From Chiloscyllium plagiosum (Eukaryota): a stretch of 64,000 nucleotides of DNA. Below the pieces are notes generated by a model. The model was given only the letters and a program-made list of their open reading frames with translations, was not told the origin of the DNA and searched no databases. Shown here in pieces: positions 1 to 64,000 of this stretch (positions are counted from its first letter, which is position 1; the number at the start of each line of letters is the position of its first letter). The stretch lies in assembly GCF_004010195.1 (NCBI RefSeq), contig NC_057753.1, positions 12,514,415 to 12,578,414 on the forward strand. Direction: 5' to 3'. Position numbers and translations under genes: made by a program.

Positions 1-1
1 C

Positions 2-823
2 CCACCTTCCCCAGAGTGCAGTCCAATTGTCCAAATATCTGAAGCCCTCCCTCCTACACCATCCTTGCAGCCACGTGTTCAACTGCACTCTCTCCCTATT
101 TTTTGCCTCACTGTCACGTGGCACCGGCAACAACCCAGAGATGACGACTCTGTCCGTCCTAGCTTTTAGCTTCCTGCCTAACTCCTTGAGCTCTTGAATG
201 ACCTCCCCATCCCTCTTCCTACCTATGTCGTTGGTGCCAATGTGTACCACGACTTCTGGCTGCACACCCTCCCCCTTAAGGATTCTGAATACACGGTCTG
301 AGACGTCTCGGACCCTAGCCCCCGGGAGGCAACAAACCATCCGTGAGTCTCGCCCATGTCCACAGAACCGCCTGTCCGTCCCTCTAACTAGAGAGTCCCC
401 TATAACTAGCGCTCTCCTCCTCACCCCCTTTCCCTTCTGGGTCTCAGGGGCACAGACCCCTTCACTGCAGCTTACACCTGCAACGCTGTCCCCCCCAACA
501 GTTTCCAAAGCTGTATATTTATTTTTTAGGGGCACGTCCACAGGGGAACCCTGCACTGCCTGCTTCTTCCCCTTCCCACCTCTAACTGTTACCCATCTAC
601 CTCTGTTCTCCGGCGTAACTATGTCCCTGTAGCTTCTATCAATCACCCTCTCAGCCTCTCGAATAATCCTCAGTTCATCCAACTCCAGTTCCAGTTCCCT
701 AACTCGTTCGGTGAGGATCAGGATCTGACTGCATTTCCTGCAGACGAAGTCGGCAGGAGTATCGGTGGTCAGCCCTACCTCAAACATCCCGCAGGAGGAA
801 CATTCCACCGCCTGCGCTGCCAT
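2..823 (-). mobile_element. CR1-clade LINE, ORF1 (CxxC zinc finger, leucine zipper, SGNH esterase); element continues off the left edge
   Basis: Manual translation from ATG 823 is open to the window edge: MAAQAVECSSCGMFEV...CRKC...ELELELDEL...LVIGDSLVRG...HIGTND...WCRREGF, typical CR1 ORF1 motifs. Confidence 0.9.
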
Positions 824-976
824 GACTGTACACTTTCTCCAAAAACAAGAACACTGAGTCAATAACACTGAGTCACTTACCTGTGGACTTTCCTAGCTCT
901 TTGCACATGGACGATATCAGCCTGTTGGTTAACAATTTTGTGCTTGTACAAATTACTCTCTGCTGGAGAGAGACAT

Positions 977-1594
977 CACTGCGCAAACTGAGGAATAAAT
1001 ATCATTCAGGAATCAGTCAGAAGGAGGGCTGAAGCACACAGGGTAGGTAATGGCGGAGTGGCATTAATATTGCTTCCACTGGATAAATCTAGGTAACACT
1101 TGGCTGAGCGGTTTTCAAATTCAGCTATGGCAGACGGTGGAAATTTAATGAAATAAATATTTATAATTCAGAGTCTAATGATGATTGTTAATCAATTTAC
1201 AGGAACATATTTTTTTAAAAAAAACATTCTGTTCACTCACGTCCTGTAGCGGGGTAACTGTCATCCTTACCTAGTCTGGCCTATTGATTAAGCTACCAGT
1301 ACACAAAAAGGTTCGAGCTGGTGGTCTTCAAGTTGCAGGTTAGTGTGACATTCTTTCCTCTTCAAGACTTCATCCCAGGAAACAGCTATCACACTGTACC
1401 CTGCTGGCTCCATTCGAAAATACGAAAAAGTAAAACACGACAATCAGCATTAGCCTTACGTTGATCAACATAATCGTCACTAGTACATTGACCAACAAAA
1501 ACATTTGAATTGCAGCAATCATTTCTTTTCTGAGAAAGAGATACTTACTGAGAGTGGATGCAATAATGAGGAACTGTATGAGACATTTTTCCAT
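977..1594 (-). pseudogene. TCR V-segment pseudogene interrupted by a SINE-like repeat
   Basis: Leader exon 1594-1549 MEKCLIQFLIIASTL + phase-1 GTAAGT donor; FR1 GKNVTLTCNLKTTSSNLFVYW* (1358-1293); possible FR3 remnant (SALLLTDS) near 985-1045 and heptamer-like CGCAGTG at 983-977. Confidence 0.6.
1045..1285 (+). mobile_element. Old SINE-like repeat (similar to the copy at ~21310-21660)
   Basis: Shares blocks such as AATGATGA...ATTGT and CATCCTTACCT-G-TCTGGCCTA with 21310-21660. Confidence 0.45.
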
Positions 1595-2589
1595 GTTGCT
1601 TTCTGACTGCGCTTCTGCAATGCAGGAAATTCTATCATTGCTTGTCCAGCCAAGAACAAGACTGATCGATTGTCAGCATTCAATCCAAGAACACAACTGA
1701 TTCAGAGAGAAGTAGGGGAAAAGAGACAAACAACATGCAATGGACGCTGTCGGTGGAGATACCTTAGATTGAATTTGACGATGTGTCTGGTGATTCTCAG
1801 CTGTTTCGGAGTTGATAGAGTAAAATATTAATGGCATTGCCTAAAACCTTTGACCTGCTCTCTAAATGTGGAGATATCACTGACCATGTTAAATAATCCA
1901 TATTTTTTTTATAACCACATGGTGTTTGATCCCTACATTAGCTTAAAGAGTTGAAATAACATTTCGGAATATTAGCACCGTTTCTACGATCCTGGTTTCA
2001 TGAATGGTTAACCAATGAAGTTGGGACAGTACAGCAGGCAATCTAATGTCCAGCCAATCCACTATTTTTCTTCACACACGAAAATCAGCACATCCTTTTC
2101 AATTTCAAGGAACAATAAACAAAATTGATTATTTCGATTCTTTAGATATGGTAAAACGTCTTTGAAAATTTTCACATCGCAAACATAAAAAATGAAAGAA
2201 ATGCCAAGAAAACAACTTGATACAATGTAGAATGCAAGATTGGATGTTAATGTTACTGCAGGATTAATCCAGTGGTTCGGAGTGATATGTTGCTGTCAGG
2301 TAGCCAGGTGGAAGTGAAGTGAGTTGAGTAAATTTACAAGGCACTGTTTTCAAGGTCAATTAATAAAGTGTAACAAAACATATTTTTCAGCGATACCCTA
2401 CATCTCATGAAGGAATCAAGTCAATAAAAACCCGTCACGTGTTGAAGCAATACGTACTCTAATGATGATCGCCTATCAAGTAAGCATTTTCAACGTAACT
2501 ACATCATTTCAACGTGTCTTTGAACTACAGGCGTATTTCAAAATGTTTGTACACTTACCATGAATGGAATTTTGCCCACACAGTTTCAA

Positions 2590-3170
2590 AGACTTGCAGC
2601 TCTGTGAGACGAAAAAATCGTCACCTTTCTGTCTTAAACTAGCACCCCTTTATTTTGAGAGAATCTCTTCATGTCCTATAGTCTCACATGAGTGAAAAGT
2701 TCCTCTCAGCATTTACCATTTCGAGCTTTTGAGAATCCGACATGTTTCAACATGATTACCACTCAATTTTGCGAACGCCACTAAGTAGAGTCCAAACCTG
2801 TTTAATCTGTGTTCATAAGGCAATCTCTTCAAACTGGGAATCTATGAACTAACTCAAACAAAATTAATTCTTTCTTTAAGGAAGAATCCAAAACATCTCA
2901 CAATACTCCAGTTAAGTGATCGCTGTTAGAATCTTGCAAATTTGAAATAAGTATTCCCCACTCTGAACGTTTAACCCCTTGAAATAAGGGCCAGCATTCC
3001 ATTAGACTACCTGATTACTTGCTGCAGCTGTGATCTAGCTTGCTGTATTCCGCATAAAAATGTCCCTGAGTCTCTTTGTGTCGTACCTTTCTTCAGTGTT
3101 TATCTAATCAAATAATATGTTTTTTCTTCTTTCCAATTGATCCATATCCAATTTTCCCACATTACCACTT
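2590..3170 (-). mobile_element. Degraded CR1 LINE 3' fragment
   Basis: Residual similarity to the reverse complement of the CR1 ORF2 3' ends elsewhere in the window. Confidence 0.45.
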
Positions 3171-3174
3171 GCTC

Positions 3175-3410
3175 AAGCAGACAGATGTCACTTGAAACCG
3201 ATGCACTAATTATACTTACTCATTAAAATGTTGCCATCTGTACCTAGGCAAACAGCCTGAGTTCACAATCTGGATAGACAAGAGCAGTGCTGCTGCGTTT
3301 AAGGTAGTTTCCTTTGAGGCCTGGTTTTAGATGCCCTTCAGCAGTCAGCCAAGTAGTAACAATTGCCCTTCTTGGAGCTACTTCTGTGTAATATTACGGT
3401 GCATGGAAAT
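3175..3410 (+). pseudogene. Highly decayed TCR V-segment remnant
   Basis: Frame from 3181 reads TDVT*NRCTNYTYSLKCCHLYLGKQPEFTIW (decayed WYRQYPGKQPEF); a shifted frame gives VTIALLGATSV*YYGA (decayed SAVYYCA). No clear RSS. Confidence 0.45.
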
Positions 3411-3981
3411 CAACGCTTCATACAATATGTTTTTGAGTGCCAAGTGCTGCCTATTGAGGGCAGCTTATAACAGCGGTCAGACGTAGACACTTCAGTCCAT
3501 TCCTGTGAGAGAATTGCTGTGTGAGTGGTTCACGGTGACTGAACAGCGCACTGATGCCACAACAACATTAGCCATTGCACATTAATTTCCCAGACAGACT
3601 CTGTCAATGACCAAAATTGAAGTTAAAAACTCATTTCAGCTTTATTCCGTCATCAGAAAATATTTGTTGCCATGGTGCTGAGTATATTTGTGACCTACGT
3701 TGGTAGATTAGTGCACCTTAAAGGAAAGAAGTGATTTGGTGATTCAACCAGACAACGTGAATCAGTTCAGATGCGCTAAATAGCCTCTTCCAGCTCTCAT
3801 TCTGCGTTCACATGGCGAGCACTTTGATATCATGGATTGAAGACAAGGGAGGTAGAAAGCGAATGAGTGAACCTTGACGACTCTGGCAGAATTGAATTAA
3901 TTGGCATGGAGTTCAGATGCGGCACGCTTTTGAACTCAGCTGAAACAATTCAGTTTTAATCCCTTTTGATCAAATCCAAAC

Positions 3982-4518
3982 ATGCTAGCTCTTCCTATTT
4001 GCTTATTCTTAAAAGGCAGTTTATTATGAGGTAAGTTGTTGTGCGTGAAATGATCACTTCTGGGTAACATGACTACAGCATTTTTCATGTAGCTGTGTTT
4101 CTCTGTATTACAATATAAGTTTTAATTTGAAACATTGATTAAAATAATCATTTTAATGTGATTTACTTTCTATGTATCTGTAGCTGTTAATTCTGCAGAT
4201 CCTATTCCACAGAAGCCGGTTGCATTGACGCAATATGAAGGAAATTTCATGATTATTCTTTTCCACTATTCAGTATGTACTATCTGAATATTGCAATTTT
4301 ACCTTCAGGAATCCGGTAAATCTCTAATATTCCTAATCTACCTGCCTAACTGTTGAAATGTCGTCAAAGCAAAGATCGTGAGCTCTGGACTTTCTGCATC
4401 TCTGGATACTTCACAAATGAAGGGAATTTCACCATCGGTGAGCTGCAGCTATGTGACAGTGGGGCGCATGACTAAGATTCAGAGTGACAGGAAGAAGACA
4501 GAGCCTCGGACAAAAAAA
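3982..4518 (+). pseudogene. TCR alpha/delta-type V pseudogene with leader and 23-RSS (same family as 46105-46411)
   Basis: Leader 3982-4030 MLALPICLFLKGSLL* + GTAAGT; acceptor TAG at 4183; exon AVNSADPIPQKPVALTQYEGNFMIILFHYS...LQFYLQESGKSLIFLIY...EGNFTIGELQLCDSGA with stops and a frameshift; RSS CAGAGTG (4480-4486) + 23 bp + ACAAAAAAA (4510-4518). Confidence 0.8.
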
Positions 4519-4624
4519 GAAAATGGCTCTAATTGAACAACGCGAATGGAATGGGCAGTGGGAGATGCATGAGGAGCGCAATGGTCAGAGTACACAGAAA
4601 TTTCTATTTTTCATCGTGAAAAGC

Positions 4625-5348
4625 ACCGAACAAAGAGACCTTGAAGTGCAGGTTCATAGTTCCTTGAAAGTGGAGTCCCAGGTAGATAGGATAGTGAAGA
4701 AGGCGTATGGTATGCTTTCCTTTATTGGTCAGAGTATTGAGTACAGGAGTTGGGAGGTCATGTTGCGGCTGTACAGGACATTGGTTAGGCTACTGTTGGA
4801 TATTGCGTGCAATTCTGGTCTCCTTCGTATCGGAAAGATGTTGTGAAACTTGAAAGGGTTCAGAAAAGATTTACAAGGATGTTGCCAGGGTTGGAGGATT
4901 TGAGCTTCAGGGAGAGGCTGAACAGGCTGGGCCTGTTTTCCCTGGAGCATCAGAGGCTGAGGGGTGACCTTATAGAGGTTTACAAAATTATGCGGGGCAT
5001 GGATAGGATAAATATACAGAGTCTTTTCCCTGGGTTCAGGGAGTCCAGAACTAGAGGGTATAGGTTTAGGGTGAGAGGGGAATGATATAAAAGAGATCTA
5101 AGGGGCAACGTTTTCACGCAGAGGGTGTGCGTGTATGGAATGAGCTGCCAGAGAATGTGGTGGAAGTTGATACAATTACAACATTTAAGAGGCATTTGGA
5201 TAGGTATATGAATAGGAAGGGTTTGGAGGGATATGTGCCCGGTGCTGGCAGGTGGGACTAGATTGGTTTGGGATATCTGGTGGGCATGGACAGGTTCAAC
5301 GAAGGATCTGTTTCCAAGCTGTACATCTCTATGACTCTATGACTGTAT
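4625..5348 (+). mobile_element. 5'-truncated CR1 LINE (ORF2 C-terminus and 3' tail)
   Basis: QFWSPSYRKDVVKLERVQKRFTRMLPGL...LRGDLIEVYKIM; ends in (ATGACTCT)n-like tail; near-identical to the 3' part of 28900-29905. Confidence 0.92.
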
Positions 5349-5967
5349 GTCCAATATAGGCTGATAGGCTGATATCAGTGCCAACGGCGTCCATTAAAAT
5401 ATCTGTGCAGTGACCATTGATCTCCATGCAAATAATGCAAAGCACGGTGTAGATTAGTAGTGCGATTATGTTGGTTCATATTCACGGATACCGTCAATAA
5501 TTTTAAGGCCTCCTACTTTTATGAAAGAAGGAGGGATTAACTGATCAGTGTGATATGAATGATGGTTTACGAGCAGCAGATGTCAAATGATAAACTGTGA
5601 GAAATGTTATGTTCTCTCAGATTAAAAAAATCAAATGTTAATATTCATAATAAATTAATCGTTTATCAGAACATTTATAATGAAACATGGCAGGTATTAT
5701 ACTGCAGTTCAATTGATGCTGCTCCTTGAGGAAGCACCTACTGCGATTAGGAGAGTGAAGACTCTTTACTGTTTGTTGGTACAACGTACAGGAAATCAGT
5801 TTTTCTGGCGAGTACGTTCCAACATAGAATACTCAACTAAAATCATCGCTATAGATGTAGCAATTTCTTTATTTGCAATTTCCTGTTTTGTGATAAAATG
5901 TGGATCATGAATATTACTGGAGAGAATAAAAGAGCGTTAGCAGTGCGAATCAAGTTAGCTCTCTTAG

Positions 5968-6350
5968 AAGAACATAGAACATAGAAGAATACAGCGCAGT
6001 ACAGTCCCTTCAGCCCTCGATGTTGCGCCGATCCAAGCCCACCTAACCTACACTAGCCCACTATCCTCCATATGCCTATCCAATGCCCGCTTAAATGCCC
6101 ATAATGAGGGAGAGTCCACCACTGCTACTGGCAGGGCATTCCATGAACTCACGACTCGCTGAGTAAAGAACCTACCTCTAACATCTGTCCTATACCTACC
6201 CCCCTTAATTTAAAGCTATGCCCCCTTGTAATAGCTGACTCCATACGTGGAAAAAGATTCTCACTGTCGACCCTATCTAAACCCCTAATCATCTTGTACA
6301 CCTCTATCAAGTCACCGATAAACCTTCTTTTCTCCAATGAAAACAACCCC
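5968..6350 (-). mobile_element. CR1 LINE 3' end
   Basis: GLFSLEKRRFIGDLIEVYKMIRG; (AGAACAT)n tail on the plus strand at ~5970. Confidence 0.85.
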
Positions 6351-9300
6351 ATCTTGTCACAGATGTTGCCCGACCTGCTGAGTTTTCCCACATTTTCTGC
6401 TTTTGCGTCTGAACTCCAGCACATGCAGTCTTTGATTGGAGAATTAGTTTAATTGGGATTCAATCCGATGTACAATCAAAACGTTTATGTTCACGGGAAG
6501 ATGCAGTTATAACTTTACTCAGAGTAATAGGTCAATCCAATGTGTTTACATGTTATCAGTGATACGACCGCTGGAGATACATTTCTTCTTTATCCTTTTC
6601 CAAACAAATAATTGTCATTAGTACCTGCTGGATTACTGTTGGCTTACCATCTAAAAATAGCGTTCACTTCTGTTTGTCCTGAGCGTAATCCAAATTCCAG
6701 GCAGACAGGGTGAGTGTCACATCTTGCTATGATTGAGTACCTGTTGTTTAAATGGTCAACATTAACAGTTCTGCCTACACAAATAAGTTACAGGACACTT
6801 GCATTGTGTTCGCTTGGCGTGAGCGTACCAGTTTGTTGCAATTGTCTATTTCAACAGTATAAATAAAGTAATTGATTTTGACAACAGATTCCTTGCTGTC
6901 AATGAATTTATCTTATCAAGTCTTTTGTTTTAAGCACCGATATGGTTGACTTTGTTGTTCTTGGTGTAGATTATTGGTTAAAGTTTGCTTCTACAAAAGT
7001 AATTCGTACTAAATTCTGGAATGCTGTGGTAAAGGAACATAATCACATTTCCATACTTCCAAGGAGTCGAGTTGACTAAAGTGCCCTCTGTTGGACCATA
7101 AAAGTAAATATTTGTTTTTACATGTGAGGAGATCCAATCAAGAAAAGGATTAAGACGCAGGGAGAAACATTAAGGGGAGTCAGCGACAATAAAGCTGATC
7201 GAATTTAGGGAAATAAACAGGGCGAAGGTAAAAAGGTAGAAAATTGGGGAAGGGCAAGGAGGTTGACGTCATCACATGGAAGACTTGGATGACCATCCAG
7301 TGACAGAAACACATCCAGCAATATGGAGTAATGGAGACTAAGAACGCAAGAGAATCAGTTGGAAAGTCTGCTAGGAAATCCGAGGAAGAGACAGAGAAAT
7401 ACACAAAGGATATAATTATGGAAACATTAGTTTAAGTATCAATAGGCATTCCAGAACATGTAAAAACACGAAGACATGCAACATAACATGTAACTTGAAA
7501 TCGTAAAATCAGATAGCCATTTAACTGAAACACTGACCATCGCAAAGTGAGCCTGGGTTCACATCAGTTAACTGTGTTTACACTTTAAGTATGATATGGG
7601 ATCTATTTGTTTCCACCACGCACAGAACATTCAGAAAGTCAAATGGATCAATTTATGACATCACAAAACTGTTTTAGAAATAACTGAAATAAGCGAAACG
7701 TGTATGTGTGTGTGTTTGTGCGTGTGAGGATGAATGTTTCTGTGTGGAAGGATGTGTGTTCACGATGAATCACTTTACGTTGAAGCACTGCTGTGTTTAT
7801 CTCAGAATCCTCATGCCAATCTTTATTTCAAGGCGATATTGGTGCTGGCAGAGTTCTCTACCTTGTCTTATAGTAACAAATTGAAATTTTGTGACACTTC
7901 AGCAGTTTAATTGTCACTACTTCAGCTCCAATTCCTGGTGATAATTGTTTAGCTTAATTCAATTTCCTTTTTTGCCACAACCTGAATCTAAATCAGGAAT
8001 AATAACTGACTTTTCCCAGATTACTTGCTTATCACAATATTATTGAATTCGTAGTTGACACAGTGAAACCTTAAAAAAAGACAGAAATTTCTCTTAATTC
8101 CCAGATCGTTGAAAGAGGCTTTTACCTGTTTACGTGCATTCTCTTTGTTGTTACGATCTCTCCAACAACACGTTTTAACGTAAATATACATATGGCCAAA
8201 TCAACCTCAGTTTGAATCCTCTTTCTTCCATTAATTTATTTTTAACATTGCAGAAAGACCTGTCGTGCTCCTACGAACCAATATAAAATCAAAGTGCTCA
8301 CCACAAAGTTAACATCTTCACTCAAAATAAGGTGATAGATATTCCAGATTGACATCTTTCCCAAATACTGTGCGACCTCAATGAGGCTGTTTCTATTTGG
8401 AAGTTGCCCTAGTGCTGACTGGGCTGTTATGACTGTATCAACTTTAACTGCTCTCTTGATTTGACGTCTGCATTGAAAAATAGAGAATTAGTGGCAGGAA
8501 ACTGGAGATTGTCAAACTGGGAAAGTCTGAGAAAGCGTGCAAGCGACTTAGTAAGCACTGTGGATGCTCGAAGTCATAATCGATTAAATGTGGAGCTGGA
8601 AAGGCACAGCAGGTCAGGAATTTGCCATTTCGGGTCGGGAAATCTTTATCAAGGGTGTCAGAAACGCTTGGATAGAGATAGGAATAGGACTATAAGACTC
8701 AATGTAAACAGCAAGTTCCGTTAATAGGTTGTTTCCAGTTTTTGCTACAGCTGCAGTTTTCTACAGACTTTCCAGAAAAACAAGACATTGGAGAGGGTCA
8801 GTTCCCAGAATATTGACTTGGTACTATCAATAGCCGTGATCATATACCCAAGCAGCATTATTTGGCACTATATTGTGAACGGAGAATGAGCTAGATATGG
8901 TTGGAGAAAGATTGAGTGTGTGAGATGCCTTGGCTACCCTGGATAGGGGAAATGTGCATGTGTAGGTCTGGACTACCAGAAGGCGCAATGTCAGACCTTA
9001 AGCTACATTCTTCTGCAATTGGGATCAGTTTTTTTTTAACGCGACGTGGATACACAAGTGCCGTCCATGGTGCCTCATGTAAAACTCATTTCCAGTTAAT
9101 AATAATCACTGGGGCTTCGTATTGATAAAGAACAAGACATTAGCCGCATTTTACAGTAAAAAAAAAACACTTGTCAGTACTGCTTTGTTAAGCACACCAA
9201 TATTTTGGTTAATTCCCAATCGTGGGTTCATATTTGCTTTTGCTCTCATAAACGGATGTTAATATGAATATTTTCTAGTTTTTGGTTGTTAGAGTGGTTT

Positions 9301-10159
9301 TCCATCATGTAAGAAATGATGAAAAATGTCGCATTCTTGGTGGAATCTTTTCACTTCACATGCCAACTATTGTTAAAGCCATTTGTTAAAGTTGAGATTA
9401 CAGTACTGTACGAAGGAACAGCTATATTGTAAAATGCTCTTTCTTGGAATAATATCTCATCTTCTCGTTGTTCCTACTGACACATAATAAAATTGGTGAT
9501 AATCAGTTGAAGAACTGATTGAATTTATTTGATATGGTAACAAATAAATCAACATGTTTTAACAGAAATTTCCATAAGATGAGGAAGTCTTTTGTCGCTG
9601 CAGGATTGGTTCACATATGACGCTGGACTGACAACAATGTAATGGATTTTCATCTGCTTTCCGAAATGAAATGGACTCAGTGAAAATTAATGGGCAACGA
9701 ACTTTGCTCTTGTCGGTCATTTCAACATCCGATAAGGTAGCAAATAATCACATAAATTGAACAAGTCGTCTGCCAACGTTCTCAACAGCGATGGGTTCTG
9801 AACGAATTCTTTGCAGGGAGTTGCGTTTAATCAGCAGTGATATATACTCCTTCAGAACGAACTGTTGTTCATTTTATGATGTAGCAGTTGAATATTTCGT
9901 GTCAGGTTTTAAAATATATTTTTGCTTTTTTAACCCTATTCTTCACCTTTGCATATTTGTGTTTTTGATTTTATTCTTATTGTCATTTATTGCGTTGGAA
10001 CATTTTTCATTATGAGATAAATTATGAGATTTCATTATGAGATAAAAAGAGATAGCTTTTTTTCTGGAATGAACCTTTTTATAAACAGACACAATTTTTC
10101 AGCATAAAGTATAATGATGTCAAGGAAAAATGTTTCATACTATTTTCTCTAAAAATACC

Positions 10160-10190
10160 TTTCGGAGCGGTGCTCCTTCATCAGGTGGTT
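10160..10190 (-). ncRNA. Hammerhead-like core in a Penelope-type repeat remnant
   Basis: Minus strand CTGATGA-A-GGAGC-ACC-GCTCC-GAAA; cleavage-site side degenerate. Confidence 0.35.
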
Positions 10191-10277
10191 ATGGAGTATA
10201 AGATCGTAAGACACAGAATTTATAGCAGAAGTTTGCAACGTGATGCAACTGAAAGTACATATTGAAAAAGACCTGGA

Positions 10278-11740
10278 TTAGAACAAAGAACATTACAACA
10301 CAGAAACACGCCCTTAGGCCTACCAAAGCTGCGCCGATCCATATACCCTATGTAAACCTGCTGTCTATTTTGTAAGTAAATATATCCCTTTGCTTCCTAC
10401 ACATTATTAAGTCCTAAACTCTATGCCAAAGGTTCCTGCTATCCACCTTGTCCACACCTCTCATGATTTTGTGAGCCTCAATCAGGTCCCCTCTCAACCT
10501 CCTTTCCAATGACACCAAGCCTAATCTACTCAAAACTTTCTCATAGCTAGCACCCTCCATAGCAGGCAAAACCTTAGGAACATCTTCTGCACCCTCTTCA
10601 AAGCATCCACGCCATTTTGTTAATGTGACAACGAGAACCGTAGGCAGCATTCGAAATGTTGCCAAACCAAAGTATAATACGCCTATATCATGACCTGTCA
10701 ACCCTTGTACTCAACACACTGTTGAAGGAAAGCATGCCATATGCGTTCTTGACTACTGTACTGACCTGCGTTGCTAAACATTCAGAAAACAATGGACCTG
10801 AACATCCAGATCTGTCTGTACACCGATTTTCCCCAGGACATTTGCATTTACTATATAGTTTGCTCTTGAATTGTATCTTCAAAAATGTATCACCTCGTAT
10901 TCGTCCGGATTGAACCCCATCTGCCATTTCTCTTCCCATTTTTCCAAACTATCTATATTCTGCCGTATTCTATTTTACTATCTGCTACTCCATCAATCTT
11001 AGTGTCATCTGCAAACTTGCTACTGAGGCAATCTACATCTTCCTCCAAATAATTTATGTACGTCACAAACGACAGTTCTCCCAGCACGGAACCCTGTGGA
11101 ACACCACTGGACACAGGTCTCCATTCTGAGAAGCTCCCTCCTACTATTAAGCTCTGTCTCCGGTTGACCAACCAGTTATATATCCATCTAGCTAGAACAC
11201 ACTGGACCCCATGCGAAGTCACCTTTTTCATCAGCCTACCTTTGGGAACCTTATCATACGCATTATTAAAGTCCACGTGTATGATATCTACATCCCTTCC
11301 CTCTTCAATCAACTTTGTCACCTCTTCAAAGAATTCTCTTATATTTGTATGACATGACCTTCCCTGCACAAAACTATACTGCATATCACTGGCAAGCCCA
11401 TTTTCTTCCAAATGTGTATATATCCCATCCATTACTAACTTCTCCAGTAGTTTCCATACCAATGACGTCAGACGTCTGTAATTACCTGGATTATCCCTGT
11501 TACCCTTGTTACCCAAGGGGGAAACATTAGCAATTCTCCATTCCTGTTTTAAACGATGCTACAACGATATCTGTTAAAGCCCCACCAAATTCCTCACTCT
11601 CGTGTCCTCCAGTAACCTAGGATATATTCCACCAGGACCTGGAGACTTGCCCACCTTAATGCCTTTTAGAATACATAACACTTCCTCCCTCCTTGTGCTG
11701 ACTTTACCTACAGTGATCAAAACTCTACCCCTAAGCTCAA
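10278..11740 (-). mobile_element. CR1 LINE, RT and 3' part (left half of an interrupted element)
   Basis: ORF 10953-11516 has RT motifs ([27 protein letters not shown]); ORF2 C-terminus and tail toward 10280. Confidence 0.9.
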
Positions 11741-11744
11741 CATT

Positions 11745-13135
11745 TGGGTAGTAGGGATGTTCCACGTAACTACAGACCAGTGAGCCTGACGCCGGTGGTG
11801 GGAAAGTTGCTGGACAAGGCACTGAGGGATAGGATCTCTTTATACTGAGAAAATAATAGGCTTATAAGTGATAAGCAACAGGGTTTTGTGCGAGGGAGAT
11901 CGTGCCTTACCAACTTAATAGAATTCTTCGAGGAAGTGACCAAGTTGATAGATGAAGGAAGGACTCATTGATTTTATATACATTGACGTGAGTAAGGTTT
12001 GATAAGGTTCCCCATGATAGACTAATGGAGAAAGTGAAGTTATATAGTGTGCACTGTGGATAAAGAACTTGTTGAGCAGCAGGAGAGAGAGTAGTGGTTG
12101 AAGGGAGTTTCTCGAAATGGAGAAAGGTGACCAGTGGTGTTCCACAGGGGTCGGTGTTGTGGCCATTGTTGTTTGTAATATACATAAACGATCTGGTAGA
12201 GGGCACTCTTGGTATGATCAGCAAATTTGCAGAGGACACGAAGGTTGGTGCAGTAGCAGAAAGCATAAGGTACTGTCAAAGCATATATACACATAGACTG
12301 GAGAGTTGTGTGGAAAAGTGGCAGATTTACATCCAGACAAATATGAGGTGATATATTTAGGCAAGACTAATTCGAGAGCGAATTATACAATGAATGGAAG
12401 AGCCTTTGGAAAAGTTGATAGGCAGAGAGACCTGGGAGTGCAGATCTATTGTACCCTGAAGGTTGCGACACAGGTGGATAGAGTGGTCAAGAAGGCATAA
12501 AGTATACTTGCCTTCAGTGGACAGGGTATTGAGTACAAGAGCTGGCAAATCATGTTAACATTGTACAAGACATTCGTTCGGCCGCATTTAGTATACTGTG
12601 TACAGTTCTGGTCGCCACATTACCAAATGGATGTGGACACATCGGAAAGGGTGCAGAGAAGATTTACGAGGATGTTGCCAGGTATGGAAAGTGCTAGCTA
12701 TGAAGAAAGGCTGAGTAGATTTTGTTTATTTTCATTAGATAAAAGGAGATTGAAGGGTGACCGGATTGAGGTTTATAAAATCATGAAGGGTATAGTCAGA
12801 GTGGATAAGAGGCGAGCTTTTTCCAGGTGAAGGATTCAATAACAAGAGGTCATGCTTTCAAAGTGTGAGGTGGAAAGTTTAAGGGGAAACACGTGGCAAT
12901 ACGTCACACAGAGGTTGGTGGGCGTTTGGAACGCGTTGCCAGCAGAGGTGGTAGAGGCAGGCACGGTAGATTCATTTAAGATACGTCTGGATAAATGCAT
13001 GAGTAGGTGGGGAGTAGAGAGATACAGATGCTTAGGAGTTGACCTTTAGGTTTAGACAGTACATTTGGATCGGCTCAGGCTTGGAGAGCCGAAGGGCCTG
13101 TTCCTGGGCTGTAAACGTTCTTTGTTCTTTGTTCT
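11745..13135 (+). mobile_element. CR1 LINE nested in opposite orientation inside another CR1
   Basis: [11 protein letters not shown]...KFAEDTK, QFWSPHY...RRLKGDRIEVYKIM; (TTCTTTG)n tail at ~13120-13135. Confidence 0.9.
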
Positions 13136-15420
13136 ATCCGCCACGCTCTTCGCCTTGTTGAATACCGATGCAAAGTACTCATTAAGAATCTCGCCCATTT
13201 TCTCCGACTCCACTCATATATTTCCTTCTTTGTTCTTGACTGGGCCAACCCTTTTCCAAGTTAACCTCTTTCTCCTCCTACATGAATAAGAGGCTTTAAG
13301 GTTATTCTTAATCCTTCCCTCTAAGCATATCTGACAACCTCTTTTTGCCCTCTTCACTCCTCGTTTCAGATTGATCCTACATTCCCAATATTCGTCCAAA
13401 GTGTTGTCTACCTTCAGTCGCCTAGACTTATGTCCAGATCCATTTTCCTCTTGGCTAATCTCATAATTCCATTCGTTTTCAATGGTTCCCTAATCTTGCA
13501 AATTCTATCCCCTATTTCCACAGGAACATATCTCTCCTGAACTCTAATCATCCTCTCTTTAATAGAGTCCCACATATCGAATGTGGATTTCACTTCAACA
13601 TCTGCTTCCAATGAACATTCTCCGGCTCCTTTCGAATTTTGTTATAGGTGGCCTTCCCACAGTTTGCCGATCTTCCTTCAGGGCCACTCTCGTATTTGTC
13701 CATGAGTATTCAAAAACTTATGAATTTGTGATCACTGTTCCCAAAGTAATCCCCCACGGAAACGTCAACTACCTGACTGGGCTCATTTCCTTACACCAGG
13801 TGAATTTCAGACCTTTCCCGAGTTAGATTACTTACATACTGCTCTCCAAAACACTCTGAATGCTCCTTGGAAATTCTGCTCGATCCAGAGATCCAACACT
13901 AAGTCAATCCCAGTCAATGCTGTGCAAATTAAAATCTCCTATCATCACCATCCTCTTGCTCCAAACTTTTTTGATGATCTCTCTCTATATGTGTATCTCA
14001 ATCTCACGCTCGCTGTTGTGAGGTCTGTAGTGGAATTCCAAAATGGTTACTGCACCCTTCCTATTTCTGAGCTCTGCTCATAATGCCTCACTGCTCGATT
14101 CTTCCATAGTGCTCGCCCTCAGCACAGCTCTGATAACTTTCTTGACCAGTAATGAAACTCCCAAACCACTTTTGCCTCCTTCTCTATCCGTCCTGCAGCA
14201 TCGATATCCTGGGATATTTAGTGGCCAGTCATGCCCTTGCCTCAACCAAGTCTCAGTAATAGCAAAAAACATCATGCTCCCATTACTAATCGGAGCTCTA
14301 AGTTCATCTGGCTTACCCACTGTACTTGTTTCATTAAAACAAGTATACCTCAGACCACCAGTTCCTCTACATTCATTCTCCCTTCTGCCTACTCTTCCCA
14401 AAAGTAACGCTGACTTCATTATCTAGTTCCTTACTGGCCATAGTTACTACCCCTTCCAGTCAATTAACCTCCACGTTTGGTTCCCAACCTCCGCCGCATT
14501 CGTTTCAACACTCCCCCTCAGCATAAGCAAAAAGCACTCCAAGGAAATTGACTCCAGTCTGGCCAGGTGTAGGGCATCCAACTTGTAATAGTCCCACCGT
14601 CCCCAGAAGCAGCCCCAATGTACAAAAGAAGTGAACCCCTCCCTCCTGCACCATCTCTCCAGCCATGCATTCATCCTGAATATTCTATCATTCCTACTCT
14701 GACTAACACAAGGCACTGTTCACAATTCTGAGATCATTGCCTCTGAGCTCCTTTTTTTTATAACTTCGTTCTGAACTTCCGAAATTCTTTGTGTAGGACC
14801 TAATTCTGCTTTTTACCTATATCATTAGTGCATACATGCAGCACGACAACTAGCTGTTCATCCTCCCTTGAGAACTATCTGCAGTAGATCCGAGACATCC
14901 CTGACTTGTGCACCTCATGGGAAACATACAATCGAGGAGTCCCGTCTACGACCACAGAAACGCCTATCTATTCCCTTTGCAATTCAATCCCCTTTGACTA
15001 CAGCCCTTCCAATCTTTTTCCCGCTCTTATGAACAGCAGAGCCAACCACAGTGAAAGGAATTTGGCTATTGCTGCATTCTCCTGGGGAGCCATCTCCACC
15101 AACATTATCAAAAGCCGTATACTTGTTTTGGCCGGAGTTGACCGCAGGGTACACCTTTACTACCTTCCTGCTCTTTCTCTGTCTTTTGGTCACCCATTCC
15201 CCTCCTCCCTCAGCAATCCCAAACCGTGGTATGACCAATTCACTAAACGTCCTATCCACGACCCTCTCAACATCACGTATGCTCCAAAGTGATTCCATCC
15301 TCAGCTCCAGAGCCATCATGCGGTCTGACACGAGCTGCAATTTGGCACACCTCTTGCGTGTGAAGGAGCCAGAGACATCAGCTGTGTCCATGAACTCCCA
15401 CATTGAGCAAGCGAATCACA
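13136..15420 (-). mobile_element. CR1 LINE 5' half (ORF1 esterase, APE endonuclease), continuation of 10278-11740
   Basis: ORF1 remnants (LELRMESLWSIRD, WCRREGF) and endonuclease remnants (AITETWL, IPGYRCCRTDR). Confidence 0.88.
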
Positions 15421-15735
15421 ACACGATTGTTTCTTAACTCACTTATGTTTTAGAATAACCATGTTGTTTTCAGTTCTTCCATATGTAAATCCCAGAACTT
15501 TGTTTTGAAGTGACATTCTCAACACAACTTTAACAATAGGTGCCATTTCATCACAGATAATGTATCGAAGGTGTGAGGTGCGCTGTGTGAGGCTGTCTGT
15601 GTCCCAATGGTCAAACTGATTCTATTTCTAAAAAAAGTTTAGTTTTTGAGCAAGATCAAATATGATTCCGCAATTACAACTTCAACCTACAAACTTATGT
15701 GTATGCCTCCTTCTCTCTGTGCATCTGTGCATGAG

Positions 15736-16496
15736 GGTAACTGGAATTCATTATCTAAAAGGTGCTCGAAGTGCACCACAATCTCCTTCCCCACTGCTCT
15801 CAAGCATTGACGAACAATTTAGATGGACAATCGAAATACAATAGTATACAAGACTACGGACCTCCTGCCGAAAAATTGAATGATAATACATGGAGTTTTG
15901 TTGAATGAAGCAGGCAAAACATACACGAAGGACAGGATAACATTTCCTTTCACTGCCCGTTGCACCAGGATGCAAAAAATCCTGAGTCTACAAAGTCTGA
16001 TGCACTCAACATGCCTTACGATTACACTAATGCAGTAAAACGTACTAAATTACAAATAATTTCAGCATAGACTTGTGAGAGTGGTTGTTTGTAGGTTACT
16101 ACGAGATGTACAAATATTCTTCAAGTCTAGGAATCCACACGCAACCAGACACACAAGTCCATGATCAAATTATTTGTAATTTAGTACGTTTCACTGCATT
16201 TCTGGCATCGTACTGCAAGTTGGAGTATATTAGAGTTTGTAGATTCAGATTTTTTGCATGCTGATGCAATGGGCAGTGAAAGGAAATGTCATCTTGTCCT
16301 TCGTGTTTGTTTTGCCTGCTTTATTCATCAAAACTCCATGTATTCTCATTCAATCTTTCAGCACGAGGTCCGTAGTCTTGTATACTATTGTATTTCGATT
16401 GTCCATATAAATTGCTCGTCAATGCTTGAGAGAAGAGGGAAAGGAGATCGCGGTCCACTTCGAGCAAAGTTTAGTTAACGAATTTCAGTTAACCAC
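15736..16496. repeat. ~760-bp imperfect palindrome (long inverted repeat with almost no spacer)
   Basis: ORFs 15751-15975(-) and 16254-16478(+) translate to near-identical peptides; complementarity can be followed from GGGTAACTGGAATTC / GAATTTCAGTTAACC inward to about 16100-16125. Confidence 0.9.
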
Positions 16497-16519
16497 AAGT
16501 CCAGGGAAATGTAAAATAA

Positions 16520-17010
16520 TCAAGTCACCTCTGAACCTCCGACTCCGTATTTTAAAGCATGGCCAGTGGATATTGTCCCCTCTCCTAAAGTGGAACGCTT
16601 CGTGATCTACCTGCCTATGCATTTCCCTCAAAACTTTGTTCACCTCAACCAGGTCCCACATTAGCCTTCTCTACTACAAGTAATAGAACCCAATTCTCTC
16701 TCGTCTCTCTTCAGAACAGAAACACTCAAATTCAGTCAAGGTTCTACTGACTACCTTTGCACCCTCTCAAGTGTAATTCAATCTTACTTGAAACCAGAAT
16801 TGCAGACATTACACCACTTAATTAACTGACATCATGTGCAGCACCATTAATTAACTGACATCATGTGCAGCACCATCATAACCCCTTTCTATTGTCTTAA
16901 ATGCCTTGGCTAATAAATTCAAATACCCCAAAAGCCTTTTGAGTCACCTTCCCCGACCTGTCCTGCATCCTTCAATGATATATAGACATAGACACCAAGG
17001 TCCCTCTGAT
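16520..17010 (-). mobile_element. Degraded CR1 fragment containing a 29-bp tandem duplication
   Basis: CR1-like 3' sequence; TTAATTAACTGACATCATGTGCAGCACCA occurs twice at 16818-16875. Confidence 0.5.
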
Positions 17011-17368
17011 TCGTTTATTTCTGACAGACAGGAAAGGAACTATGTAATTAAAACGAAGGTTGGGAAGAATGGTGAGAGAGAGGGAAGCGGGTAAGATGTA
17101 ATGAATATTTAGATGTTGACTCGGAACGCTGCAATGTTAAAATTGTGACATTAGGCCACGAACCAAATTATTTCGCATCTGATTACAAAAAGAAACAATA
17201 GCGCTTCTGCTAATTTGGCATTCCTTCTGAATGAAATTAGGAAACAATCAGAGCTGGAAAAAAAGTATTGCTCTTCTCAAGGGAAGGATATAAAACTTCC
17301 TACTTCAAGTATGAGGGAGACACAACAAATAGTCTGTGAAAAGAGAAATAGCATGTGCAGATTTTGTT

Positions 17369-18270
17369 TCAACATTTAAAGTGACCGATGATTGAAGCGA
17401 AGGGACACATTAAAATCTTTTTGATCTCTTCTCGGAATGTGGTCTGGGATAGTGCATAAATGAAGACGTTATTGCAGGAACTGAATAACGTGAGCATAAT
17501 GGCCACCTCTTGAAGAATGTACTGTGGGTCACTGAAATTCAGGCCCGTGAAGTAACCTGCACCTGAAACACGCACATAAAGGAAACGTCCGACGTAGGTA
17601 GCCCACAGAAGTAGGAAACTGAGAGAAATGGCGAAAAGCAGGAATATGGACCTCCTGCGGTTGGTCATCTCCTGATCTCGCTGAGTGTCAGCACCACGGA
17701 GCCTCTTGCGGGCTCTGCTGGAAGCTAAGATGTGTCGTATGGTAATGGCGTTGAGCAACAGAATAAGGAAGAACGGGAGAAAGGGGGTTAAGATCTGTTC
17801 TAACATGTCATATACTTGCCAGAGTGGCGCGGTATAATAGCTGGACTTTATGTCACAGAACCAGGACACCCCGTCCAGGACGTACAGGGGTTGGGAGTAA
17901 AAATAAAAAGGGATATTCTTGAGACTGCACAGGGCACAGACAATTCCTATGACCAGCAATGCAGTCTTCTCAGTGCAGTATCTGATCTTCAGGCTCTGGC
18001 AACTGATGGCGATGGAACGGTCGATGGTGAAGGCAACTGTCAACCAGACAGACGCATCTCGAACAGCAAAGATGATCGTGATAATCAACCTGCAGGCGGG
18101 CGTCGTGGAAAGGGCACTGTACCGAAAGTAGATGCCGCTGATTCTGTTGATAATGACTGCAAAAATTATCACGACGAAGTCAGTCAGCGCTATTGCAAGC
18201 AGGTAGTAGGTGATGCACCTAGACAGTCCACATCGTCCTCTTGATAGGATTATTATCGACACCATGTTTG
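17369..18270 (-). CDS. GPR139/GPR142-like class A GPCR, paralogue 1, exon 2 (spliced product 323 aa)
   Basis: Polypyrimidine-CAG acceptor at 18273-18271; open frame ANMVSIIILSRGRCGLS...AFTIDRSIAI...WFC...SSCNNVFIY to TGA; hydrophobic TM pattern. Confidence 0.92.
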
Positions 18271-18359
18271 CTGACAACGACAAAAAAAAAACTGTGATAA
18301 AAAGTTGGTATGTTGGGCTCAAACTGCAGCTACCGATTTATCTGGGTATCTCTAACTTC

Positions 18360-18495
18360 GTGGAGAAAGTGAGGTCTGCAGATGCTGGAGATCAAAGTTG
18401 AAACTTTATTGCTGGAACAGCACAGCAGGTCAGGCAGCATCCAGGGAACAGGAGATTCGACGTTTCGGGCACAGGCCCTTCTTCAGGAATGAGCA
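18360..18495 (-). mobile_element. Penelope-like terminal-repeat fragment
   Basis: Same repeat as the end of the Penelope element at ~41800-41920, also at 39435-39685 and 63085-63210. Confidence 0.75.
18454..18490 (-). ncRNA. Minimal hammerhead ribozyme motif
   Basis: ATTC-CTGAAGA-A-GGGC-CTGT-GCCC-GAAA-CG-TC-GAAT: core boxes, stem II, palindromic ACGT stem III and 4-bp stem I. Confidence 0.6.
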
Positions 18496-19109
18496 GAGAG
18501 TGCATTACTTATGGAAGTAACAAGATGGCAAATCATTGTGTTACCCCAGATCTTAATGCCTCCTTCAGTAGCGGTTTCGGCTTTAGCTCACAACTGCAAT
18601 TCTCTTCCTCAGTGGTGCTGACTCTGTCCCTCCTATGTTAGGGCATTCCTTATAGTATAAATCATCAATCAAAGTTTGGGCAATTAGCTCTTTATGTCGT
18701 TCCATATTAAATTTGCTTGTTAAAGCTGCTGTAAGACTTCAGAGTGTGTAAACTAGAGATGTTAAATGACTGTTAAAGTTTTCAGTTATGGCACATCCTG
18801 ATATTACAGAAACCCTATCACCAGAACACAGAACTAAAAGATCTTAATTATTAACTCGCCATTAAAACAAAATCCACGTTGGGACTGCTCGAAGGGAACT
18901 CGCTACACAGTCATCCCTGCACTCTCCCGAATGTTGCACTGCAAACTGTATAATCAACAAAAGTGTTTCTATATTTCAATGCATCTAACAGAATGATTGG
19001 TTGCAAAGGTTTACCCTCTGATACTGTTCTGATATTGTTGCATAAGGGCACTTTTATACCACATGGTGAAAACACTAGAATTTCCATTTTGCAAAGATAA
19101 AATAAAACT

Positions 19110-20065
19110 TAGACATTAATAGAATAAAGAACAGAAAGCAACTTCACAGGAACAGGGCCTTCGGCCCTCTTAGCCATTGCCAATCCAGACTTGCTGCATA
19201 TTTTCTATGGGTCTGTATCCCTTCGTTCCCGGCTTATTCTTGTATCTGGCTGGATACATCATAAATAACGCTATCATGCCCGCCTCTACCACCTCCGCTG
19301 GAAACACGTTCCAGGCACCCACTACACTCTGCACAAAGAAGTTTCCAAGCACATCTCCACTAAACTTTTCTCCTCTCACTTTGAACTCGTAACTCATAGT
19401 AATTGAGACCCCCACTTTGGGGGAAAAAAGGTTCTTGTTATCCTTCCTAGCTATACCTTATGATTTTTTCGACCTCAATCACAGTCCTGCTCAACATCCG
19501 CCTTTCTAATTAAAATAATTCAAATCTACTCAACCTCTCTTCATAATTAGCGTCCTCCATTTCTGGCAACATCCTAGTTAACCTCCTCTGCACTCTGTCC
19601 ATAGCATATAAATTATTTTGGTAATGTAGTGACCAGAAGTGCGCAATATTCCAAATGTGCCAGAAACAAAGCCATATACAAGAGTAACATGACCTGCCAG
19701 CTCTTTCACTCAGTTTCCGGTCTGATGAAGGAAAGCATACCGTAAGGCTTCTTGACCAATCTATTGACTTGCGTTGCCACGTTCGGGAACACTGGTCCTG
19801 AGCACCCAGGTTTCTCTGTACATCAACTTTCCACAGCACGCTTCCTTTTTCTGTTAGTTCGATCTTGAATTGGATCTTCCAAAATGCATCACTGCACACT
19901 TGTCCAGACTGAACTCCATCTACCATTTATCTGCCCTACTTGGCAATCTGACCATATTCTGCTGTATTCTATGACAGTCCACTTTAATATTGACTATCCC
20001 ACCAATGTTCGTGTCTTCTGCAAACTTCCTATTCAGACCACCTATACCTTCCTCCAAATCATTAA
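19110..20065 (-). mobile_element. CR1 LINE 3' portion inside the GPCR paralogue 1 intron
   Basis: RVQRRLTRMLPEMEDANYEERLSR; FKVRGEKFSGDVLGNFFVQSVVGAWN. Confidence 0.88.
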
Positions 20066-20343
20066 CAGATCACGCAATGCCACAGAAAGCTGTATCTGTC
20101 AGAAATTTAAATAATAGAATTCCATAACTGTCATCTCTTATCACACTATACCACAAATATAAGCTAAGGACTTTAATGATTTTAAGAGCATTGCAATACC
20201 ACATCATCCTGACATGTATGTCTCATTCTGTTTAAGTCCTTTGCACTGAGAAAACACTGAATGTTAAATAAATTCAGTTGTACACCAAAACGGACGGAAT
20301 TGTTTTCTCTTAATGAATAACTCTAATGTGAATGATTACATAC

Positions 20344-20413
20344 CAGGGACACCAACAATAGCAATAATTGGATAACAGATTGAAAAGAAGAAGCCGTTGG
20401 GTGGCCCGTGCAT
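20344..20413 (-). CDS. GPR139-like paralogue 1, coding exon 1
   Basis: ATG 20413, MHGPPNGFFFSICYPIIAIVGVP + G|GTATGT; 70 nt, phase 1, joins exon 2 in frame; homologous to exon 1 of the other two paralogues. Confidence 0.9.
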
Positions 20414-20484
20414 CTTGTTTAACAAAATAAAGCAAAAATTATATTTTAGCACACTATTTCTTCCAGAAGTTTGAGTCAACCGTC

Positions 20485-20521
20485 ATTTATACCTTGTGAG
20501 AATCTCCAGAGAAATAATTAA
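20485..20521 (-). promoter_or_regulatory. Conserved promoter block: homeodomain + O/E(EBF)-like site and TATA box
   Basis: TTAATTATTTCTCTGGAGATT (20521-20501) then TATAAAT (20491-20485); same block and spacing upstream of all three GPCRs. Confidence 0.7.
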
Positions 20522-21309
20522 GTTCTGACATGCGCCTTACTTACACTTCAGTGAACGAACAGATTATCTCAGCTGTTTTGCATCATCAACGTGAATGATT
20601 CTCTTATATTTGGAGGTGAACAGCTGGCTGCCTTCCCCGTTTTCACAAAATATGCCTTGGCGACTCCATCAAGTACAATCGAAGGTAGTAGATACTGAGC
20701 TCATGTCCTTTGATGTAAAATAAAATGACCCTCTCTGCCCAATTATTTTGTGCTCTTCGGAGTCAGATTATTGTATGTATTTTGTTCATTGGGAAGGAGT
20801 TTAGCTGAGATTGCTTTCATGTTATGCAAGTGTTTGAACAGAACATCCCCAGCAAGAGTTGCTGAAAAGTAATCTCCAGATACTAGAATTTCACGAGCAT
20901 GAATCTTTGAAAATTAATCTGCAGATACAGCAGGCAATGAGAAACACAAATTGAATTTTCGCATTTACTGCAAAAGGAATGGAATATAAAAGTGCTAAAG
21001 TGTTGCTACAACTATACGAAAGCCTTCTTGAGACGTCAGCTGGGGTAATTCGTAAAATTGTTATCTCTTTAAGTGAAAAGTTATGGCATATTGGAGGCAG
21101 TTCTGCGGAGATTCACTGGATTGATTCCAGACATTCTAGTTGATATTATGGAAAGGGAAGTCTTCTGAAGTTTAAATATAATGAAAGGTAACTCCACATG
21201 CGTGGAAGTTTACAGTTCCAAATTCCAGTCCACAAACACTATAGCAAATTCCAGTCCACAAACACTTCAATTAAGAAGGTCAACGGGATCAGATATATTG
21301 GAATTTACG

Positions 21310-21660
21310 GACAGGCGATGACTTAGTGATATTACCATTAAACTGTTAATTCAGAGATCCAGGCAATTTTCATTGGACCAAGGTCCGAATCCCATTGCGA
21401 CAGTTGTTATAAGTTGAATTCAATTAAAAAAATCTGGAATTAGGAGAATAATGATGACTATGAACACATTGTTGGTTGTCAGAAGAAAAACCTGCTGCAC
21501 AAATGCCCCTTACAGAAGGAACGACCATTCTTACCTGGGCTGTCCAAATGTGATTCCAGAACTAAAGCAATGTGCTTGACTCTTTGCTACTCCTCTGAGC
21601 AATTAGTGATGAGCATTAAGTGCTAGTCTAGCCATAGATTCTCACATTCTGTGAATTAAT
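21310..21660 (+). mobile_element. Old SINE (Deu/SacSINE-like)
   Basis: Decayed tRNA-like head with B-box-like GGTCCGAATCCC; body similar to 1045-1285. Confidence 0.45.
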
Positions 21661-21674
21661 ATCAGTATCAATAT

Positions 21675-21675
21675 C

Positions 21676-21735
<60 letters not shown>

Positions 21736-21738
21736 TAT
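21675..21738 (+). repeat. (AAT)n microsatellite
   Basis: Seen directly. Confidence 0.97.
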
Positions 21739-22029
21739 AACGATGCAAAAACACGAACACCTGGAAGTTCCCTTCCTAGCTCTGCCCTGACTTGGAAGAA
21801 CATTGTCGTTCCCTCAGCGTCGCTCGATTAAAGTCCTGCAGTTCAAGTCTTAGGAGCTTTGTGGGTCTGCCAGTCACTGAGGGACTGCGGCAGTTCAAGA
21901 ATGCAGCTGGATTCGATAAAACTACGTTCCTCCTCAAGGAATGGCGACAAAAATTATCGCAATCCTTCAGGAGTTGCCTCAGAAATGCATTGTACAATTC
22001 AATGCGGGCAACTCTTATGATCTAATGAA

Positions 22030-22700
22030 GAGTAAATTGAATTCAATTCGAATCTTTATGAGGTGATGCACTTGGGAGGACAAACAGGCAAAAGAATAAT
22101 GATATCCTGTGAAGGACAGAGCATCAGCACGAGCTTGGTGTGCATTTTCATGAGTTCAGTAAGGTAGAAGCACTGAGAGAAAAAGAGGTTTAGATAATAT
22201 TAGAATACGTACCTTTATAAACCAAGGCGTCTAGCATTGAAACTGCAGATAATATTGGTTATGCCGCACAAAAACCATTTGCATGCTTTTATTGAATGCA
22301 CATTATAGGAGGAGTGCGACTGCACTGGAGAAGGTGCAGAAGAGATTAATCAGGCTGTTGCTTTTGCCGGAGAGTTTCAGTTATGATGAGAGTTTGGATA
22401 GTCTGGTGCTGTTTTCTTTGGAGCAGAGAGCATTGAAAATAGTCCTGACTGAAATGACTAAAATGATGAGAGGCATCGATTGGGTAGAGAGGGAGGAACG
22501 TTTTCCCTTGGTATAGAATCAGTGGTTCTGGGCATATATTCAAGGTAAAGGGCAACAGGTTTATAGGATATGTGTGGGAAAGTATCGTCACCTAGACGGT
22601 GTTGAGCAACGTCGAGTTCACTGAGTCCAAGGGTAGAGGAGGCGGAAAACTCATAATAGCTAAGAAGTATTGAGATGTGCACTTTTTTGATACAAAGGCA
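22030..22700 (+). mobile_element. Degraded CR1 3' fragment
   Basis: ALEKVQKRLIRLL...LFSLEQRALK. Confidence 0.75.
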
Positions 22701-22914
22701 TCCAAGTGCTGGAATGTGTGCGCAGAATAGTAAGGTCATTAGTTTTGAGAGGCACAATGTTCAAGAGGAGAAAAAAGAAAAAAACATTATACAGAACATA
22801 TCAATATTGTTGCTGAGGGGTGTAGTATTCAATTGTGAAGATTACAACTTATTAACGAGGGCAATGACCTGAAAAGTTTGGACGGGTGATTGATTAGAAC
22901 AGACAGCACTGCAA

Positions 22915-23190
22915 TGAGGGTGGCACGGTGCTTCAGTGGTCGGCGCTGTAGCTTGACAGTACCAGGAGGCTGGGCACGATTCTTGTCTCCGGTGACCTTC
23001 TGTTAGGTGTTTGCGTGGGATTTCTCTCACAGTCCGAAAATGCGCAGGTCAGGTGAATTGGCAATGCTAAATTGCCCCTAGTGCATTGTGCATTAGTCAG
23101 TGTGCAATGGGTCTGGGTGGGGTTCTTTTTTTGGAACGGTTGTTGGGCCAAATGGCCTCTTTCCACCCAGTAGGGAATCTACTCTAACTC
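22915..23190 (+). mobile_element. HE1-like tRNA-derived SINE
   Basis: GGCACGGTG-CTTCAGTGGT A-box head; GTCAGGTGAATTGGC body; CR1-like tail. Confidence 0.8.
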
Positions 23191-25828
23191 AAGATTTCCC
23201 ATTTATGAGAGATGTGCTTTCAACATCTAAGCCCTGGTCCCACTCAATGCAAGTATTTTGCCCATCAATATGTCCGTTCCCTTTACCATTTGTCCACGGG
23301 AACTCCACGCCACTCAGTCATAATTTCAATTAAAATTACCCTTTTGCAAAAGCGGACAGTTCACAGGTGAACAGTCCCAACTGAAAAATTCAAACCTGCG
23401 ACATTCGAGTGCAAATCTCAACGTTTATAAATTTCTAATGAAAGATTTCTGATTCACTTGAAGCCGAGAGGACATTGATTTCCCGATTTGCGGTAACGAG
23501 AATCCTTTCAATGTCTCACATTTGTGAATGTACTGAGAACTTTAGTGTCAATGTCCTAGCCTTAAAGAAATCGAAACTGCGTAAAACGGCTGTGCTCATT
23601 CAGATAGTTTACCTTTTATACTCGTCTGATTCCGGTACCCAAAGAATTTCCAAAGAGTCACACAGCTCGGGGCTGTTTTTTTTATTTTTCTTTCTTTCAA
23701 ATTCCCAGAACTGTAATGATTTGACTGGTATGTTTTAAGTATTGAAAGTTGCATATTCTGCAATTATTCTAAAAAATGTTTTATTTAATCAGTACTATAA
23801 TACAGCCTCCCTTTAACTTGCTCCCCAATATTTTCCAAACACATTGTATCATTGAGTAGGAGCTGTTGAGTGCTGATCATTTCAAATCCACAACGGCGTT
23901 ATTTACTTGTTATATTCGCATGCAGCTATTTGTCCTTGTACATCAAACACATTCGCCAAAGTGCGTATTTACATGCCTTTTGAGACACAACATTCGAATT
24001 CTCCACCTTTGGATTTTCAGTTTGACCTGCGGTTGCATGTCCATAAACCTTTGCGACAGACTAAGTTGTTCATGCTGTACTGTTTGTAAAAAACGCAGCC
24101 CTCGGCTTTATTAACGTGTACACGACGTATTAAAGCAAGAAATTTATGCAGAATCTTTATCACTCCGTGGTCATCCATAAATTGAAATCCGGATGTTCCG
24201 TTCTGAATATCTGAACTGGGACAAGTTTTGAGAATTTGAAGATCGTCAAAAAAATCCTGGCACATTACCAGAGTTGAGGGTTTTCAATTCTGTTAAGAAA
24301 CTGGCGAAGCCAGTATCATTGTCTTCATAAACAGAACGGATTAATTAGTCATTTTACGGAGGTGTTGAAATGTTTGATGAACATTTCTTTGCACAGGAGA
24401 AACAATTTAGATAGTTGTATCTCTCCCTTCTCCACCCAGTAGAGGTATGAAATGACGTGGTTAACTGACCTGGTGAACGTCGGGCCACATGTACACTCCA
24501 AGACTTCAGATAATCTGCAACCTTCTAGGTATTTCAAAGATACAGAGTCCTGGCCAAAAGATAGCTCCAGCGGCAGCTTAGCCCCTCATTGACTCCCATG
24601 GATCAGATGTGCAGCCACTTGTTCAGACCTCCAAACTCATTGTATATTTCTGTAGCCCAAACCGGCCGTCAAACCTAGGTATCGAAAGGAAAGCTTGCCA
24701 CACAGCAATCTCAAACCAAGGGAAACAAGCATTACTTTTTCTGAATTTTTCCCCTACTATAGATGTCAGCAGTTGTAAATTTCGTTTAAAGGGTATTCAA
24801 ATGATTTTGTGCCCGGAAGTATGAATCAAGCATCACCTAAAAACTGGACAAAATGGCTCGTTTCGCCAAAACTTGTATAGTAATCAGATTTTGAATACAA
24901 ACGTCGAAACTTACATAGTGCCCACTTGCCATGTAAAATTTCTCCTTCGTGTTCTTTTTGAAATTCTTTATCAAAATCTTTAACCTGTGTCTGCACTTAT
25001 TTTGCTGTCAGCTAATTGGAAGGTTCTTTTTGTTTATCAACCTAACTTAAACTGAGTATAAACTGGTTCACCTCAATCTATTCGTACGTCAACCCATGTT
25101 CTATCTCACCACTTTGCTATTAGAATTCCTCATCAGTTAAACTATTCGCGTAAGTCTCCTCTGCATCCTCTCAAGGACCATCACATCCATCAGAACGTGT
25201 AGTGTTTACTGGTTTTCGTGCAATATAATCACGCACCAATGATTACACAGCGACTTCACCTGCTCCAGTATTTTCTCAAGCGAGAGCTGATCTACTGTCT
25301 GCAGGTTTCTGCATCTTCCCATTGGAAGTTCCTGCAGAACACTCTAAATTAAAAGCAGTGAAAACATTTCAGTGTTGGACTTTTTCAACATTTAGCTGCA
25401 ATTTCGAACTTTTAGTATGTGCTTGTTATCTGTGAGAAATTGCATAATCTGGGGCTGACGAGACACATTTACTCTGCGTCTGAATCAACGTCCATCCAAT
25501 TCTCGGTTTCACAGAAGTCCACATTCCTCTTCTCCCTGTTATTGTATAACATCCTCCATTCAAGTAAGCATTGCATTTTAGCTCTGTTGCCTGTGTTACA
25601 GTTACTTCTGGCAACCGTAACAAATTAAGTTCAAACCAAGGTCAATCGCTTGACCACGTACTGCTGACTTAACAATTTTAACACCTTTCAGAATGGTTAA
25701 TGGCAAGAAATTGTTTTCACTGCACCACTATTAAATTCTGCTCTGCATGTGCCGCATGCATTCAGTTCATAATTCATAACTTGGTTTTGTGATTTTTGAG
25801 TTTTCTGTCTCTCACCCTTTTCACAGGA

Positions 25829-26640
25829 TTTCAGAAGATGAGGTGTTGAAGTTAAGAAACTGAAACCAAAATCGTATCAGGATCTGGGAGAGAATCATCA
25901 AACACATCACAACCCGAATATCACCTGATCTTGAACATGTAATGAGAAAACACTGTTCATAGTGGGGAGAAACCATACACGGCTTCTCTATGCGGATAAG
26001 GCTTCAAACATTTTCTGGCCACTCAATATATAAAAACATTCATACTCATGAGAAGCTTTGAAAATGTGAGGTCTCCTGGTAAGAATCTTTAATCAATCAA
26101 AGCTGAAAATTCATCAGTGAGTCACACTAGGGCGGGGCCTATCAAGTTGTGTCAGAACGGAGGGCGATTCACTCAGTCATCTATCCTAGGAAGAGACGAC
26201 ATTCACTTGCACAATGTTTGAGACGAGATTTATTCATTCATCAAAGTTGGTGACACATCGGCGAGTTCACACTGCTGAGAGACCTTTTACGTGCCGAATC
26301 AACGTGAGATGTTGTAAATGTCGTGAGGAAGCGATGCACCATGAATGCATTCACACTGACAGGAGACAGGTAACATGTTCTCACTGTGGGGATGTGTTTA
26401 GCTGATCATTTTACCTGACCGTAGAGATTGCATTAACACTAAGCAGAAGTCAATCAGTTGGTCTGACTGTGAGAAGGTGTTCTCCTAGTCATCGAACCTC
26501 TTAGAACACCAGCATGTTCATACTCCATCTTAAAACTTTTCCTGATCCAACTGTCAGTCATCCCATCTGCTGTGGCGCCATCACGTCCACACTGGAAAGA
26601 AGCTATTCATCTGTTTCAACTGGGGGTAAAGATTCACACA
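25829..26640 (+). pseudogene. C2H2 zinc-finger (Kruppel-type) pseudogene
   Basis: Acceptor TTTTCACAG followed by decayed linkers (HSGEKPY, HRRVHTAERPFTC, HTDRRQVTCSHCG, HTGKKLFIC) with many stops and frameshifts. Confidence 0.8.
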
Positions 26641-26641
26641 T

Positions 26642-28255
26642 AAAACATAGAACATTATAGTGCAGTACAGGCCCTTCGTCCTTCGATGTTGTGCTGACAT
26701 GTGAAACGTACCTGAAGCCCGTCTATCTTACACGATTCCATTGTCAACCATATATCTGTCCAATGAGCATGTCAAGACCGTCAAAGTGGGGGAGTGTAAT
26801 ACTGTTGCCTTCAGTGCGTTCCACGCCCCCACTACTCTCTGTGTAAAGAAATTATCACCGACATGTGTTCTAAAAATATCACCACTCAGTTTAATGTTAC
26901 ATTCTCTCGTGCTAGTCTTCAGCATCCGAGGAAAAATGGCATTCACTGTCCATCTTATATAACCCTCTGATTATCTTGTATATGTCTCAACCTTCTTCAC
27001 TCGAAAGAAAAACAGCCTCAAGTCCCTCTGCCTTTGCTAATAAGACCTTCCCTCCATACCAGGCAACATCCTGTAAATTTCAACTCAACTGTCTCCAAAA
27101 CCTCCAGATGCTTCCTTTAATGCGGTGACCAGAACTGTATGCAATACTCCAATGGCCAGTGTTTTGCACAGGTGCAGCATGACCTCGTGGCTCTGAAATT
27201 CAATCTCTCTACCAATAAAAGCTAACACATCCTGTATGCCTTCTTAGCAACCCTATCAACCTGAAGGCAACTGTCAGGGATCTATACACATGCATACCGA
27301 AATCTCTTTGCTTGTCTGCACTGCCAAGACACTAGCCAGTGCTTTTTATTACTGTTTTTTCTTCCAAACTGAATCACCTCACTCTTTTCCAAATTAAACT
27401 CCATTTGCCACTTTTCAGCCCAGCTCTGCAGTTTATCTAAGTATCTTTGTAGCCTGCAACATCTTTCACATCCTGTATGCCTTCTTAGCAACCTTATCAA
27501 CCTGAAGGCAACTGTCAGGGATCTATACACATGCATACCGAAATCTCTCTGCTTGTCTGCACTGCCAAGACACTAGCCAGTGCTTTTTATTACTGTTTTT
27601 TCTTCCAAAGTGAATCACCTCACTCTTTTCCAAATTAAACTCCATTTGCCACTTTTCAGCCCAGCTCTGCAGTTTATCTAAGTATCTTTGTAGCCTGCAA
27701 CATCTTTCAGCAATATTCACAACTCTCCCGACCATAGTGTCATCTGCAAATTTACTAACCCATCCTCTCCGCCCTCATCCAGGTCATTTATAAAAATGGC
27801 AAACAGATCCTTGCAGTACACCATTATTACCTGAACTCCAGGATGATCATTTTCTGTCAACCACCATCCTCTGTCTTCTTTTAGCTCGCCAACTTATGAT
27901 CCAAACGGCTAAATCACCCTCAATCCCACGCCCCTGCATTTTGTGCGGTAGCCTACAATGTGAAACCCTGTCAAACACTTTACTGAAATCTACATACACC
28001 ACATAAACCATTTTACCCTCATCCATCTGTTTGGTCACGACTCAAAGAAATCAATAATGATTGTGAGGCATGAACTAAATGGCGTTGTCTGTCCAGAATC
28101 AACTTATTGTTCTTGAGATGAGTATAAGTCCTATCTCTTATAACTTTTCGAATACGTTATCTTCAACCAAAGTGAGGCTCACTGGTCTATACTTTCCAGA
28201 GTTGGCTCTATCCCGTTCTTGAACAAGGGGACAACATTTGCTATCCTTCAGTCTT
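26642..28255 (-). mobile_element. CR1 LINE (RT to 3' end)
   Basis: VDFSKVFDRVSH; WAEKWQMEFN; FFTQRVVGAWN; tail at ~26645. Confidence 0.88.
27226..27707. repeat. 241-bp near-identical tandem duplication within a CR1
   Basis: 27226-27466 and 27467-27707 differ at only about three positions seen by eye. Confidence 0.92.
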
Positions 28256-28899
28256 CATTTATCACAGCTGCTGAGTCAAGATAAAGTTCACAACTAACCA
28301 GAGTGATTGAAGTTTCATATTTATCCCATCCAGGAGTGAGTTATGTTTATTGTGCTCTGTTTCTGATGACGTTATCGTACACCAACTCAAATTTGCATTA
28401 ACATTTTATTGACACGTCAAAGAAACCAGCTTTATTAAATAGAGTGCATGGTAAAACACAGTGCATGCCATTCTTCTTTCATATAATACCAGACGTTCTC
28501 TCTCAAATTTTCCCCTATTTTTAACAGGTGTGATGAGATCATGGAGCTTCTTTGTCGCTGAGATTAAGACAATCAGATCAACTGCTTCTCTTGTTTCCAT
28601 CCTTTACTCGTCCCTGGGTCAAGCTGCTTCAAAATGTGCTCGTTGCCTGAGCTCTGAACTCACATATCTTGCTAGTTTCTGTCATTTACCCTCATATTCA
28701 CATGACGTTTGTCTTGTCCGTGGGGTCAACCTTATGTTCTATTGACGTTATTCTCACGAAACAAGAGACAAGTTCATGATCATCCAATAAAAATCTTCAT
28801 GAGTTTAAACATTCCACTCAGTGTATTTAAATAAATAAGCCTTTTTGAACCATGGAGTCAGCAAATTTTGTTTGTTGATATTGACATTTTAGTCAGGTG

Positions 28900-29905
28900 T
28901 GTTCAATGCAGTGCTGGGCCCTCTACTTTTTGTCATTTACATAAATTATTTGGATGCGAGCATAAGAGGTACAGTTAGTAAGTTTGCAGATGACACCAAA
29001 ATTGGAGGTGTAGTGGATAGCAAAGAGGGTTACATCAGATTACAACAGCAACTGGACCATATGGGCTAATGGGCAGAGAAGTGGCAGATGGAGTTTAATT
29101 CAGATAAATGCGAGGTGCTGCATTTTGGGAAAGCAAATCTTAGCAGGACGTATACACTTAATGGTAAGGTCCTGGGAGTGTTGCTGAACAAAACGACCTT
29201 GTAGTGCAGGTGCATAGCTCCTTGAAAGTGGAGTCGCAGGTAGATAGGATAGTGAAGAAGGCGTTTGGTATGCTTTCCTTTATTGGTCAGAGTATTGAGT
29301 ACAGGAGTTGGGAGGTCATGTTGCGGCTGTACAGGACATTGGTTAGGCCACTGTTGGAATATTGCGTGCAATTCTGGTCTCCTTCTTATTGGAAAGATGT
29401 TGTGAAACTTGAAAGGGTTCAGGAAAGATTGACAAGGATGTTGCCAGGGTTGGTGGATCTCAGCTACAGGGAGAGGCTGAACAGGCTGGGGCTGTTTTCC
29501 CTGGAGCGTTGGACGCTGAGGGGTGACCTTATAGATGTTTACAAAATTATGCGGGGCATGGATAGGATAAATAGACAAAGTCTTTTCCCTGGGGTCGGGA
29601 GGCCTTAACTAGAGGGCATAGGTTTAGGGTGAGAAGGGAAAGATATAAAAGAGACCTAAGGGGCAACCTTTTTCACGCAGAGGGTGGTACATGTATGGAA
29701 TGAGCTACCAGAGGAAGTGGTTGAGGCTGGTACAATTGCAACATTTAAGAGGCATTTGGGTGGGTATATGAATAGGAAGGGTTTGGAGGGATATGGGCCG
29801 GGCACTGGCAGGTGGGACTAGATTGAGTTGGAATATCTGGTGGGCATGGACGAGTTGGACCGAAGGGTCTGTTTCCATGCTGTACATCTCTATGACTCTA
29901 TGACT
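28900..29905 (+). mobile_element. Young 5'-truncated CR1 LINE
   Basis: KFADDTKIGG ... LEYCVQFWSP ... RGDLIDVYKIMRG; (ATGACTCT)n tail. Confidence 0.93.
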
Positions 29906-31121
29906 CAGTGCAAGAACTTTTCAAACACTATGTAAATACAAACTTTAGAAACTTTTTGTGTTATACAGTTCACATTCTTGTCGATACTTTATTCTATTGT
30001 TGCTACACTTCCAGAAATAAAAACCTGAAATAAGCCTCTCGCTGCTCTTTACTTCCAATTTGTTTGGTTAATCCAATTTGATTTGCTGATTTTATTTTTG
30101 TTTGAAACGAATTGTCTGTTCATTATACATTAAATTCACTTGCATAATATCGTCATCCTATCTCTCTTTTCAATAACATAGTGTGTCCAGTACTCGAACA
30201 CAAGATGGAACAGCATGAGAGTCCTACAAATACTTGATGATATATGGGCTATGAAGTGAAGATTGAGTTTATTTAAAAAAAATAAATCCACCTAAGCATT
30301 GCATAAGATTGTAATGGTCTGAAGGATTACAGGAAGCCAAGAAGTGAGTTAAGCAGTCCTCAACAACGCAATGCCACATGAACTGGGTCAGTGAAAAACT
30401 GGTATTGATCTCAAAAGGCGAAGCCCGGAAATTGATGTTTCCCTCAGTGGAACATTGTAAATTGTAATACAGCACGGAGAATTTCGTCAACTTATCATTC
30501 TCAAAAAGGCAATATTTTAGCTTCTCCCCTCCATTGGGCAGCTCAGAGAGGGACATTGAAAAGTCATGAGAATCCATAGCAACCTTGCGGGTTGTCTCTT
30601 ATAAAGAAAGATCAAAATGTTCCGTTTTTTTTTTGTTTGAAACTGAGTGCAGTGAGTTGAAGTCCAGAAACAATGCACATCAAATAATCTATTTTCCTGT
30701 TTTGTTACAACCCCGAACCATATAGTAAACTCTTTCAGGCGATTTTCTGAGATCATGGAACATTTTATATTCCATGATTTCAGATCAATAAAATATATTA
30801 GATTCTTCAGTGTTTGGGGTAGGTGTGGATTAACGTTTTGGTCGGCATATAAGAGATTGGGAGGAAAGATCTGTCTCCGCGCTGTCGGAAATGATGACAC
30901 TGAATCTATGAAGCTCGATGATGCTGTCGCAGCATGAAGGTTATTTTTTCGATAATTCAGCTTTCCTTCATATTGCAAAGAGGGAAATAGGTCTTACGTT
31001 TCTTAGTACAGAAGCTGCAGCACATAGTTTGTTCGTGGGATTGAGAGGTTGAAATACTGCTGCCCATTGAGTCAGATTTGTGGGATTGAAATAACTCCGA
31101 AACACTTCACTGTTTTATTAT

Positions 31122-32023
31122 TCATTGCTGAAAACGATCAGTAAGCCTGGTAAAGGGATACACCAGCACCTTCTTCAATTCCTCACGGAACTTGTTCTGG
31201 GACACAACGTAAATAAAGAAATTGTTGCAGGAACTGAGTAACTGAAGCATGTTGGTCGTCTCTTGAAGAATATACTGCTGGTTACTGAAACCCAAGCTTG
31301 ATACGTATTCATCACCAGTAACCATTCTGTACAGGAAACGCGCAAAATATGTCGCCCAGAGGAGCAGGAAGCTGAGAGAGATTGCAAAGAGAAGAATTAT
31401 TGACCTCTTGCGATTGGCCATTTCTGTGTCTTCGCTATTTTCAGCACCCAGTAGCCTCTTACGGGCTCTGCTTGCCACTAAGATATGTCTTACATTCAAG
31501 ACATTTAACAAAAGAATGATAAGGAATGGGAGAAAAGGGGCTAAGATGCGATCAAGCCAGTAGTATGTCTGCCAGGCAGGAGACTTGTGGAAGATCGGTT
31601 TGATATCACAAAACCAGGGCACACCATCCAGAATGTACAAAGGCTGGTAGATGAAGTAGAATGGGATGTTCTTGCAGCAGCTCAGAGCATATATCACTCC
31701 GATAATCACTGAAGCACTTTTCTCAGTGCAGTACTTAGTCTTCAGACTCTGGCAGCAAATAGCTACAAAACGGTCAATGGTGAAGGCCACGGTAAGCCAA
31801 ACCGAGCAATCCCGCGTGGCATAGACGAGCGCAGCATTGAGGCAGCATGCAGGAGTTGTGGACAATACACTGAAGCTGAAGTAAATGCGGCTGATGCGGT
31901 TGAGGATGCACCCAGTGATGATGACAAGGAAATCAGCTACCGCTATGGCGACCAGGTAGTAGGTGACACATCGGGAAAGGCCGCAATGTCTTTGCGATAG
32001 TATTACAATGGCCAGCAAGTTGG
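31122..32023 (-). CDS. GPR139/GPR142-like GPCR, paralogue 2, exon 2 (spliced product 323 aa)
   Basis: CAG acceptor at 32026-32024; ANLLAIVILSQRHCGLS...AFTIDRFVAI...WFC...SSCNNFFIY; open to TGA. Confidence 0.92.
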
Positions 32024-32279
32024 CTGTGATAGATAAAAGAACAACAATGTTACCAAGGGTCTCCAAAAATGAGTTCCCACCTGATCCTCAGATTTCCTTA
32101 AACTTTTCGGTTTAATCACGTTTCCATCTTCAAGCTGTCTGCTCCACTTGGTGGTTCAATTTCCAAAGCTCAAGTAAGCATTTACCTATAAAATATGTGA
32201 ACACTTTCTTTCGACATCTTGAATTCCACTTCCTGGTCTTCAGTCAATTTCAGTGGCCAGCTATCTAATTCGAGGCAAG

Positions 32280-32940
32280 GCTCTTTACATCACGGGTGTT
32301 ACCATTACCTGGAGGCTGAACAAGACCAGGCATATAAATGAATTGGCACAACAGCAAATTAGAGACTCAGGCTCCTGCAGCACACAATTCATCTCCCGAA
32401 TCCCAAACGTCGGTCCATCATCTAGAAGGCATAAGTGCGGGACTGTAATTGAATACTAAAAGCTTGCCTGGATGTGTTCAATTCCAACAAAACTCAAGAC
32501 GTGTGCACTATCCTGGAAAAAGTAGCCCGATTGACTGGCATGATACCCTGAATTGCACACTCCATCAGATATTGATATTCATTTGCAACACCATAGACAA
32601 AAGGCACTACAGTAATTTACCAAAGATCCTCAGACAGCACCTTGTAAATACATGACCACATCCTTCAAGAAGAACAAGGGCAGTGGACAGCTGAGAATAC
32701 CACCACCTGTGCGTTCCCTTCCAGCCACTTACCATCCTGATTGGAGATATATCATTAATACTTCACTGTCACCGGGACTAAATCCTGGAACTTCCTCCCT
32801 AACTACACTGTGGATCTACCTACATCAGATGTGCTACAGCGCTTGAAGAAAGCTACTGACAGCGACGTTCTCAAGGGGAAACAAAAGTGGGCAATTAACT
32901 ACTGTTGTAGTTAACAAAGTCTGCATTCGTCAAGAGATTA
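32280..32940 (+). mobile_element. Old LINE 3' fragment (CR1/L2-type, same family as 35440-36600)
   Basis: Shares the 3' sequence (...CAGCG-TT-AAGAA-GC...TTCTCAAGG) with 36300-36600 and 33670-33840. Confidence 0.5.
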
Positions 32941-34310
32941 TCAAGTTGCTGTCCACACCTACCAACGTTCAGCCAGCGACCTTATGTTCACTGATTTGCA
33001 TTGTGCCCAGTCTACAATATCACAGTTCAGATAATCTTATTCTTCAAAATTTCGCATACATTCATAGTTCACTCACTTCCATTCCGTTCACATTACGCAG
33101 CCGCCTCTGTTGTCAGGGTGGCTGCAAGTTGAATACTAATTCTTTAATCAGCTTTTAAAGTTGATCCCTGATCTCCAGAGATCACTAAATCAGTGGCCCA
33201 CCTGCCCCGTCTTCTTTGGCCTTTTTTTAAAGTAATGTTTTAATCGTGTCTTTAGTCTTTTGCTTTGATAGTCCCTTAATTTACTTGTGATAAAATTTGG
33301 ATATTAAAACTTCCGACCTTGCACACTGGAGTAGGCTGACAAGGAAATCCAGCCAGAGATTCTCAAATAGAATTTGGTGATAAGTAATAAACGGTAGCCT
33401 TGACTGCAACAGTCAAATCCGAGTAATTATAACGACATGCAATTCTCTTCAATAGAAATGCTAGTCAAACATTTATCATCACAGTAAAAAATGTGCATCC
33501 ACTCAACTAACAAATTTCATGTCTTTTTGCAAATAATCGCTTACATCCCGTTAAAAATTGAAACCACAGCAGGGAAATTTACTTCTTTGGAACTGTTTCA
33601 TCGTGTCTATCTTTTACATTGCAGATTCGACTAAGCAGTGAATGTTTTATGCGTTGCAATTTTTTTTCACTGTCACTGGCTTGAAATCCTGAAGTATCCT
33701 CCCTACGTTCTCTATGAAACTACATACATCAGATACATTACAGCGGTTCAAGATGGTAGCTCACTGCCACCTTTTCAAGTGATAAGTAGAAGTGGACAAT
33801 TAACTGTTGGACCAGCGAACAAGACCCACATCCCACAGAGTTTTAAAAAGTTGCTGTCCTCACGTACAAAAGCAATTAAAACACTGCAATATCTATTTCC
33901 TGTTTCTATATTCAGATGGTCAAACGTTGCTGTTTTACTGCATAATGTGAGACTATTTTTCACAGAGTTCACTGCATTTCCTCAAAAGCAAAATTCTGCA
34001 AAATTTCAATAAGAGATAGAATTATGTTAAATTGACATCACACAGTGTTCAATGCATATTTCATTAATCTAATCAAAGTACGTTTTTATGAATGTACTGA
34101 AATTATTTTGAATCAAATATGTTAACTCTCCGCATTGCCAGCAATTAACTAATTAGAAGAGCATAGGTATACTCATAGAAAATTCACAGACTGAAGTCAT
34201 TTACTGAGGCCGTGCGTATTATGATAGAGGTTAATCCTGAAACGTCAGCTCCACCAATTTCAAGTAACTGCAAAAATAAGTTAGTAAGTTATTAGGAATC
34301 AATTTCATAC

Positions 34311-34380
34311 CAGGAGCACCTATTATAGCGAGAATTGGATAGCAAACAGCATAGAACAGGCCTTTCGCTGGTCCGTGCAT
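34311..34380 (-). CDS. GPR139-like paralogue 2, coding exon 1
   Basis: ATG 34380, MHGPAKGLFYAVCYPILAIIGAP + G|GTATGA; 70 nt, phase 1. Confidence 0.9.
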
Positions 34381-34439
34381 CCTATCTGAGAAGCTCAAGC
34401 TGCAGCCCTCACCTCTGTGGCATATCCAACGTGTCTCTT

Positions 34440-34476
34440 ATTTATTTGACATGACAGTCTCTAGAGGATGAATTAA
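34440..34476 (-). promoter_or_regulatory. Conserved promoter block: homeodomain + O/E-like site and TATA-like box
   Basis: TTAATTCATCCTCTAGAGACT (34476-34456) then AATAAAT (34446-34440). Confidence 0.65.
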
Positions 34477-35439
34477 ACCTCATCATGCATCTCAGTTGCA
34501 AATCAGTAAACAAACAAATTATCTCAAGTTTTAATGTCGTTCATTTTAATCATCGGGATGGCGTGTGGCTCAGTGTCATTTTGTCAGCTCACTGCTGGCT
34601 GGAAATTCCTTGCATCGAAACCCTCCTTTTAGTTTTAATGGAGTGGAGTTGCTAATATTCGACGCTGAGTGGATATTCTATCTCTAATCTAAACTTAACA
34701 TTTTCTAAGACTAGCATATTCTAAGCAATTTTGTTCTTTTGTTTGTTATATTTGTGAATGTCATTGTCAGAGATTTAAATTCTCATAAATTACTGTTGCC
34801 TCAGACTTGTCACAGATACAAAATTAATCTGTACGGCGTCACTAATACCTTACAAGAAAAGAAACGTGGGTGTCCACCCTCACATGCTAACTGTGGGAAA
34901 TGTGCAAGCGTTTCAGTTTTACTGGTCAAGTAGAAAGACAGGAAGGAGCTTCAAAAAGGCATCGCCTGTTCACCAGATATCCCATGGCACCAGGTCAACT
35001 CACTGCAAGGAAAGTTCCTGACTCACCCTGTTACGTGATGAACTAGTGCTCCTCTGTTTTGGACATGAGTTATTGGATGAGCTGAAAATGTCAAAAGCAC
35101 ACAAAACACTTTGTCTGGGGAACCCCAACATTCCACAAGATGTGGTTTGGAAACCCCTCCACTAATCGAGCTAGTTGAATCTTAGCTGTGTGTCGTGGTA
35201 AAACTAACTGGAGGGATAAAATTATACGTGTTTGTAAACTCAGAAATCTTCTCAACATTTGTCCATAACGGCACTGGCCATATCCTTATGGCAATGAAAT
35301 CCCAGCTTTAAATCGAGAATTCCCTCCATTGCGTTGTGTAACATTGTAACAGTGACAAACAGGATAGATTTCGAACAGATCAACCGATTCAAGAAGTGGC
35401 ATCAATGTAGCAAAACGGGCAACGTGGCAACACTATCCG

Positions 35440-36600
35440 ACACAATCTGTCACGTTATGACACCGCGTTTTCCCCACTCCATCATATCATCATGACAAGG
35501 GTTGATCCTTAATTAAATGAAGAGTACAGGGAGCATGCAAGGATCAGCAGTAACACCTGAAAAGCGTTGTAAACCTGGTGAAGCTACGAAACAGGACTCC
35601 GTGTGTTCTCGGTGGTAAAAGCAGCAAGTGACAGTCAGAGTTATGTGACCACGCAACCAAATGGTCAGATCTCAACTCTGCAGTCCTGCTGCATCCGGCC
35701 ATAAACTGTGGTGAGCAATTCTAACCATTCACTGAAGGTGGAGGCTCCATAAACATCCCGAACCTGAATGGTAGGAGAATCCAGCCTACCAGTCCAGAAG
35801 AGAAAGTTGAAACATTCACTGCAAACCTCAGCCAAAAGCCCTTGACCGCAAGGTCACATTTGGGTGATTGTGGTATGAAAGAGCCCAAGCAAAACTGTAA
35901 ATAGTTGAATGACAATGCATACCGTCTATTGGTCTGTCTCACATGGAAAGATAGAAATATGGCTGAAGGTTTTGGAGGCTCTTTGGAGCGTCGGCGCAGA
36001 ATCGAAGGCCCCAAATAACTGTATTCTGCAGTGTAGGAATACTATGTGTAACTCATCTTCTGACTCCGCAAAGCTTGTCCACCGACGACAAGATGCAAGG
36101 CAGATTAAGATGGAATGCACCTCAATTGCCTTGATGAGTGCAACAACACCCAAGAAGCTTAACATCATGCAGAACGAATCGGTGCGATTAGTTATCACCA
36201 CATTCACAAGACCTAACGCCTGCACCAGCGCAGTCAGCAGCAGCAGATTGTAATATCTGTAACATCCACTGCAGAAACTAACCAAAGACCCTTTGACAGC
36301 ACCTGCCAAATCAATGACCACTTTTATCTGGAAGGGAGAGGACAGCAAGTTCAATAGCACACGATAACATATAAGTTCCCCTTGAACCGCTCACTGACCT
36401 GATTTGGAAATGCATTGCCATTCCTTCATTGTTGTTGTGTCAAAGTTCTGCAGTTGCCTCTGCTCGTGAATTACTGTTCAATCTACAGCATTTGGATTGT
36501 AACAGTTCAAGAAGGCAGTTGAGTGTCACTTTTTCAAGGTGGTATTTAGGCATAAGCAATAAATGTTGGTGAGACAGTGACATCACATTGCAGAATGCAA
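35440..36600 (+). mobile_element. Old LINE fragment (CR1/L2-type, internally deleted)
   Basis: Decayed ORF2-like sequence; 3' end shared with 32280-32940. Confidence 0.5.
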
Positions 36601-39434
36601 TTTAATAAATGCCTTGGATCGTACCTGAGTAAGCCGATGAAAGTGAACATCTAAACACTTGTGAATTTTAAAGAGGATTTCAGCGTTTGCTGCCCACACC
36701 AGAAGTAATTTCCTGATTCCTATCTCCCCCCGGTGAGCGAAAAAAATGATCTGCTACCTTCTTTTTTTCTGCTTGTTACCTTATAGTTATGGCCATGAGA
36801 AAATGAGGCAAATACTCTCGTTCACCCCGTCACACCTTAACACCGGGGACCATAATTGGCAGGATTAAAACGTGCGTGGGGAACCCATAATTGATTCCAT
36901 ATCTGTCAGCTTAACAAGTCCGTCATGACTATACCCGTTGACTGACAGGTGTCGGGCTAACTCGTTGGGTCTCTGTGTAACCTCGGCGTCGATGCTAAAA
37001 TCTGAATATTCTGAAATACACCGATGGTCAAAATATTCCATTGTGAAAAATGAGTGTTTCATTCTCTCCCCAGGGATTGATAATATTTGCACTTGTAGAT
37101 ATTAAAGAAATTTTGCTTGCAATGAAACTTCAAGAAATTTAAACTTGCAGATGGCCTGGGATTTATGAGAGACACGTTTGGCGTCAATGTCCAGATGAAT
37201 AATGGAGCAAAGACTCCTGAAATACTGACTCCAGATACCGTGGTAGTACCTGAAACAACATTTCTGTGGTCCTCAGGAAAACTGTGGAATGTGGGCTCAA
37301 GATTGATTTTCCCAAATTCCATTATGACCTGCACTTCCTTACGAACAATGCCCTCCATTTTCCTCCACATTTCTTGCTGGATCTACATTGACCTGCACTC
37401 TTCCCTCATTCAGAAACCAGATTCCCTCATGCACCCATACAATTTGAATGACAAACAATCTGAATTGTGTCACTGACTGACAAAAATCCAATTAGCTCAT
37501 TTTCGGATTCACAATAGCAAGCTTTTTTCATAAAATTAAATAACTTTGACTCGGAATTTTCTTTAGAGATTTATTGTGACTTCTAGTTTGGACTCTCACA
37601 CAAAGATTGTGGCAATGCTTCCTGGAGGTTTAGTGAGTGGAACATAATATCCCTACGTTTTTCTGAGCATTTGTTAGGTTTATAAGGAGTTTTGGCTTGG
37701 TTTGAAGGGTTTTGTGCCCCAGGGATAGGCAGTAAGCCGTTGTTTGAAGCTGCAGTCGCCTCTTCCCCTTGACAGCCGGGGATTAGAGAGTGCGCGTCTG
37801 ATATCTTGCTGCTTTTCTGCTTTTCCTTGTCTCCAATGTAGAGCTAAGTAAGGGTAAATCATTGAGAGGTTTGTTTAAATTGAATCACTTCATAGTTTTC
37901 TGACGGCTCAGATGTGAGACATGTAATGATCTAGATCATCCACAGATTTGCAATGAATATTCACTTAGATTAGAAACAACTTTGATAATACTCCACAAAT
38001 AATAGTTCTTGTCGGGGAACATTTTTCTGAAATTAATATGGAGCACCAATGAACTCTGATGATGTAAAACCAGCCTTCCTATCGTAGTCTTGTGCCACCA
38101 ACCTTGCGCTGAATTGTAAAACACGCTGACCAAATACACGACAGAAATTGACAGATCACAACTCTGCATAATTCCCAAAAGCAAACTGTCAGTCAATTCA
38201 AGCTTCAGATTCCTGATCCCAGGATGGCAATTGTCCTCCAACAGCTTTACCTTTACTTTGAAATAAAGGTTTGTACATTCATTGTGAAGATATGGAAGCT
38301 GTCTGATCCCTCCCACTGCAGACACACCAACGTCACAGGGAACCAAATCTCCTTCAACCAGGCCTGTCTACCTTTGCGCCTTTCACTCGCCCATCTGTTT
38401 CACATTCTGTTGACAATTCAATGTTGCCCTAAACAGTTGTATTAGTCCAAGCATTAAAAAAAAATGCTTTCAACGTATGGACAATTACGTCCGAGCGTAA
38501 AATAACCGAAATGTTTTTCTGAAACTTGGGGAACGAATGTGAATGAAACTGTTGTTGATATTTTTCGCACCATCCAGTCTATTAGGACCATGAACGCACT
38601 AATTCAAAAGCAGTTATTCTTTGTCCTCTCCTTTGCCAAAACGAACACTTTGTGCAGAGTTCCTACCCCACAGGAAATCATCATAAACACGGAAGTATTA
38701 CAGATTATTGTCAGATGGGACACGAGTGAACTGACAGTCCTGTAAATTGTGGTCATAGCAACTGTGCAGCACCGCGATCCAGTAAAATTATGTCTATTTT
38801 TTCTCAATGATTGGTGAATGTTTTTAATGGGTGATTATTTCCGCAAAATAGTCTCATTGTTGTTACGAAAATACTTTTATTGACGTCACTTATGCCTTTT
38901 TTGTTTCCATTTTACAATTTTATCTTATTTCAGAGGTTACCTTTCTGAGTCCCCTGAATTACCCAAGTCGATCACAGAATAATACTTTTTTACGATAAGC
39001 AGGTCAGTTTAACGTGAATAAACTGGCCTGGAGAATCATTAAATGATGATTTAGAAAAGCAAACTGACACACGCCCAAATTCAAATCATCATGGCCACAA
39101 CCAAGTTTCAGGAATTCCATGATTCAATGGAAATTGATCAGTTGCTTCTTCTATTTGTATTCCTCATAAATGCTATTTCTATCAAAATTGACCATCGACA
39201 AAGCCCGAACATGTCAAACAGCAGGAAGGTAGGTTAGGCACCACCGAAATATCCATCTACGTTAGCCTTTCAGAAACTGCTATTCAAATGAATGATACGA
39301 AATAAATCCCATTTTGCAACTGATAATTTCAGTATACACCGATTATGAATAGAATGCATTTTCAATTGTGCTCTCCGATGAAAACTATGTTAGAGCATAT
39401 TGAGAAAGAAACTGTTACAGGATAAAATCCCTAC

Positions 39435-39685
39435 GAGAAAATGACGTCTGCAGATGCTGAAAATAGAGTCAAAAGGTTCTGCGCTAGAAAAGCACAGTTG
39501 GTCAGGCAGCATCCAAGGAGCAGGCCATTTCACTTTTCGAGCATCAGCGTTTCATTTCTGATGAAGAGTTTTTTTTTGGAAACATCGAGTCTCCTGCTCC
39601 TGGGATGCTGTCTCACCGAATGTGCTTTTTCAGCGCCGCACTTTTTGTCTCTCATCTTCAGCATCTGCAGTCCTCATTTTCTCTG
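39435..39685. mobile_element. Inverted pair of Penelope-type terminal repeats (hairpin)
   Basis: CTGCAGATGCTG...CAGGCAGCATCC followed by its reverse complement GGATGCTG...CAGCATCTGCAG; decayed CTGATGA...GAAAC core near the centre. Confidence 0.8.
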
Positions 39686-39962
39686 AGGGAATGTATCTTG
39701 TAACAGTATCGTTCGCGATATGCTCTTCCAGCACCACACTTTGTGATCCAGGAAAAATTCCCTCTGCACTTCACCCTGATAAAATAAACTCGCTGTTGCA
39801 AGGCACCAGAAATATCTAAATTGCACATGTTTAACTCATTATAACCACATATTGAAAGACCTTTCTCGACTTGGTTACAACTCAGCAATCCACTGACCTG
39901 TCGTCTCCTCAATCTCCTACCAAGTAAGATCTTAAACGGGTTCAAAGCCTGCTTGTTTGTTG

Positions 39963-40263
39963 CACCGTGAGTCACTGCTCTGTAGTATACTGCAGAGTGA
40001 CGGCAGAACTGCGTAAACAATGGGCGTTAGTGCATAGAGTGCTGTGGAGCCTTTCTCACAGTCCAAACGTATTGTAAATATTTCTTTCATTGTTTCAACC
40101 CGGAATGAGGAGATAAAGAACTCGGGAGATTAATTGAAGCACTGCCTGCACCAGAACACAAAAACGTTCCATGTAACAGTGCCATTTTGTTACAGAGAAG
40201 TAGGTTGTCCGACATTTCCTTGATGAATAGATACTGGCACTGTTTCTGCATGACAATAAATAA
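39963..40263 (-). pseudogene. TCR alpha-type V pseudogene
   Basis: Acceptor TTTTCCAG; ...GNVGQPTSL*...VFVFWCRQCFN*SPEFF...RLDCEKGSTAL; shifted frame HSAVYYRAVT; heptamer CACGGTG at 39969-39963. Confidence 0.75.
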
Positions 40264-40357
40264 CTGGAAAACATGATCCGAAGTGAACAAAATCAACATA
40301 AAGAAGATTGTAATAAGAATTAAATGAAGTATCTGGGAATACAGTAGAAACAAGCAA

Positions 40358-40444
<87 letters not shown>

Positions 40445-40700
40445 NNNNNNNNNNNNNNNNNNNNNNNNNNNNNNNNNNNNNNNNNNNNNNNNNNNNNNNN
40501 NNNNNNNNNNNNNNNNNNNNNNNNNNNNNNNNNNNNNNNNNNNNNNNNNNNNNNNNNNNNNNNNNNNNNNNNNNNNNNNNNNNNNNNNNNNNNNNNNNNN
40601 NNNNNNNNNNNNNNNNNNNNNNNNNNNNNNNNNNNNNNNTCTATCTATCTGTCTATCTATCTGTCTATCTATTTGTCTGTATGTCTATCTATCTATCAAT
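40358..40700 (+). repeat. (TATC)n microsatellite spanning a 195-N assembly gap (40445-40639)
   Basis: Seen directly. Confidence 0.97.
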
Positions 40701-40899
40701 ATATTTATCTATCCCTCCATATGTCCATGTATCCGTGTATCCATCTATTTTTCCATCTTTTGCTTCTTTTACATATCTTTTTTGCGTGGCAGAACCCAAC
40801 AGAAAACGACGGGACAGAGGGAGGGGGAAATGTATGCTGCGAACATTCGAAATATAGCTCTGGCTGCCAGAGGACAAAGAAAGGTGCTAAGAAACCGTG

Positions 40900-41640
40900 G
40901 AGCAGAATCTAGAACAAAAAAATGGAGAGATAGAGAAAATCAAGAGAGAACAATAGGCAGAGAGAGGACAAAAATCAGAAACAGAAGTATGGAGACAGTG
41001 AACGTCGTGGCGACGGGGCAGATAAATTAATTGATATTAAGATAGAGAACAAAACACGGAGACAAGGAGAACGAAAGTGTAAAATGAAAGAAGAGAAAAC
41101 TGACATAGAAACAGAGGGAAAATCGTGAATGGAGTAAAGACAGAATGTAGCATTCAAAGAGACAGAATGGGAGAATACGTGGACAGAGGAAGACTGAGTC
41201 CGATAGATAGACAGGAAGGGAGAAACAGAAAAGTAGAGGAAGATAGAATGGGAGAGAAACAGACAGAAAAAGACAACGATCCAACGAGAAGAAGGGAATA
41301 AAAGGTGAAATTAAGGGACGTTTTACATCTGATTAAAGGAGATTGTGCAACAGCAAAATGGATAGCCATTGAGAGAAAAAGCATGATAGACATCGATGTG
41401 GAATTCAATTGGACTAAAGGGAACAAGAGAGAGAGAGCCCGAAAAGAGATAATGAGGCTGAAGTAAAGGACAGGAGCAGAATCAGAAAAGCAGACAGAAA
41501 ATGAAATTGAGGCAGTTATCAGATAAACACGAATAAAGAGAGTGTCGATGCAAAGAAACACTCTGAAAATGGAGAGAAATGCAACTGAAATAACATGAAA
41601 ATTAGGACAGAAATGAGTGTATATGGAGAAGGATCGACTG
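40900..41640 (+). repeat. GA-rich low-complexity tract
   Basis: Purine-rich decayed AGAG/AGAC repeats. Confidence 0.7.
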
Positions 41641-41794
41641 ACACACTCAACAGACTTGGTGACTACACAAGAAGTTGGTTGGATATGTTTCAAGAGCAAA
41701 CGTTGATTTGGCTCCATGGCCAATTCGCTGCTTTAGGGCAATAATTTCAACATCATTTAAAAATAAAATGTATGACCCCCATGCATTTTGTCTT

Positions 41795-43235
41795 TGAGAC
41801 AGTGAGGATTGCAGATGCTGGAGATCAGAGTCGAGACTGTGGTGCTGGAAAAGCACAGCAGATCAGGCAGCATCGGAGGAGGAGAATCGATGTTTCAAGC
41901 GTGAGCCCCTCATCCGGAACGAGTCTTGTGAGCCAAAGGTGTGGAAAGATAAATGGGAGGGGCGCCGGGGTTGAGGGGTGTTAGATGAGAGAGCGATACG
42001 TAGATGGAGTGAGGGTCATGGTGATAGGCCGGAGAGGAAGGTGGAACGTATAGGTGGGAAGGAAGACAGACATGTAGGAAATGTCATTCGAGTCGTGCAG
42101 AGTTGAACTGGGATACGGTGAAGGAAAGGCGAATTAGCAAACTGGGGAAATCCATATTGATGCCGTGTGGTTGGACAGTCCCAAGGCAGAAGATGAGGCA
42201 TTATTCCTCTAGGCGTCGGGTGGTTACGGCGTGATGATAGAGGAAGCCCAGGATATGCATGGCCTTGATGAAATGGGAGGGGGAGTTGAAGTGTTCCGGC
42301 ACGAGGCGTTGCGGTTGGTTGGTGCGGGTGTTGCTGAGATGTTCTCTGAAGCACTCTGAAAGTAGGTGTCCTGTCTCCCCAATGTAGAGGAGACCACATC
42401 AGGAGCAACAGAAACATTACGTGAAGTGTGTAGAAGTGCAGGTAAAGTTCTGATGGATGTGGAAGGCTCTTTTGGCGACTTGGACAGAGGTGATGGGGAG
42501 GTGTGGGCACAGGATTTGCAATCCCTGGGGTGGCAGGGGAAGGTGCAGGGTGGAGTGGTGGGAAGGTGGGTTGGTGGGTCACGTGGAACGGACAAGACAG
42601 TCATCGAGGAAATTGTCCTTCTGGAAAGCAGATGAGTTGGGGAGAGAAATCTATCTCTGGTGATGGGGTCCGATTATAAATAGCGGAAATGGCGGAGGAT
42701 GATGCTATGCATACGGAGGTTGTTTGGGTGGCAGTGAGGACCGGGGAGATTCCGTCATTTTTGTGGTTGGAAGGATGGGTTTCAAGGTTGCGGGCAGTGG
42801 ATGAGTCGCGCTGGAGTGCATCATCGAACAGTTGCTCGGAAGAAATTGCGGTCTTTGGAGAAGGAGGCCATCTGGTGTGTACTGTGGTTGAACTTGTCCT
42901 CCTGGGAGCAGATGCGGCGGAAGTGGAGAAATTGGAAATAAGAGATAGCGCTTGTATAAGCGGCAGGGTCGGAGGAGGTGTAATCCAGTTAGCTGTGAGA
43001 ATCAGTGGGTGTCTACAAGATGTCCTTGCTTTGTCGGCCACCTTTGATGGAGATGGAGAGGTCCAGGAAGGGGACAGAGGTTTCTGAGATGGTCCAGGTG
43101 AACATAACTTTGGGGTGAAATGTGTTGGTGAAGTTGATGAACTGCTCAAACTTCTCATGGGAATAGGAAGTGGCGCTGATGCAGTCATCAGTGAAGTGGT
43201 GGAAAGGACTGGTGCTGATGTAACTGAAGAAGATG
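41795..43235 (-). mobile_element. Penelope-like element (RT C-terminus, GIY-YIG endonuclease, terminal repeat)
   Basis: Minus-strand frames give CHPRDCKSCAHTSP, CGLLYIGET and EHFNSPSH remnants, and a decayed hammerhead at ~41885-41920. Confidence 0.85.
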
Positions 43236-43329
43236 CACTCCGTTTCAAAACCCTTCGCAGCCTTCCCATTTGTAGAAAAAAGGGGTTACGAACAGGTTAG
43301 TTTTTGTGCAAGACAATATACTTGCCACT

Positions 43330-43480
43330 TGATTGGATGTTGCGCCCACACCTCCCCCCTCACTTCCCTCCAAGGCCCCAAGGGACATTTCCATATCCGC
43401 CACAAATTCACCTGCACCTCCACTCACATCATCTATTGCATCCGCTGCACCCGATGTGGCATCCTCTATATTGGGGCATC
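43330..43480 (+). mobile_element. Penelope GIY-YIG fragment
   Basis: CAHTSPLTSLQGPKGHFHIRHKFTCTSTHIIYCIRCTRCGILYIG. Confidence 0.85.
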
Positions 43481-44001
43481 TTCAGCAATTGATTGGATGT
43501 TCCCTTGTATCTCTGTCCAGAGCAAACACATCAATGTTTAGTCCGGTATCAGTACATCATTCCATCTCTTGTCAAATGCCCATTTCAGGCGGAACCAGCT
43601 TCACTTCAAATCCGCCAACATTTCTTTGTCAACATGTTGGAGCTTAATTTCTATTTTACTGTTCCCGTTGTAGCTGTTTAACGGATAAGTTAAAATAAAT
43701 ATTTAACACTTCAAATCACAAAAGTCTCATTTATTGCATTTAGCTGGAGCCCAAAAATGTCGACATAATGATCTGAAATGAAGACAATGATTGGACCCTC
43801 CCTGAATTCGTCCTTGAAAAAAAAATGTATGCATAAGCCGAAAGTTTAAGGCTCATTGACTGAGCCCAGCACCTTGAATTCAAGTTTTGATTTGATAGAC
43901 TCCCAATGTATTAAATTATTGACTTTACAACACAGTCTGTGTCTGTGGGCACCGTAGAAGACATTAAAATTCAATTACTCGTCGCAGTGTAGGTAGTCCT
44001 C

Positions 44002-44468
44002 ATGTTCAAATATTTATTCCTAATTTATTTCTCAAATAAGTTTCACCGTTGTCGCATTAATTGTTGGAGAGAAAGACACAGTGATATGCCATTGTTTCAC
44101 TTCATGTCTGTCTGGGCTTTTACAGGGCATTATCGAGGACATTCTATTTTGCAGACACGGGCTGAAACTAAGGTAAATCATGGAGATGATATTCAAGTAT
44201 AATGTAATTACAGAAGTACAAGCAGCAGCATGCCTTATCTGTTCTGGAATCGTCAATATTCAAATGGATCCATTCAATTTTTTCTACATAAGAGCAGATT
44301 CACCAGGAATGCAGAATTTCAAGAGAAACTGCTTTCAGTGAATCTCAATGAATCCAGTCTAACAGTCCCGCTAAATGCTACTAAAGCACAGCTGACAAGC
44401 TCTTCCGTGTTTTACAGCACAGTGAGCCCTACAGAGACAAAGAATTGGAGTCAACCTGTGGAAAAATA
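44002..44468 (+). pseudogene. TCR alpha-type V pseudogene with 23-RSS
   Basis: Leader MFKYLFLIYFS with mutated donor ATAAGT; acceptor CAG at 44125; HSILQTRAETKVNHGDDIQV*CNY...YLFWNRQYSNGSIQF...AQLTSSSVFYSTVSP; RSS TACAGAG (44430-44436) + 23 bp + GGAAAAATA (44460-44468). Confidence 0.85.
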
Positions 44469-44834
44469 CTTTCAGACTATCACGCAAAGTACCAGAGTGT
44501 GATCGAACTAAAGCATTGACAGGAGGTTGATCAGCAGTGAGTCCACATTGAGCTAATTATTCTTAATGATATCATGCACTCGTAATTCTAATAAATATAT
44601 TGATCAGATACGTGTCAATATATGTTTATATTGTTCAAAATACAGAAGATGCAAATACAGTCATCAACATAATAAACAAAAAATGAAGAAGGAAACTCGG
44701 GAGGAAAACATACAGACAGACTGGTGGTCTGGCATTGCTTAAACTGAAATTAAGTTAAAATGAATTATTGTGAACGAGTTTTGTGGTTTGTTTTTGTTAA
44801 CTGGGTAGATCAGAATGGCAGAAAACATCTGAAA

Positions 44835-45140
44835 GCGACGGCATCGCAAATCAGTGATAAGCACTGCTGCTTCACAGCGCCAGAGATGCGGGTTCGTTTC
44901 CAGCCCTGGCCGACTGCCTGAGTACAGTTTACACATTTTCTCAGTTTCCACATGGATTTCCTCAATGTTCTCCGGTTTCCTCTCGCAGTCTAAACATTTG
45001 CATTTTATGTGGATTGGCAATGAGAAATGCAGGGTTATGGGGACAGTGTAAACGAGGCAGGGCAGGATGCTCTTTGGAAGGGCAGTATGGACTCAATGGG
45101 CCGAAAGGCCTGGCTCCGCGCTGTAGGGATTCTGTGACTC
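44835..45140 (+). mobile_element. HE1-like SINE
   Basis: AGCACTGCTGCTTCACAGCGCCAGAGA...GGGTTCG head; CR1-like tail. Confidence 0.8.
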
Positions 45141-45579
45141 AGTGGCTGTGAAATTTAATAATATGTGAAGAGTAAACAAACCGTCTACGTGATGACACAG
45201 ACATACATACATAGACAAGTGCAGAGACTTGCAGAATCAGGTTCAAAACAATCTCTGACCACGCGAGAAAAACTCAGTACAGGCATTTTGTTTTTCAAAC
45301 AAATCCGCTTTCTTCAGAATTCTCAAATCGCTGCCTGTGCTTGTTGTAAACTTCTTGTATATTTCAGGTTAGTTTATGTTATGTGCAGTTGATTTATGGT
45401 TCGGCTGAAACACAATGCAACAAAATAAATGCTGAGCTTTACTGAATAGATTGTTACACTGTGTTCATAGCGAGTTTGATGTAAAGAATGACAGATGAAA
45501 CGTTTCCAGTCCATCTCATTTGGATTTTAAATAATTTCGGTTGTGTTTGTCCTTGAAATTTAGACGAATGGGCGGAATG

Positions 45580-45970
45580 GGGTCGGTATCTTAAAGAAAC
45601 AAATGAAACCCCTGATGGGACTGGACAGCTTATATGCAGGAAAAAAAAATCCCGTTGTTGGGGAAGTCCAGAACAAGAGTTACGTTCGAAGAATAAGGGT
45701 AAGCCATTCAGGAATGGGAGAAGGAAGAATTTCTTCAATCAGACTGTAGCAAACTTGTGGACTTCTCTGCCACAAAATGCGGTTGGGTGCCCTTCATTAG
45801 ATATATTCAAGATGGCGCTGTGCATGGCTCTTTCAGCTAAAGAGATCAAGGGGCATGGAGAGAAAGCGTGAGTGGGTTATCGAAATTGAGTGATCCGCCA
45901 TGATCATATTGATTGGTGTTGCCGACCCGAAAGTCAAAATAGCCTACTCTGACAGCTATTTTCTATGTTA
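45580..45970 (+). mobile_element. CR1 3' end fragment
   Basis: GGGAAGTCCAGAACAAG...AAGAATTTCTTC...; TTCTATGTT tail. Confidence 0.7.
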
Positions 45971-46073
45971 TTACATTGCTGTTTTAAAACAGCACAAATT
46001 GCTGGAAAGTTTATTATTTGTAGGCTTGCTTTCATCCTGCTCCCAGACCCTTCACCATTCCTCATTACAGAAG

Positions 46074-46615
46074 AGTTTTAGTACCTTTGGTTCTTGTCCC
46101 TGTGTCTCTTAGCCTGCAGTAATACACCGCGCTGTCAGACAGTCGCAGCTCACCTCTGTTGAAAATCCCCTCACTTTTCGAAATACATAAAAATGCAGGG
46201 AACTGTTTGCAAACATCTTCTGCTGTGAAACCCTCTCCACGTGATGGGATGTAAATCAAGAACACGGCAGATTCTCCGCCGCCCTGACTTTACAGTTGTA
46301 ATGAGTACAATCCAGGAGGGATCGAATATCTGAAGTTAATTATTACCGAATTTCCATCAATTTATGTCGCTGCAACCAGCTCCTGTGAGACCCAGTCTGC
46401 AAAACTAACACCTGCAGAAGTGTAGATGCCAACATCTTTGTTTTTAGTGTTACATTTTGCAATCAATGTAATGGAGCACATTGCAAATGGAGGGCGAGCA
46501 CAACGAAAGGGCGAGATGTCAGTGTCACCTGTAAGTCAGAATTTTCACGGTGTGAGGAACGTACCTGTTCAGAGTTTTGCAGAAATGAAAAATGTGTAAA
46601 TAGTAACAGCTGATG
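46074..46615 (-). pseudogene. TCR alpha/delta-type V pseudogene (V exon 46411-46105)
   Basis: Acceptor TTCTGCAG; GVSFADWVSQELVAAT*IDGNSVIINFRYS...YSLQL*SQGGGESAVFLIYIP...GELRLSDSAVYYCRLR; heptamer CACAGGG (46104-46098), 15-bp spacer, ACTAAAACT; decayed leader ending near 46565 with GTACGT donor. Confidence 0.85.
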
Positions 46616-47289
46616 TTGGCTTTCACAGCTGAGAGTAAGTTTTAACAAATGGAGGTGAAGCTGAAATGTTTTAACACAGAGCTGATGGTGTGCTTGAACA
46701 GATGGAGCTGAACCTGAATTCGTTTTGTGCAGGGCTAACAGTGTGTTTAAAAGAGGAAGCCGAAAATGAAATATTTTCTCTGAAACCATAGATGAGGAGT
46801 CATTTACGGTCACGATTCACCGCTGGCAATGTTAATTGGGACACCCAATGAACTTAAAAAAATTGGTCTTCAATAACGCCAGGAACTGAAGAACGACCAC
46901 GCTCTGAGGTCCAGGAAATTACTCAGATTACTGATCTTCCGTAGTTTCACAGAGTCAATCTTTGACATCGGGCCTTGATTGGTAATCTATTCGGTTGCTC
47001 TGACACTGGTACCAAAGATTATCCATCAAAAATGTTGCTCACTGACGAAGAGGAATACTGACATAAGAACAGATCTTTATGAAATGATAAGTTTAATACC
47101 AGTGAAAGTGATCATTTAGGGATGATGACGTTAATACTGGGTTCTAATTATATTAAAACTTCACGATTCAGTCCTCAGATCTGAGTCAGTGATAAAGTTG
47201 GGAGCATGTACTCAGAGGTGTCAGGAGATTGTAGACTCGACTGCCATGTCATTCAAATGCGTTTTCAATTCTTTTTCAGGGTATTTGAG

Positions 47290-47910
47290 TTGTTCGCACT
47301 GCAGCACAACAACACCATGAACCCCTGTTCAATCCAGTCTCGGGCGAATGTCTGTGTGGAATTTGGCTATTCTCCCTGGGCCTACGTGGGTTTCCTCTGT
47401 GTGCTCTGGTTGCCTCCCACAGTCCAAAATGGGCAGATTAAGTGGATTGGAAATGCTAATTTGCCCATACTGTTTAGAGATATGTAAGTTATGTGGGCTG
47501 GCCATAGGAATTGCAGGATTGCGAAGCTGCAGTAGGAGACTGGGACTGGATGGGATGATCTTCAGAGTGTTTTTTTACGTTTAGATTAGATTCGCTGCAA
47601 TATGGAAACAGGCCCTTCAGCCCAACAAGCCCACACCAACCCTCCGAAGAGAAACCCACCCAGACCCATTCTCCCACCCTCTATTTACCCCCGACTAATG
47701 CACCAAATACTATAGAAAATTTAGCATGACCAATTCACCTGACGTGCACATCTTTGCATTGTGGGAGGAAACCGAAGCACCCAAAGGAAACCCACGCAGT
47801 CACGGAGAGAATGTGCAAACTCCACACAGGCAGTCGCTTGAAGAGGCAATTAAACCTGCGTCCCTGGCGCTGTGAGGCAGCAGTACTAACCACTGAGCCA
47901 TCGTGCTGCC
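47290..47910. mobile_element. Two HE1-like SINEs tail-to-tail (+ 47290-47570; - 47580-47910)
   Basis: Same SINE body in both orientations; TTAGATTAGATT tail at ~47580. Confidence 0.8.
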
Positions 47911-48239
47911 AGAGTTCAGAGTGGACTTGATTATCCCAATAGCCTGCTTCCAAACTGTAGTGATCCTATATCCTGCCACGCTGTGTTCAAATGACCATGT
48001 TTGTGGGGCCCAGTGCACAGTGATATCGCTGAGATAATGATAGAGACCCAACAATATTTAAATTAACCACTTTCTTGTCTTGATAAAAATAACATGGTCA
48101 GAGAAATCTGATGAATTTTACCCTTTACTCGAGTCAAATCTCTTTAGTAAATATGAGAAAGTAGTCTGGGAAAGTATTTAATTAGGGGAGGGAAAATTAT
48201 ACTGCAAAAAAAAACATGAGTTGTGAAGTTTCAATAGGG

Positions 48240-50330
48240 AAGAATTGTTCAATGGGAAATGCAAAACAGAAATGTTGAGGATTTTTAAGAGCAGTTGTTG
48301 TCAGTGTTGGATAACTTTGTCCTGCTGAGACAAGCAATGTTTGATAAGGTGAAGGAAACTTGGATTTCAAGCAAAGAGGCGGTTCGCGATGAAAGGAAGA
48401 AGGAAGCTTACTAAGGGTTGAGGAAAAAAGGATTTGCACAGCTTTCGAGGATGGCATGGTAGCTGGACAGATTTTAAGAATGGACTGAAGAGAGCTTGGA
48501 TGGGGCACGAAAAAGCTTGAGCAGGAAGAAGTGGGAAACCCTAAAAGCGTTCTGCACTTACCTGAGGAATAAGAGAATGACCACAGACAGGATAGGGCCG
48601 ATCGGGGATAGTGGAGGAAAGTGGTACCTGGAGTTTGAAGAGGTAGGGTAGGATCAAAATGAGCTATTTGCTTCGATATTCAATAGTGAGAGGGACCTAG
48701 TTGGTAGTGAGAACACTGTGGATAATTTTAATAGGCTTGAAGAGATTGATATTAAGAAAGTGGCTGTGCCCTAAATTCTAGGAAGCATTGAGATACATAA
48801 GTCCACAATGCCGGACCAGCTATTTCCAAGTTTACTCCGGGAAGCGAGGAATGAGATTGCTGCTCCTCTGACGATGACCTTTGCAACCTCAGTCTCCACA
48901 AGACTAGCACAAGATAATCGTTTGGAGGCGAATGTTGTTCCTCTGTTCATGAAAGGGAATAGGGAAATAATTGGGAATTATAAACCAATCAGTCTTATGT
49001 CTGTGGTAAGGAAGGCACGAGAAAGTGTTCAGAGGGAAATGATTTTTGCGCAATTGGAAAAAGGTGGTTTGTTTAAAAATAGTCAGCAAGGATTTGTGAG
49101 AGGCAGCCATGGCTCACAAATATTATTGACATCTTTGAGAATGTGATGAGGAAGTTTGATGAGACAAGCACACCACAGTGCATGTGGGTGGAATATATTT
49201 GGGTTAGCGATTTGAGAAGGGTCCCCACGGTATGCTCATTCATAATAGTCGGAGATATGGGTGCAGGGTAATTTGCTGCCTGGATATAGAATTGGCTAGC
49301 CGAAAGAAGACAACGAGTGGCAGTGGATGGGAAGTTTTCCACCTGGAGTTTGGTGACCATTGGTTTCCCACAGGCATCTGTTCCTGAGCCTGTACTCTTT
49401 GTGGGTTTTATAAATGAATTGGATGAAGAAGTGGAAGGTTGGGTTACTAAATTTGCCGATCACACATAGTTTGGTAGTTTCGTAGATTGTTTTGAGGGCT
49501 GTTGCAGGCAATAACAAGACATAAACAGGATGCAGAACTGGGCTGAAAAGTGGCAGAGGGAGTTCAATCTGGATAAATGCAGTGATATATTTTGCAATGT
49601 TGAATTTGAATACTGAATACAGGATTAAAGAAGAGATGTTGGTAGTGTGGAGGAAAAATGCGATTTTGTATACAGACACATAGATCCTTCAAAGATGTCA
49701 CACAAGTTGGTATGGTTATTAAGAAGGCATATAGTGATCTGGCTTTGATTAACAGGGGAATTGAGCTTCAGAGCCGCGAGGTTTTGATGCAGCTCGATAA
49801 AACCATGATTAGACCACAGCTGGAATATTGTGTCCAATTCTGCATGCCTCATTATAGGAAGGATGAACATATTTAGAGTAGGTGCAAAAGAGATTTGTCA
49901 GGATTCTGCCTGGATTGGAGGGCTTGTCTTATGAACAGAGTTTAGGTGAGATGGTGCTTTTCCCATTGGAGAGAAGAAGGAGGACTTGCTGGAGGTGCAC
50001 AAAGTGATGAGAGGCATTAATAGAGGTAATAGATTTTCCCCAGGCAGAAATGACTGAACGTGCTGTCATTCTGTTTTGATGATTGGAGGAAGGTATAGAA
50101 CAGACGTCATTGGTAGTTTCTTTAATCAGAGAATGGTGGAATACACTGCCAGTTGTGGTAGTAGAGTCAGAGACATTGGAGACATTTAATGACTGCTCGA
50201 CAATCACATCGACGGCAGTAAATTGAGGGGTGTGCCAATTAGTTTGACGTTAGATTAAGATAAATTTTTAGAACAACATCGTGGGCTGAAGGGCTTGTAC
50301 TGTGTCGTACTATCCTATGTTCTTTATTCG
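48240..50330 (+). mobile_element. CR1 LINE ORF2 (RT) to 3' end, decayed
   Basis: ANVVPLFMKGNREIIGNYKPISLMSVV; SQQGFVRG; RPQLEYCVQF. Confidence 0.9.
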
Positions 50331-52441
50331 AAATATCCTGGCGTTTGGTCGCAAAAGTGAATGCACTAAAAGAGAAGTTCAACAAAATATTTTGTAATAT
50401 AATGACTATTCATCGTTATGGCCTATGCTTCTTCAGTTACTAATTCTGGTGGCTCTTGGATGAGTAATTATCGGCCAATCGTTCCTTTAAAAACGCATGA
50501 ATGCATGAAACATATATTTGTGAATATAACCTAAGAATCACACATTGAACACTTCAGCTCCCATCGCTGAGCAGCATAATCTTCCGTAGTGGCAAATTAT
50601 GGAGATTGCACATGGTTTCCAATTCCGTTGTAAATAGTTCATTAAATTTTTTTTTCTAGTCTTCCTTTGCAGATCCGACGCAAGTTCCAATTATTAGGAA
50701 AAACAAATATAGTCATTTCTCTGTGCTGGGATTTGCCAGTCTCTTTCAGCTAGCAACATCTATGCACGAATAACTATTCCATGATGAACAAATGCAGGAA
50801 TCTGATGAAGAAGTTATGCTTGAAAAGTCAATCCTCCTGCTCCTTCGACGCTGCCTGACCAGCTGCACTTTTCCGGCATCCCACTCTTGACAAACATTTT
50901 TAAAAAATGACAGACATCAATACATGATGACTGACGCTGCTGATTTTAATTGCCACGGACCTCTGAACCAGTCCTCGAATAATCCATTCACTTACATTGT
51001 GCCTGGTTGTCTCTGAGAGTCTATGGATGCATCCTTGGGCATGTGTCTCCATCTCCTATTTATTTTCTGTATCACTTCCAACCATCTAACATTAATCTAT
51101 CACGTCTGTTGGTTTCTCTGTGTTTCTGTCATAGCTGTCTTCACCTCTGATGACATTTCTTTATCGTTATCTGAGTTTCAACTTCATTCCATCTTCCTGT
51201 TATGTTCTTGGTGTATCAATGCATTGAGCTTCACTTTGATTTGAGGGATCATAATTTAACAAAGATTGGCTACAGACAGAAACTTTATTCTTAAGGATGC
51301 AGAAACAATATGACAGAGCTGGATATATACATTGAATGACTACAGAGAAGTAATCATAGAGTTCTTTTCATTATTTATGCATGGGATTGCCTGCGTTGTT
51401 TGTTTCTTTTGCTTATTCATGCAGTAGAATGGCAACTGCATTACTGTCGATCTGGTGTCACGTAGAAGCTTCAACAGACCAGGGAGGACGTCAGTTTGCG
51501 TCTCTCAAGAAGTGTAGCCAACTAGATGGTTTTTCTTTCCCGGCTACTAAATATGTGGTCATCATTTATTCCCAATATTAGACTTTATTTTCTCATTTAT
51601 ATTCCACCATGGCAAGGTTAGAATCCTCATTCCTAGAACATACCTGGCCCTTTCAACAAATTATCCATTCATCATACCACGTTGTAGCCACTATGAAGGT
51701 GGAACTGATATGAATTATGTCAGGGAGCCTGACAGGTCTTTTGGAAATTACGTAAAATTGATGCGAGAAAAAAAAAAGAACCCGAGGTTCTTTATTTTGA
51801 GAGGACACTTTGTGGTGCCACATGGGTTGTTGTGTGAGGCGGAATTATTGGGATGGCTGGCGTAGCCACTTTTGAGGCACAAATTAACTCTGTAACAAGA
51901 TAAACGGCAACAAAGTGAAGAACGAGTAAAACGAAAAAGGTGAGAATCTTTAACACAAGTCAACTGTGAAACTGAGGAATTGCTTATCAAAGATTGAAGC
52001 CAATGTATGTCAAAAAGGTTGGTGCTTTGGTTTAATGATAGTGATCGGCTCAATACGTGTGAAGTAACTGAGAGCCAACTTTTCTTCTCATGCTTTCACA
52101 AAATTTCCACCGACAGTAACGCGGGGGGATCAGAAAGCCCAAGTAGGGAGAGTGAGGAATAAATAAACAAATGTCATCTGGACGAGACTAATGGAGAGTA
52201 GCCGCAGTAAGGGGATGTGGGAGGGTGAACACAGATTACAATTGCGCTTCTTTTTGAGTAATACAAAATTGCAATCGTTGTGCATTCTCTTAAGGATCGA
52301 CTACAGTCAATTATCAGAGCTGCCAATAGGCTTTCTATTCCTTTGGTACTGGCACTAACTTTCCATAAATTTCTGTATCAGGGGATAACGGGCCCAGTAT
52401 ACACTGAACTACTCTAGTGGAAAAGAAAGAGCATGAGAGAT

Positions 52442-53352
52442 TTATTCCACTCTGCGTTTAAAGAAATTGGTGAGGGTGGCGAAGGGGTACATCAAAAAGT
52501 TCATTAACTCCTTTCTAAACAAATTCTGAGATATTGCATAAATGAAGACGTTGTTGCAGGAACTGAATAACTGAAGTGTGTTGGTCGTTTCTTGGAAGAT
52601 ATACTGTGGGTCACTGAAATCTAATCCACCGAAGTAGCTCTCTGCTTTAAGCCGCATGTAGATGAAATGTCCGACAAGAGGGGCCCACAGGAGGAGGAAG
52701 CTGAGAGAGATGGCGAACAGTAGGATGATGGATCTCTTGCGGTGGGCCATCTCCGGGTCTTGTTGCTTCTCTGCACCTCGGAGCCTCCTTCGGGCTCTGT
52801 TAGCCACTAGGATCTGTCTTATGGTCAGGACGTTCAGCATCAGAATAACGAAAAATGGGAGGAAAGGGGTATAAATCTGAAAGAGCCAATCATAAGCCTG
52901 CCAAGCTGGCCAGACGTAGAAGTTGGCTTTGATGTTGCAAAACCACGATACCCCATCTAAGATGTATAAGGGTTCGTAGATAAAGTAGTATGGAATATTC
53001 TTGACGCAGCATAGAGCACATACAATTCCAATGACCAGAGACGCCGTTTTCTCTGTACAGTATCTGGTCTTCAACTTCTGGCAGCAGATGGCCACGAAAC
53101 GGTCGATGGTAAAGGCGACTGTTAGCCAGACCGAACAATCCCGCGTGGCATAGACCAGTACGACGCTGAGAGTGCACACAGGAGTGGTCGACAAGACACT
53201 TTCCCGGAAATAGATGCGGCTGATTCGATTGAGGATTACTGCGGTGATGATGACAAAGAAATCAGTCACTGCGATAGCCACCAGGTAGGAGGTGATGCAC
53301 CGGGATAGATTGCACCGTCCTCGAGATAGAATTATGATTGCCAACAAATTGG
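52442..53352 (-). CDS. GPR139/GPR142-like GPCR, paralogue 3, exon 2 (spliced product 326 aa)
   Basis: CAG acceptor at 53355-53353; ANLLAIIILSRGRCNLS...AFTIDRFVAI...WFC...SSCNNVFIY; open to TAA. Confidence 0.92.
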
Positions 53353-54324
53353 CTGTGAGAGATCAAAAGAGAAAGTTATTACTGAACTTAGTCAAAACAC
53401 TGTCTGCTGCCTTTTTCAATCTTTTATGTAACAGCTTTAAAACACCGGTTTTCCACTTTCAGTCTCTGCCTATCCTGAAACCATTGACAAGCATTGGACA
53501 TTCAATACAGCACTATATATCTCTCAATGTAAATAGTCCCAGGAATAGATATTGTTCGCTCGTTACTGAGTAAACTCCAGTAGCTACTGTCCAATTCAGG
53601 ATAAATGGAATAATGTGGTCCCGATGAACGTATTCATACCAAACCCCGGACATGCTTCAACCCATAAATGTTTCCTCACGTTGCCTTTTCACTAGTGGTG
53701 TCCCACCCATTACAAATCTCATCATTCGAATCTTCAGAAGCTCCAGAGTCTTGCTACGTCCATTCCCGCAATCATACACAACTCTTTGTAATTACAAGTT
53801 AACTTTGATTGTGCCTCCCGTGTATGCCTAAAATTGATATTTCTAACGGTGTCAGTTATAGGTTTACATAATAAAGCTCTAAACTCTGAAATTATTACCG
53901 CAGATCTTCGCTTCTATTCCCTTCTTTCAGACGTTCCTTTGATCGACCCTTTTTTGCAATATCTCATATCTCACAAAATTGCATTAATTTACTAAAGCTG
54001 TTCTAGTGTTTGCTATGGGCGGTGTTGTGGCTCGAGATCATGTGTACTTTCTAATAATTATGAAGAATGTTGTTCTGGCCAATTATTCCAAAAAAGTATC
54101 TAGAGCATTCAGGAACGTATTTTTCATTCATACTTAAGAAATTGTCAGTACTGAACGATGATATGACACAGCACAGATAGCATCCCGTCATACGCACTGA
54201 ACGTCATTTGATGTCTATTAATGTTGCATATTGGAAAAGTTCAGCTATATCCTGAATAGGAAAGGAATGCATTTCAGGAAACACAGAATAAAAAATATAC
54301 TTTTCATGTGAATCAGTGACTTAC

Positions 54325-54394
54325 CAGGGGCGCCAATACCAGCGAGAATTGAATAGGAAACGACGAAGAAGGGGGCAATGACTGGTTCGTGCAT
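54325..54394 (-). CDS. GPR139-like paralogue 3, coding exon 1
   Basis: ATG 54394, MHEPVIAPFFVVSYSILAGIGAP + G|GTAAGT; 70 nt, phase 1. Confidence 0.9.
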
Positions 54395-54465
54395 CGTCGT
54401 TCAGAAACTGCAGGAGTTGTTGTCGCTGTGGAGGTTTGCTCTGTGACACATTTAAGTGCAACCTC

Positions 54466-54502
54466 ATTCATTCGGATTGATAATCTCCAGGGGGCCAATT
54501 AA
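54466..54502 (-). promoter_or_regulatory. Conserved promoter block: homeodomain + O/E-like site
   Basis: TTAATTGGCCCCCTGGAGATT (54502-54482) then AATGAAT (54472-54466) at the TATA-equivalent position. Confidence 0.7.
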
Positions 54503-54629
54503 ATAACAAGATGAATCTTACTGACAATTCCATGCACAATGAGATTACCTCACTCCTTCATGCCTTTCAACAAAGTGGACGATTTCAATTCACTTTGGGA
54601 CAGGCTCGTAATAATTTTAGTGGTTCGTC

Positions 54630-55280
54630 TGTTATGGACTGGGCCAGACCACTCAAAACATTCTAAAGCAGAAAGCCCAGACCATACCTTGCCTATTTGT
54701 TTCGGTAAGTGTACAATGAAAATTCACCGGAGTAACTTAGCTAGGTTGACTACTAGATTTTAAAACGGACAAAAATTAGTTCACAAAATTGCAGTTTGAA
54801 ACATGAAGAACCGAATACAGAATTACCCATAACACTTAGACTATCCAACTAGACTTAATTATGCTGTTCCGAAAATGCACAACAGTCCTAATAAATGAAC
54901 CCCTTAAACACAGAGTAAAAATGACAAAGAGGCTTAATGATCGAAGGTGAAGTGCAGAAGTGGAGAGAGAAATTCCAGTCTCAATTGACTGACTTCAGCA
55001 GCCTTTCTTCACACACACCACTGCTGAACTGATCTGCACAGCTAGATAGCTGACCTCACTCCCTTGACTGTACAGGTTACTTCTAAATCAGAATAGCTTT
55101 GCCGTGAAGACCCATTTGTTTACAGATAAACAAAAAGGTCTCCCAACACATTTTTTATCTCTCTATCACCCAGCCGATTTAGTGTCTGGGCCTTTTACAC
55201 AACCCCTCCAAAAATAAATCAAGGATACATTATCCTTGAGAAAAGAAACAGCTTTTAGAAAAAGAAACAGTTTTGTATCT
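54630..55280 (-). mobile_element. Probable 3' LTR of the adjacent Gypsy/Gmr1-type element
   Basis: Lies downstream of pol on the minus strand, preceded by purine tract AAGATGGAAGGAG and ending in ...CCATAACA. No second LTR seen to confirm. Confidence 0.5.
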
Positions 55281-55754
55281 CCTTCCATCTTAAACAAAAA
55301 CATCAATATTTAAAGATGACTTAATTTTTAAAGCACTGAGAAAAAATACCTGTTTGGTCCAGTAAATCACGCATGTATACTACACTGACTATATATGTAT
55401 ATATGTATATATATATATATGCAAACATGCACAACCACATTTGAATTCAGACCGTGGCATACCCACCACCCAATGTTTCCACATGTTATTCGAGTCTCAA
55501 CAATGTTTGGGCAATCACGTTTATGCAAACTGCCGCAGGCACAATTGTCAAATTGAATGGCTGTAACAACAAGCCCGAACTAAACAGCCTGGCATTTTTT
55601 GTCCTGAAATTTCTCCACAAATGTCAACGGGTTATGATCAGTGTACACGATTGTATCAGATGCGTTGCTGGTCATATAAACACTGAAATGTTTCAATGCC
55701 AACGCCAAGATCAAATTCTCTTTTTCAGCTGTTGAATGTTTTTGTTAATGAACA

Positions 55755-58250
55755 TTTACGCTCTAAGAGACATACCCAATGGATCTTTCTTTCTTCTCAT
55801 CGTCATCTTGCAGAGGTATCGCACTGACATCCACACCACTGGCATCCACAGCCGCCTTGAAAGGTTTCGTGTAATCAGCTGTAGCTAATAGTGGGGCAGT
55901 GGTTGACACAGTTTTTAGGCAGCCAAATGTCTTTTGACAGTCTGTTTTCCACTGAAACGTCTTGCCCTTTTTTGTAACAATTCATTGAGTGTAGCCATCA
56001 CACTTCTAACATTCGGCAAAAAGTTTCTGTTATGTCCACTCAATTCCAGGAACATTGGTAATGTTCTTTTCCTCGATGGCGTGGGAAATTCCCAATTACT
56101 TTCTTTTTCACACCCCGTGGGGCCATTTGTTCGTGTCTAATAACATGGCCCAAGAACGTGGCTTGGGCTTTAGCAAATTTTCTTTCAGCTAGGTTTACCA
56201 TTAAATCTGCCTGCTGATGTCGATCGAACAAGTCCAATAAATGCTGCAAACGTTTGCCATGTCATCAATGTACACCACACATATGAGCAATTCGGCAATA
56301 GCCATATTAGTTAGTTTCTGAAGTGTGGCTGGAGCATTTTTCATACCAATTGGCATGAGTTTAAACTGATATATCTATCTGGCATTACAAAACCCAAAAT
56401 TGACTTTGGGTTTCTGACAAAGGTACCTGCCAGTAGCCTCTGAGCAAGTCCAACTTAGAAATGTAAGTTCCTTGTCCCACCTTCTCGACACAGTCCTCAA
56501 CTGCGGAATTGGATATGCGCTAATCCATACATAACCATTGAGTACCATCTGGCTGTGGCACCGTGGCTCTGGGTGAGCTCCAGTTACTGTAAAACTCACT
56601 TCGATTGTGTCATCTTGGTGTATGTGTACTATCTCCTTCTAAACCTGTGCCATCTTTAGATGTTTACGCATATAAGGATGTTGCTAAATCGGAACAACAT
56701 CTCTTAGATCTGTCTCTTGCACAATGAGGTTTAGTATTTCCCAGTCTATTCCTATGATAATAATATCTCCTTTAGGTCATTTCGATTTTATTGTGGAAGG
56801 TAGCTCAATAATTTATCCCAAATTTTGACAACATCCTCATGGTTCAATTTGATTAGAGGAATGTCTTATTCAGAGACATTAACTTACTTTTTCCTTCTTG
56901 GTTATAATTATTAACACCATCTCCTCTTCCTTTCCTTCCCTGTCAAACTACCTTTTGAGCATATTCACATGACGCACTTTGAGAAATTTCATTCTGTCTC
57001 GAGTTCCTATCAAGTAGTTCACCTCACTGATATTTCCTCTCTGTTTGATAAAGTTTACGAAACCTTCCTGTTAAAGGTTCACCTGTTACTGGAAGTAACA
57101 CTAATACCTTATCCCCAATGGCAAAATTGCGAACTTTGATTTATTGTCAATTTCTTGCTCCATTGTATGCTGTGATATTTTTAAATGCTGTTTAGCCAAC
57201 TCCCCAGCTCTCTTTTCTTGTTCTATAAAATTTGACACATCATTCAAATGGGTGGTCTCTGAATTCTGATTAACTGTCCTATTGCTTCATGCCCCAGAAA
57301 TACTTCAAATGCACTGCATTTGGTAGATACGTTTGGTGCATCTCTGACCATAAAAAGACAAGCAGCACTCCCCGATCCCAATCATCTGGATAATCCTGAC
57401 TATAAGCCCTCAATATAGTATTTAATGTTTGATTCCACCTTTCTAGCGCTCCCTGCAATTCTGGATGGCACGCAGTAAATTTAGATTGTTTTATTCCCAA
57501 GCTATCCATAAACTCCATGAATATTTTGGACGTGGAGTTTTACCCTTAATCTGACTGAATTTCTATTGCTTGTCTGTATCTAATAATCAAAAGAAGATTT
57601 AATTCTTCTCCAACACTTTTAGCTGCGATATCACGCAATTTGACGACTTCAGGAAATCCAGTCGATGCATCCATTATTGTTAATAAATACTGCTTCACAC
57701 TTTTTGTTTGAGGTAGGGGACATCTGAAATCATTTAAGACTCTCGTGAACGGTTCCTCAAGTGCTGGAATAGGTATTAAAGATGCAGGTTTTATTATTGC
57801 CTGTGATTTTCTGATTAGCTGATACATATGCCACGCCTAGTAAAATTCAACTGCATCGACCAGGCCAGTAAAATGTCTTTGTATTTTACTTATTCTGCAT
57901 TTCCCTCACTCTTTAGTGACCTCCACCTGGCAGCTCATGTGCCACTCGCAGCACCCTCTTTCTATACTCAACTGCCAATACAATTTGAAGATACTGCAGC
58001 ACTGGTCTTTTGTAGCGAACTCTGCCTTTGTTGGAGCTTCTGTTTTCTCCTTCACCTGTAAAGCCAGGAATGCAAAACAAAAAGCCTGAACAGTCGATGC
58101 CTGCTATAATTGCCCTGAATATTCCCCGAAACATCGGCACCTGCCAGTTAGAGAAGGAGGCTTTCAGTCTCCAGCACCACTACTGTCCCTGAACTGAGGG
58201 ATTCGGTTAATCACAATGCCCTAAACTCCCAGAAACGTTGCATATATGCA
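55755..58250 (-). mobile_element. Gypsy-superfamily (Gmr1-type) LTR retrotransposon pol remnant, order integrase-RT-RNase H
   Basis: Integrase (RVAHELPGGGH; PIPALEEPFTRVL...QYLLTIMDASTGFPE; HPELQGALERWNQTL) at 57280-58140, then RT (AYPIP, KFAKAQATFLGHVI) at 56040-56700, then RNase H (DYTKPFKAAVDAS) near 55800-55900. Confidence 0.85.
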
Positions 58251-58499
58251 CATTTCGAAAACAGCCAAATACCTTTTGAATATGAGATTCAATCTGCTCC
58301 AGCTCTCTCTAAAGTAATTTGTATCATTGCAGAATAATCTTCTTCACAGATAGGAATCGTCAAATGTCTTCTGAATAGTGTTCAATATTTGGTACAAATT
58401 TTCTAACTGGCAATATGCCGATTGTTCTTCCAGAGAGTGGGACCACCAGTTTGGAACAATTGTGCTCTATTTCTCGAATGCTATAATTGTGAGGCTTTT

Positions 58500-58780
58500 C
58501 GACAGTGAGTTTAACAGTGTGACAGTATGACAGCGTGATTATGAGAGGGTGTATGTGAAGATGAGAGGTGGTCTGAGAATAAATTTTACAGTGTGAGAAC
58601 GAGCGTGAATGAAAGACAATGTGTGATGTGAAATAAAGAGAGTGTGCATGTACGTGTGAATGAGTGTGAGCTTTTCCGAGAGTAAATTTAACTAAAAGAA
58701 TATGAGAAAGAGACATTGCATCTAAGTATGAGTGAGAGTTTGAGAATGAGTTTAACAGTGTCAGAAGGAATGAATGTATT
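58500..58780 (+). repeat. Decayed GT/GA low-complexity tract
   Basis: TGTGAG/AGAGTG-rich; GAGTTTAACAGTGT occurs twice. Confidence 0.6.
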
Positions 58781-58984
58781 CTTTCTCTACACTTGCTGAT
58801 GGATCTCTTAATTCATACTGGTGAGTGACGGGTCGTCTAATTTGATCATAGAAAAGTGTTTTCTCGATTAGCCTGACTGTGTGCACATTAACTGGCCAAC
58901 AACAATAATAGGCCTTTTAAATGTCCTGATCAAAATAACAGCTGAAAAGAAAACCTGCTTAAAAAGGTGACACAAAAAAACATT

Positions 58985-59150
58985 AGACTAGAGAGAGGCC
59001 GTTCATCTTCTCCCACTGTGGGAGAGAGTTTACTCAGTCGTCAAATTTAGTGAGACTTCAGCGAGTGATGGAAACGTTATTATTACATGCAGTCACATTC
59101 AGTATTGAAAAAAAAATGTTTCTGAGTGCAGGGAAATTTACTCCGATTTA
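58985..59150 (+). pseudogene. C2H2 zinc-finger remnant
   Basis: TRERPFIFSHCGREFTQSSNLVRLQRV. Confidence 0.65.
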
Positions 59151-59904
59151 CTGCCATGTTCAGATAATCGGATTGCGGATGTTTTCCCTCAATGGAATTC
59201 CGTTTTTTGTTCCCCTTATTTTGAGCAGACGATTAAAGTAGTTTTTGGCAAAGATATGAAACAGAGGGTTCCACAACTCGTGATGTATCAATCAAGCATC
59301 TTCAGCCATAAATAATGTATTCAAAGCTTATATTCAAAGACTTATCAACAGGAAGTTCACACTGGATTGAGCAGAACGTCTTCAAAGTGACATCATTTTA
59401 ATTCAGAAGTGGAACAGTGAATCCACATCTGGAAGGGTCTTTGGCAATTGACAGTTTGTTAAATGTCAACATGTGTCATCCAAGAACTCATTTCTTCTTC
59501 AATCAAACCATCAGATAAATTCTCCATATAATCAGCCTAGAACTTCTAATTGCTGAGGAGAGAAACGAGTATGGAATTCGAAGACAAACAGATCAGTCAT
59601 GATTTTATTTAATGCAGGAAAAGTAGGGTTTCGTTCCACTCCTATTTCATGTGTTTCCATTTATATAAGGGAATTAGGCAATGGTCAAATCCAATTTTCT
59701 ACCTCCAACATCATAAATTAAAAAGCATAAACAAATGAACAGTTAATGGTGTTCTTGTATCTGACCAAGAGTTTAGAATTTAAGGAGTTGTTGAAAATTA
59801 GTTGCATTCATGAAGTCAATGTAGGCAGCCATTCGCCCTTCAAAAACTCGAAGATATTATTTCCCTAAATATTTGCTTGTGACACATGTAACCTGTTCAG
59901 GATA

Positions 59905-60226
59905 TAAGATTAGATTAGATTAGATTACTGACATTGTGGAAACAGGCCCTTCGGCCCAACAAGTCCACACCGCCCCGCCGAAGCGCAACCCACCCATACT
60001 CCTACATCTACCCCTTACCTAACACTATGGGCAATTTAGCATCGCCAATTCACCTGACCTGCACATCTTTGGACTGTGGGAGGAAACCGGAGCACCCGGA
60101 GGAAACCCACGCAGACACGGGGAGAATGTGCAAACTCTACACAGTCAGTCGCCTGAGGCGGGAATTGAACGCGGGTCTCTGGCGCTGTGAGGCAGCAGTG
60201 CTAACGACTGTGCCACCGTGCCGCCC
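59905..60226 (-). mobile_element. Young HE1-like tRNA SINE
   Basis: Minus-strand head GGGCGGCACGGTGGCACAGT...GTTCAATTCCCGCC; (TTAGA)n tail. Confidence 0.9.
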
Positions 60227-60329
60227 GACTATAAAGGTTGTGGCAGGGAGTGGACTTGTGATGGATTTGAGGAGAATAAGAATGAAAAGACATTGCTGGG
60301 CTCATGGAACGTGTTGATCATTCTAATTA

Positions 60330-61255
60330 TTCAAAAGTTTTACACATCCAAAATGCACGTGGTGGTAGAAGATAGTTTGCGTGATTGGAGGCTAGTGTTT
60401 TACGTCAGGGTTCAGTGCTGAGTTCCTTATTGGTCGTTTCATGTACGATCGGTTTCATTGAGAATATGGCAGGAGAGTCGGGTGGAGGACAAGGTACCAA
60501 TGTTTGCAATGACTGAAAACGTAGCCGGGTGATTGACAGCAAGGATGACTGTCATCGGTTACAGGCGGTTGTAAACAGTTTAGTAATGTGGCAGATTAGT
60601 AGCAGATGGAATTTAATCATGATAATAGTGAAGTGATGCATTTCAAAAGAAGCAAAAAAGATAAGGGAGTATTTAATGAATTCTAACAAACTACGAAATT
60701 CAGAGGAACTAAGATATTGTGGGGTGCTTGTGAACAGATCGCTGAAGGCGACAGGGAAGGTTTTTGCGACAATTTAAGATGCATAGGGGGCTCTTGCTAT
60801 TATCAGTGGAGGCATATATTAAACCGCCGTGAGGATTTATTGAAGCTGCACAGGACCTTGGTTGGGTCACAACTCTAGTTTTGTGTATACTTCTTGTCTC
60901 TATCGGAATTGTGTGATTGCACTCGAGGTGGAGTAGATGTGGTATAACATTTTGGCGGTATAGATAGAATGGATATAAAGCAGCTATTCCTCTTCATTGG
61001 AGAATCAGCAAGAATGGAGCATCATTTAAAAATGAAAGGCAAGAGGGTGAGAGGGGATTTGCGCTAAGAAGAAATTACCCAGAGAGTGATTGGCTGAAAC
61101 GCATTGCCTGGGTTGTGGTAGGTAAATTCACAATCTTCCAAAATTACTTCGATGAGGGATGGGTTTCGTGCTGCAAAGTAGAGAATTAGTGTAGTTTTGG
61201 TGGTAGAGACCTGATGGGTTGAAAACCCTATTCTGAAATATATGATTCGATGATT
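60330..61255 (+). mobile_element. Old decayed CR1 LINE
   Basis: CAGGGTTCAGTGCTG, GCAGATGGAATTTAAT and GAAGTGATGCATTT landmarks of CR1 RT. Confidence 0.75.
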
Positions 61256-61544
61256 TTGTTTTCTTGGAGTTATGGTGGTAAGTGGATAAAGAAGCCGTGC
61301 TGATCTTTACCCGGAGGGACAGGGTAACGGTATGATAGATTCAGTAATCTCTCTTCTCTGCAATTGGTTTTCTCAGGAATTTCTTCAAAGAAACCTGTGA
61401 CAGTTTGCTTCCAGTTTGCTCTGGTTTCCTGGCGGCCGTGCTGTTGAGCGCTAAACACTGCACTTCACTTTGTGGTTGCATTTATTTTTGTGATTCTGAG
61501 CAACACACAATCTCTAACAGAAAGACCCTCAAAAACTGTTCAAT

Positions 61545-62040
61545 AGTTTTTAAACAAAGCTCAGATTGCTTTTTTTTTCACTGTGCGGCTGAAAGCACAT
61601 AAATATATGGCAGTGTCAGTCAGCAGCAGCCCTAAAATGGTCAAACTGGTGAGTTTTATTCCATGTTGGAGCTCTGCCGAGAAACGGTCTCGGAATGGGC
61701 TCCTTTCCTTTGTTCTGTATCCCAAGACCGTCTCCACACAATAAACTGAAGCTCCGTGTCTGATTGTTGCTGGCGCCAATACAAATAATACTCGCTTTCT
61801 GTTGTACTGTAGGTACATCTCATAGTCACCTATTCACCCACTCTCCTGCTCTCGGAAGGCTGAGACTGAGTTACGGAATTACTATCACTGAGATCTGTAA
61901 CATGTTCAGAAAGAAGAAGGCAGTGTTTTAAAAATATCACTCGAATAACTACGTGCTTTTAGTTTGTAAAAGACACAATTGGACTATTCCTCACCTGCAA
62001 TGAACATTGCGAGTAGAAGACAGGTGCTGAATATCGGCAT
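61545..62040 (-). pseudogene. TCR alpha/delta-type V pseudogene, best preserved in the window
   Basis: Leader 62040-61995 MPIFSTCLLLAMFIA + GTGAG; V exon from 61894 DLSDSNSVTQSQPSESRRVGE*VTMRCTYSTTESEYYLYWRQQQSDTELQFI, one frameshift, DRFSAEL...LTILGLLLTDTAIYLCAFS; perfect CACAGTG (61585-61579), 25-bp spacer with a poly-A run, TTAAAAACT. Confidence 0.92.
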
Positions 62041-62067
62041 GGCTGCTGCCGACTGACACTGTCGGTT

Positions 62068-62122
62068 TCTTTAAAAGCCCAAACTCGGACAGGAAGACAC
62101 AGCATGAGAGGCTCCGATTGGC
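62068..62122 (-). promoter_or_regulatory. Candidate V-segment promoter (CCAAT, ETS-like, TATA-like)
   Basis: CCAAT at 62121-62117, CTTCCTG at 62096-62090, TTTTAAA near 62076-62070, just upstream of the leader ATG. Confidence 0.3.
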
Positions 62123-63084
62123 TGAATGCCAGTTTCTAATGTAATGGTTCCATTACAACAGTTTAATCTCAGAGACAGAAACCAAAAAAAAAGTTGAGAT
62201 TCAAATTAGATCCTGGTCACCTGCAGCTGTTTCCAATTGTGCAATCTCTCTGATTGTGGAGAGTTGTGACAAGGAATTTGCTAATCATCTCTGAAAGTGA
62301 AAACAGCAGCACAAATATAACAAATGGCCAATAATTCTTAAAATGGAGATTGGAAATAGAAAGAGGAACGGATTTATTTTTAGGAATGTCCCTATTTCAC
62401 AAAACTATGCTGGATAAAGTAACTACTGTGAGGCAGAGTTTCAACTCAATGATGAAACTCCGGTCTTAGCTCCACAAGCACAATTCAGATAACTGCTTGG
62501 AGAAAACACAGAATGGTAGAAACTAGAAGAATACAGTTATCATCAGATGGGCTGGAATTCCTCTTCACACGTTTCACAAGAAACGTCTTGTGGAGGAGGG
62601 ATGGGAAACTGTCACAAAGCTAGACACTTTTTTTCTGAAAGTTGTTCCTTGGCTCAAGGACGCTCTGTCCTTAATTTTTTTTCCAGATAAACCAGGCCGG
62701 GCTCCAATCAGTCTGGTTTGGTACAGAAAAAGATTTTGAGAGGCCTTTTATTTATATGTAAGTAGATGAGACTTCAGTCTAAAGTTCGTGTTTTAGAAGT
62801 GGCCTGTAGGATGAAAGAGGAGTGGTTAGCTCTCTTGCTGAGCTGTTTAGTTCAGTCCTGAACTGCTGAGGATTTCAACAGAGAGCTGTGTGGAAACTCT
62901 CTCTCTCTTTATGCTCTTGAAATTCAACCTGCCACTTGTCCAAAAGCATCGGTCTCCTTTACGTTTAGAGTACGCCCAGGTACTTTCCAGCATATCATTG
63001 TAAATACTGGGGTGTAAAATACACAGTAAACCGTCGAAAGCTCCCTCGACGGTATGATAGCTTGATGAAAATGTATGAGGTAAA

Positions 63085-63210
63085 AACAATGACTGCAGAT
63101 GCTGGAAACCAGATTCTGGATCAATGGTGCTGGAAGAGCACAGCAATTCAGGCAGCATCGAGGATCTTCAGCAAAATCGACGTTTCGGGCAAAAGCCCTT
63201 CATCAGGAAT
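63085..63210 (-). mobile_element. Penelope-type terminal repeat with minimal hammerhead core (63175-63210)
   Basis: CTGATGA-A-GGGC-TTTT-GCCC-GAAA-CG-TC on the minus strand. Confidence 0.75.
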
Positions 63211-63369
63211 AAAAAAAAAAATGTATGTGTGGTTTCACTTGCATGGATAATTGGGGAAGACAGTTTTGAAAAGGTGGCATAGGCTCAGCGGAGGTAACTA
63301 AAGATACCAGAAACTGTAAAAGTGTTGACAGATTGTGAAAACTGTCAGGAATCTAACTTCAGGAATCGC

Positions 63370-64000
63370 TGTCAATGGCACAACTCTGAGAGGGTGCGGT
63401 CAATGCAGGACTGAGAGCGTACAATATACTAAATAAAGGAAGTGAGCTTGCAGAGTAGATTGAAATTGCCGGGTACGATGTTATGGATATCAGATACACG
63501 TGACTGCAACGGTATTAGAGCTGTTCACGAACCATCCAAAGATACTTAAAGGACAGGCACTTGGGCAGAATGGTGGTGTTGTTTTGTTAGGAAGAAATGA
63601 ATTTTAATCATGAATATGAAGTAATTTAGGGTTGGGATGCGTCGAATGTGTGTGGGAATGTGTTGAGAAGCAACAAAGGAAAAGAGACCCTGGTGGAATT
63701 AATGGAAAGGCCTCACCGGGCGCAAAAAACAATCAGGAAATGGATAAGGCATGTAAGAATTACAACAATCATGGGGGATTTAAGTATGTAGGCGGATTGG
63801 GTAAGTAACGTTGGTCACGGATTCCCCAAAAATGATTCTGTGAAATATCTACAAGTTGTTGTTTTTAACGCATCTTGTGGTAGAACCCATGAGCAAAGGA
63901 TAATTCTGAATTTGGCGAGAAGCAATGAGGCAGACCTGAATTGCTAGCATAAGTTGAAGGAAATCGTAGGTGATAGTGACCATACTATTAGAGAATTTAA
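63370..64000 (+). mobile_element. Decayed CR1 endonuclease region
   Basis: ATCATGGGGGATTTTAA (IMGDF) and GGTGATAGTGACCAT (GDSDH) APE landmarks. Confidence 0.75.

What the first reader, a model, noticed from the sequence alone, without database searches (positions are those of the whole stretch)
17369..54394. Tandem, intact, pocket-diversified GPR139-like receptors look like a chemosensory repertoire
Seen: three intact co-oriented genes with identical architecture (70-nt exon 1, phase-1 intron within TM1) and a very short N-terminus. Cytoplasm-facing motifs are nearly fixed (SVWLTVAFTIDR, YCTEK, FAISLSFLLLW, SSCNNxFIY). Outer TM3, ECL2/TM5 and TM6 differ strongly (CRLIITIIF / CCLNAALVY / CTLSVVLVY; YDMLEQ / YYWLDR / YDWLFQ; TYVGRF / TYFARF / PLVGHF). 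Established: mammalian GPR139 and GPR142 are single-copy receptors activated by aromatic amino acids, amino acids are major odorants for fishes, and sharks have few canonical OR genes. Inference: a lineage-specific expansion tuned to diverse small ligands.
Basis: partly seen in the sequence, partly recalled or inferred. Interest (0 to 1): 0.8.

Follow-up and report, generated by a model that had tools for sequence, protein, structure and literature searches.

The report
Three genes, giant shark receptor family
These are three intact genes of a receptor family with at least about 550 copies in this shark's genome, related to but distinct from the brain receptor GPR139; the family would likely be an overlooked set of chemical sensors, but where the genes are switched on is unknown.

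Summary
The window carries three intact, co-oriented genes of 323, 323 and 326 aa. Each has a 70-nt first exon, a GT..AG phase-1 intron just before N1.50 of TM1, and a ~900-nt second exon.

They are not a small local expansion. A family motif occurs 546 times in the genome (control 0), and 58 of the 131 best hits lie on the window's 15.3-Mb contig. Named relatives come from sharks, rays and skates, all machine-named "probable GPR139".

True GPR139 and GPR142 are single genes elsewhere in this genome. They share the intron position and the missing Pro7.50. The family lacks their hallmark Arg6x51, keeps the TM3-ECL2 cysteines, and forms a separate clade. Its nearest outside kin are genes of salamanders, coelacanth and a teleost.

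"Pocket-diversified" is only partly right. Positions equivalent to GPR139's ligand contacts are hypervariable between subfamilies (2.92 vs 2.03 bits), but not within this trio's subfamily or among young duplicates.

A conserved promoter cassette sits about 100 nt upstream of each ATG.

Expression and ligands are untested, so "chemosensory" remains inference. I found no paper describing the family. This scan reported the same family before on other DNA (26 notes, at least 9 genomes).

The parts
17369..18270 (-). Gene 1, exon 2 (stop codon included); with exon 1 it encodes 323 aa
18271..20343 (-). Gene 1 intron (2073 nt, GT..AG, phase 1); holds a high-copy repeat around 18056-18719
20344..20413 (-). 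Gene 1, 70-nt coding exon 1 (MHGPPNGFFFSICYPIIAIVGVP + first base of Ala)
20483..20570 (-). Gene 1 conserved promoter block: GAGATAAT, TGTTCGTTCA, TTAATT-N4-CTCTGGAGA (20503-20521), TATAAAT
31122..32023 (-). Gene 2, exon 2 (stop included); with exon 1 it encodes 323 aa
32024..34310 (-). Gene 2 intron (2287 nt, GT..AG, phase 1)
34311..34380 (-). Gene 2, 70-nt coding exon 1 (MHGPAKGLFYAVCYPILAIIGAP)
34438..34525 (-). Gene 2 conserved promoter block (TTAATT-N4-CTCTAGAGA at 34458-34476; AATAAAT; TGTTTGTTTA; GAGATAAT)
52442..53352 (-). Gene 3, exon 2 (stop included); with exon 1 it encodes 326 aa
53353..54324 (-). Gene 3 intron (972 nt, GT..AG, phase 1)
54325..54394 (-). Gene 3, 70-nt coding exon 1 (MHEPVIAPFFVVSYSILAGIGAP)
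54464..54551 (-). Gene 3 conserved promoter block (TTAATT-N4-CCCTGGAGA at 54484-54502)

Best explanation
The window holds three intact, co-oriented two-exon genes of a class A receptor family that has at least 546 copies in this shark genome and is a separate sister lineage of GPR139/GPR142; the family likely works as a repertoire of sensors for diverse small ligands, a predicted and untested role with unknown tissue of expression. Shown: gene structure, intactness, family size, spread across sharks, rays and skates, kinship to GPR139/142, purifying selection, pocket diversity between subfamilies, and a conserved promoter cassette. Inferred: each receptor binds a ligand in the canonical transmembrane pocket. 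That pocket has a conserved polar floor in this subfamily (N2x61, R2x62, R3x36, D3.37, E7x35, N7x38). Different subfamilies would bind different ligands because the contact positions differ. The very short N-terminus (about 7 residues) argues for small ligands over large proteins. The receptors would be expressed in chemosensory cells (nose, barbels, taste buds or solitary cells).
For: Structure and intactness. AlphaFold model of gene 2 exon 2: pLDDT 82.5, pTM 0.80, 7TM fold with an ECL2 hairpin.

Family size:
- 131 of 131 scored genome hits have E <= 1.3e-91 and 53-100% identity. 107 of the 131 have no in-frame stop, and 58 of the 131 lie on contig C44 between 1.1 and 14.1 Mb.
- The motif V-W-[L/F]-T-V-A-F-T gives 546 matches against 0 for the reversed control. 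A shorter form of it catches 30 of 39 known family loci.
- A systematic sample of 20 motif places gave 20 of 20 family members, 10 of 20 with an unbroken exon 2.

Spread: all 120 listed homologues are elasmobranch proteins; the best is 95% identical, from Hemiscyllium.

Kinship to GPR139:
- GPR139 is the best solved structure by family profile, 70.7 bits against 52.8 for the next.
- True GPR139 of this genome has its acceptor at the same codon and phase.
- Searched with GPR139, the genome returns GPR139, GPR142 and then 120 hits at 23-35% identity, most starting at the first residue of exon 2. Those I checked are family members.
- 7x50 is not Pro in 57 of 59 family representatives, as in GPR139 (PMC8807744 passages).
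- In the trees, the family plus GPR139/142 split from 22 and from 10 other class A receptors with SH-aLRT 100.

Selection: among the three genes pS is 0.65-0.73 and dN/dS about 0.09-0.16.

Pocket diversity: in 59 representatives the 16 GPR139-contact equivalents have 2.92 bits against 2.03 for 82 other outer-half TM positions (p = 9e-5). The outer half has 2.33 bits against 1.28 for the cytoplasmic half (p = 6e-19).

Family architecture: a 70-nt exon 1 was found upstream of 17 of 20 sampled paralogues. The promoter cassette matches with <=3 mismatches in 12 of 19 promoters at -88 to -115, against 1 of 3400 control windows.

Context: the catshark is reported to have 2 OR and 6 OR-like genes and 3, 3 and 2 genes of three further families (PMC11979771 passage).
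Against: There are no expression data for any member (see Tried and rejected). In the catshark paper the 50 most specific 'brain & olfactory epithelium' genes held no GPCR (PMC11979771 passage). That is weak evidence, because receptors expressed one per cell are rare in bulk RNA.

Variation is not enriched at contact positions at the closer levels:
- Within the trio's own subfamily (86 sequences), contact-equivalent positions have 0.98 bits against 1.21 for other outer TM positions (p = 0.24).
- In 11 young paralogue pairs, contact positions have pN/pS 0.27 against 0.33 for the rest, with no excess of amino-acid changes (Fisher p = 0.64).
There is therefore no sign of ongoing diversifying selection on the pocket.

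The three genes are old and conserved (95% orthologue in another genus). That fits conserved endogenous ligands as well as it fits odorants.

The palindrome in the promoter differs at 2-3 of 8 specified positions from the Olf/EBF consensus as I recall it. The exact cassette is rare genome-wide: 46 matches against 10 control, and only 2 of the first 12 lie before an exon 1.
Confidence: 0.5

Rival explanations
1. The family serves internal signalling. Its members would be receptors of neurons, immune or endocrine cells for endogenous peptides or metabolites, expanded as MRGPR, chemokine or invertebrate neuropeptide receptors are, rather than detectors of external chemicals.
For: The nearest characterised relative, GPR139, is a brain receptor (PMC12208981 and PMC8807744 passages). 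Foldseek's best matches are peptide receptors: TRHR, NMUR2, ghrelin receptor and GPR15. The ECL2 beta-hairpin with the canonical disulfide is typical of peptide receptors. The old paralogues are conserved, with a 95% orthologue and dN/dS near 0.1. There is no pocket-focused change in young duplicates. No GPCR was among the top 50 olfactory-library genes in catshark (PMC11979771 passage).
Against: At least 546 loci with about half broken in an unbiased sample is a birth-and-death pattern on a scale known to me only from chemoreceptor families (the comparison is recalled). Contact positions are hypervariable between subfamilies. The N-terminus is about 7 residues with no ectodomain. I know of no matching expansion of ligand genes, and I did not search for one.
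Confidence: 0.3
2. The genes are redundant copies of a GPR139/GPR142-type sensor and all detect the same aromatic amino acids (L-Trp, L-Phe).
For: Shared ancestry with GPR139/142. Shared acidic 7x35, Asn 7x38, aromatic 3x33, Trp 6x48 and Leu 7x42 in this subfamily.
Against: Arg6x51 is reported to contact the ligand carboxylate and to be unique to GPR139/142 (PMC8807744 passages). It is Tyr, Tyr and Leu in the three genes and Arg in only 4 of 59 family representatives. The acidic 2x61, 3x29 and 3x32 of GPR139 are Asn, Ile/Ala/Val and Ile/Val/Val here. Identity to GPR139 is 23-35%. The three genes differ at 9 of 16 contact positions.
Confidence: 0.07
3. The expansion is largely neutral: copies spread by segmental duplication in repeat-rich DNA, and most have no distinct function.
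For: 10 of 20 systematically sampled loci are broken. The genes sit among LINE fragments and high-copy repeats. Young pairs show relaxed constraint, dN/dS 0.2-0.7.
Against: The three window genes kept open frames although their synonymous sites are saturated, with dN/dS near 0.1. Gene 2 has a 95% identical orthologue in another genus. The promoter block is conserved at a fixed distance from the ATG. D2.50, R3.50, W6.48, N7.49 and Y7.53 are nearly invariant in 59 representatives.
Confidence: 0.08

Closest known systems
GPR139 and GPR142 (vertebrate class A orphan receptors activated by L-Trp and L-Phe)
   Same: GPR139 is the best solved-structure match by family profile. The phase-1 intron lies in the Ala codon before N1.50 in both. 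Both have a non-Pro residue at 7x50, an acidic 7x35, Asn 7x38, aromatic 3x33 and an I/F-D-R motif in place of DRY. They form one clade against 22 and against 10 other class A receptors of the same genome.
   Different: Identity is only 23-35%. The family has no Arg6x51. It keeps Cys3.25 and Cys45.50, which GPR139/142 lack by alignment. Its ECL2 is longer and forms a hairpin. It has hundreds of copies against one each for GPR139 and GPR142. It is a separate clade.
Machine-named 'probable GPR139' genes of salamanders (Pleurodeles, Ambystoma, Lissotriton), coelacanth and a teleost (Odontesthes)
   Same: These are the nearest relatives outside elasmobranchs, at 31-33% identity. They fall in one starred clade with the family (SH-aLRT 98). 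The salamander gene sits at the unresolved base of the expanded clade (99). They share both disulfide cysteines and the non-Pro 7x50.
   Different: Each forms a small 90%-identity cluster of 1 to 5 proteins across up to three species, not a large family. The coelacanth and teleost genes keep Arg6x51 and the salamander gene has Lys. One divergent paralogue of this genome (L037) also keeps Arg. Copy number in those species was not counted here.
Trace amine-associated receptors (TAARs)
   Same: This is a functional analogy only, recalled; the abstract of PMC8890504 was seen in a search listing. TAARs are a class A family derived from internal receptors that expanded into an olfactory repertoire with compact genes in clusters.
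   Different: There is no sequence kinship beyond class A. TAAR expression in the nose is demonstrated, and for this family nothing is known. Catshark is reported to have few TAARs (PMC11979771 passage).
V2R/OlfC, the dominant known olfactory receptor family of sharks
   Same: Both are multigene receptor families of cartilaginous fishes that could detect amino-acid-like cues (titles and abstract starts of PMC6368271 and PMC10116579 seen in listings).
   Different: V2Rs are class C receptors with a large ectodomain and many exons, and catshark has a few dozen genes (recalled). This family is class A, has almost no N-terminus and is at least ten times larger in this genome.
Invertebrate myoinhibitory-peptide/sex-peptide and FMRFamide receptors
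   Same: A review treats GPR139 as their vertebrate counterpart (PMC12208981 passages). Some family members are machine-named 'sex peptide receptor-like' or 'FMRFamide receptor-like'. Nemertean and gastropod proteins form the third branch of the trichotomy with the family and GPR139/142.
   Different: Identity is 26-31%. Those are peptide receptors present in few copies (recalled).

Membership tests
Class A (rhodopsin-like) GPCR, Pfam PF00001 | Significant match to 7tm_1 above the curated cut-off | tested here: met
   E 1.4e-18, 2.1e-23 and 2.2e-20; 67.8-83.6 bits against a cut-off of 30.5
Class A (rhodopsin-like) GPCR, Pfam PF00001 | Seven-helix fold with D2.50, R3.50, W6.48, N7.49, Y7.53 and the TM3-ECL2 cysteines | tested here: met
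   AlphaFold model pLDDT 82.5, pTM 0.80. At least 500 PDB GPCR matches. These residues are present in 54-58 of 59 representatives and in all three genes. P7.50 is absent.
GPR139/GPR142 orthology group | Arg at 6x51 (stated to occur only in GPR139 and GPR142; PMC8807744 passages) | tested here: not met
   Tyr, Tyr and Leu in genes 1-3; Arg in 4 of 59 family representatives; Arg in this genome's GPR139 and GPR142
GPR139/GPR142 orthology group | Non-proline at 7x50 (Phe in GPR139) | tested here: met
   Val, Phe and Val in genes 1-3; non-Pro in 57 of 59 representatives
GPR139/GPR142 orthology group | Phase-1 intron in TM1 directly before N1.50 | tested here: met
   The acceptor ...cctag|CT AAC ATC of this genome's GPR139 lies at the same codon and phase as in genes 1-3. 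That this defines the group is my inference.
GPR139/GPR142 orthology group | Groups inside the GPR139+GPR142 clade; single or low copy; high conservation | tested here: not met
   GPR139 and GPR142 form their own clade (SH-aLRT 99) and the family forms another. Identity is 23-35%. There are at least 546 loci.
GPR139/GPR142 orthology group | Activation by L-Trp and L-Phe | not testable with these tools
   Needs a heterologous assay
Canonical vertebrate odorant receptors (Pfam 7tm_4) | Match to the OR-specific profile | tested here: not met
   No 7tm_4 hit at E <= 0.01 for any of the three
Chemosensory receptor repertoire (functional class) | Large multigene family in genomic clusters with many pseudogenes | tested here: met
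   546 motif sites; 58 of 131 best hits on one 15.3-Mb contig; 10 of 20 sampled loci broken
Chemosensory receptor repertoire (functional class) | Ligand-pocket positions more variable than the rest | tested here: inconclusive
   Met between subfamilies (2.92 vs 2.03 bits, p = 9e-5). Not met within the trio's subfamily (0.98 vs 1.21) or in young pairs.
Chemosensory receptor repertoire (functional class) | Expression in chemosensory cells, one or few receptors per cell | not testable with these tools
   No usable RNA data
Chemosensory receptor repertoire (functional class) | Response to external chemical cues | not testable with these tools
   Needs an experiment

The most novel reading that the evidence does not exclude
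Sharks, rays and skates carry a hitherto undescribed vertebrate chemoreceptor family of several hundred genes. It was born from a GPR139-like gene that stayed in few copies in bony vertebrates. It supplies the odorant or tastant diversity that their handful of OR, TAAR and V1R genes cannot, so the 'shark nose as a vomeronasal organ' picture would be incomplete.
Probability: 0.35. Interest if true: 0.9.

Novelty: new variant of a known kind. Interest (0 to 1): 0.68.

Why it matters
Cartilaginous fishes are famous for their sense of smell, yet their known olfactory receptor families are tiny. The catshark is reported to have 2 OR and 6 OR-like genes and 3, 3 and 2 genes of three further families (PMC11979771 passage).

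This family has at least about 550 class A receptor loci in one shark genome. It occurs across sharks, rays and skates and carries only automatic 'GPR139' labels. It is probably the largest GPCR family of these animals.

If the family is sensory, it changes the account of vertebrate chemoreceptor evolution and gives a concrete gene set to test. If it is internal, it is an unusual case of hundreds of conserved orphan receptors awaiting ligands.

It also shows that database counts of 'GPR139' in elasmobranchs are misleading. True GPR139 and GPR142 are single genes elsewhere in this genome.

Tried and rejected
RNA evidence:
- No RNA holder was listed for gene 3.
- Raw single-cell RNA reads of the same species label gave no read on any of the three genes' exons. 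Only repeats were hit, and only about 2% of X5 and 6% of X6 were read. The tissue is unknown, so this is no test.
- The supplementary expression tables of the catshark paper could not be read. They may hold tissue profiles of the catshark members.

Searches that did not discriminate:
- Foldseek against the PDB did not separate GPR139 (rank 9) from other peptide-type receptors.
- The protein atlas gave only generic class A clusters.

Selection analyses:
- Site-wise dN/dS on the trio was dropped because synonymous sites are saturated (pS 0.65-0.73).
- I used entropy and young pairs instead. The young pairs showed no pocket enrichment.

Promoter lead from earlier notes (an odorant-receptor-like promoter):
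- A conserved cassette is real.
- Its palindrome TCTCNNGAGA has 2-3 mismatches to the Olf/EBF consensus TCCCNNGGGA as I recall it.
- The exact cassette is rare genome-wide: 46 matches against 10 control, and only 2 of the first 12 lie before an exon 1.
- I therefore do not count it as evidence for olfactory expression. The consensus I scored was derived from the same promoters, which inflates.

Limits of the trees and sets:
- The outgroups were the 24 best PF00001 hits of this genome (22 used, 10), not the nearest peptide receptors. Sisterhood to GPR139/142 among all class A receptors is therefore not shown.
- Both trees are 'quick' (SH-aLRT only), and one search carried a long-branch warning.
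- Presence in chimaeras was not tested.

Literature: I found no paper describing the family in searches. The library lacks most subscription journals.

I used exon-2 references instead, so all searches and the fold lack the first 24 residues.

Full report
THE OBSERVATION. A stop-to-stop scan found three long open frames on the minus strand, at 17369-18337, 31122-32087 and 52442-53362. All three match Pfam 7tm_1 (E 1.4e-18 to 2.1e-23). Upstream of each lies an ATG-initiated 70-nt exon followed by GT (20413-20344, 34380-34311, 54394-54325). It was found by eye for gene 3 and by tblastn with that peptide for the other two (E 5.7e-4 and 0.027 against the window).

Each long frame is entered through a polypyrimidine-AG acceptor (exon 2 starts at 18270, 32023 and 53352). 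The last base of exon 1 plus two bases of exon 2 make an Ala codon directly before the Asn that is N1.50. The introns are 2073, 2287 and 972 nt. The spliced products are 323, 323 and 326 aa.

Public gene models agree with this splice: 71 of 120 named homologues begin with MH and put the Ala-Asn junction at residue 24. The window has no other copy or fragment.

IT IS A VERY LARGE FAMILY. The window is G000:C44:12514415-12578414 in a 3.56-Gb assembly. Searching the genome with exon 2 of gene 2 gave 8082 first-look candidates, of which 131 were scored. All 131 had E <= 1.3e-91 and 53-100% identity. 107 of them had no in-frame stop. 58 lie on C44 between 1.11 and 14.11 Mb; C44 is 15,332,846 bases long. 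Further members lie 6 kb before and 2.3 kb after the window.

To count beyond the scoring cap I used a motif. A 21-nt degenerate pattern for VWLTVAF hit 30 of 39 family loci then in hand. Its 23-nt form, which also admits Phe at the Leu codon, matched 546 places in the genome against 0 for the reversed control.

I fetched every fifth of the first 100 listed places, all on contigs C1-C17. All 20 were family members by profile (118-490 bits). 10 of the 20 had an unbroken exon 2. The family therefore has at least about 550 loci, with roughly half to four fifths intact depending on the sample.

Named homologues (the 120 listed of 1374 hits) are all from sharks, rays and skates. Nearly all are machine-named 'probable G-protein coupled receptor 139'. 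A few are named GPR142, GPR15-like, galanin receptor 2a-like, FMRFamide receptor-like or sex peptide receptor-like. The best is 95% identical, from Hemiscyllium ocellatum, so the window comes from a hemiscylliid (bamboo or epaulette) shark. Against one representative per 50%-identity cluster of public proteins, 103 clusters score E <= 1e-30.

RELATION TO GPR139/142. GPR139 is the best solved-structure match for gene 2 alone (E 1.5e-11). It is also the best for a profile of 86 family sequences (1e-18, 70.7 bits), ahead of the prolactin-releasing peptide receptor (52.8 bits). For that alignment I used the three window genes plus 83 of the 120 listed homologues, picked by eye mostly by length.

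I located this genome's true GPR139 with a short pattern taken from that alignment. There was one match, at C21:58.73 Mb. Its acceptor...cctag|CT AAC ATC, puts a phase-1 intron in the Ala codon before N-I-L. That is the same place and phase as in the three genes.

Searching the genome with that GPR139 returned itself, GPR142 (56% identity, contig C24) and then 120 hits at 23-35% identity (E 1.4e-15 to 6.9e-6). Most of these start at the first residue of exon 2. Those I checked are family members: 9 of the 10 fetched scored 101-442 bits against the family profile, and the tenth is another class A receptor.

The family profile scores GPR142 at 65.5 bits, GPR139 at 58.7 and 22 other class A receptors of this genome at 31 or less.

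In a quick maximum-likelihood tree of 52 rows, the family plus GPR139/142 split from 22 other class A receptors with SH-aLRT 100 (with a long-branch warning). I had dropped two outgroup rows, one holding X and one short.

In a second tree of 55 rows, three clades form an unresolved trichotomy apart from 10 outgroups:
- GPR139+GPR142 (SH-aLRT 99);
- an invertebrate and unnamed clade (99);
- a clade holding the shark family, a divergent paralogue (L037), coelacanth and teleost genes, and a salamander gene (98).
The salamander gene sits at the unresolved base of the expanded clade (99).

Membership in GPR139/142 proper fails on a defining feature. The structure paper states that Arg6x51 occurs only in GPR139 and GPR142 and is critical for ligand recognition (PMC8807744, passages read). 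The three genes have Tyr, Tyr and Leu there, and only 4 of 59 family representatives have Arg. L037, the coelacanth gene and the teleost gene keep Arg, and the salamander gene has Lys.

The family also keeps Cys3.25 and Cys45.50, which GPR139/142 lack by alignment. It has a longer ECL2, predicted as a beta-hairpin.

Shared with GPR139 are the non-Pro residue at 7x50 (57 of 59 representatives; the paper says 94% of class A receptors have Pro), an acidic 7x35, Asn 7x38 and an aromatic 3x33.

AGE AND SELECTION. The three genes are 62-68% identical in protein. Their pS is 0.65-0.73, so synonymous sites are saturated, and dN/dS is about 0.09-0.16. In the tree they are not each other's closest relatives. 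Gene 2 groups with copies at C44:13.67 and 13.81 Mb and one on C45 (SH-aLRT 95). This is an old array kept by purifying selection, not a recent tandem burst.

Of 1378 pairs among 53 intact paralogues, 29 have dS < 0.6, with dN/dS 0.17-0.73 (one pair at 1.29 on very few changes).

IS THE POCKET DIVERSIFIED? I took the ligand contacts of GPR139 from the paper: 2x57, 2x61, 2x62, 3x29, 3x32, 3x33, 3x36, 5x43, 6x48, 6x51, 6x54, 6x55, 6x58, 7x35, 7x38 and 7x42. ECL2 and 7x30 were left out as unalignable. I mapped the contacts through the conserved anchors and the alignment. There are three levels of comparison.

1. Within the trio's subfamily (86 sequences). The outer half is somewhat more variable than the cytoplasmic half (1.27 vs 0.88 bits, p = 8e-6). 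The 16 contact equivalents are not more variable than 82 other outer-half TM positions (0.98 vs 1.21 bits, p = 0.24). N2x61, R2x62, R3x36, W6x48, F6x55, E7x35, N7x38 and L7x42 are nearly fixed. The three genes differ at 9 of the 16 positions.

2. Across 59 representatives (52 cluster representatives, gene 2 and 6 distant paralogues of this genome). The contact equivalents are the most variable positions (2.92 vs 2.03 bits, p = 9e-5). The outer half has 2.33 bits against 1.28 for the cytoplasmic half (p = 6e-19). The structural motifs stay nearly invariant.

3. In 11 young pairs. Contact positions have pN/pS 0.27 against 0.33 elsewhere, with no excess of amino-acid changes (Fisher p = 0.64).

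The pocket is therefore diversified between subfamilies, deep in the family's history. It is not diversified among these three genes, and it is not under visible ongoing diversifying selection. Because I had no model coordinates, 'pocket' means GPR139-contact equivalents, not a measured cavity.

PROMOTER. Earlier notes of this scan gave the lead that family promoters resemble those of odorant receptors.

The 70-nt exon 1 (MHGPANG...) with a GT donor was found within 6 kb upstream of 17 of 20 further paralogues. Aligning 220 nt upstream of the ATG of 19 genes shows a conserved block. It reads GAGnTAAT, then TGTTTGTTYAC, then TTAATT-N4-CTCTGGAGA about 96-111 nt before the ATG in the closer paralogues, then an ATAAAT box about 25 nt further on.

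The TTAATT-N4-CTCTGGAGA element is matched with <=3 mismatches in 12 of 19 promoters, against 1 of 3400 random 90-nt windows of the same loci. The consensus came from these promoters, so this figure is inflated. Conservation across paralogues with saturated synonymous sites argues for a functional core promoter and a short 5' UTR.

Its reading as a homeodomain site plus an Olf/EBF site is only a resemblance. The palindrome is TCTCNNGAGA rather than TCCCNNGGGA (recalled consensus). The exact cassette is rare in the genome: 46 matches against 10 control, and 2 of the first 12 places precede an exon 1.

FUNCTION. Nothing here shows where the genes are expressed or what they bind.

Features that favour a chemosensory repertoire:
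- the scale of the family;
- its clustering;
- the pseudogene fraction;
- the compact genes;
- the near-absent N-terminus;
- the between-subfamily pocket diversity;
- the known poverty of OR, TAAR and V1R genes in sharks (PMC11979771 passages).

Features that favour internal signalling:
- descent from a brain-receptor lineage;
- the peptide-receptor-like ECL2;
- strong conservation of old paralogues;
- no pocket-focused change in young duplicates;
- no GPCR among the top olfactory-library genes in catshark (PMC11979771 passage).

I put the sensory reading at about one half.

LITERATURE. Eight full-text searches found no paper describing this expansion. A GPR139 review (PMC12208981, passages) mentions neither paralogues nor cartilaginous fishes. 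The searched library lacks most subscription journals, so 'undescribed' is provisional. The same family was reported by this scan before: 26 notes in at least 9 genomes, one on another piece of this genome.

Noticed in passing
G000:C21:58730750-58731679 (L031/L032) and G000:C24:44307599-44308375 (L033): These are the true single-copy GPR139 and GPR142 of this genome. GPR139 has the same phase-1 intron before N1.50 as the expanded family.
   Followed up: yes
L037 = G000:C98156:19814-23698: This is a divergent paralogue: 101 bits to the family profile and 35% identity to the coelacanth gene. It keeps Arg6x51 like GPR139/142 but has Ser at 6.48. It may be the shark counterpart of the coelacanth and teleost 'GPR139-like' gene.
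   Followed up: partly
window 52523-53250 (gene 3 exon 2), run X2: One DNA contig of another sample covers gene 3 with 29 differing letters and a 2-base deletion at 52645. 21 of the differences are packed into 52568-52665, which encodes the top of TM6, ECL3 and outer TM7. It could be a gene-conversion tract, a frameshifted allele or an assembly chimera.
   Followed up: no
window 2-892 (-) and 10956-11558 (-): These are LINE remnants: one open frame with a GDSL-like esterase domain (E 1.2e-11) and a reverse-transcriptase fragment (E 1.4e-17).
   Followed up: partly
window 18056-18719 (inside gene 1 intron), 22704-23367 and 28680-30007: Very high-copy repeats, judged by contig depth in DNA runs. 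They are the only places in the first laid stretch where single-cell RNA reads landed.
   Followed up: no
window 40317-41030, with an N run at 40445-40639: An assembly gap flanked by a hexamer-like microsatellite that reads (IYLS)n in three frames.
   Followed up: no
exon-2 residues 10-18 of all three genes (ICL1), e.g. window 31968-31994 (-): The first intracellular loop carries a nearly invariant R-G-R-C-G-L-S-R-C with two cysteines (C13 is invariant in 86 sequences). True GPR139 has no counterpart. Its role is unknown.
   Followed up: no
G000:C9:86.06-86.45 Mb, C7:115.75-115.93 Mb, C17:69.7-71.4 Mb: Young tandem sub-arrays of the family on large chromosomes, with identical 23-mers at the TM3 motif and pairwise dS 0.1-0.5. 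They are good material for site-model tests.
   Followed up: partly

Follow-up and report, generated by a model that had tools for sequence, protein, structure and literature searches.

What kind of receptor repertoire do three neighbouring genes of a shark represent, and what switches them on? The genes, here g1, g2 and g3, lie on the minus strand of a 64,000-nt stretch of the Chiloscyllium plagiosum genome (the window), and the resemblance of their upstream sequence to olfactory control elements leads us to suggest that an overlooked repertoire of smell receptors may be encoded in this genome. Cartilaginous fishes have large olfactory organs and only about 10-50 known olfactory receptors (PMC10116579), and PMC8455134 refers to a “relative paucity” of GPCRs in these fishes. 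In the catshark, almost every olfactory neuron is a microvillous Go/TRPC2 cell and lacks odorant receptor (OR) expression, so what holds for ciliated neurons of the mouse may not hold there. In teleosts, amino acids act as food odours on V2R/OlfC receptors (PMC10116579). Our literature searches, which did not cover GPR139 combined with “elasmobranch” or “skate” alone, returned no earlier paper on the GPR139-like shark family. GPR139 is not mentioned in the accessible parts of PMC11979771, PMC8455134 and PMC11886862, and the terms “GPCR” and “coupled receptor” are absent from that of PMC10620051. The family genes stand in RefSeq under a generic name.

Gene structure and receptor identity

The three genes share one structure, in which a first coding exon of 70 nt from the ATG is followed by a phase-1 GT-AG intron (2,073 nt in g1, 2,287 nt in g2 and 972 nt in g3) and a second coding exon, and their open reading frames are intact, at 323, 323 and 326 amino acids respectively. 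In g1, exon 1 (20344..20413, minus strand; 23 codons plus 1 nt) encodes the N-terminus and the first half of TM1, and exon 2 (17369..18270, minus strand) the remainder of the seven-transmembrane receptor to the stop; the corresponding minus-strand exons lie at 34311..34380 and 31122..32023 in g2 and at 54325..54394 and 52442..53352 in g3. All three proteins are class A (rhodopsin-like) GPCRs by their matches to Pfam 7tm_1 (67-84 bits against a curated cut-off of 30.5); none matched Pfam 7tm_4, and two of the three gave a weak Srx match.

At 94% identity, exon 2 of g3 matches a Hemiscyllium ocellatum “probable GPCR 139”; database homologues carry the same designation, and the named ones span many species of sharks, skates and rays. 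The sole PDB sequence match was human GPR139, and a weak one (E 3e-9, 40 bits); this weak match and the thousands of copies described below do not fit a GPR139 orthologue, which would be single-copy and highly similar to the human protein. In a quick tree, from which true GPR139/142 sequences were absent, the family is joined by an amphibian/sturgeon clade that is apparently single-copy (SH-aLRT 99), and the sister clade, comprising coelacanth, teleosts, amphibians and reptiles, has shark members of its own.

The g2 and g3 proteins are 69% identical, and their coding sequences agree at 84% of second positions as compared to only 46% of fourfold sites, an indication of purifying selection. Among 84 non-redundant proteins, pocket entropy is 2.49 bits, against 1.06 bits on the intracellular halves of the TM helices, and the extracellular variability is likewise high (2.22 bits overall). 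Comparisons of divergent class A GPCRs commonly show high extracellular variability, which is thus no particular mark of odorant receptors.

Size and composition of the family

A pattern built on exon 1 matched the genome 2,808 times and one built on exon 2 matched it 2,593 times, with no match to either in the controls, which puts the family at roughly 2,600-2,800 copies in C. plagiosum, pseudogenes and possible assembly duplicates included. That the family is large, clustered and diversified in its ligand pocket, and that it contains pseudogenes, supports its likeness to what is expected of chemoreceptors.

A constrained promoter block

A 21-nt block precedes each gene on the minus strand (g1, 20501..20521; g2, 34456..34476; g3, 54482..54502), and 14 of its 21 positions are invariant; here our coordinates and counts agree with those of a preliminary description of this DNA. 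The layout begins with a homeodomain-like TAATT; after 3 nt comes an O/E (EBF)-like YCYC-TR-GAGA, and 9 nt further on a TATA-like box, followed by a likely initiator. The O/E-like site is TCTC-TG-GAGA in g1, a perfect TCTC/GAGA palindrome, CCTC-TA-GAGA in g2 and CCCC-TG-GAGA in g3, its right half being GAGA, and never GGGA, in all three. As was also described, a TCA begins 1 nt past the block in each gene and the TATA-like boxes start 9 nt past it: TATAAAT in g1 (20485..20491), AATAAAT in g2 (34440..34446) and a degenerate AATGAAT in g3 (54466..54472), all on the minus strand. The gap from block to ATG is 87, 75 and 87 nt, the 88, 76 and 88 reported earlier having been counted to the A. Initiator-like motifs follow on the same strand in g2 (YCA, with its A at about 34418) and g3 (TCA, with its A at about 54444). 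Judged by its sequence, the block is a piece of a core promoter, together with the TATA-like box and the likely initiator.

In a three-way alignment of the 600 nt upstream of g1, g2 and g3, invariant columns number 4-10 per 30 beyond -180, rise to 12-15 between -180 and -61 and fall back to 5-6 between -60 and the ATG. A strict block pattern matched 18 times genome-wide against none in the reversed control, and 15 of the 18 matches precede the exon 1 of a paralogue; this count and the column profile put the likeness of the three blocks beyond chance. Conservation extends past the block: about 40 nt upstream of it, g1 and g2 share a TGTTYGTTYAC element (TGTTCGTTCAC at 20551..20561 and TGTTTGTTTAC at 34506..34516, both minus strand). 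The g1 element may be forkhead/Sox-like, and a sequence related to it, TTTGTTCAGTGA, is conserved in the largest clade of the family.

When 20 promoters were chosen by their coding exon, 17 carried the block at the homologous position and three lacked it; 11 of the 20 held it with at most 3 mismatches, as compared to 2 of 175 random 300-mers. In the sampled promoters the block lies 66-96 nt before the ATG and 9 nt from the TATA-like box, although the TAATT half has often decayed and is exact in only 5 of the 17. Across 24 promoters, a set that leaves out the three without a block, mean pairwise identity is 0.74 for TAATT, 0.72 for the O/E core and 0.86 for the TATA-like box, against 0.36 for the 3-nt spacer, 0.42 for the 9-nt spacer, 0.46 for the 5' UTR, 0.36 for the intron start and 0.43 for fourfold-degenerate sites. 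The O/E core differs from TCCC-NN-GGGA at a mean of 3.1 of 8 positions and has a GGGA right half in none of the 24, while its left half is the canonical TCCC in more distant subclades, where the exact spacing is kept.

The spacing is equally characteristic. The triple pattern TAATT-N3-core-N9-TATA matched 143 times against 26 in the control at up to 2 mismatches and 49 times at up to 1, as compared to only 5 against 2 at up to 1 mismatch with a 2-nt spacer; 25 of the 49 lie 0.5-5.3 kb upstream, on the same strand, of one of just 130 exon-2 loci listed. In 13 of 25 promoters an initiator-like YCA stands at position 29-31 counted from the TATA-like box, against about 2.4 expected by a hand calculation. 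A looser pattern that omits the TATA box matched 68 times against 54 in the control, so the bare homeodomain plus O/E word is not rare (ten of the extra matches were fetched; four were family promoters and six were not), and a 5-nt spacer gave 320 against 271. Taken together, the evidence supports the block as a constrained cis-element with homeodomain-like and O/E-like halves at a fixed spacing from the TATA-like box.

We note that the published 20-position mouse composite pattern agrees with the shark blocks at 18-20 of 20 positions, but it is so loose, with 74 matches in the window when its “[4]” is taken as a repeat count, that the resemblance carries no weight. BANP, STAT and BCL6 readings of the core were weighed by their consensus motifs and set aside.

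The layout of g1, g2 and g3 is the mark of a single clade, about 300 genes strong. In the largest clade its place is taken by a rearranged ATTAAT plus EBF-like block (1,770 genome matches against 4 in the control), in which the two sites stand in a different order and orientation and which is only modestly above neutral (0.79-0.84 against 0.67). The preliminary description had proposed an olfactory-style homeodomain plus O/E composite, to be given up if the block were missing from most paralogues or no better conserved than its surroundings. Its sequence elements, constraint and spacing hold, and most sampled promoters carry the block at more than neutral identity, but the exact layout is confined to one clade.

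Interpretation and alternatives

We propose, with a probability of roughly 0.55, that these genes form an elasmobranch chemoreceptor family that would be expressed in olfactory neurons under EBF/homeodomain control. Each gene would possess its own compact proximal promoter, in which an EBF (Olf/COE) dimer would bind the O/E-like site and a homeodomain protein of the Lhx2 or Emx2 type the adjacent TAATT, both directly upstream of the TATA-like box and initiator, with transcription presumably starting about 40-50 nt before the ATG. The genes would represent an elasmobranch expansion, to thousands of copies, of a GPR139/142-related lineage that is apparently single-copy in amphibians and sturgeon. 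Most likely they would serve as a repertoire of chemoreceptors that detect amino acids or small peptides in the water, sparsely expressed in olfactory sensory neurons and perhaps at one receptor per cell. In favour of the olfactory reading we count the promoter constraint, the fixed spacing, the initiator, the family size, the open frames, the pocket entropy and the activation of GPR139 by L-Trp and L-Phe (PMC5103216). Against it we count the catshark expression result given below, the enhancer location and the spacer of the mouse composite, the core without GGGA, the decay of TAATT, the sampled promoters that lack the block, the arrangement of the largest clade, the microvillous type of catshark olfactory neurons and the poor specificity of extracellular variability.

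With regard to expression, no GPCR appears among the 50 most abundant and specific genes of a catshark “brain & olfactory epithelium” library (PMC11979771). Such an absence is also expected from dilution across many genes. Of four sequencing runs, a single-cell one (X5; about 2% read, tissue not stated) gave repeat-derived reads over 16200-35000, which holds g1 and g2, with exon bins at a depth of 0-0.15, like intergenic bins, and no splice joint among the joints shown, which is evidence neither way; run X6 gave no reads on this interval, and X1 looks like DNA.

The family's size, its clustering and its variable pockets suggest external ligands but single out no organ, and the genes might instead serve as chemoreceptors outside the nose, in taste buds, in solitary chemosensory cells of the skin or gill or in other sensory neurons, with the same EBF/homeodomain-like promoter read there. 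In the catshark, expression of v2r and v2r-like genes extends beyond the nose, for instance to the gills (PMC11979771), and the lack of GPCRs in the top-50 list would fit; however, the pairing of homeodomain and O/E sites is best documented for olfactory receptor genes, and we regard this placement as unlikely. Alternatively, these might be immune or leukocyte receptors, for example for microbial peptides, with EBF1 of B-lineage cells, or some other factor, acting on the O/E-like site. EBF1 does act in B cells, but a neighbouring homeodomain site is not known as a B-cell signature, and the relatives of the family are neural or amino-acid receptors. Some chemoreceptor-family genes have immune expression (OR-kappa, PMC13113109) and shark immune genes evolve rapidly, as cited in PMC8455134; even so, we consider an immune role improbable.

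The block might also be a generic core promoter of a brain-expressed GPR139-like ancestor, copied with each duplication, its likeness to an O/E site being partly coincidence and another factor acting on the CTCTGGAGA core. In its favour are the mainly CNS character of GPR139, a core that deviates from the canonical EBF site and the looseness of the mouse pattern, whose 74 matches in the window take the weight from any resemblance to it; yet TCCC and the exact spacing are kept in distant subclades, and thousands of copies with variable pockets would not be normal for receptors of endogenous ligands, and we judge this origin improbable. As for the copy number, it might largely reflect neutral amplification or assembly redundancy, with most copies silent: 57 of the largest clade's 113 best matches come from small unplaced contigs (a count by eye), some pairs are nearly identical (L072/L076, L075/L077), 34 of 130 matches are broken by an internal stop and LINE-like repeats are interleaved with family members. 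Against this stand the purifying selection indicated by g2 and g3, the promoter constraint above the neutral level, the named homologues across many elasmobranch species and the predominance of open copies, the matched stretch reading without a stop in 96 of 130 best matches and in 100 of 113 (counted by eye). We hold neutral or redundant copying to be a very improbable account of the copy number.

The olfactory reading can be taken further. We tentatively speculate, at somewhat less than even odds, that sharks and rays possess an olfactory repertoire of well over a thousand GPR139-related receptors, whose recruitment out of a GPCR lineage that senses amino acids was independent of the ORs, TAARs, V1Rs and V2Rs, and with an EBF/homeodomain promoter for each gene instead of shared enhancers. 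If true, the idea of sharks smelling with 10-50 receptors would have to be abandoned, and the family would rank among the largest vertebrate chemoreceptor families. Expression in olfactory neurons would resolve the shark-nose paradox of a large organ with few receptors, and would make it possible to study olfactory receptors that arose independently under a promoter grammar of their own; if the genes are expressed elsewhere, a family of such size still needs a function.

Comparison with known systems

GPR139, GPR142 and their fish and coelacanth relatives named GPR210A/B (PMC6504862) resemble the shark family as class A receptors, in name and through the PDB match; the shark family differs in its weak match to human GPR139 and its separate grouping with the amphibian/sturgeon clade. 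The OR, TAAR, V1R/ORA and V2R/OlfC families of sharks (PMC10116579) are likewise clustered and subject to birth-and-death turnover, but the GPR139-like family belongs to a different GPCR branch and exceeds the 10-50 genes reported by 50-fold or more. V2R/OlfC receptors have demonstrated olfactory expression, whereas this family is known from its genes.

The Lhx2/Ebf composite of the mouse Greek Islands, as presented in Monahan 2017 (PMC5608512) and PMC11643329, shares with the shark block its order and orientation, in that TAATT stands adjacent and directly 5' of an O/E-like palindrome at a fixed spacing. The mouse composite occupies about 63 intergenic enhancers, as compared to the proximal promoter of each shark gene, 9 nt from the TATA-like box. 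Its stereotyped Lhx2-Ebf gap is 1 bp, whereas 3 nt follow TAATT in the shark; the mouse register comes from one probe, Sfaktiria, in which, read by eye and somewhat ambiguously, 2 nt separate TAATT from the 10-bp EBF core (3 nt fits slightly worse). The right half-site in the shark is GAGA, and the shark sites are putative ones recognised from the genome. The preliminary description had called the composite typical of mammalian OR promoters and enhancers alike, which is borne out for enhancers; according to PMC5608512, PMC11643329 and PMC12547500, the side-by-side composite is enriched in the Greek Islands and depleted from mouse OR promoters.

Mammalian OR promoters (M71, MOR23, P3), as reviewed in PMC12547500, are nonetheless comparable: they are short and AT-rich, carry O/E, homeodomain and TBP motifs near the start and belong to clustered families, and in the M71 promoter the O/E and homeodomain sites are jointly required. 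The shark promoters have the same elements at the level of sequence (O/E-like and homeodomain-like sites, AT-richness, a TBP motif), with a predicted start site. The mouse sites do not form a rigid composite, and the shark genes are not ORs, lacking a 7tm_4 match and having an intron within TM1. The mouse OMP site, TCCC-TG-GGGA, resembles the TCCC left half found in the distant shark subclades.

Results

Receptor genes and their promoter block

The three GPR139-like genes of the window (g1, g2 and g3, all on the minus strand) each consist of an exon 1 of 70 nt and an exon 2, separated within TM1 by a phase-1 intron (2,073, 2,287 and 972 nt, respectively, with one CR1/LINE-like fragment sitting within that of g1), and they encode intact proteins of 323, 323 and 326 aa, all matching Pfam 7tm_1 (67-84 bits). 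Among the 120 matches listed, the best named homologue is Hemiscyllium ocellatum "probable GPCR 139" (94% identity to exon 2 of g3), and the named ones are exclusively from sharks or rays, which marks the window as carpet-shark DNA. The preliminary description of the three promoter blocks was confirmed as a whole: the 21-mers, each a homeodomain-like TAATT, 3 nt and an O/E (EBF)-like core, lie at 20501-20521, 34456-34476 and 54482-54502 on the minus strand, 87, 75 and 87 nt before the ATG of g1, g2 and g3, with 14/21 positions identical across the three genes, an invariant TCA one base past the block, and TATAAAT, AATAAAT or AATGAAT, respectively, beginning 9 nt beyond it. A putative forkhead/Sox-like upstream element of the TGTTTGTTCA or TTTGTTCA type (20551-20561 and 34506-34516; also at L089-L148, sampled paralogue loci) is common to both clades examined; in the clade of the window's genes it lies ~40 nt 5' of the block. 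A BANP reading of the core was considered and set aside.

The window also contains CR1/LINE-like retroelement fragments (4628-5349, 10428-13137, 19119-20063, 28909-29906 and 48594-50329), so labeled from translated ORFs, together with a tandem duplication of a 241-nt unit (27226-27709, 98% identical) inside a LINE-like region, an (AAT)n array (21676-21740) and an (ATCT)n microsatellite (40358-40713) that flanks a 195-N assembly gap at 40445-40639.

Occurrence and constraint of the block

Genome-wide, the strict pattern TTAATT-N3-YCYC-TR-GAGA-YT had 18 matches in 3.56 Gb versus 0 for the reversed control; a family exon 1 lies downstream of 15 of the 18, three of these 15 being the window's own genes. 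For a non-circular sample, exon 1 copies were chosen by a coding pattern (319 matches versus 8 in the control) and, for 20 of the 100 copies listed, the sequence 5' of exon 1 was analyzed, a sample skewed to the window's clade because the coding pattern was derived from loci partly found via the motif. The best block match lay 66-96 nt 5' of the ATG, followed by a TATA-like box, in 17/20 of these promoters, and 11/20 came within 3 mismatches of the block versus 2/175 random 300-mers. Within this sample, L142 has lost the core and retained TAATT and the TATA-like box, and no block was found upstream of exon 1 at L144 and L145.

Over 24 block-bearing promoters the mean pairwise identity was 0.74 for TAATT, 0.72 for the core and 0.86 for the TATA-like box, as compared to 0.36 and 0.42 for the spacers, 0.46 for the 5' UTR, 0.36 for the first part of the intron and 0.43 for fourfold-degenerate positions. 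TAATT-N3-core plus the TATA-like box gave 143 matches versus 26 in the control, and 25 of the 49 best lay just 5' of an exon-2 locus among the 130 listed; a 2-nt spacer gave 5 versus 2. An initiator-like YCA stands 29-31 nt from the start of the TATA-like box in 13/25 promoters. The block is thus part of a core promoter under constraint, with rigid spacing, that recurs at the homologous place with identity above that of fourfold sites; the window's exact layout is confined to a single clade of ~300 genes.

Two individual loci are noted here. L004 (G000:C44:12448623-12452522) has three stops in exon 2 and a decayed O/E-like core, with TAATT and the TATA-like box intact. At L063 (G000:C8:62593841-62596861) the promoter and exon 1 are tandemly duplicated locally, 247 nt apart, with a non-GT donor in both copies.

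The largest clade

Among 40 exon 1 copies drawn from the 100 matches listed (contigs C1-C8 only), 33 were assigned to a clade other than the window's, with a longer N-terminus bearing 42-nt repeats. The word ATTAAT-GTCAG-TCTCCATGGA occurs within 5 mismatches in 29/40 copies, and genome-wide it has 1,770 matches versus 4 in the control. This block of ATTAAT and an EBF-like word lies ~330-525 nt 5' of the exon-1 donor (L089-L127); on the opposite strand its core reads TCCA-TG-GAGA-CT, the right half being that of the window's block. As compared to the window's genes, the homeodomain-like site is on the other side of the core, and the two words differ in order and orientation. Constraint is modest (0.79-0.84 identity versus 0.67 at fourfold sites). 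Since the largest clade also bears ATTAAT and an EBF-like core, the homeodomain-like and EBF-like pairing recurs in both clades examined.

In exon 1 of L089-L128 (e.g., L094, L113 and L126) the 42-nt (14-aa) tandem repeats vary in number, each with an in-frame ATG, and sit upstream of the clade's shared start; N-terminal length may therefore vary between copies.

Family size, relationships and pocket

Three protein searches returned at least 130, 125 and 113 loci, in largely different sets. A pattern for the exon-1 end and splice donor had 2,808 genome matches, a second pattern, covering TM3 (exon 2), had 2,593, and each had 0 in the control; these counts take in pseudogenes and perhaps assembly duplicates. 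A family of ~2,600-2,800 copies in one shark assembly is a solid and surprising result, and we cautiously infer more than 1,000 distinct loci. By eye, 100/113 best matches of the largest clade and 96/130 best of another search are stop-free within the match, best matches overstating intactness, and small unplaced contigs hold 57 of those 113. Copies are concentrated on C8 (dense), C7, C37 and C43-C49, plus many unplaced contigs; on C8 (107 Mb) they run along most of the length covered by the matches listed. Members also lie outside the window at C44:12508456-12509361 (+), ~5 kb before it, and C44:12580736-12581626 (-), ~2 kb after.

In the PDB only human GPR139 matched in sequence, and weakly (E 3e-9). 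A quick ML tree built from 64 proteins, true GPR139/142 not among them, places the elasmobranch members together with a clade from amphibians and sturgeon (P0220, P0277-P0296; SH-aLRT 99) that appears to be single-copy and whose expression could reveal the ancestral tissue; the sister of this group is a coelacanth/teleost/frog clade that includes its own shark members, and amphioxus sequences fall outside. No chimaera sequences were among the names listed. Fish relatives of such a kind are called GPR210A/B in a passage of PMC6504862. Sequence entropy over 84 non-redundant proteins was 2.49 bits for the pocket, 2.22 for the extracellular halves and 1.06 for the intracellular halves, and charged pocket residues are frequent (e.g., R3.36, D3.37, D5.39, D5.42 and R5.43, numbering assigned from motifs). 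Because the pocket is variable and charged and the intracellular halves are conserved, many polar ligands and one signaling route would fit these receptors; an excerpt of PMC5103216 has GPR139 activated by L-Trp and L-Phe via Gq.

Discussion

We propose as the likeliest reading that EBF and a homeodomain factor would sit side by side just 5' of each gene's TATA-like box, that this pair would drive each gene in sensory neurons, and that thousands of paralogues with varied pockets may sense water-borne amino acids or peptides. The olfactory epithelium would be the most likely site, for two reasons: it is the tissue from which the motif pair is best known, and shark noses, although large, have just ~10-50 known receptors, as a portion of PMC10116579 states. 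At a probability of roughly 0.55 we regard the family as putative olfactory chemoreceptors, a role that is plausible. Counting against it, the same portion describes catshark olfactory neurons as microvillous Go/TRPC2 cells without OR expression, and the top 50 genes of a catshark brain and olfactory library, as excerpted from PMC11979771, include no GPCR. Alternatively, the family might be expressed in other chemosensory cells, which we consider unlikely.

EBF1 also has a role in B cells, and the receptors might be immune ones, a suggestion we find distinctly doubtful. Little different is our view of an inherited neural promoter. A largely neutral amplification strikes us as very improbable. 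The olfactory-receptor-style interpretation originally offered is partly supported overall.

The family's genes are already publicly annotated under a generic name. In the literature searched, which took in few subscription papers, we found no account of the family, of how large it is or of its promoter; an earlier one may exist. A term look-up for GPR139 in PMC11886862 gave no match, and cartilaginous fishes are said, in a passage of PMC8455134, to have a GPCR paucity. Repeat masking of multi-copy genes may lie behind the neglect of this family.

As to known systems, the shark block resembles the mouse Lhx2/EBF composite at sequence level but departs from it in location and probably in spacer length. 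A published degenerate composite pattern was rejected as a test (74 matches within the window). The shark core averages 3.1/8 mismatches to TCCC-NN-GGGA, its right half staying GAG; the canonical TCCC left half appears in more distant subclades with spacing unchanged, and such cores come near the mouse OMP site TCCC-TG-GGGA (an excerpt of PMC5608512 supplement 27). The homeodomain half is the weaker, because TAATT is exact in just 5/17 sampled block-bearing promoters. In the mouse Sfaktiria EMSA probe, as excerpted from the same supplement, TAATT is followed by 2 nt and a 10-bp core, with the authors' insertions placed there, versus 3 nt in the shark block; this difference is likely but not certain, because a 3-nt reading of Sfaktiria fits only slightly worse. 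According to passages of PMC5608512, PMC11643329 and PMC12547500, Greek Island enhancers are enriched for the mouse composite and OR promoters are depleted of it, whereas the shark block is gene-proximal, beside the TATA-like box. The earlier proposal of an Lhx2/EBF-like composite promoter hence stands as to the homeodomain-like and O/E-like pair, and is weakened by that depletion and the likely spacer difference. The mouse M71 promoter needs its O/E and homeodomain sites together, according to a section of PMC12547500, and the functional parallel of the shark block would be nearer to such an ordinary OR promoter than to the Greek Island composite.
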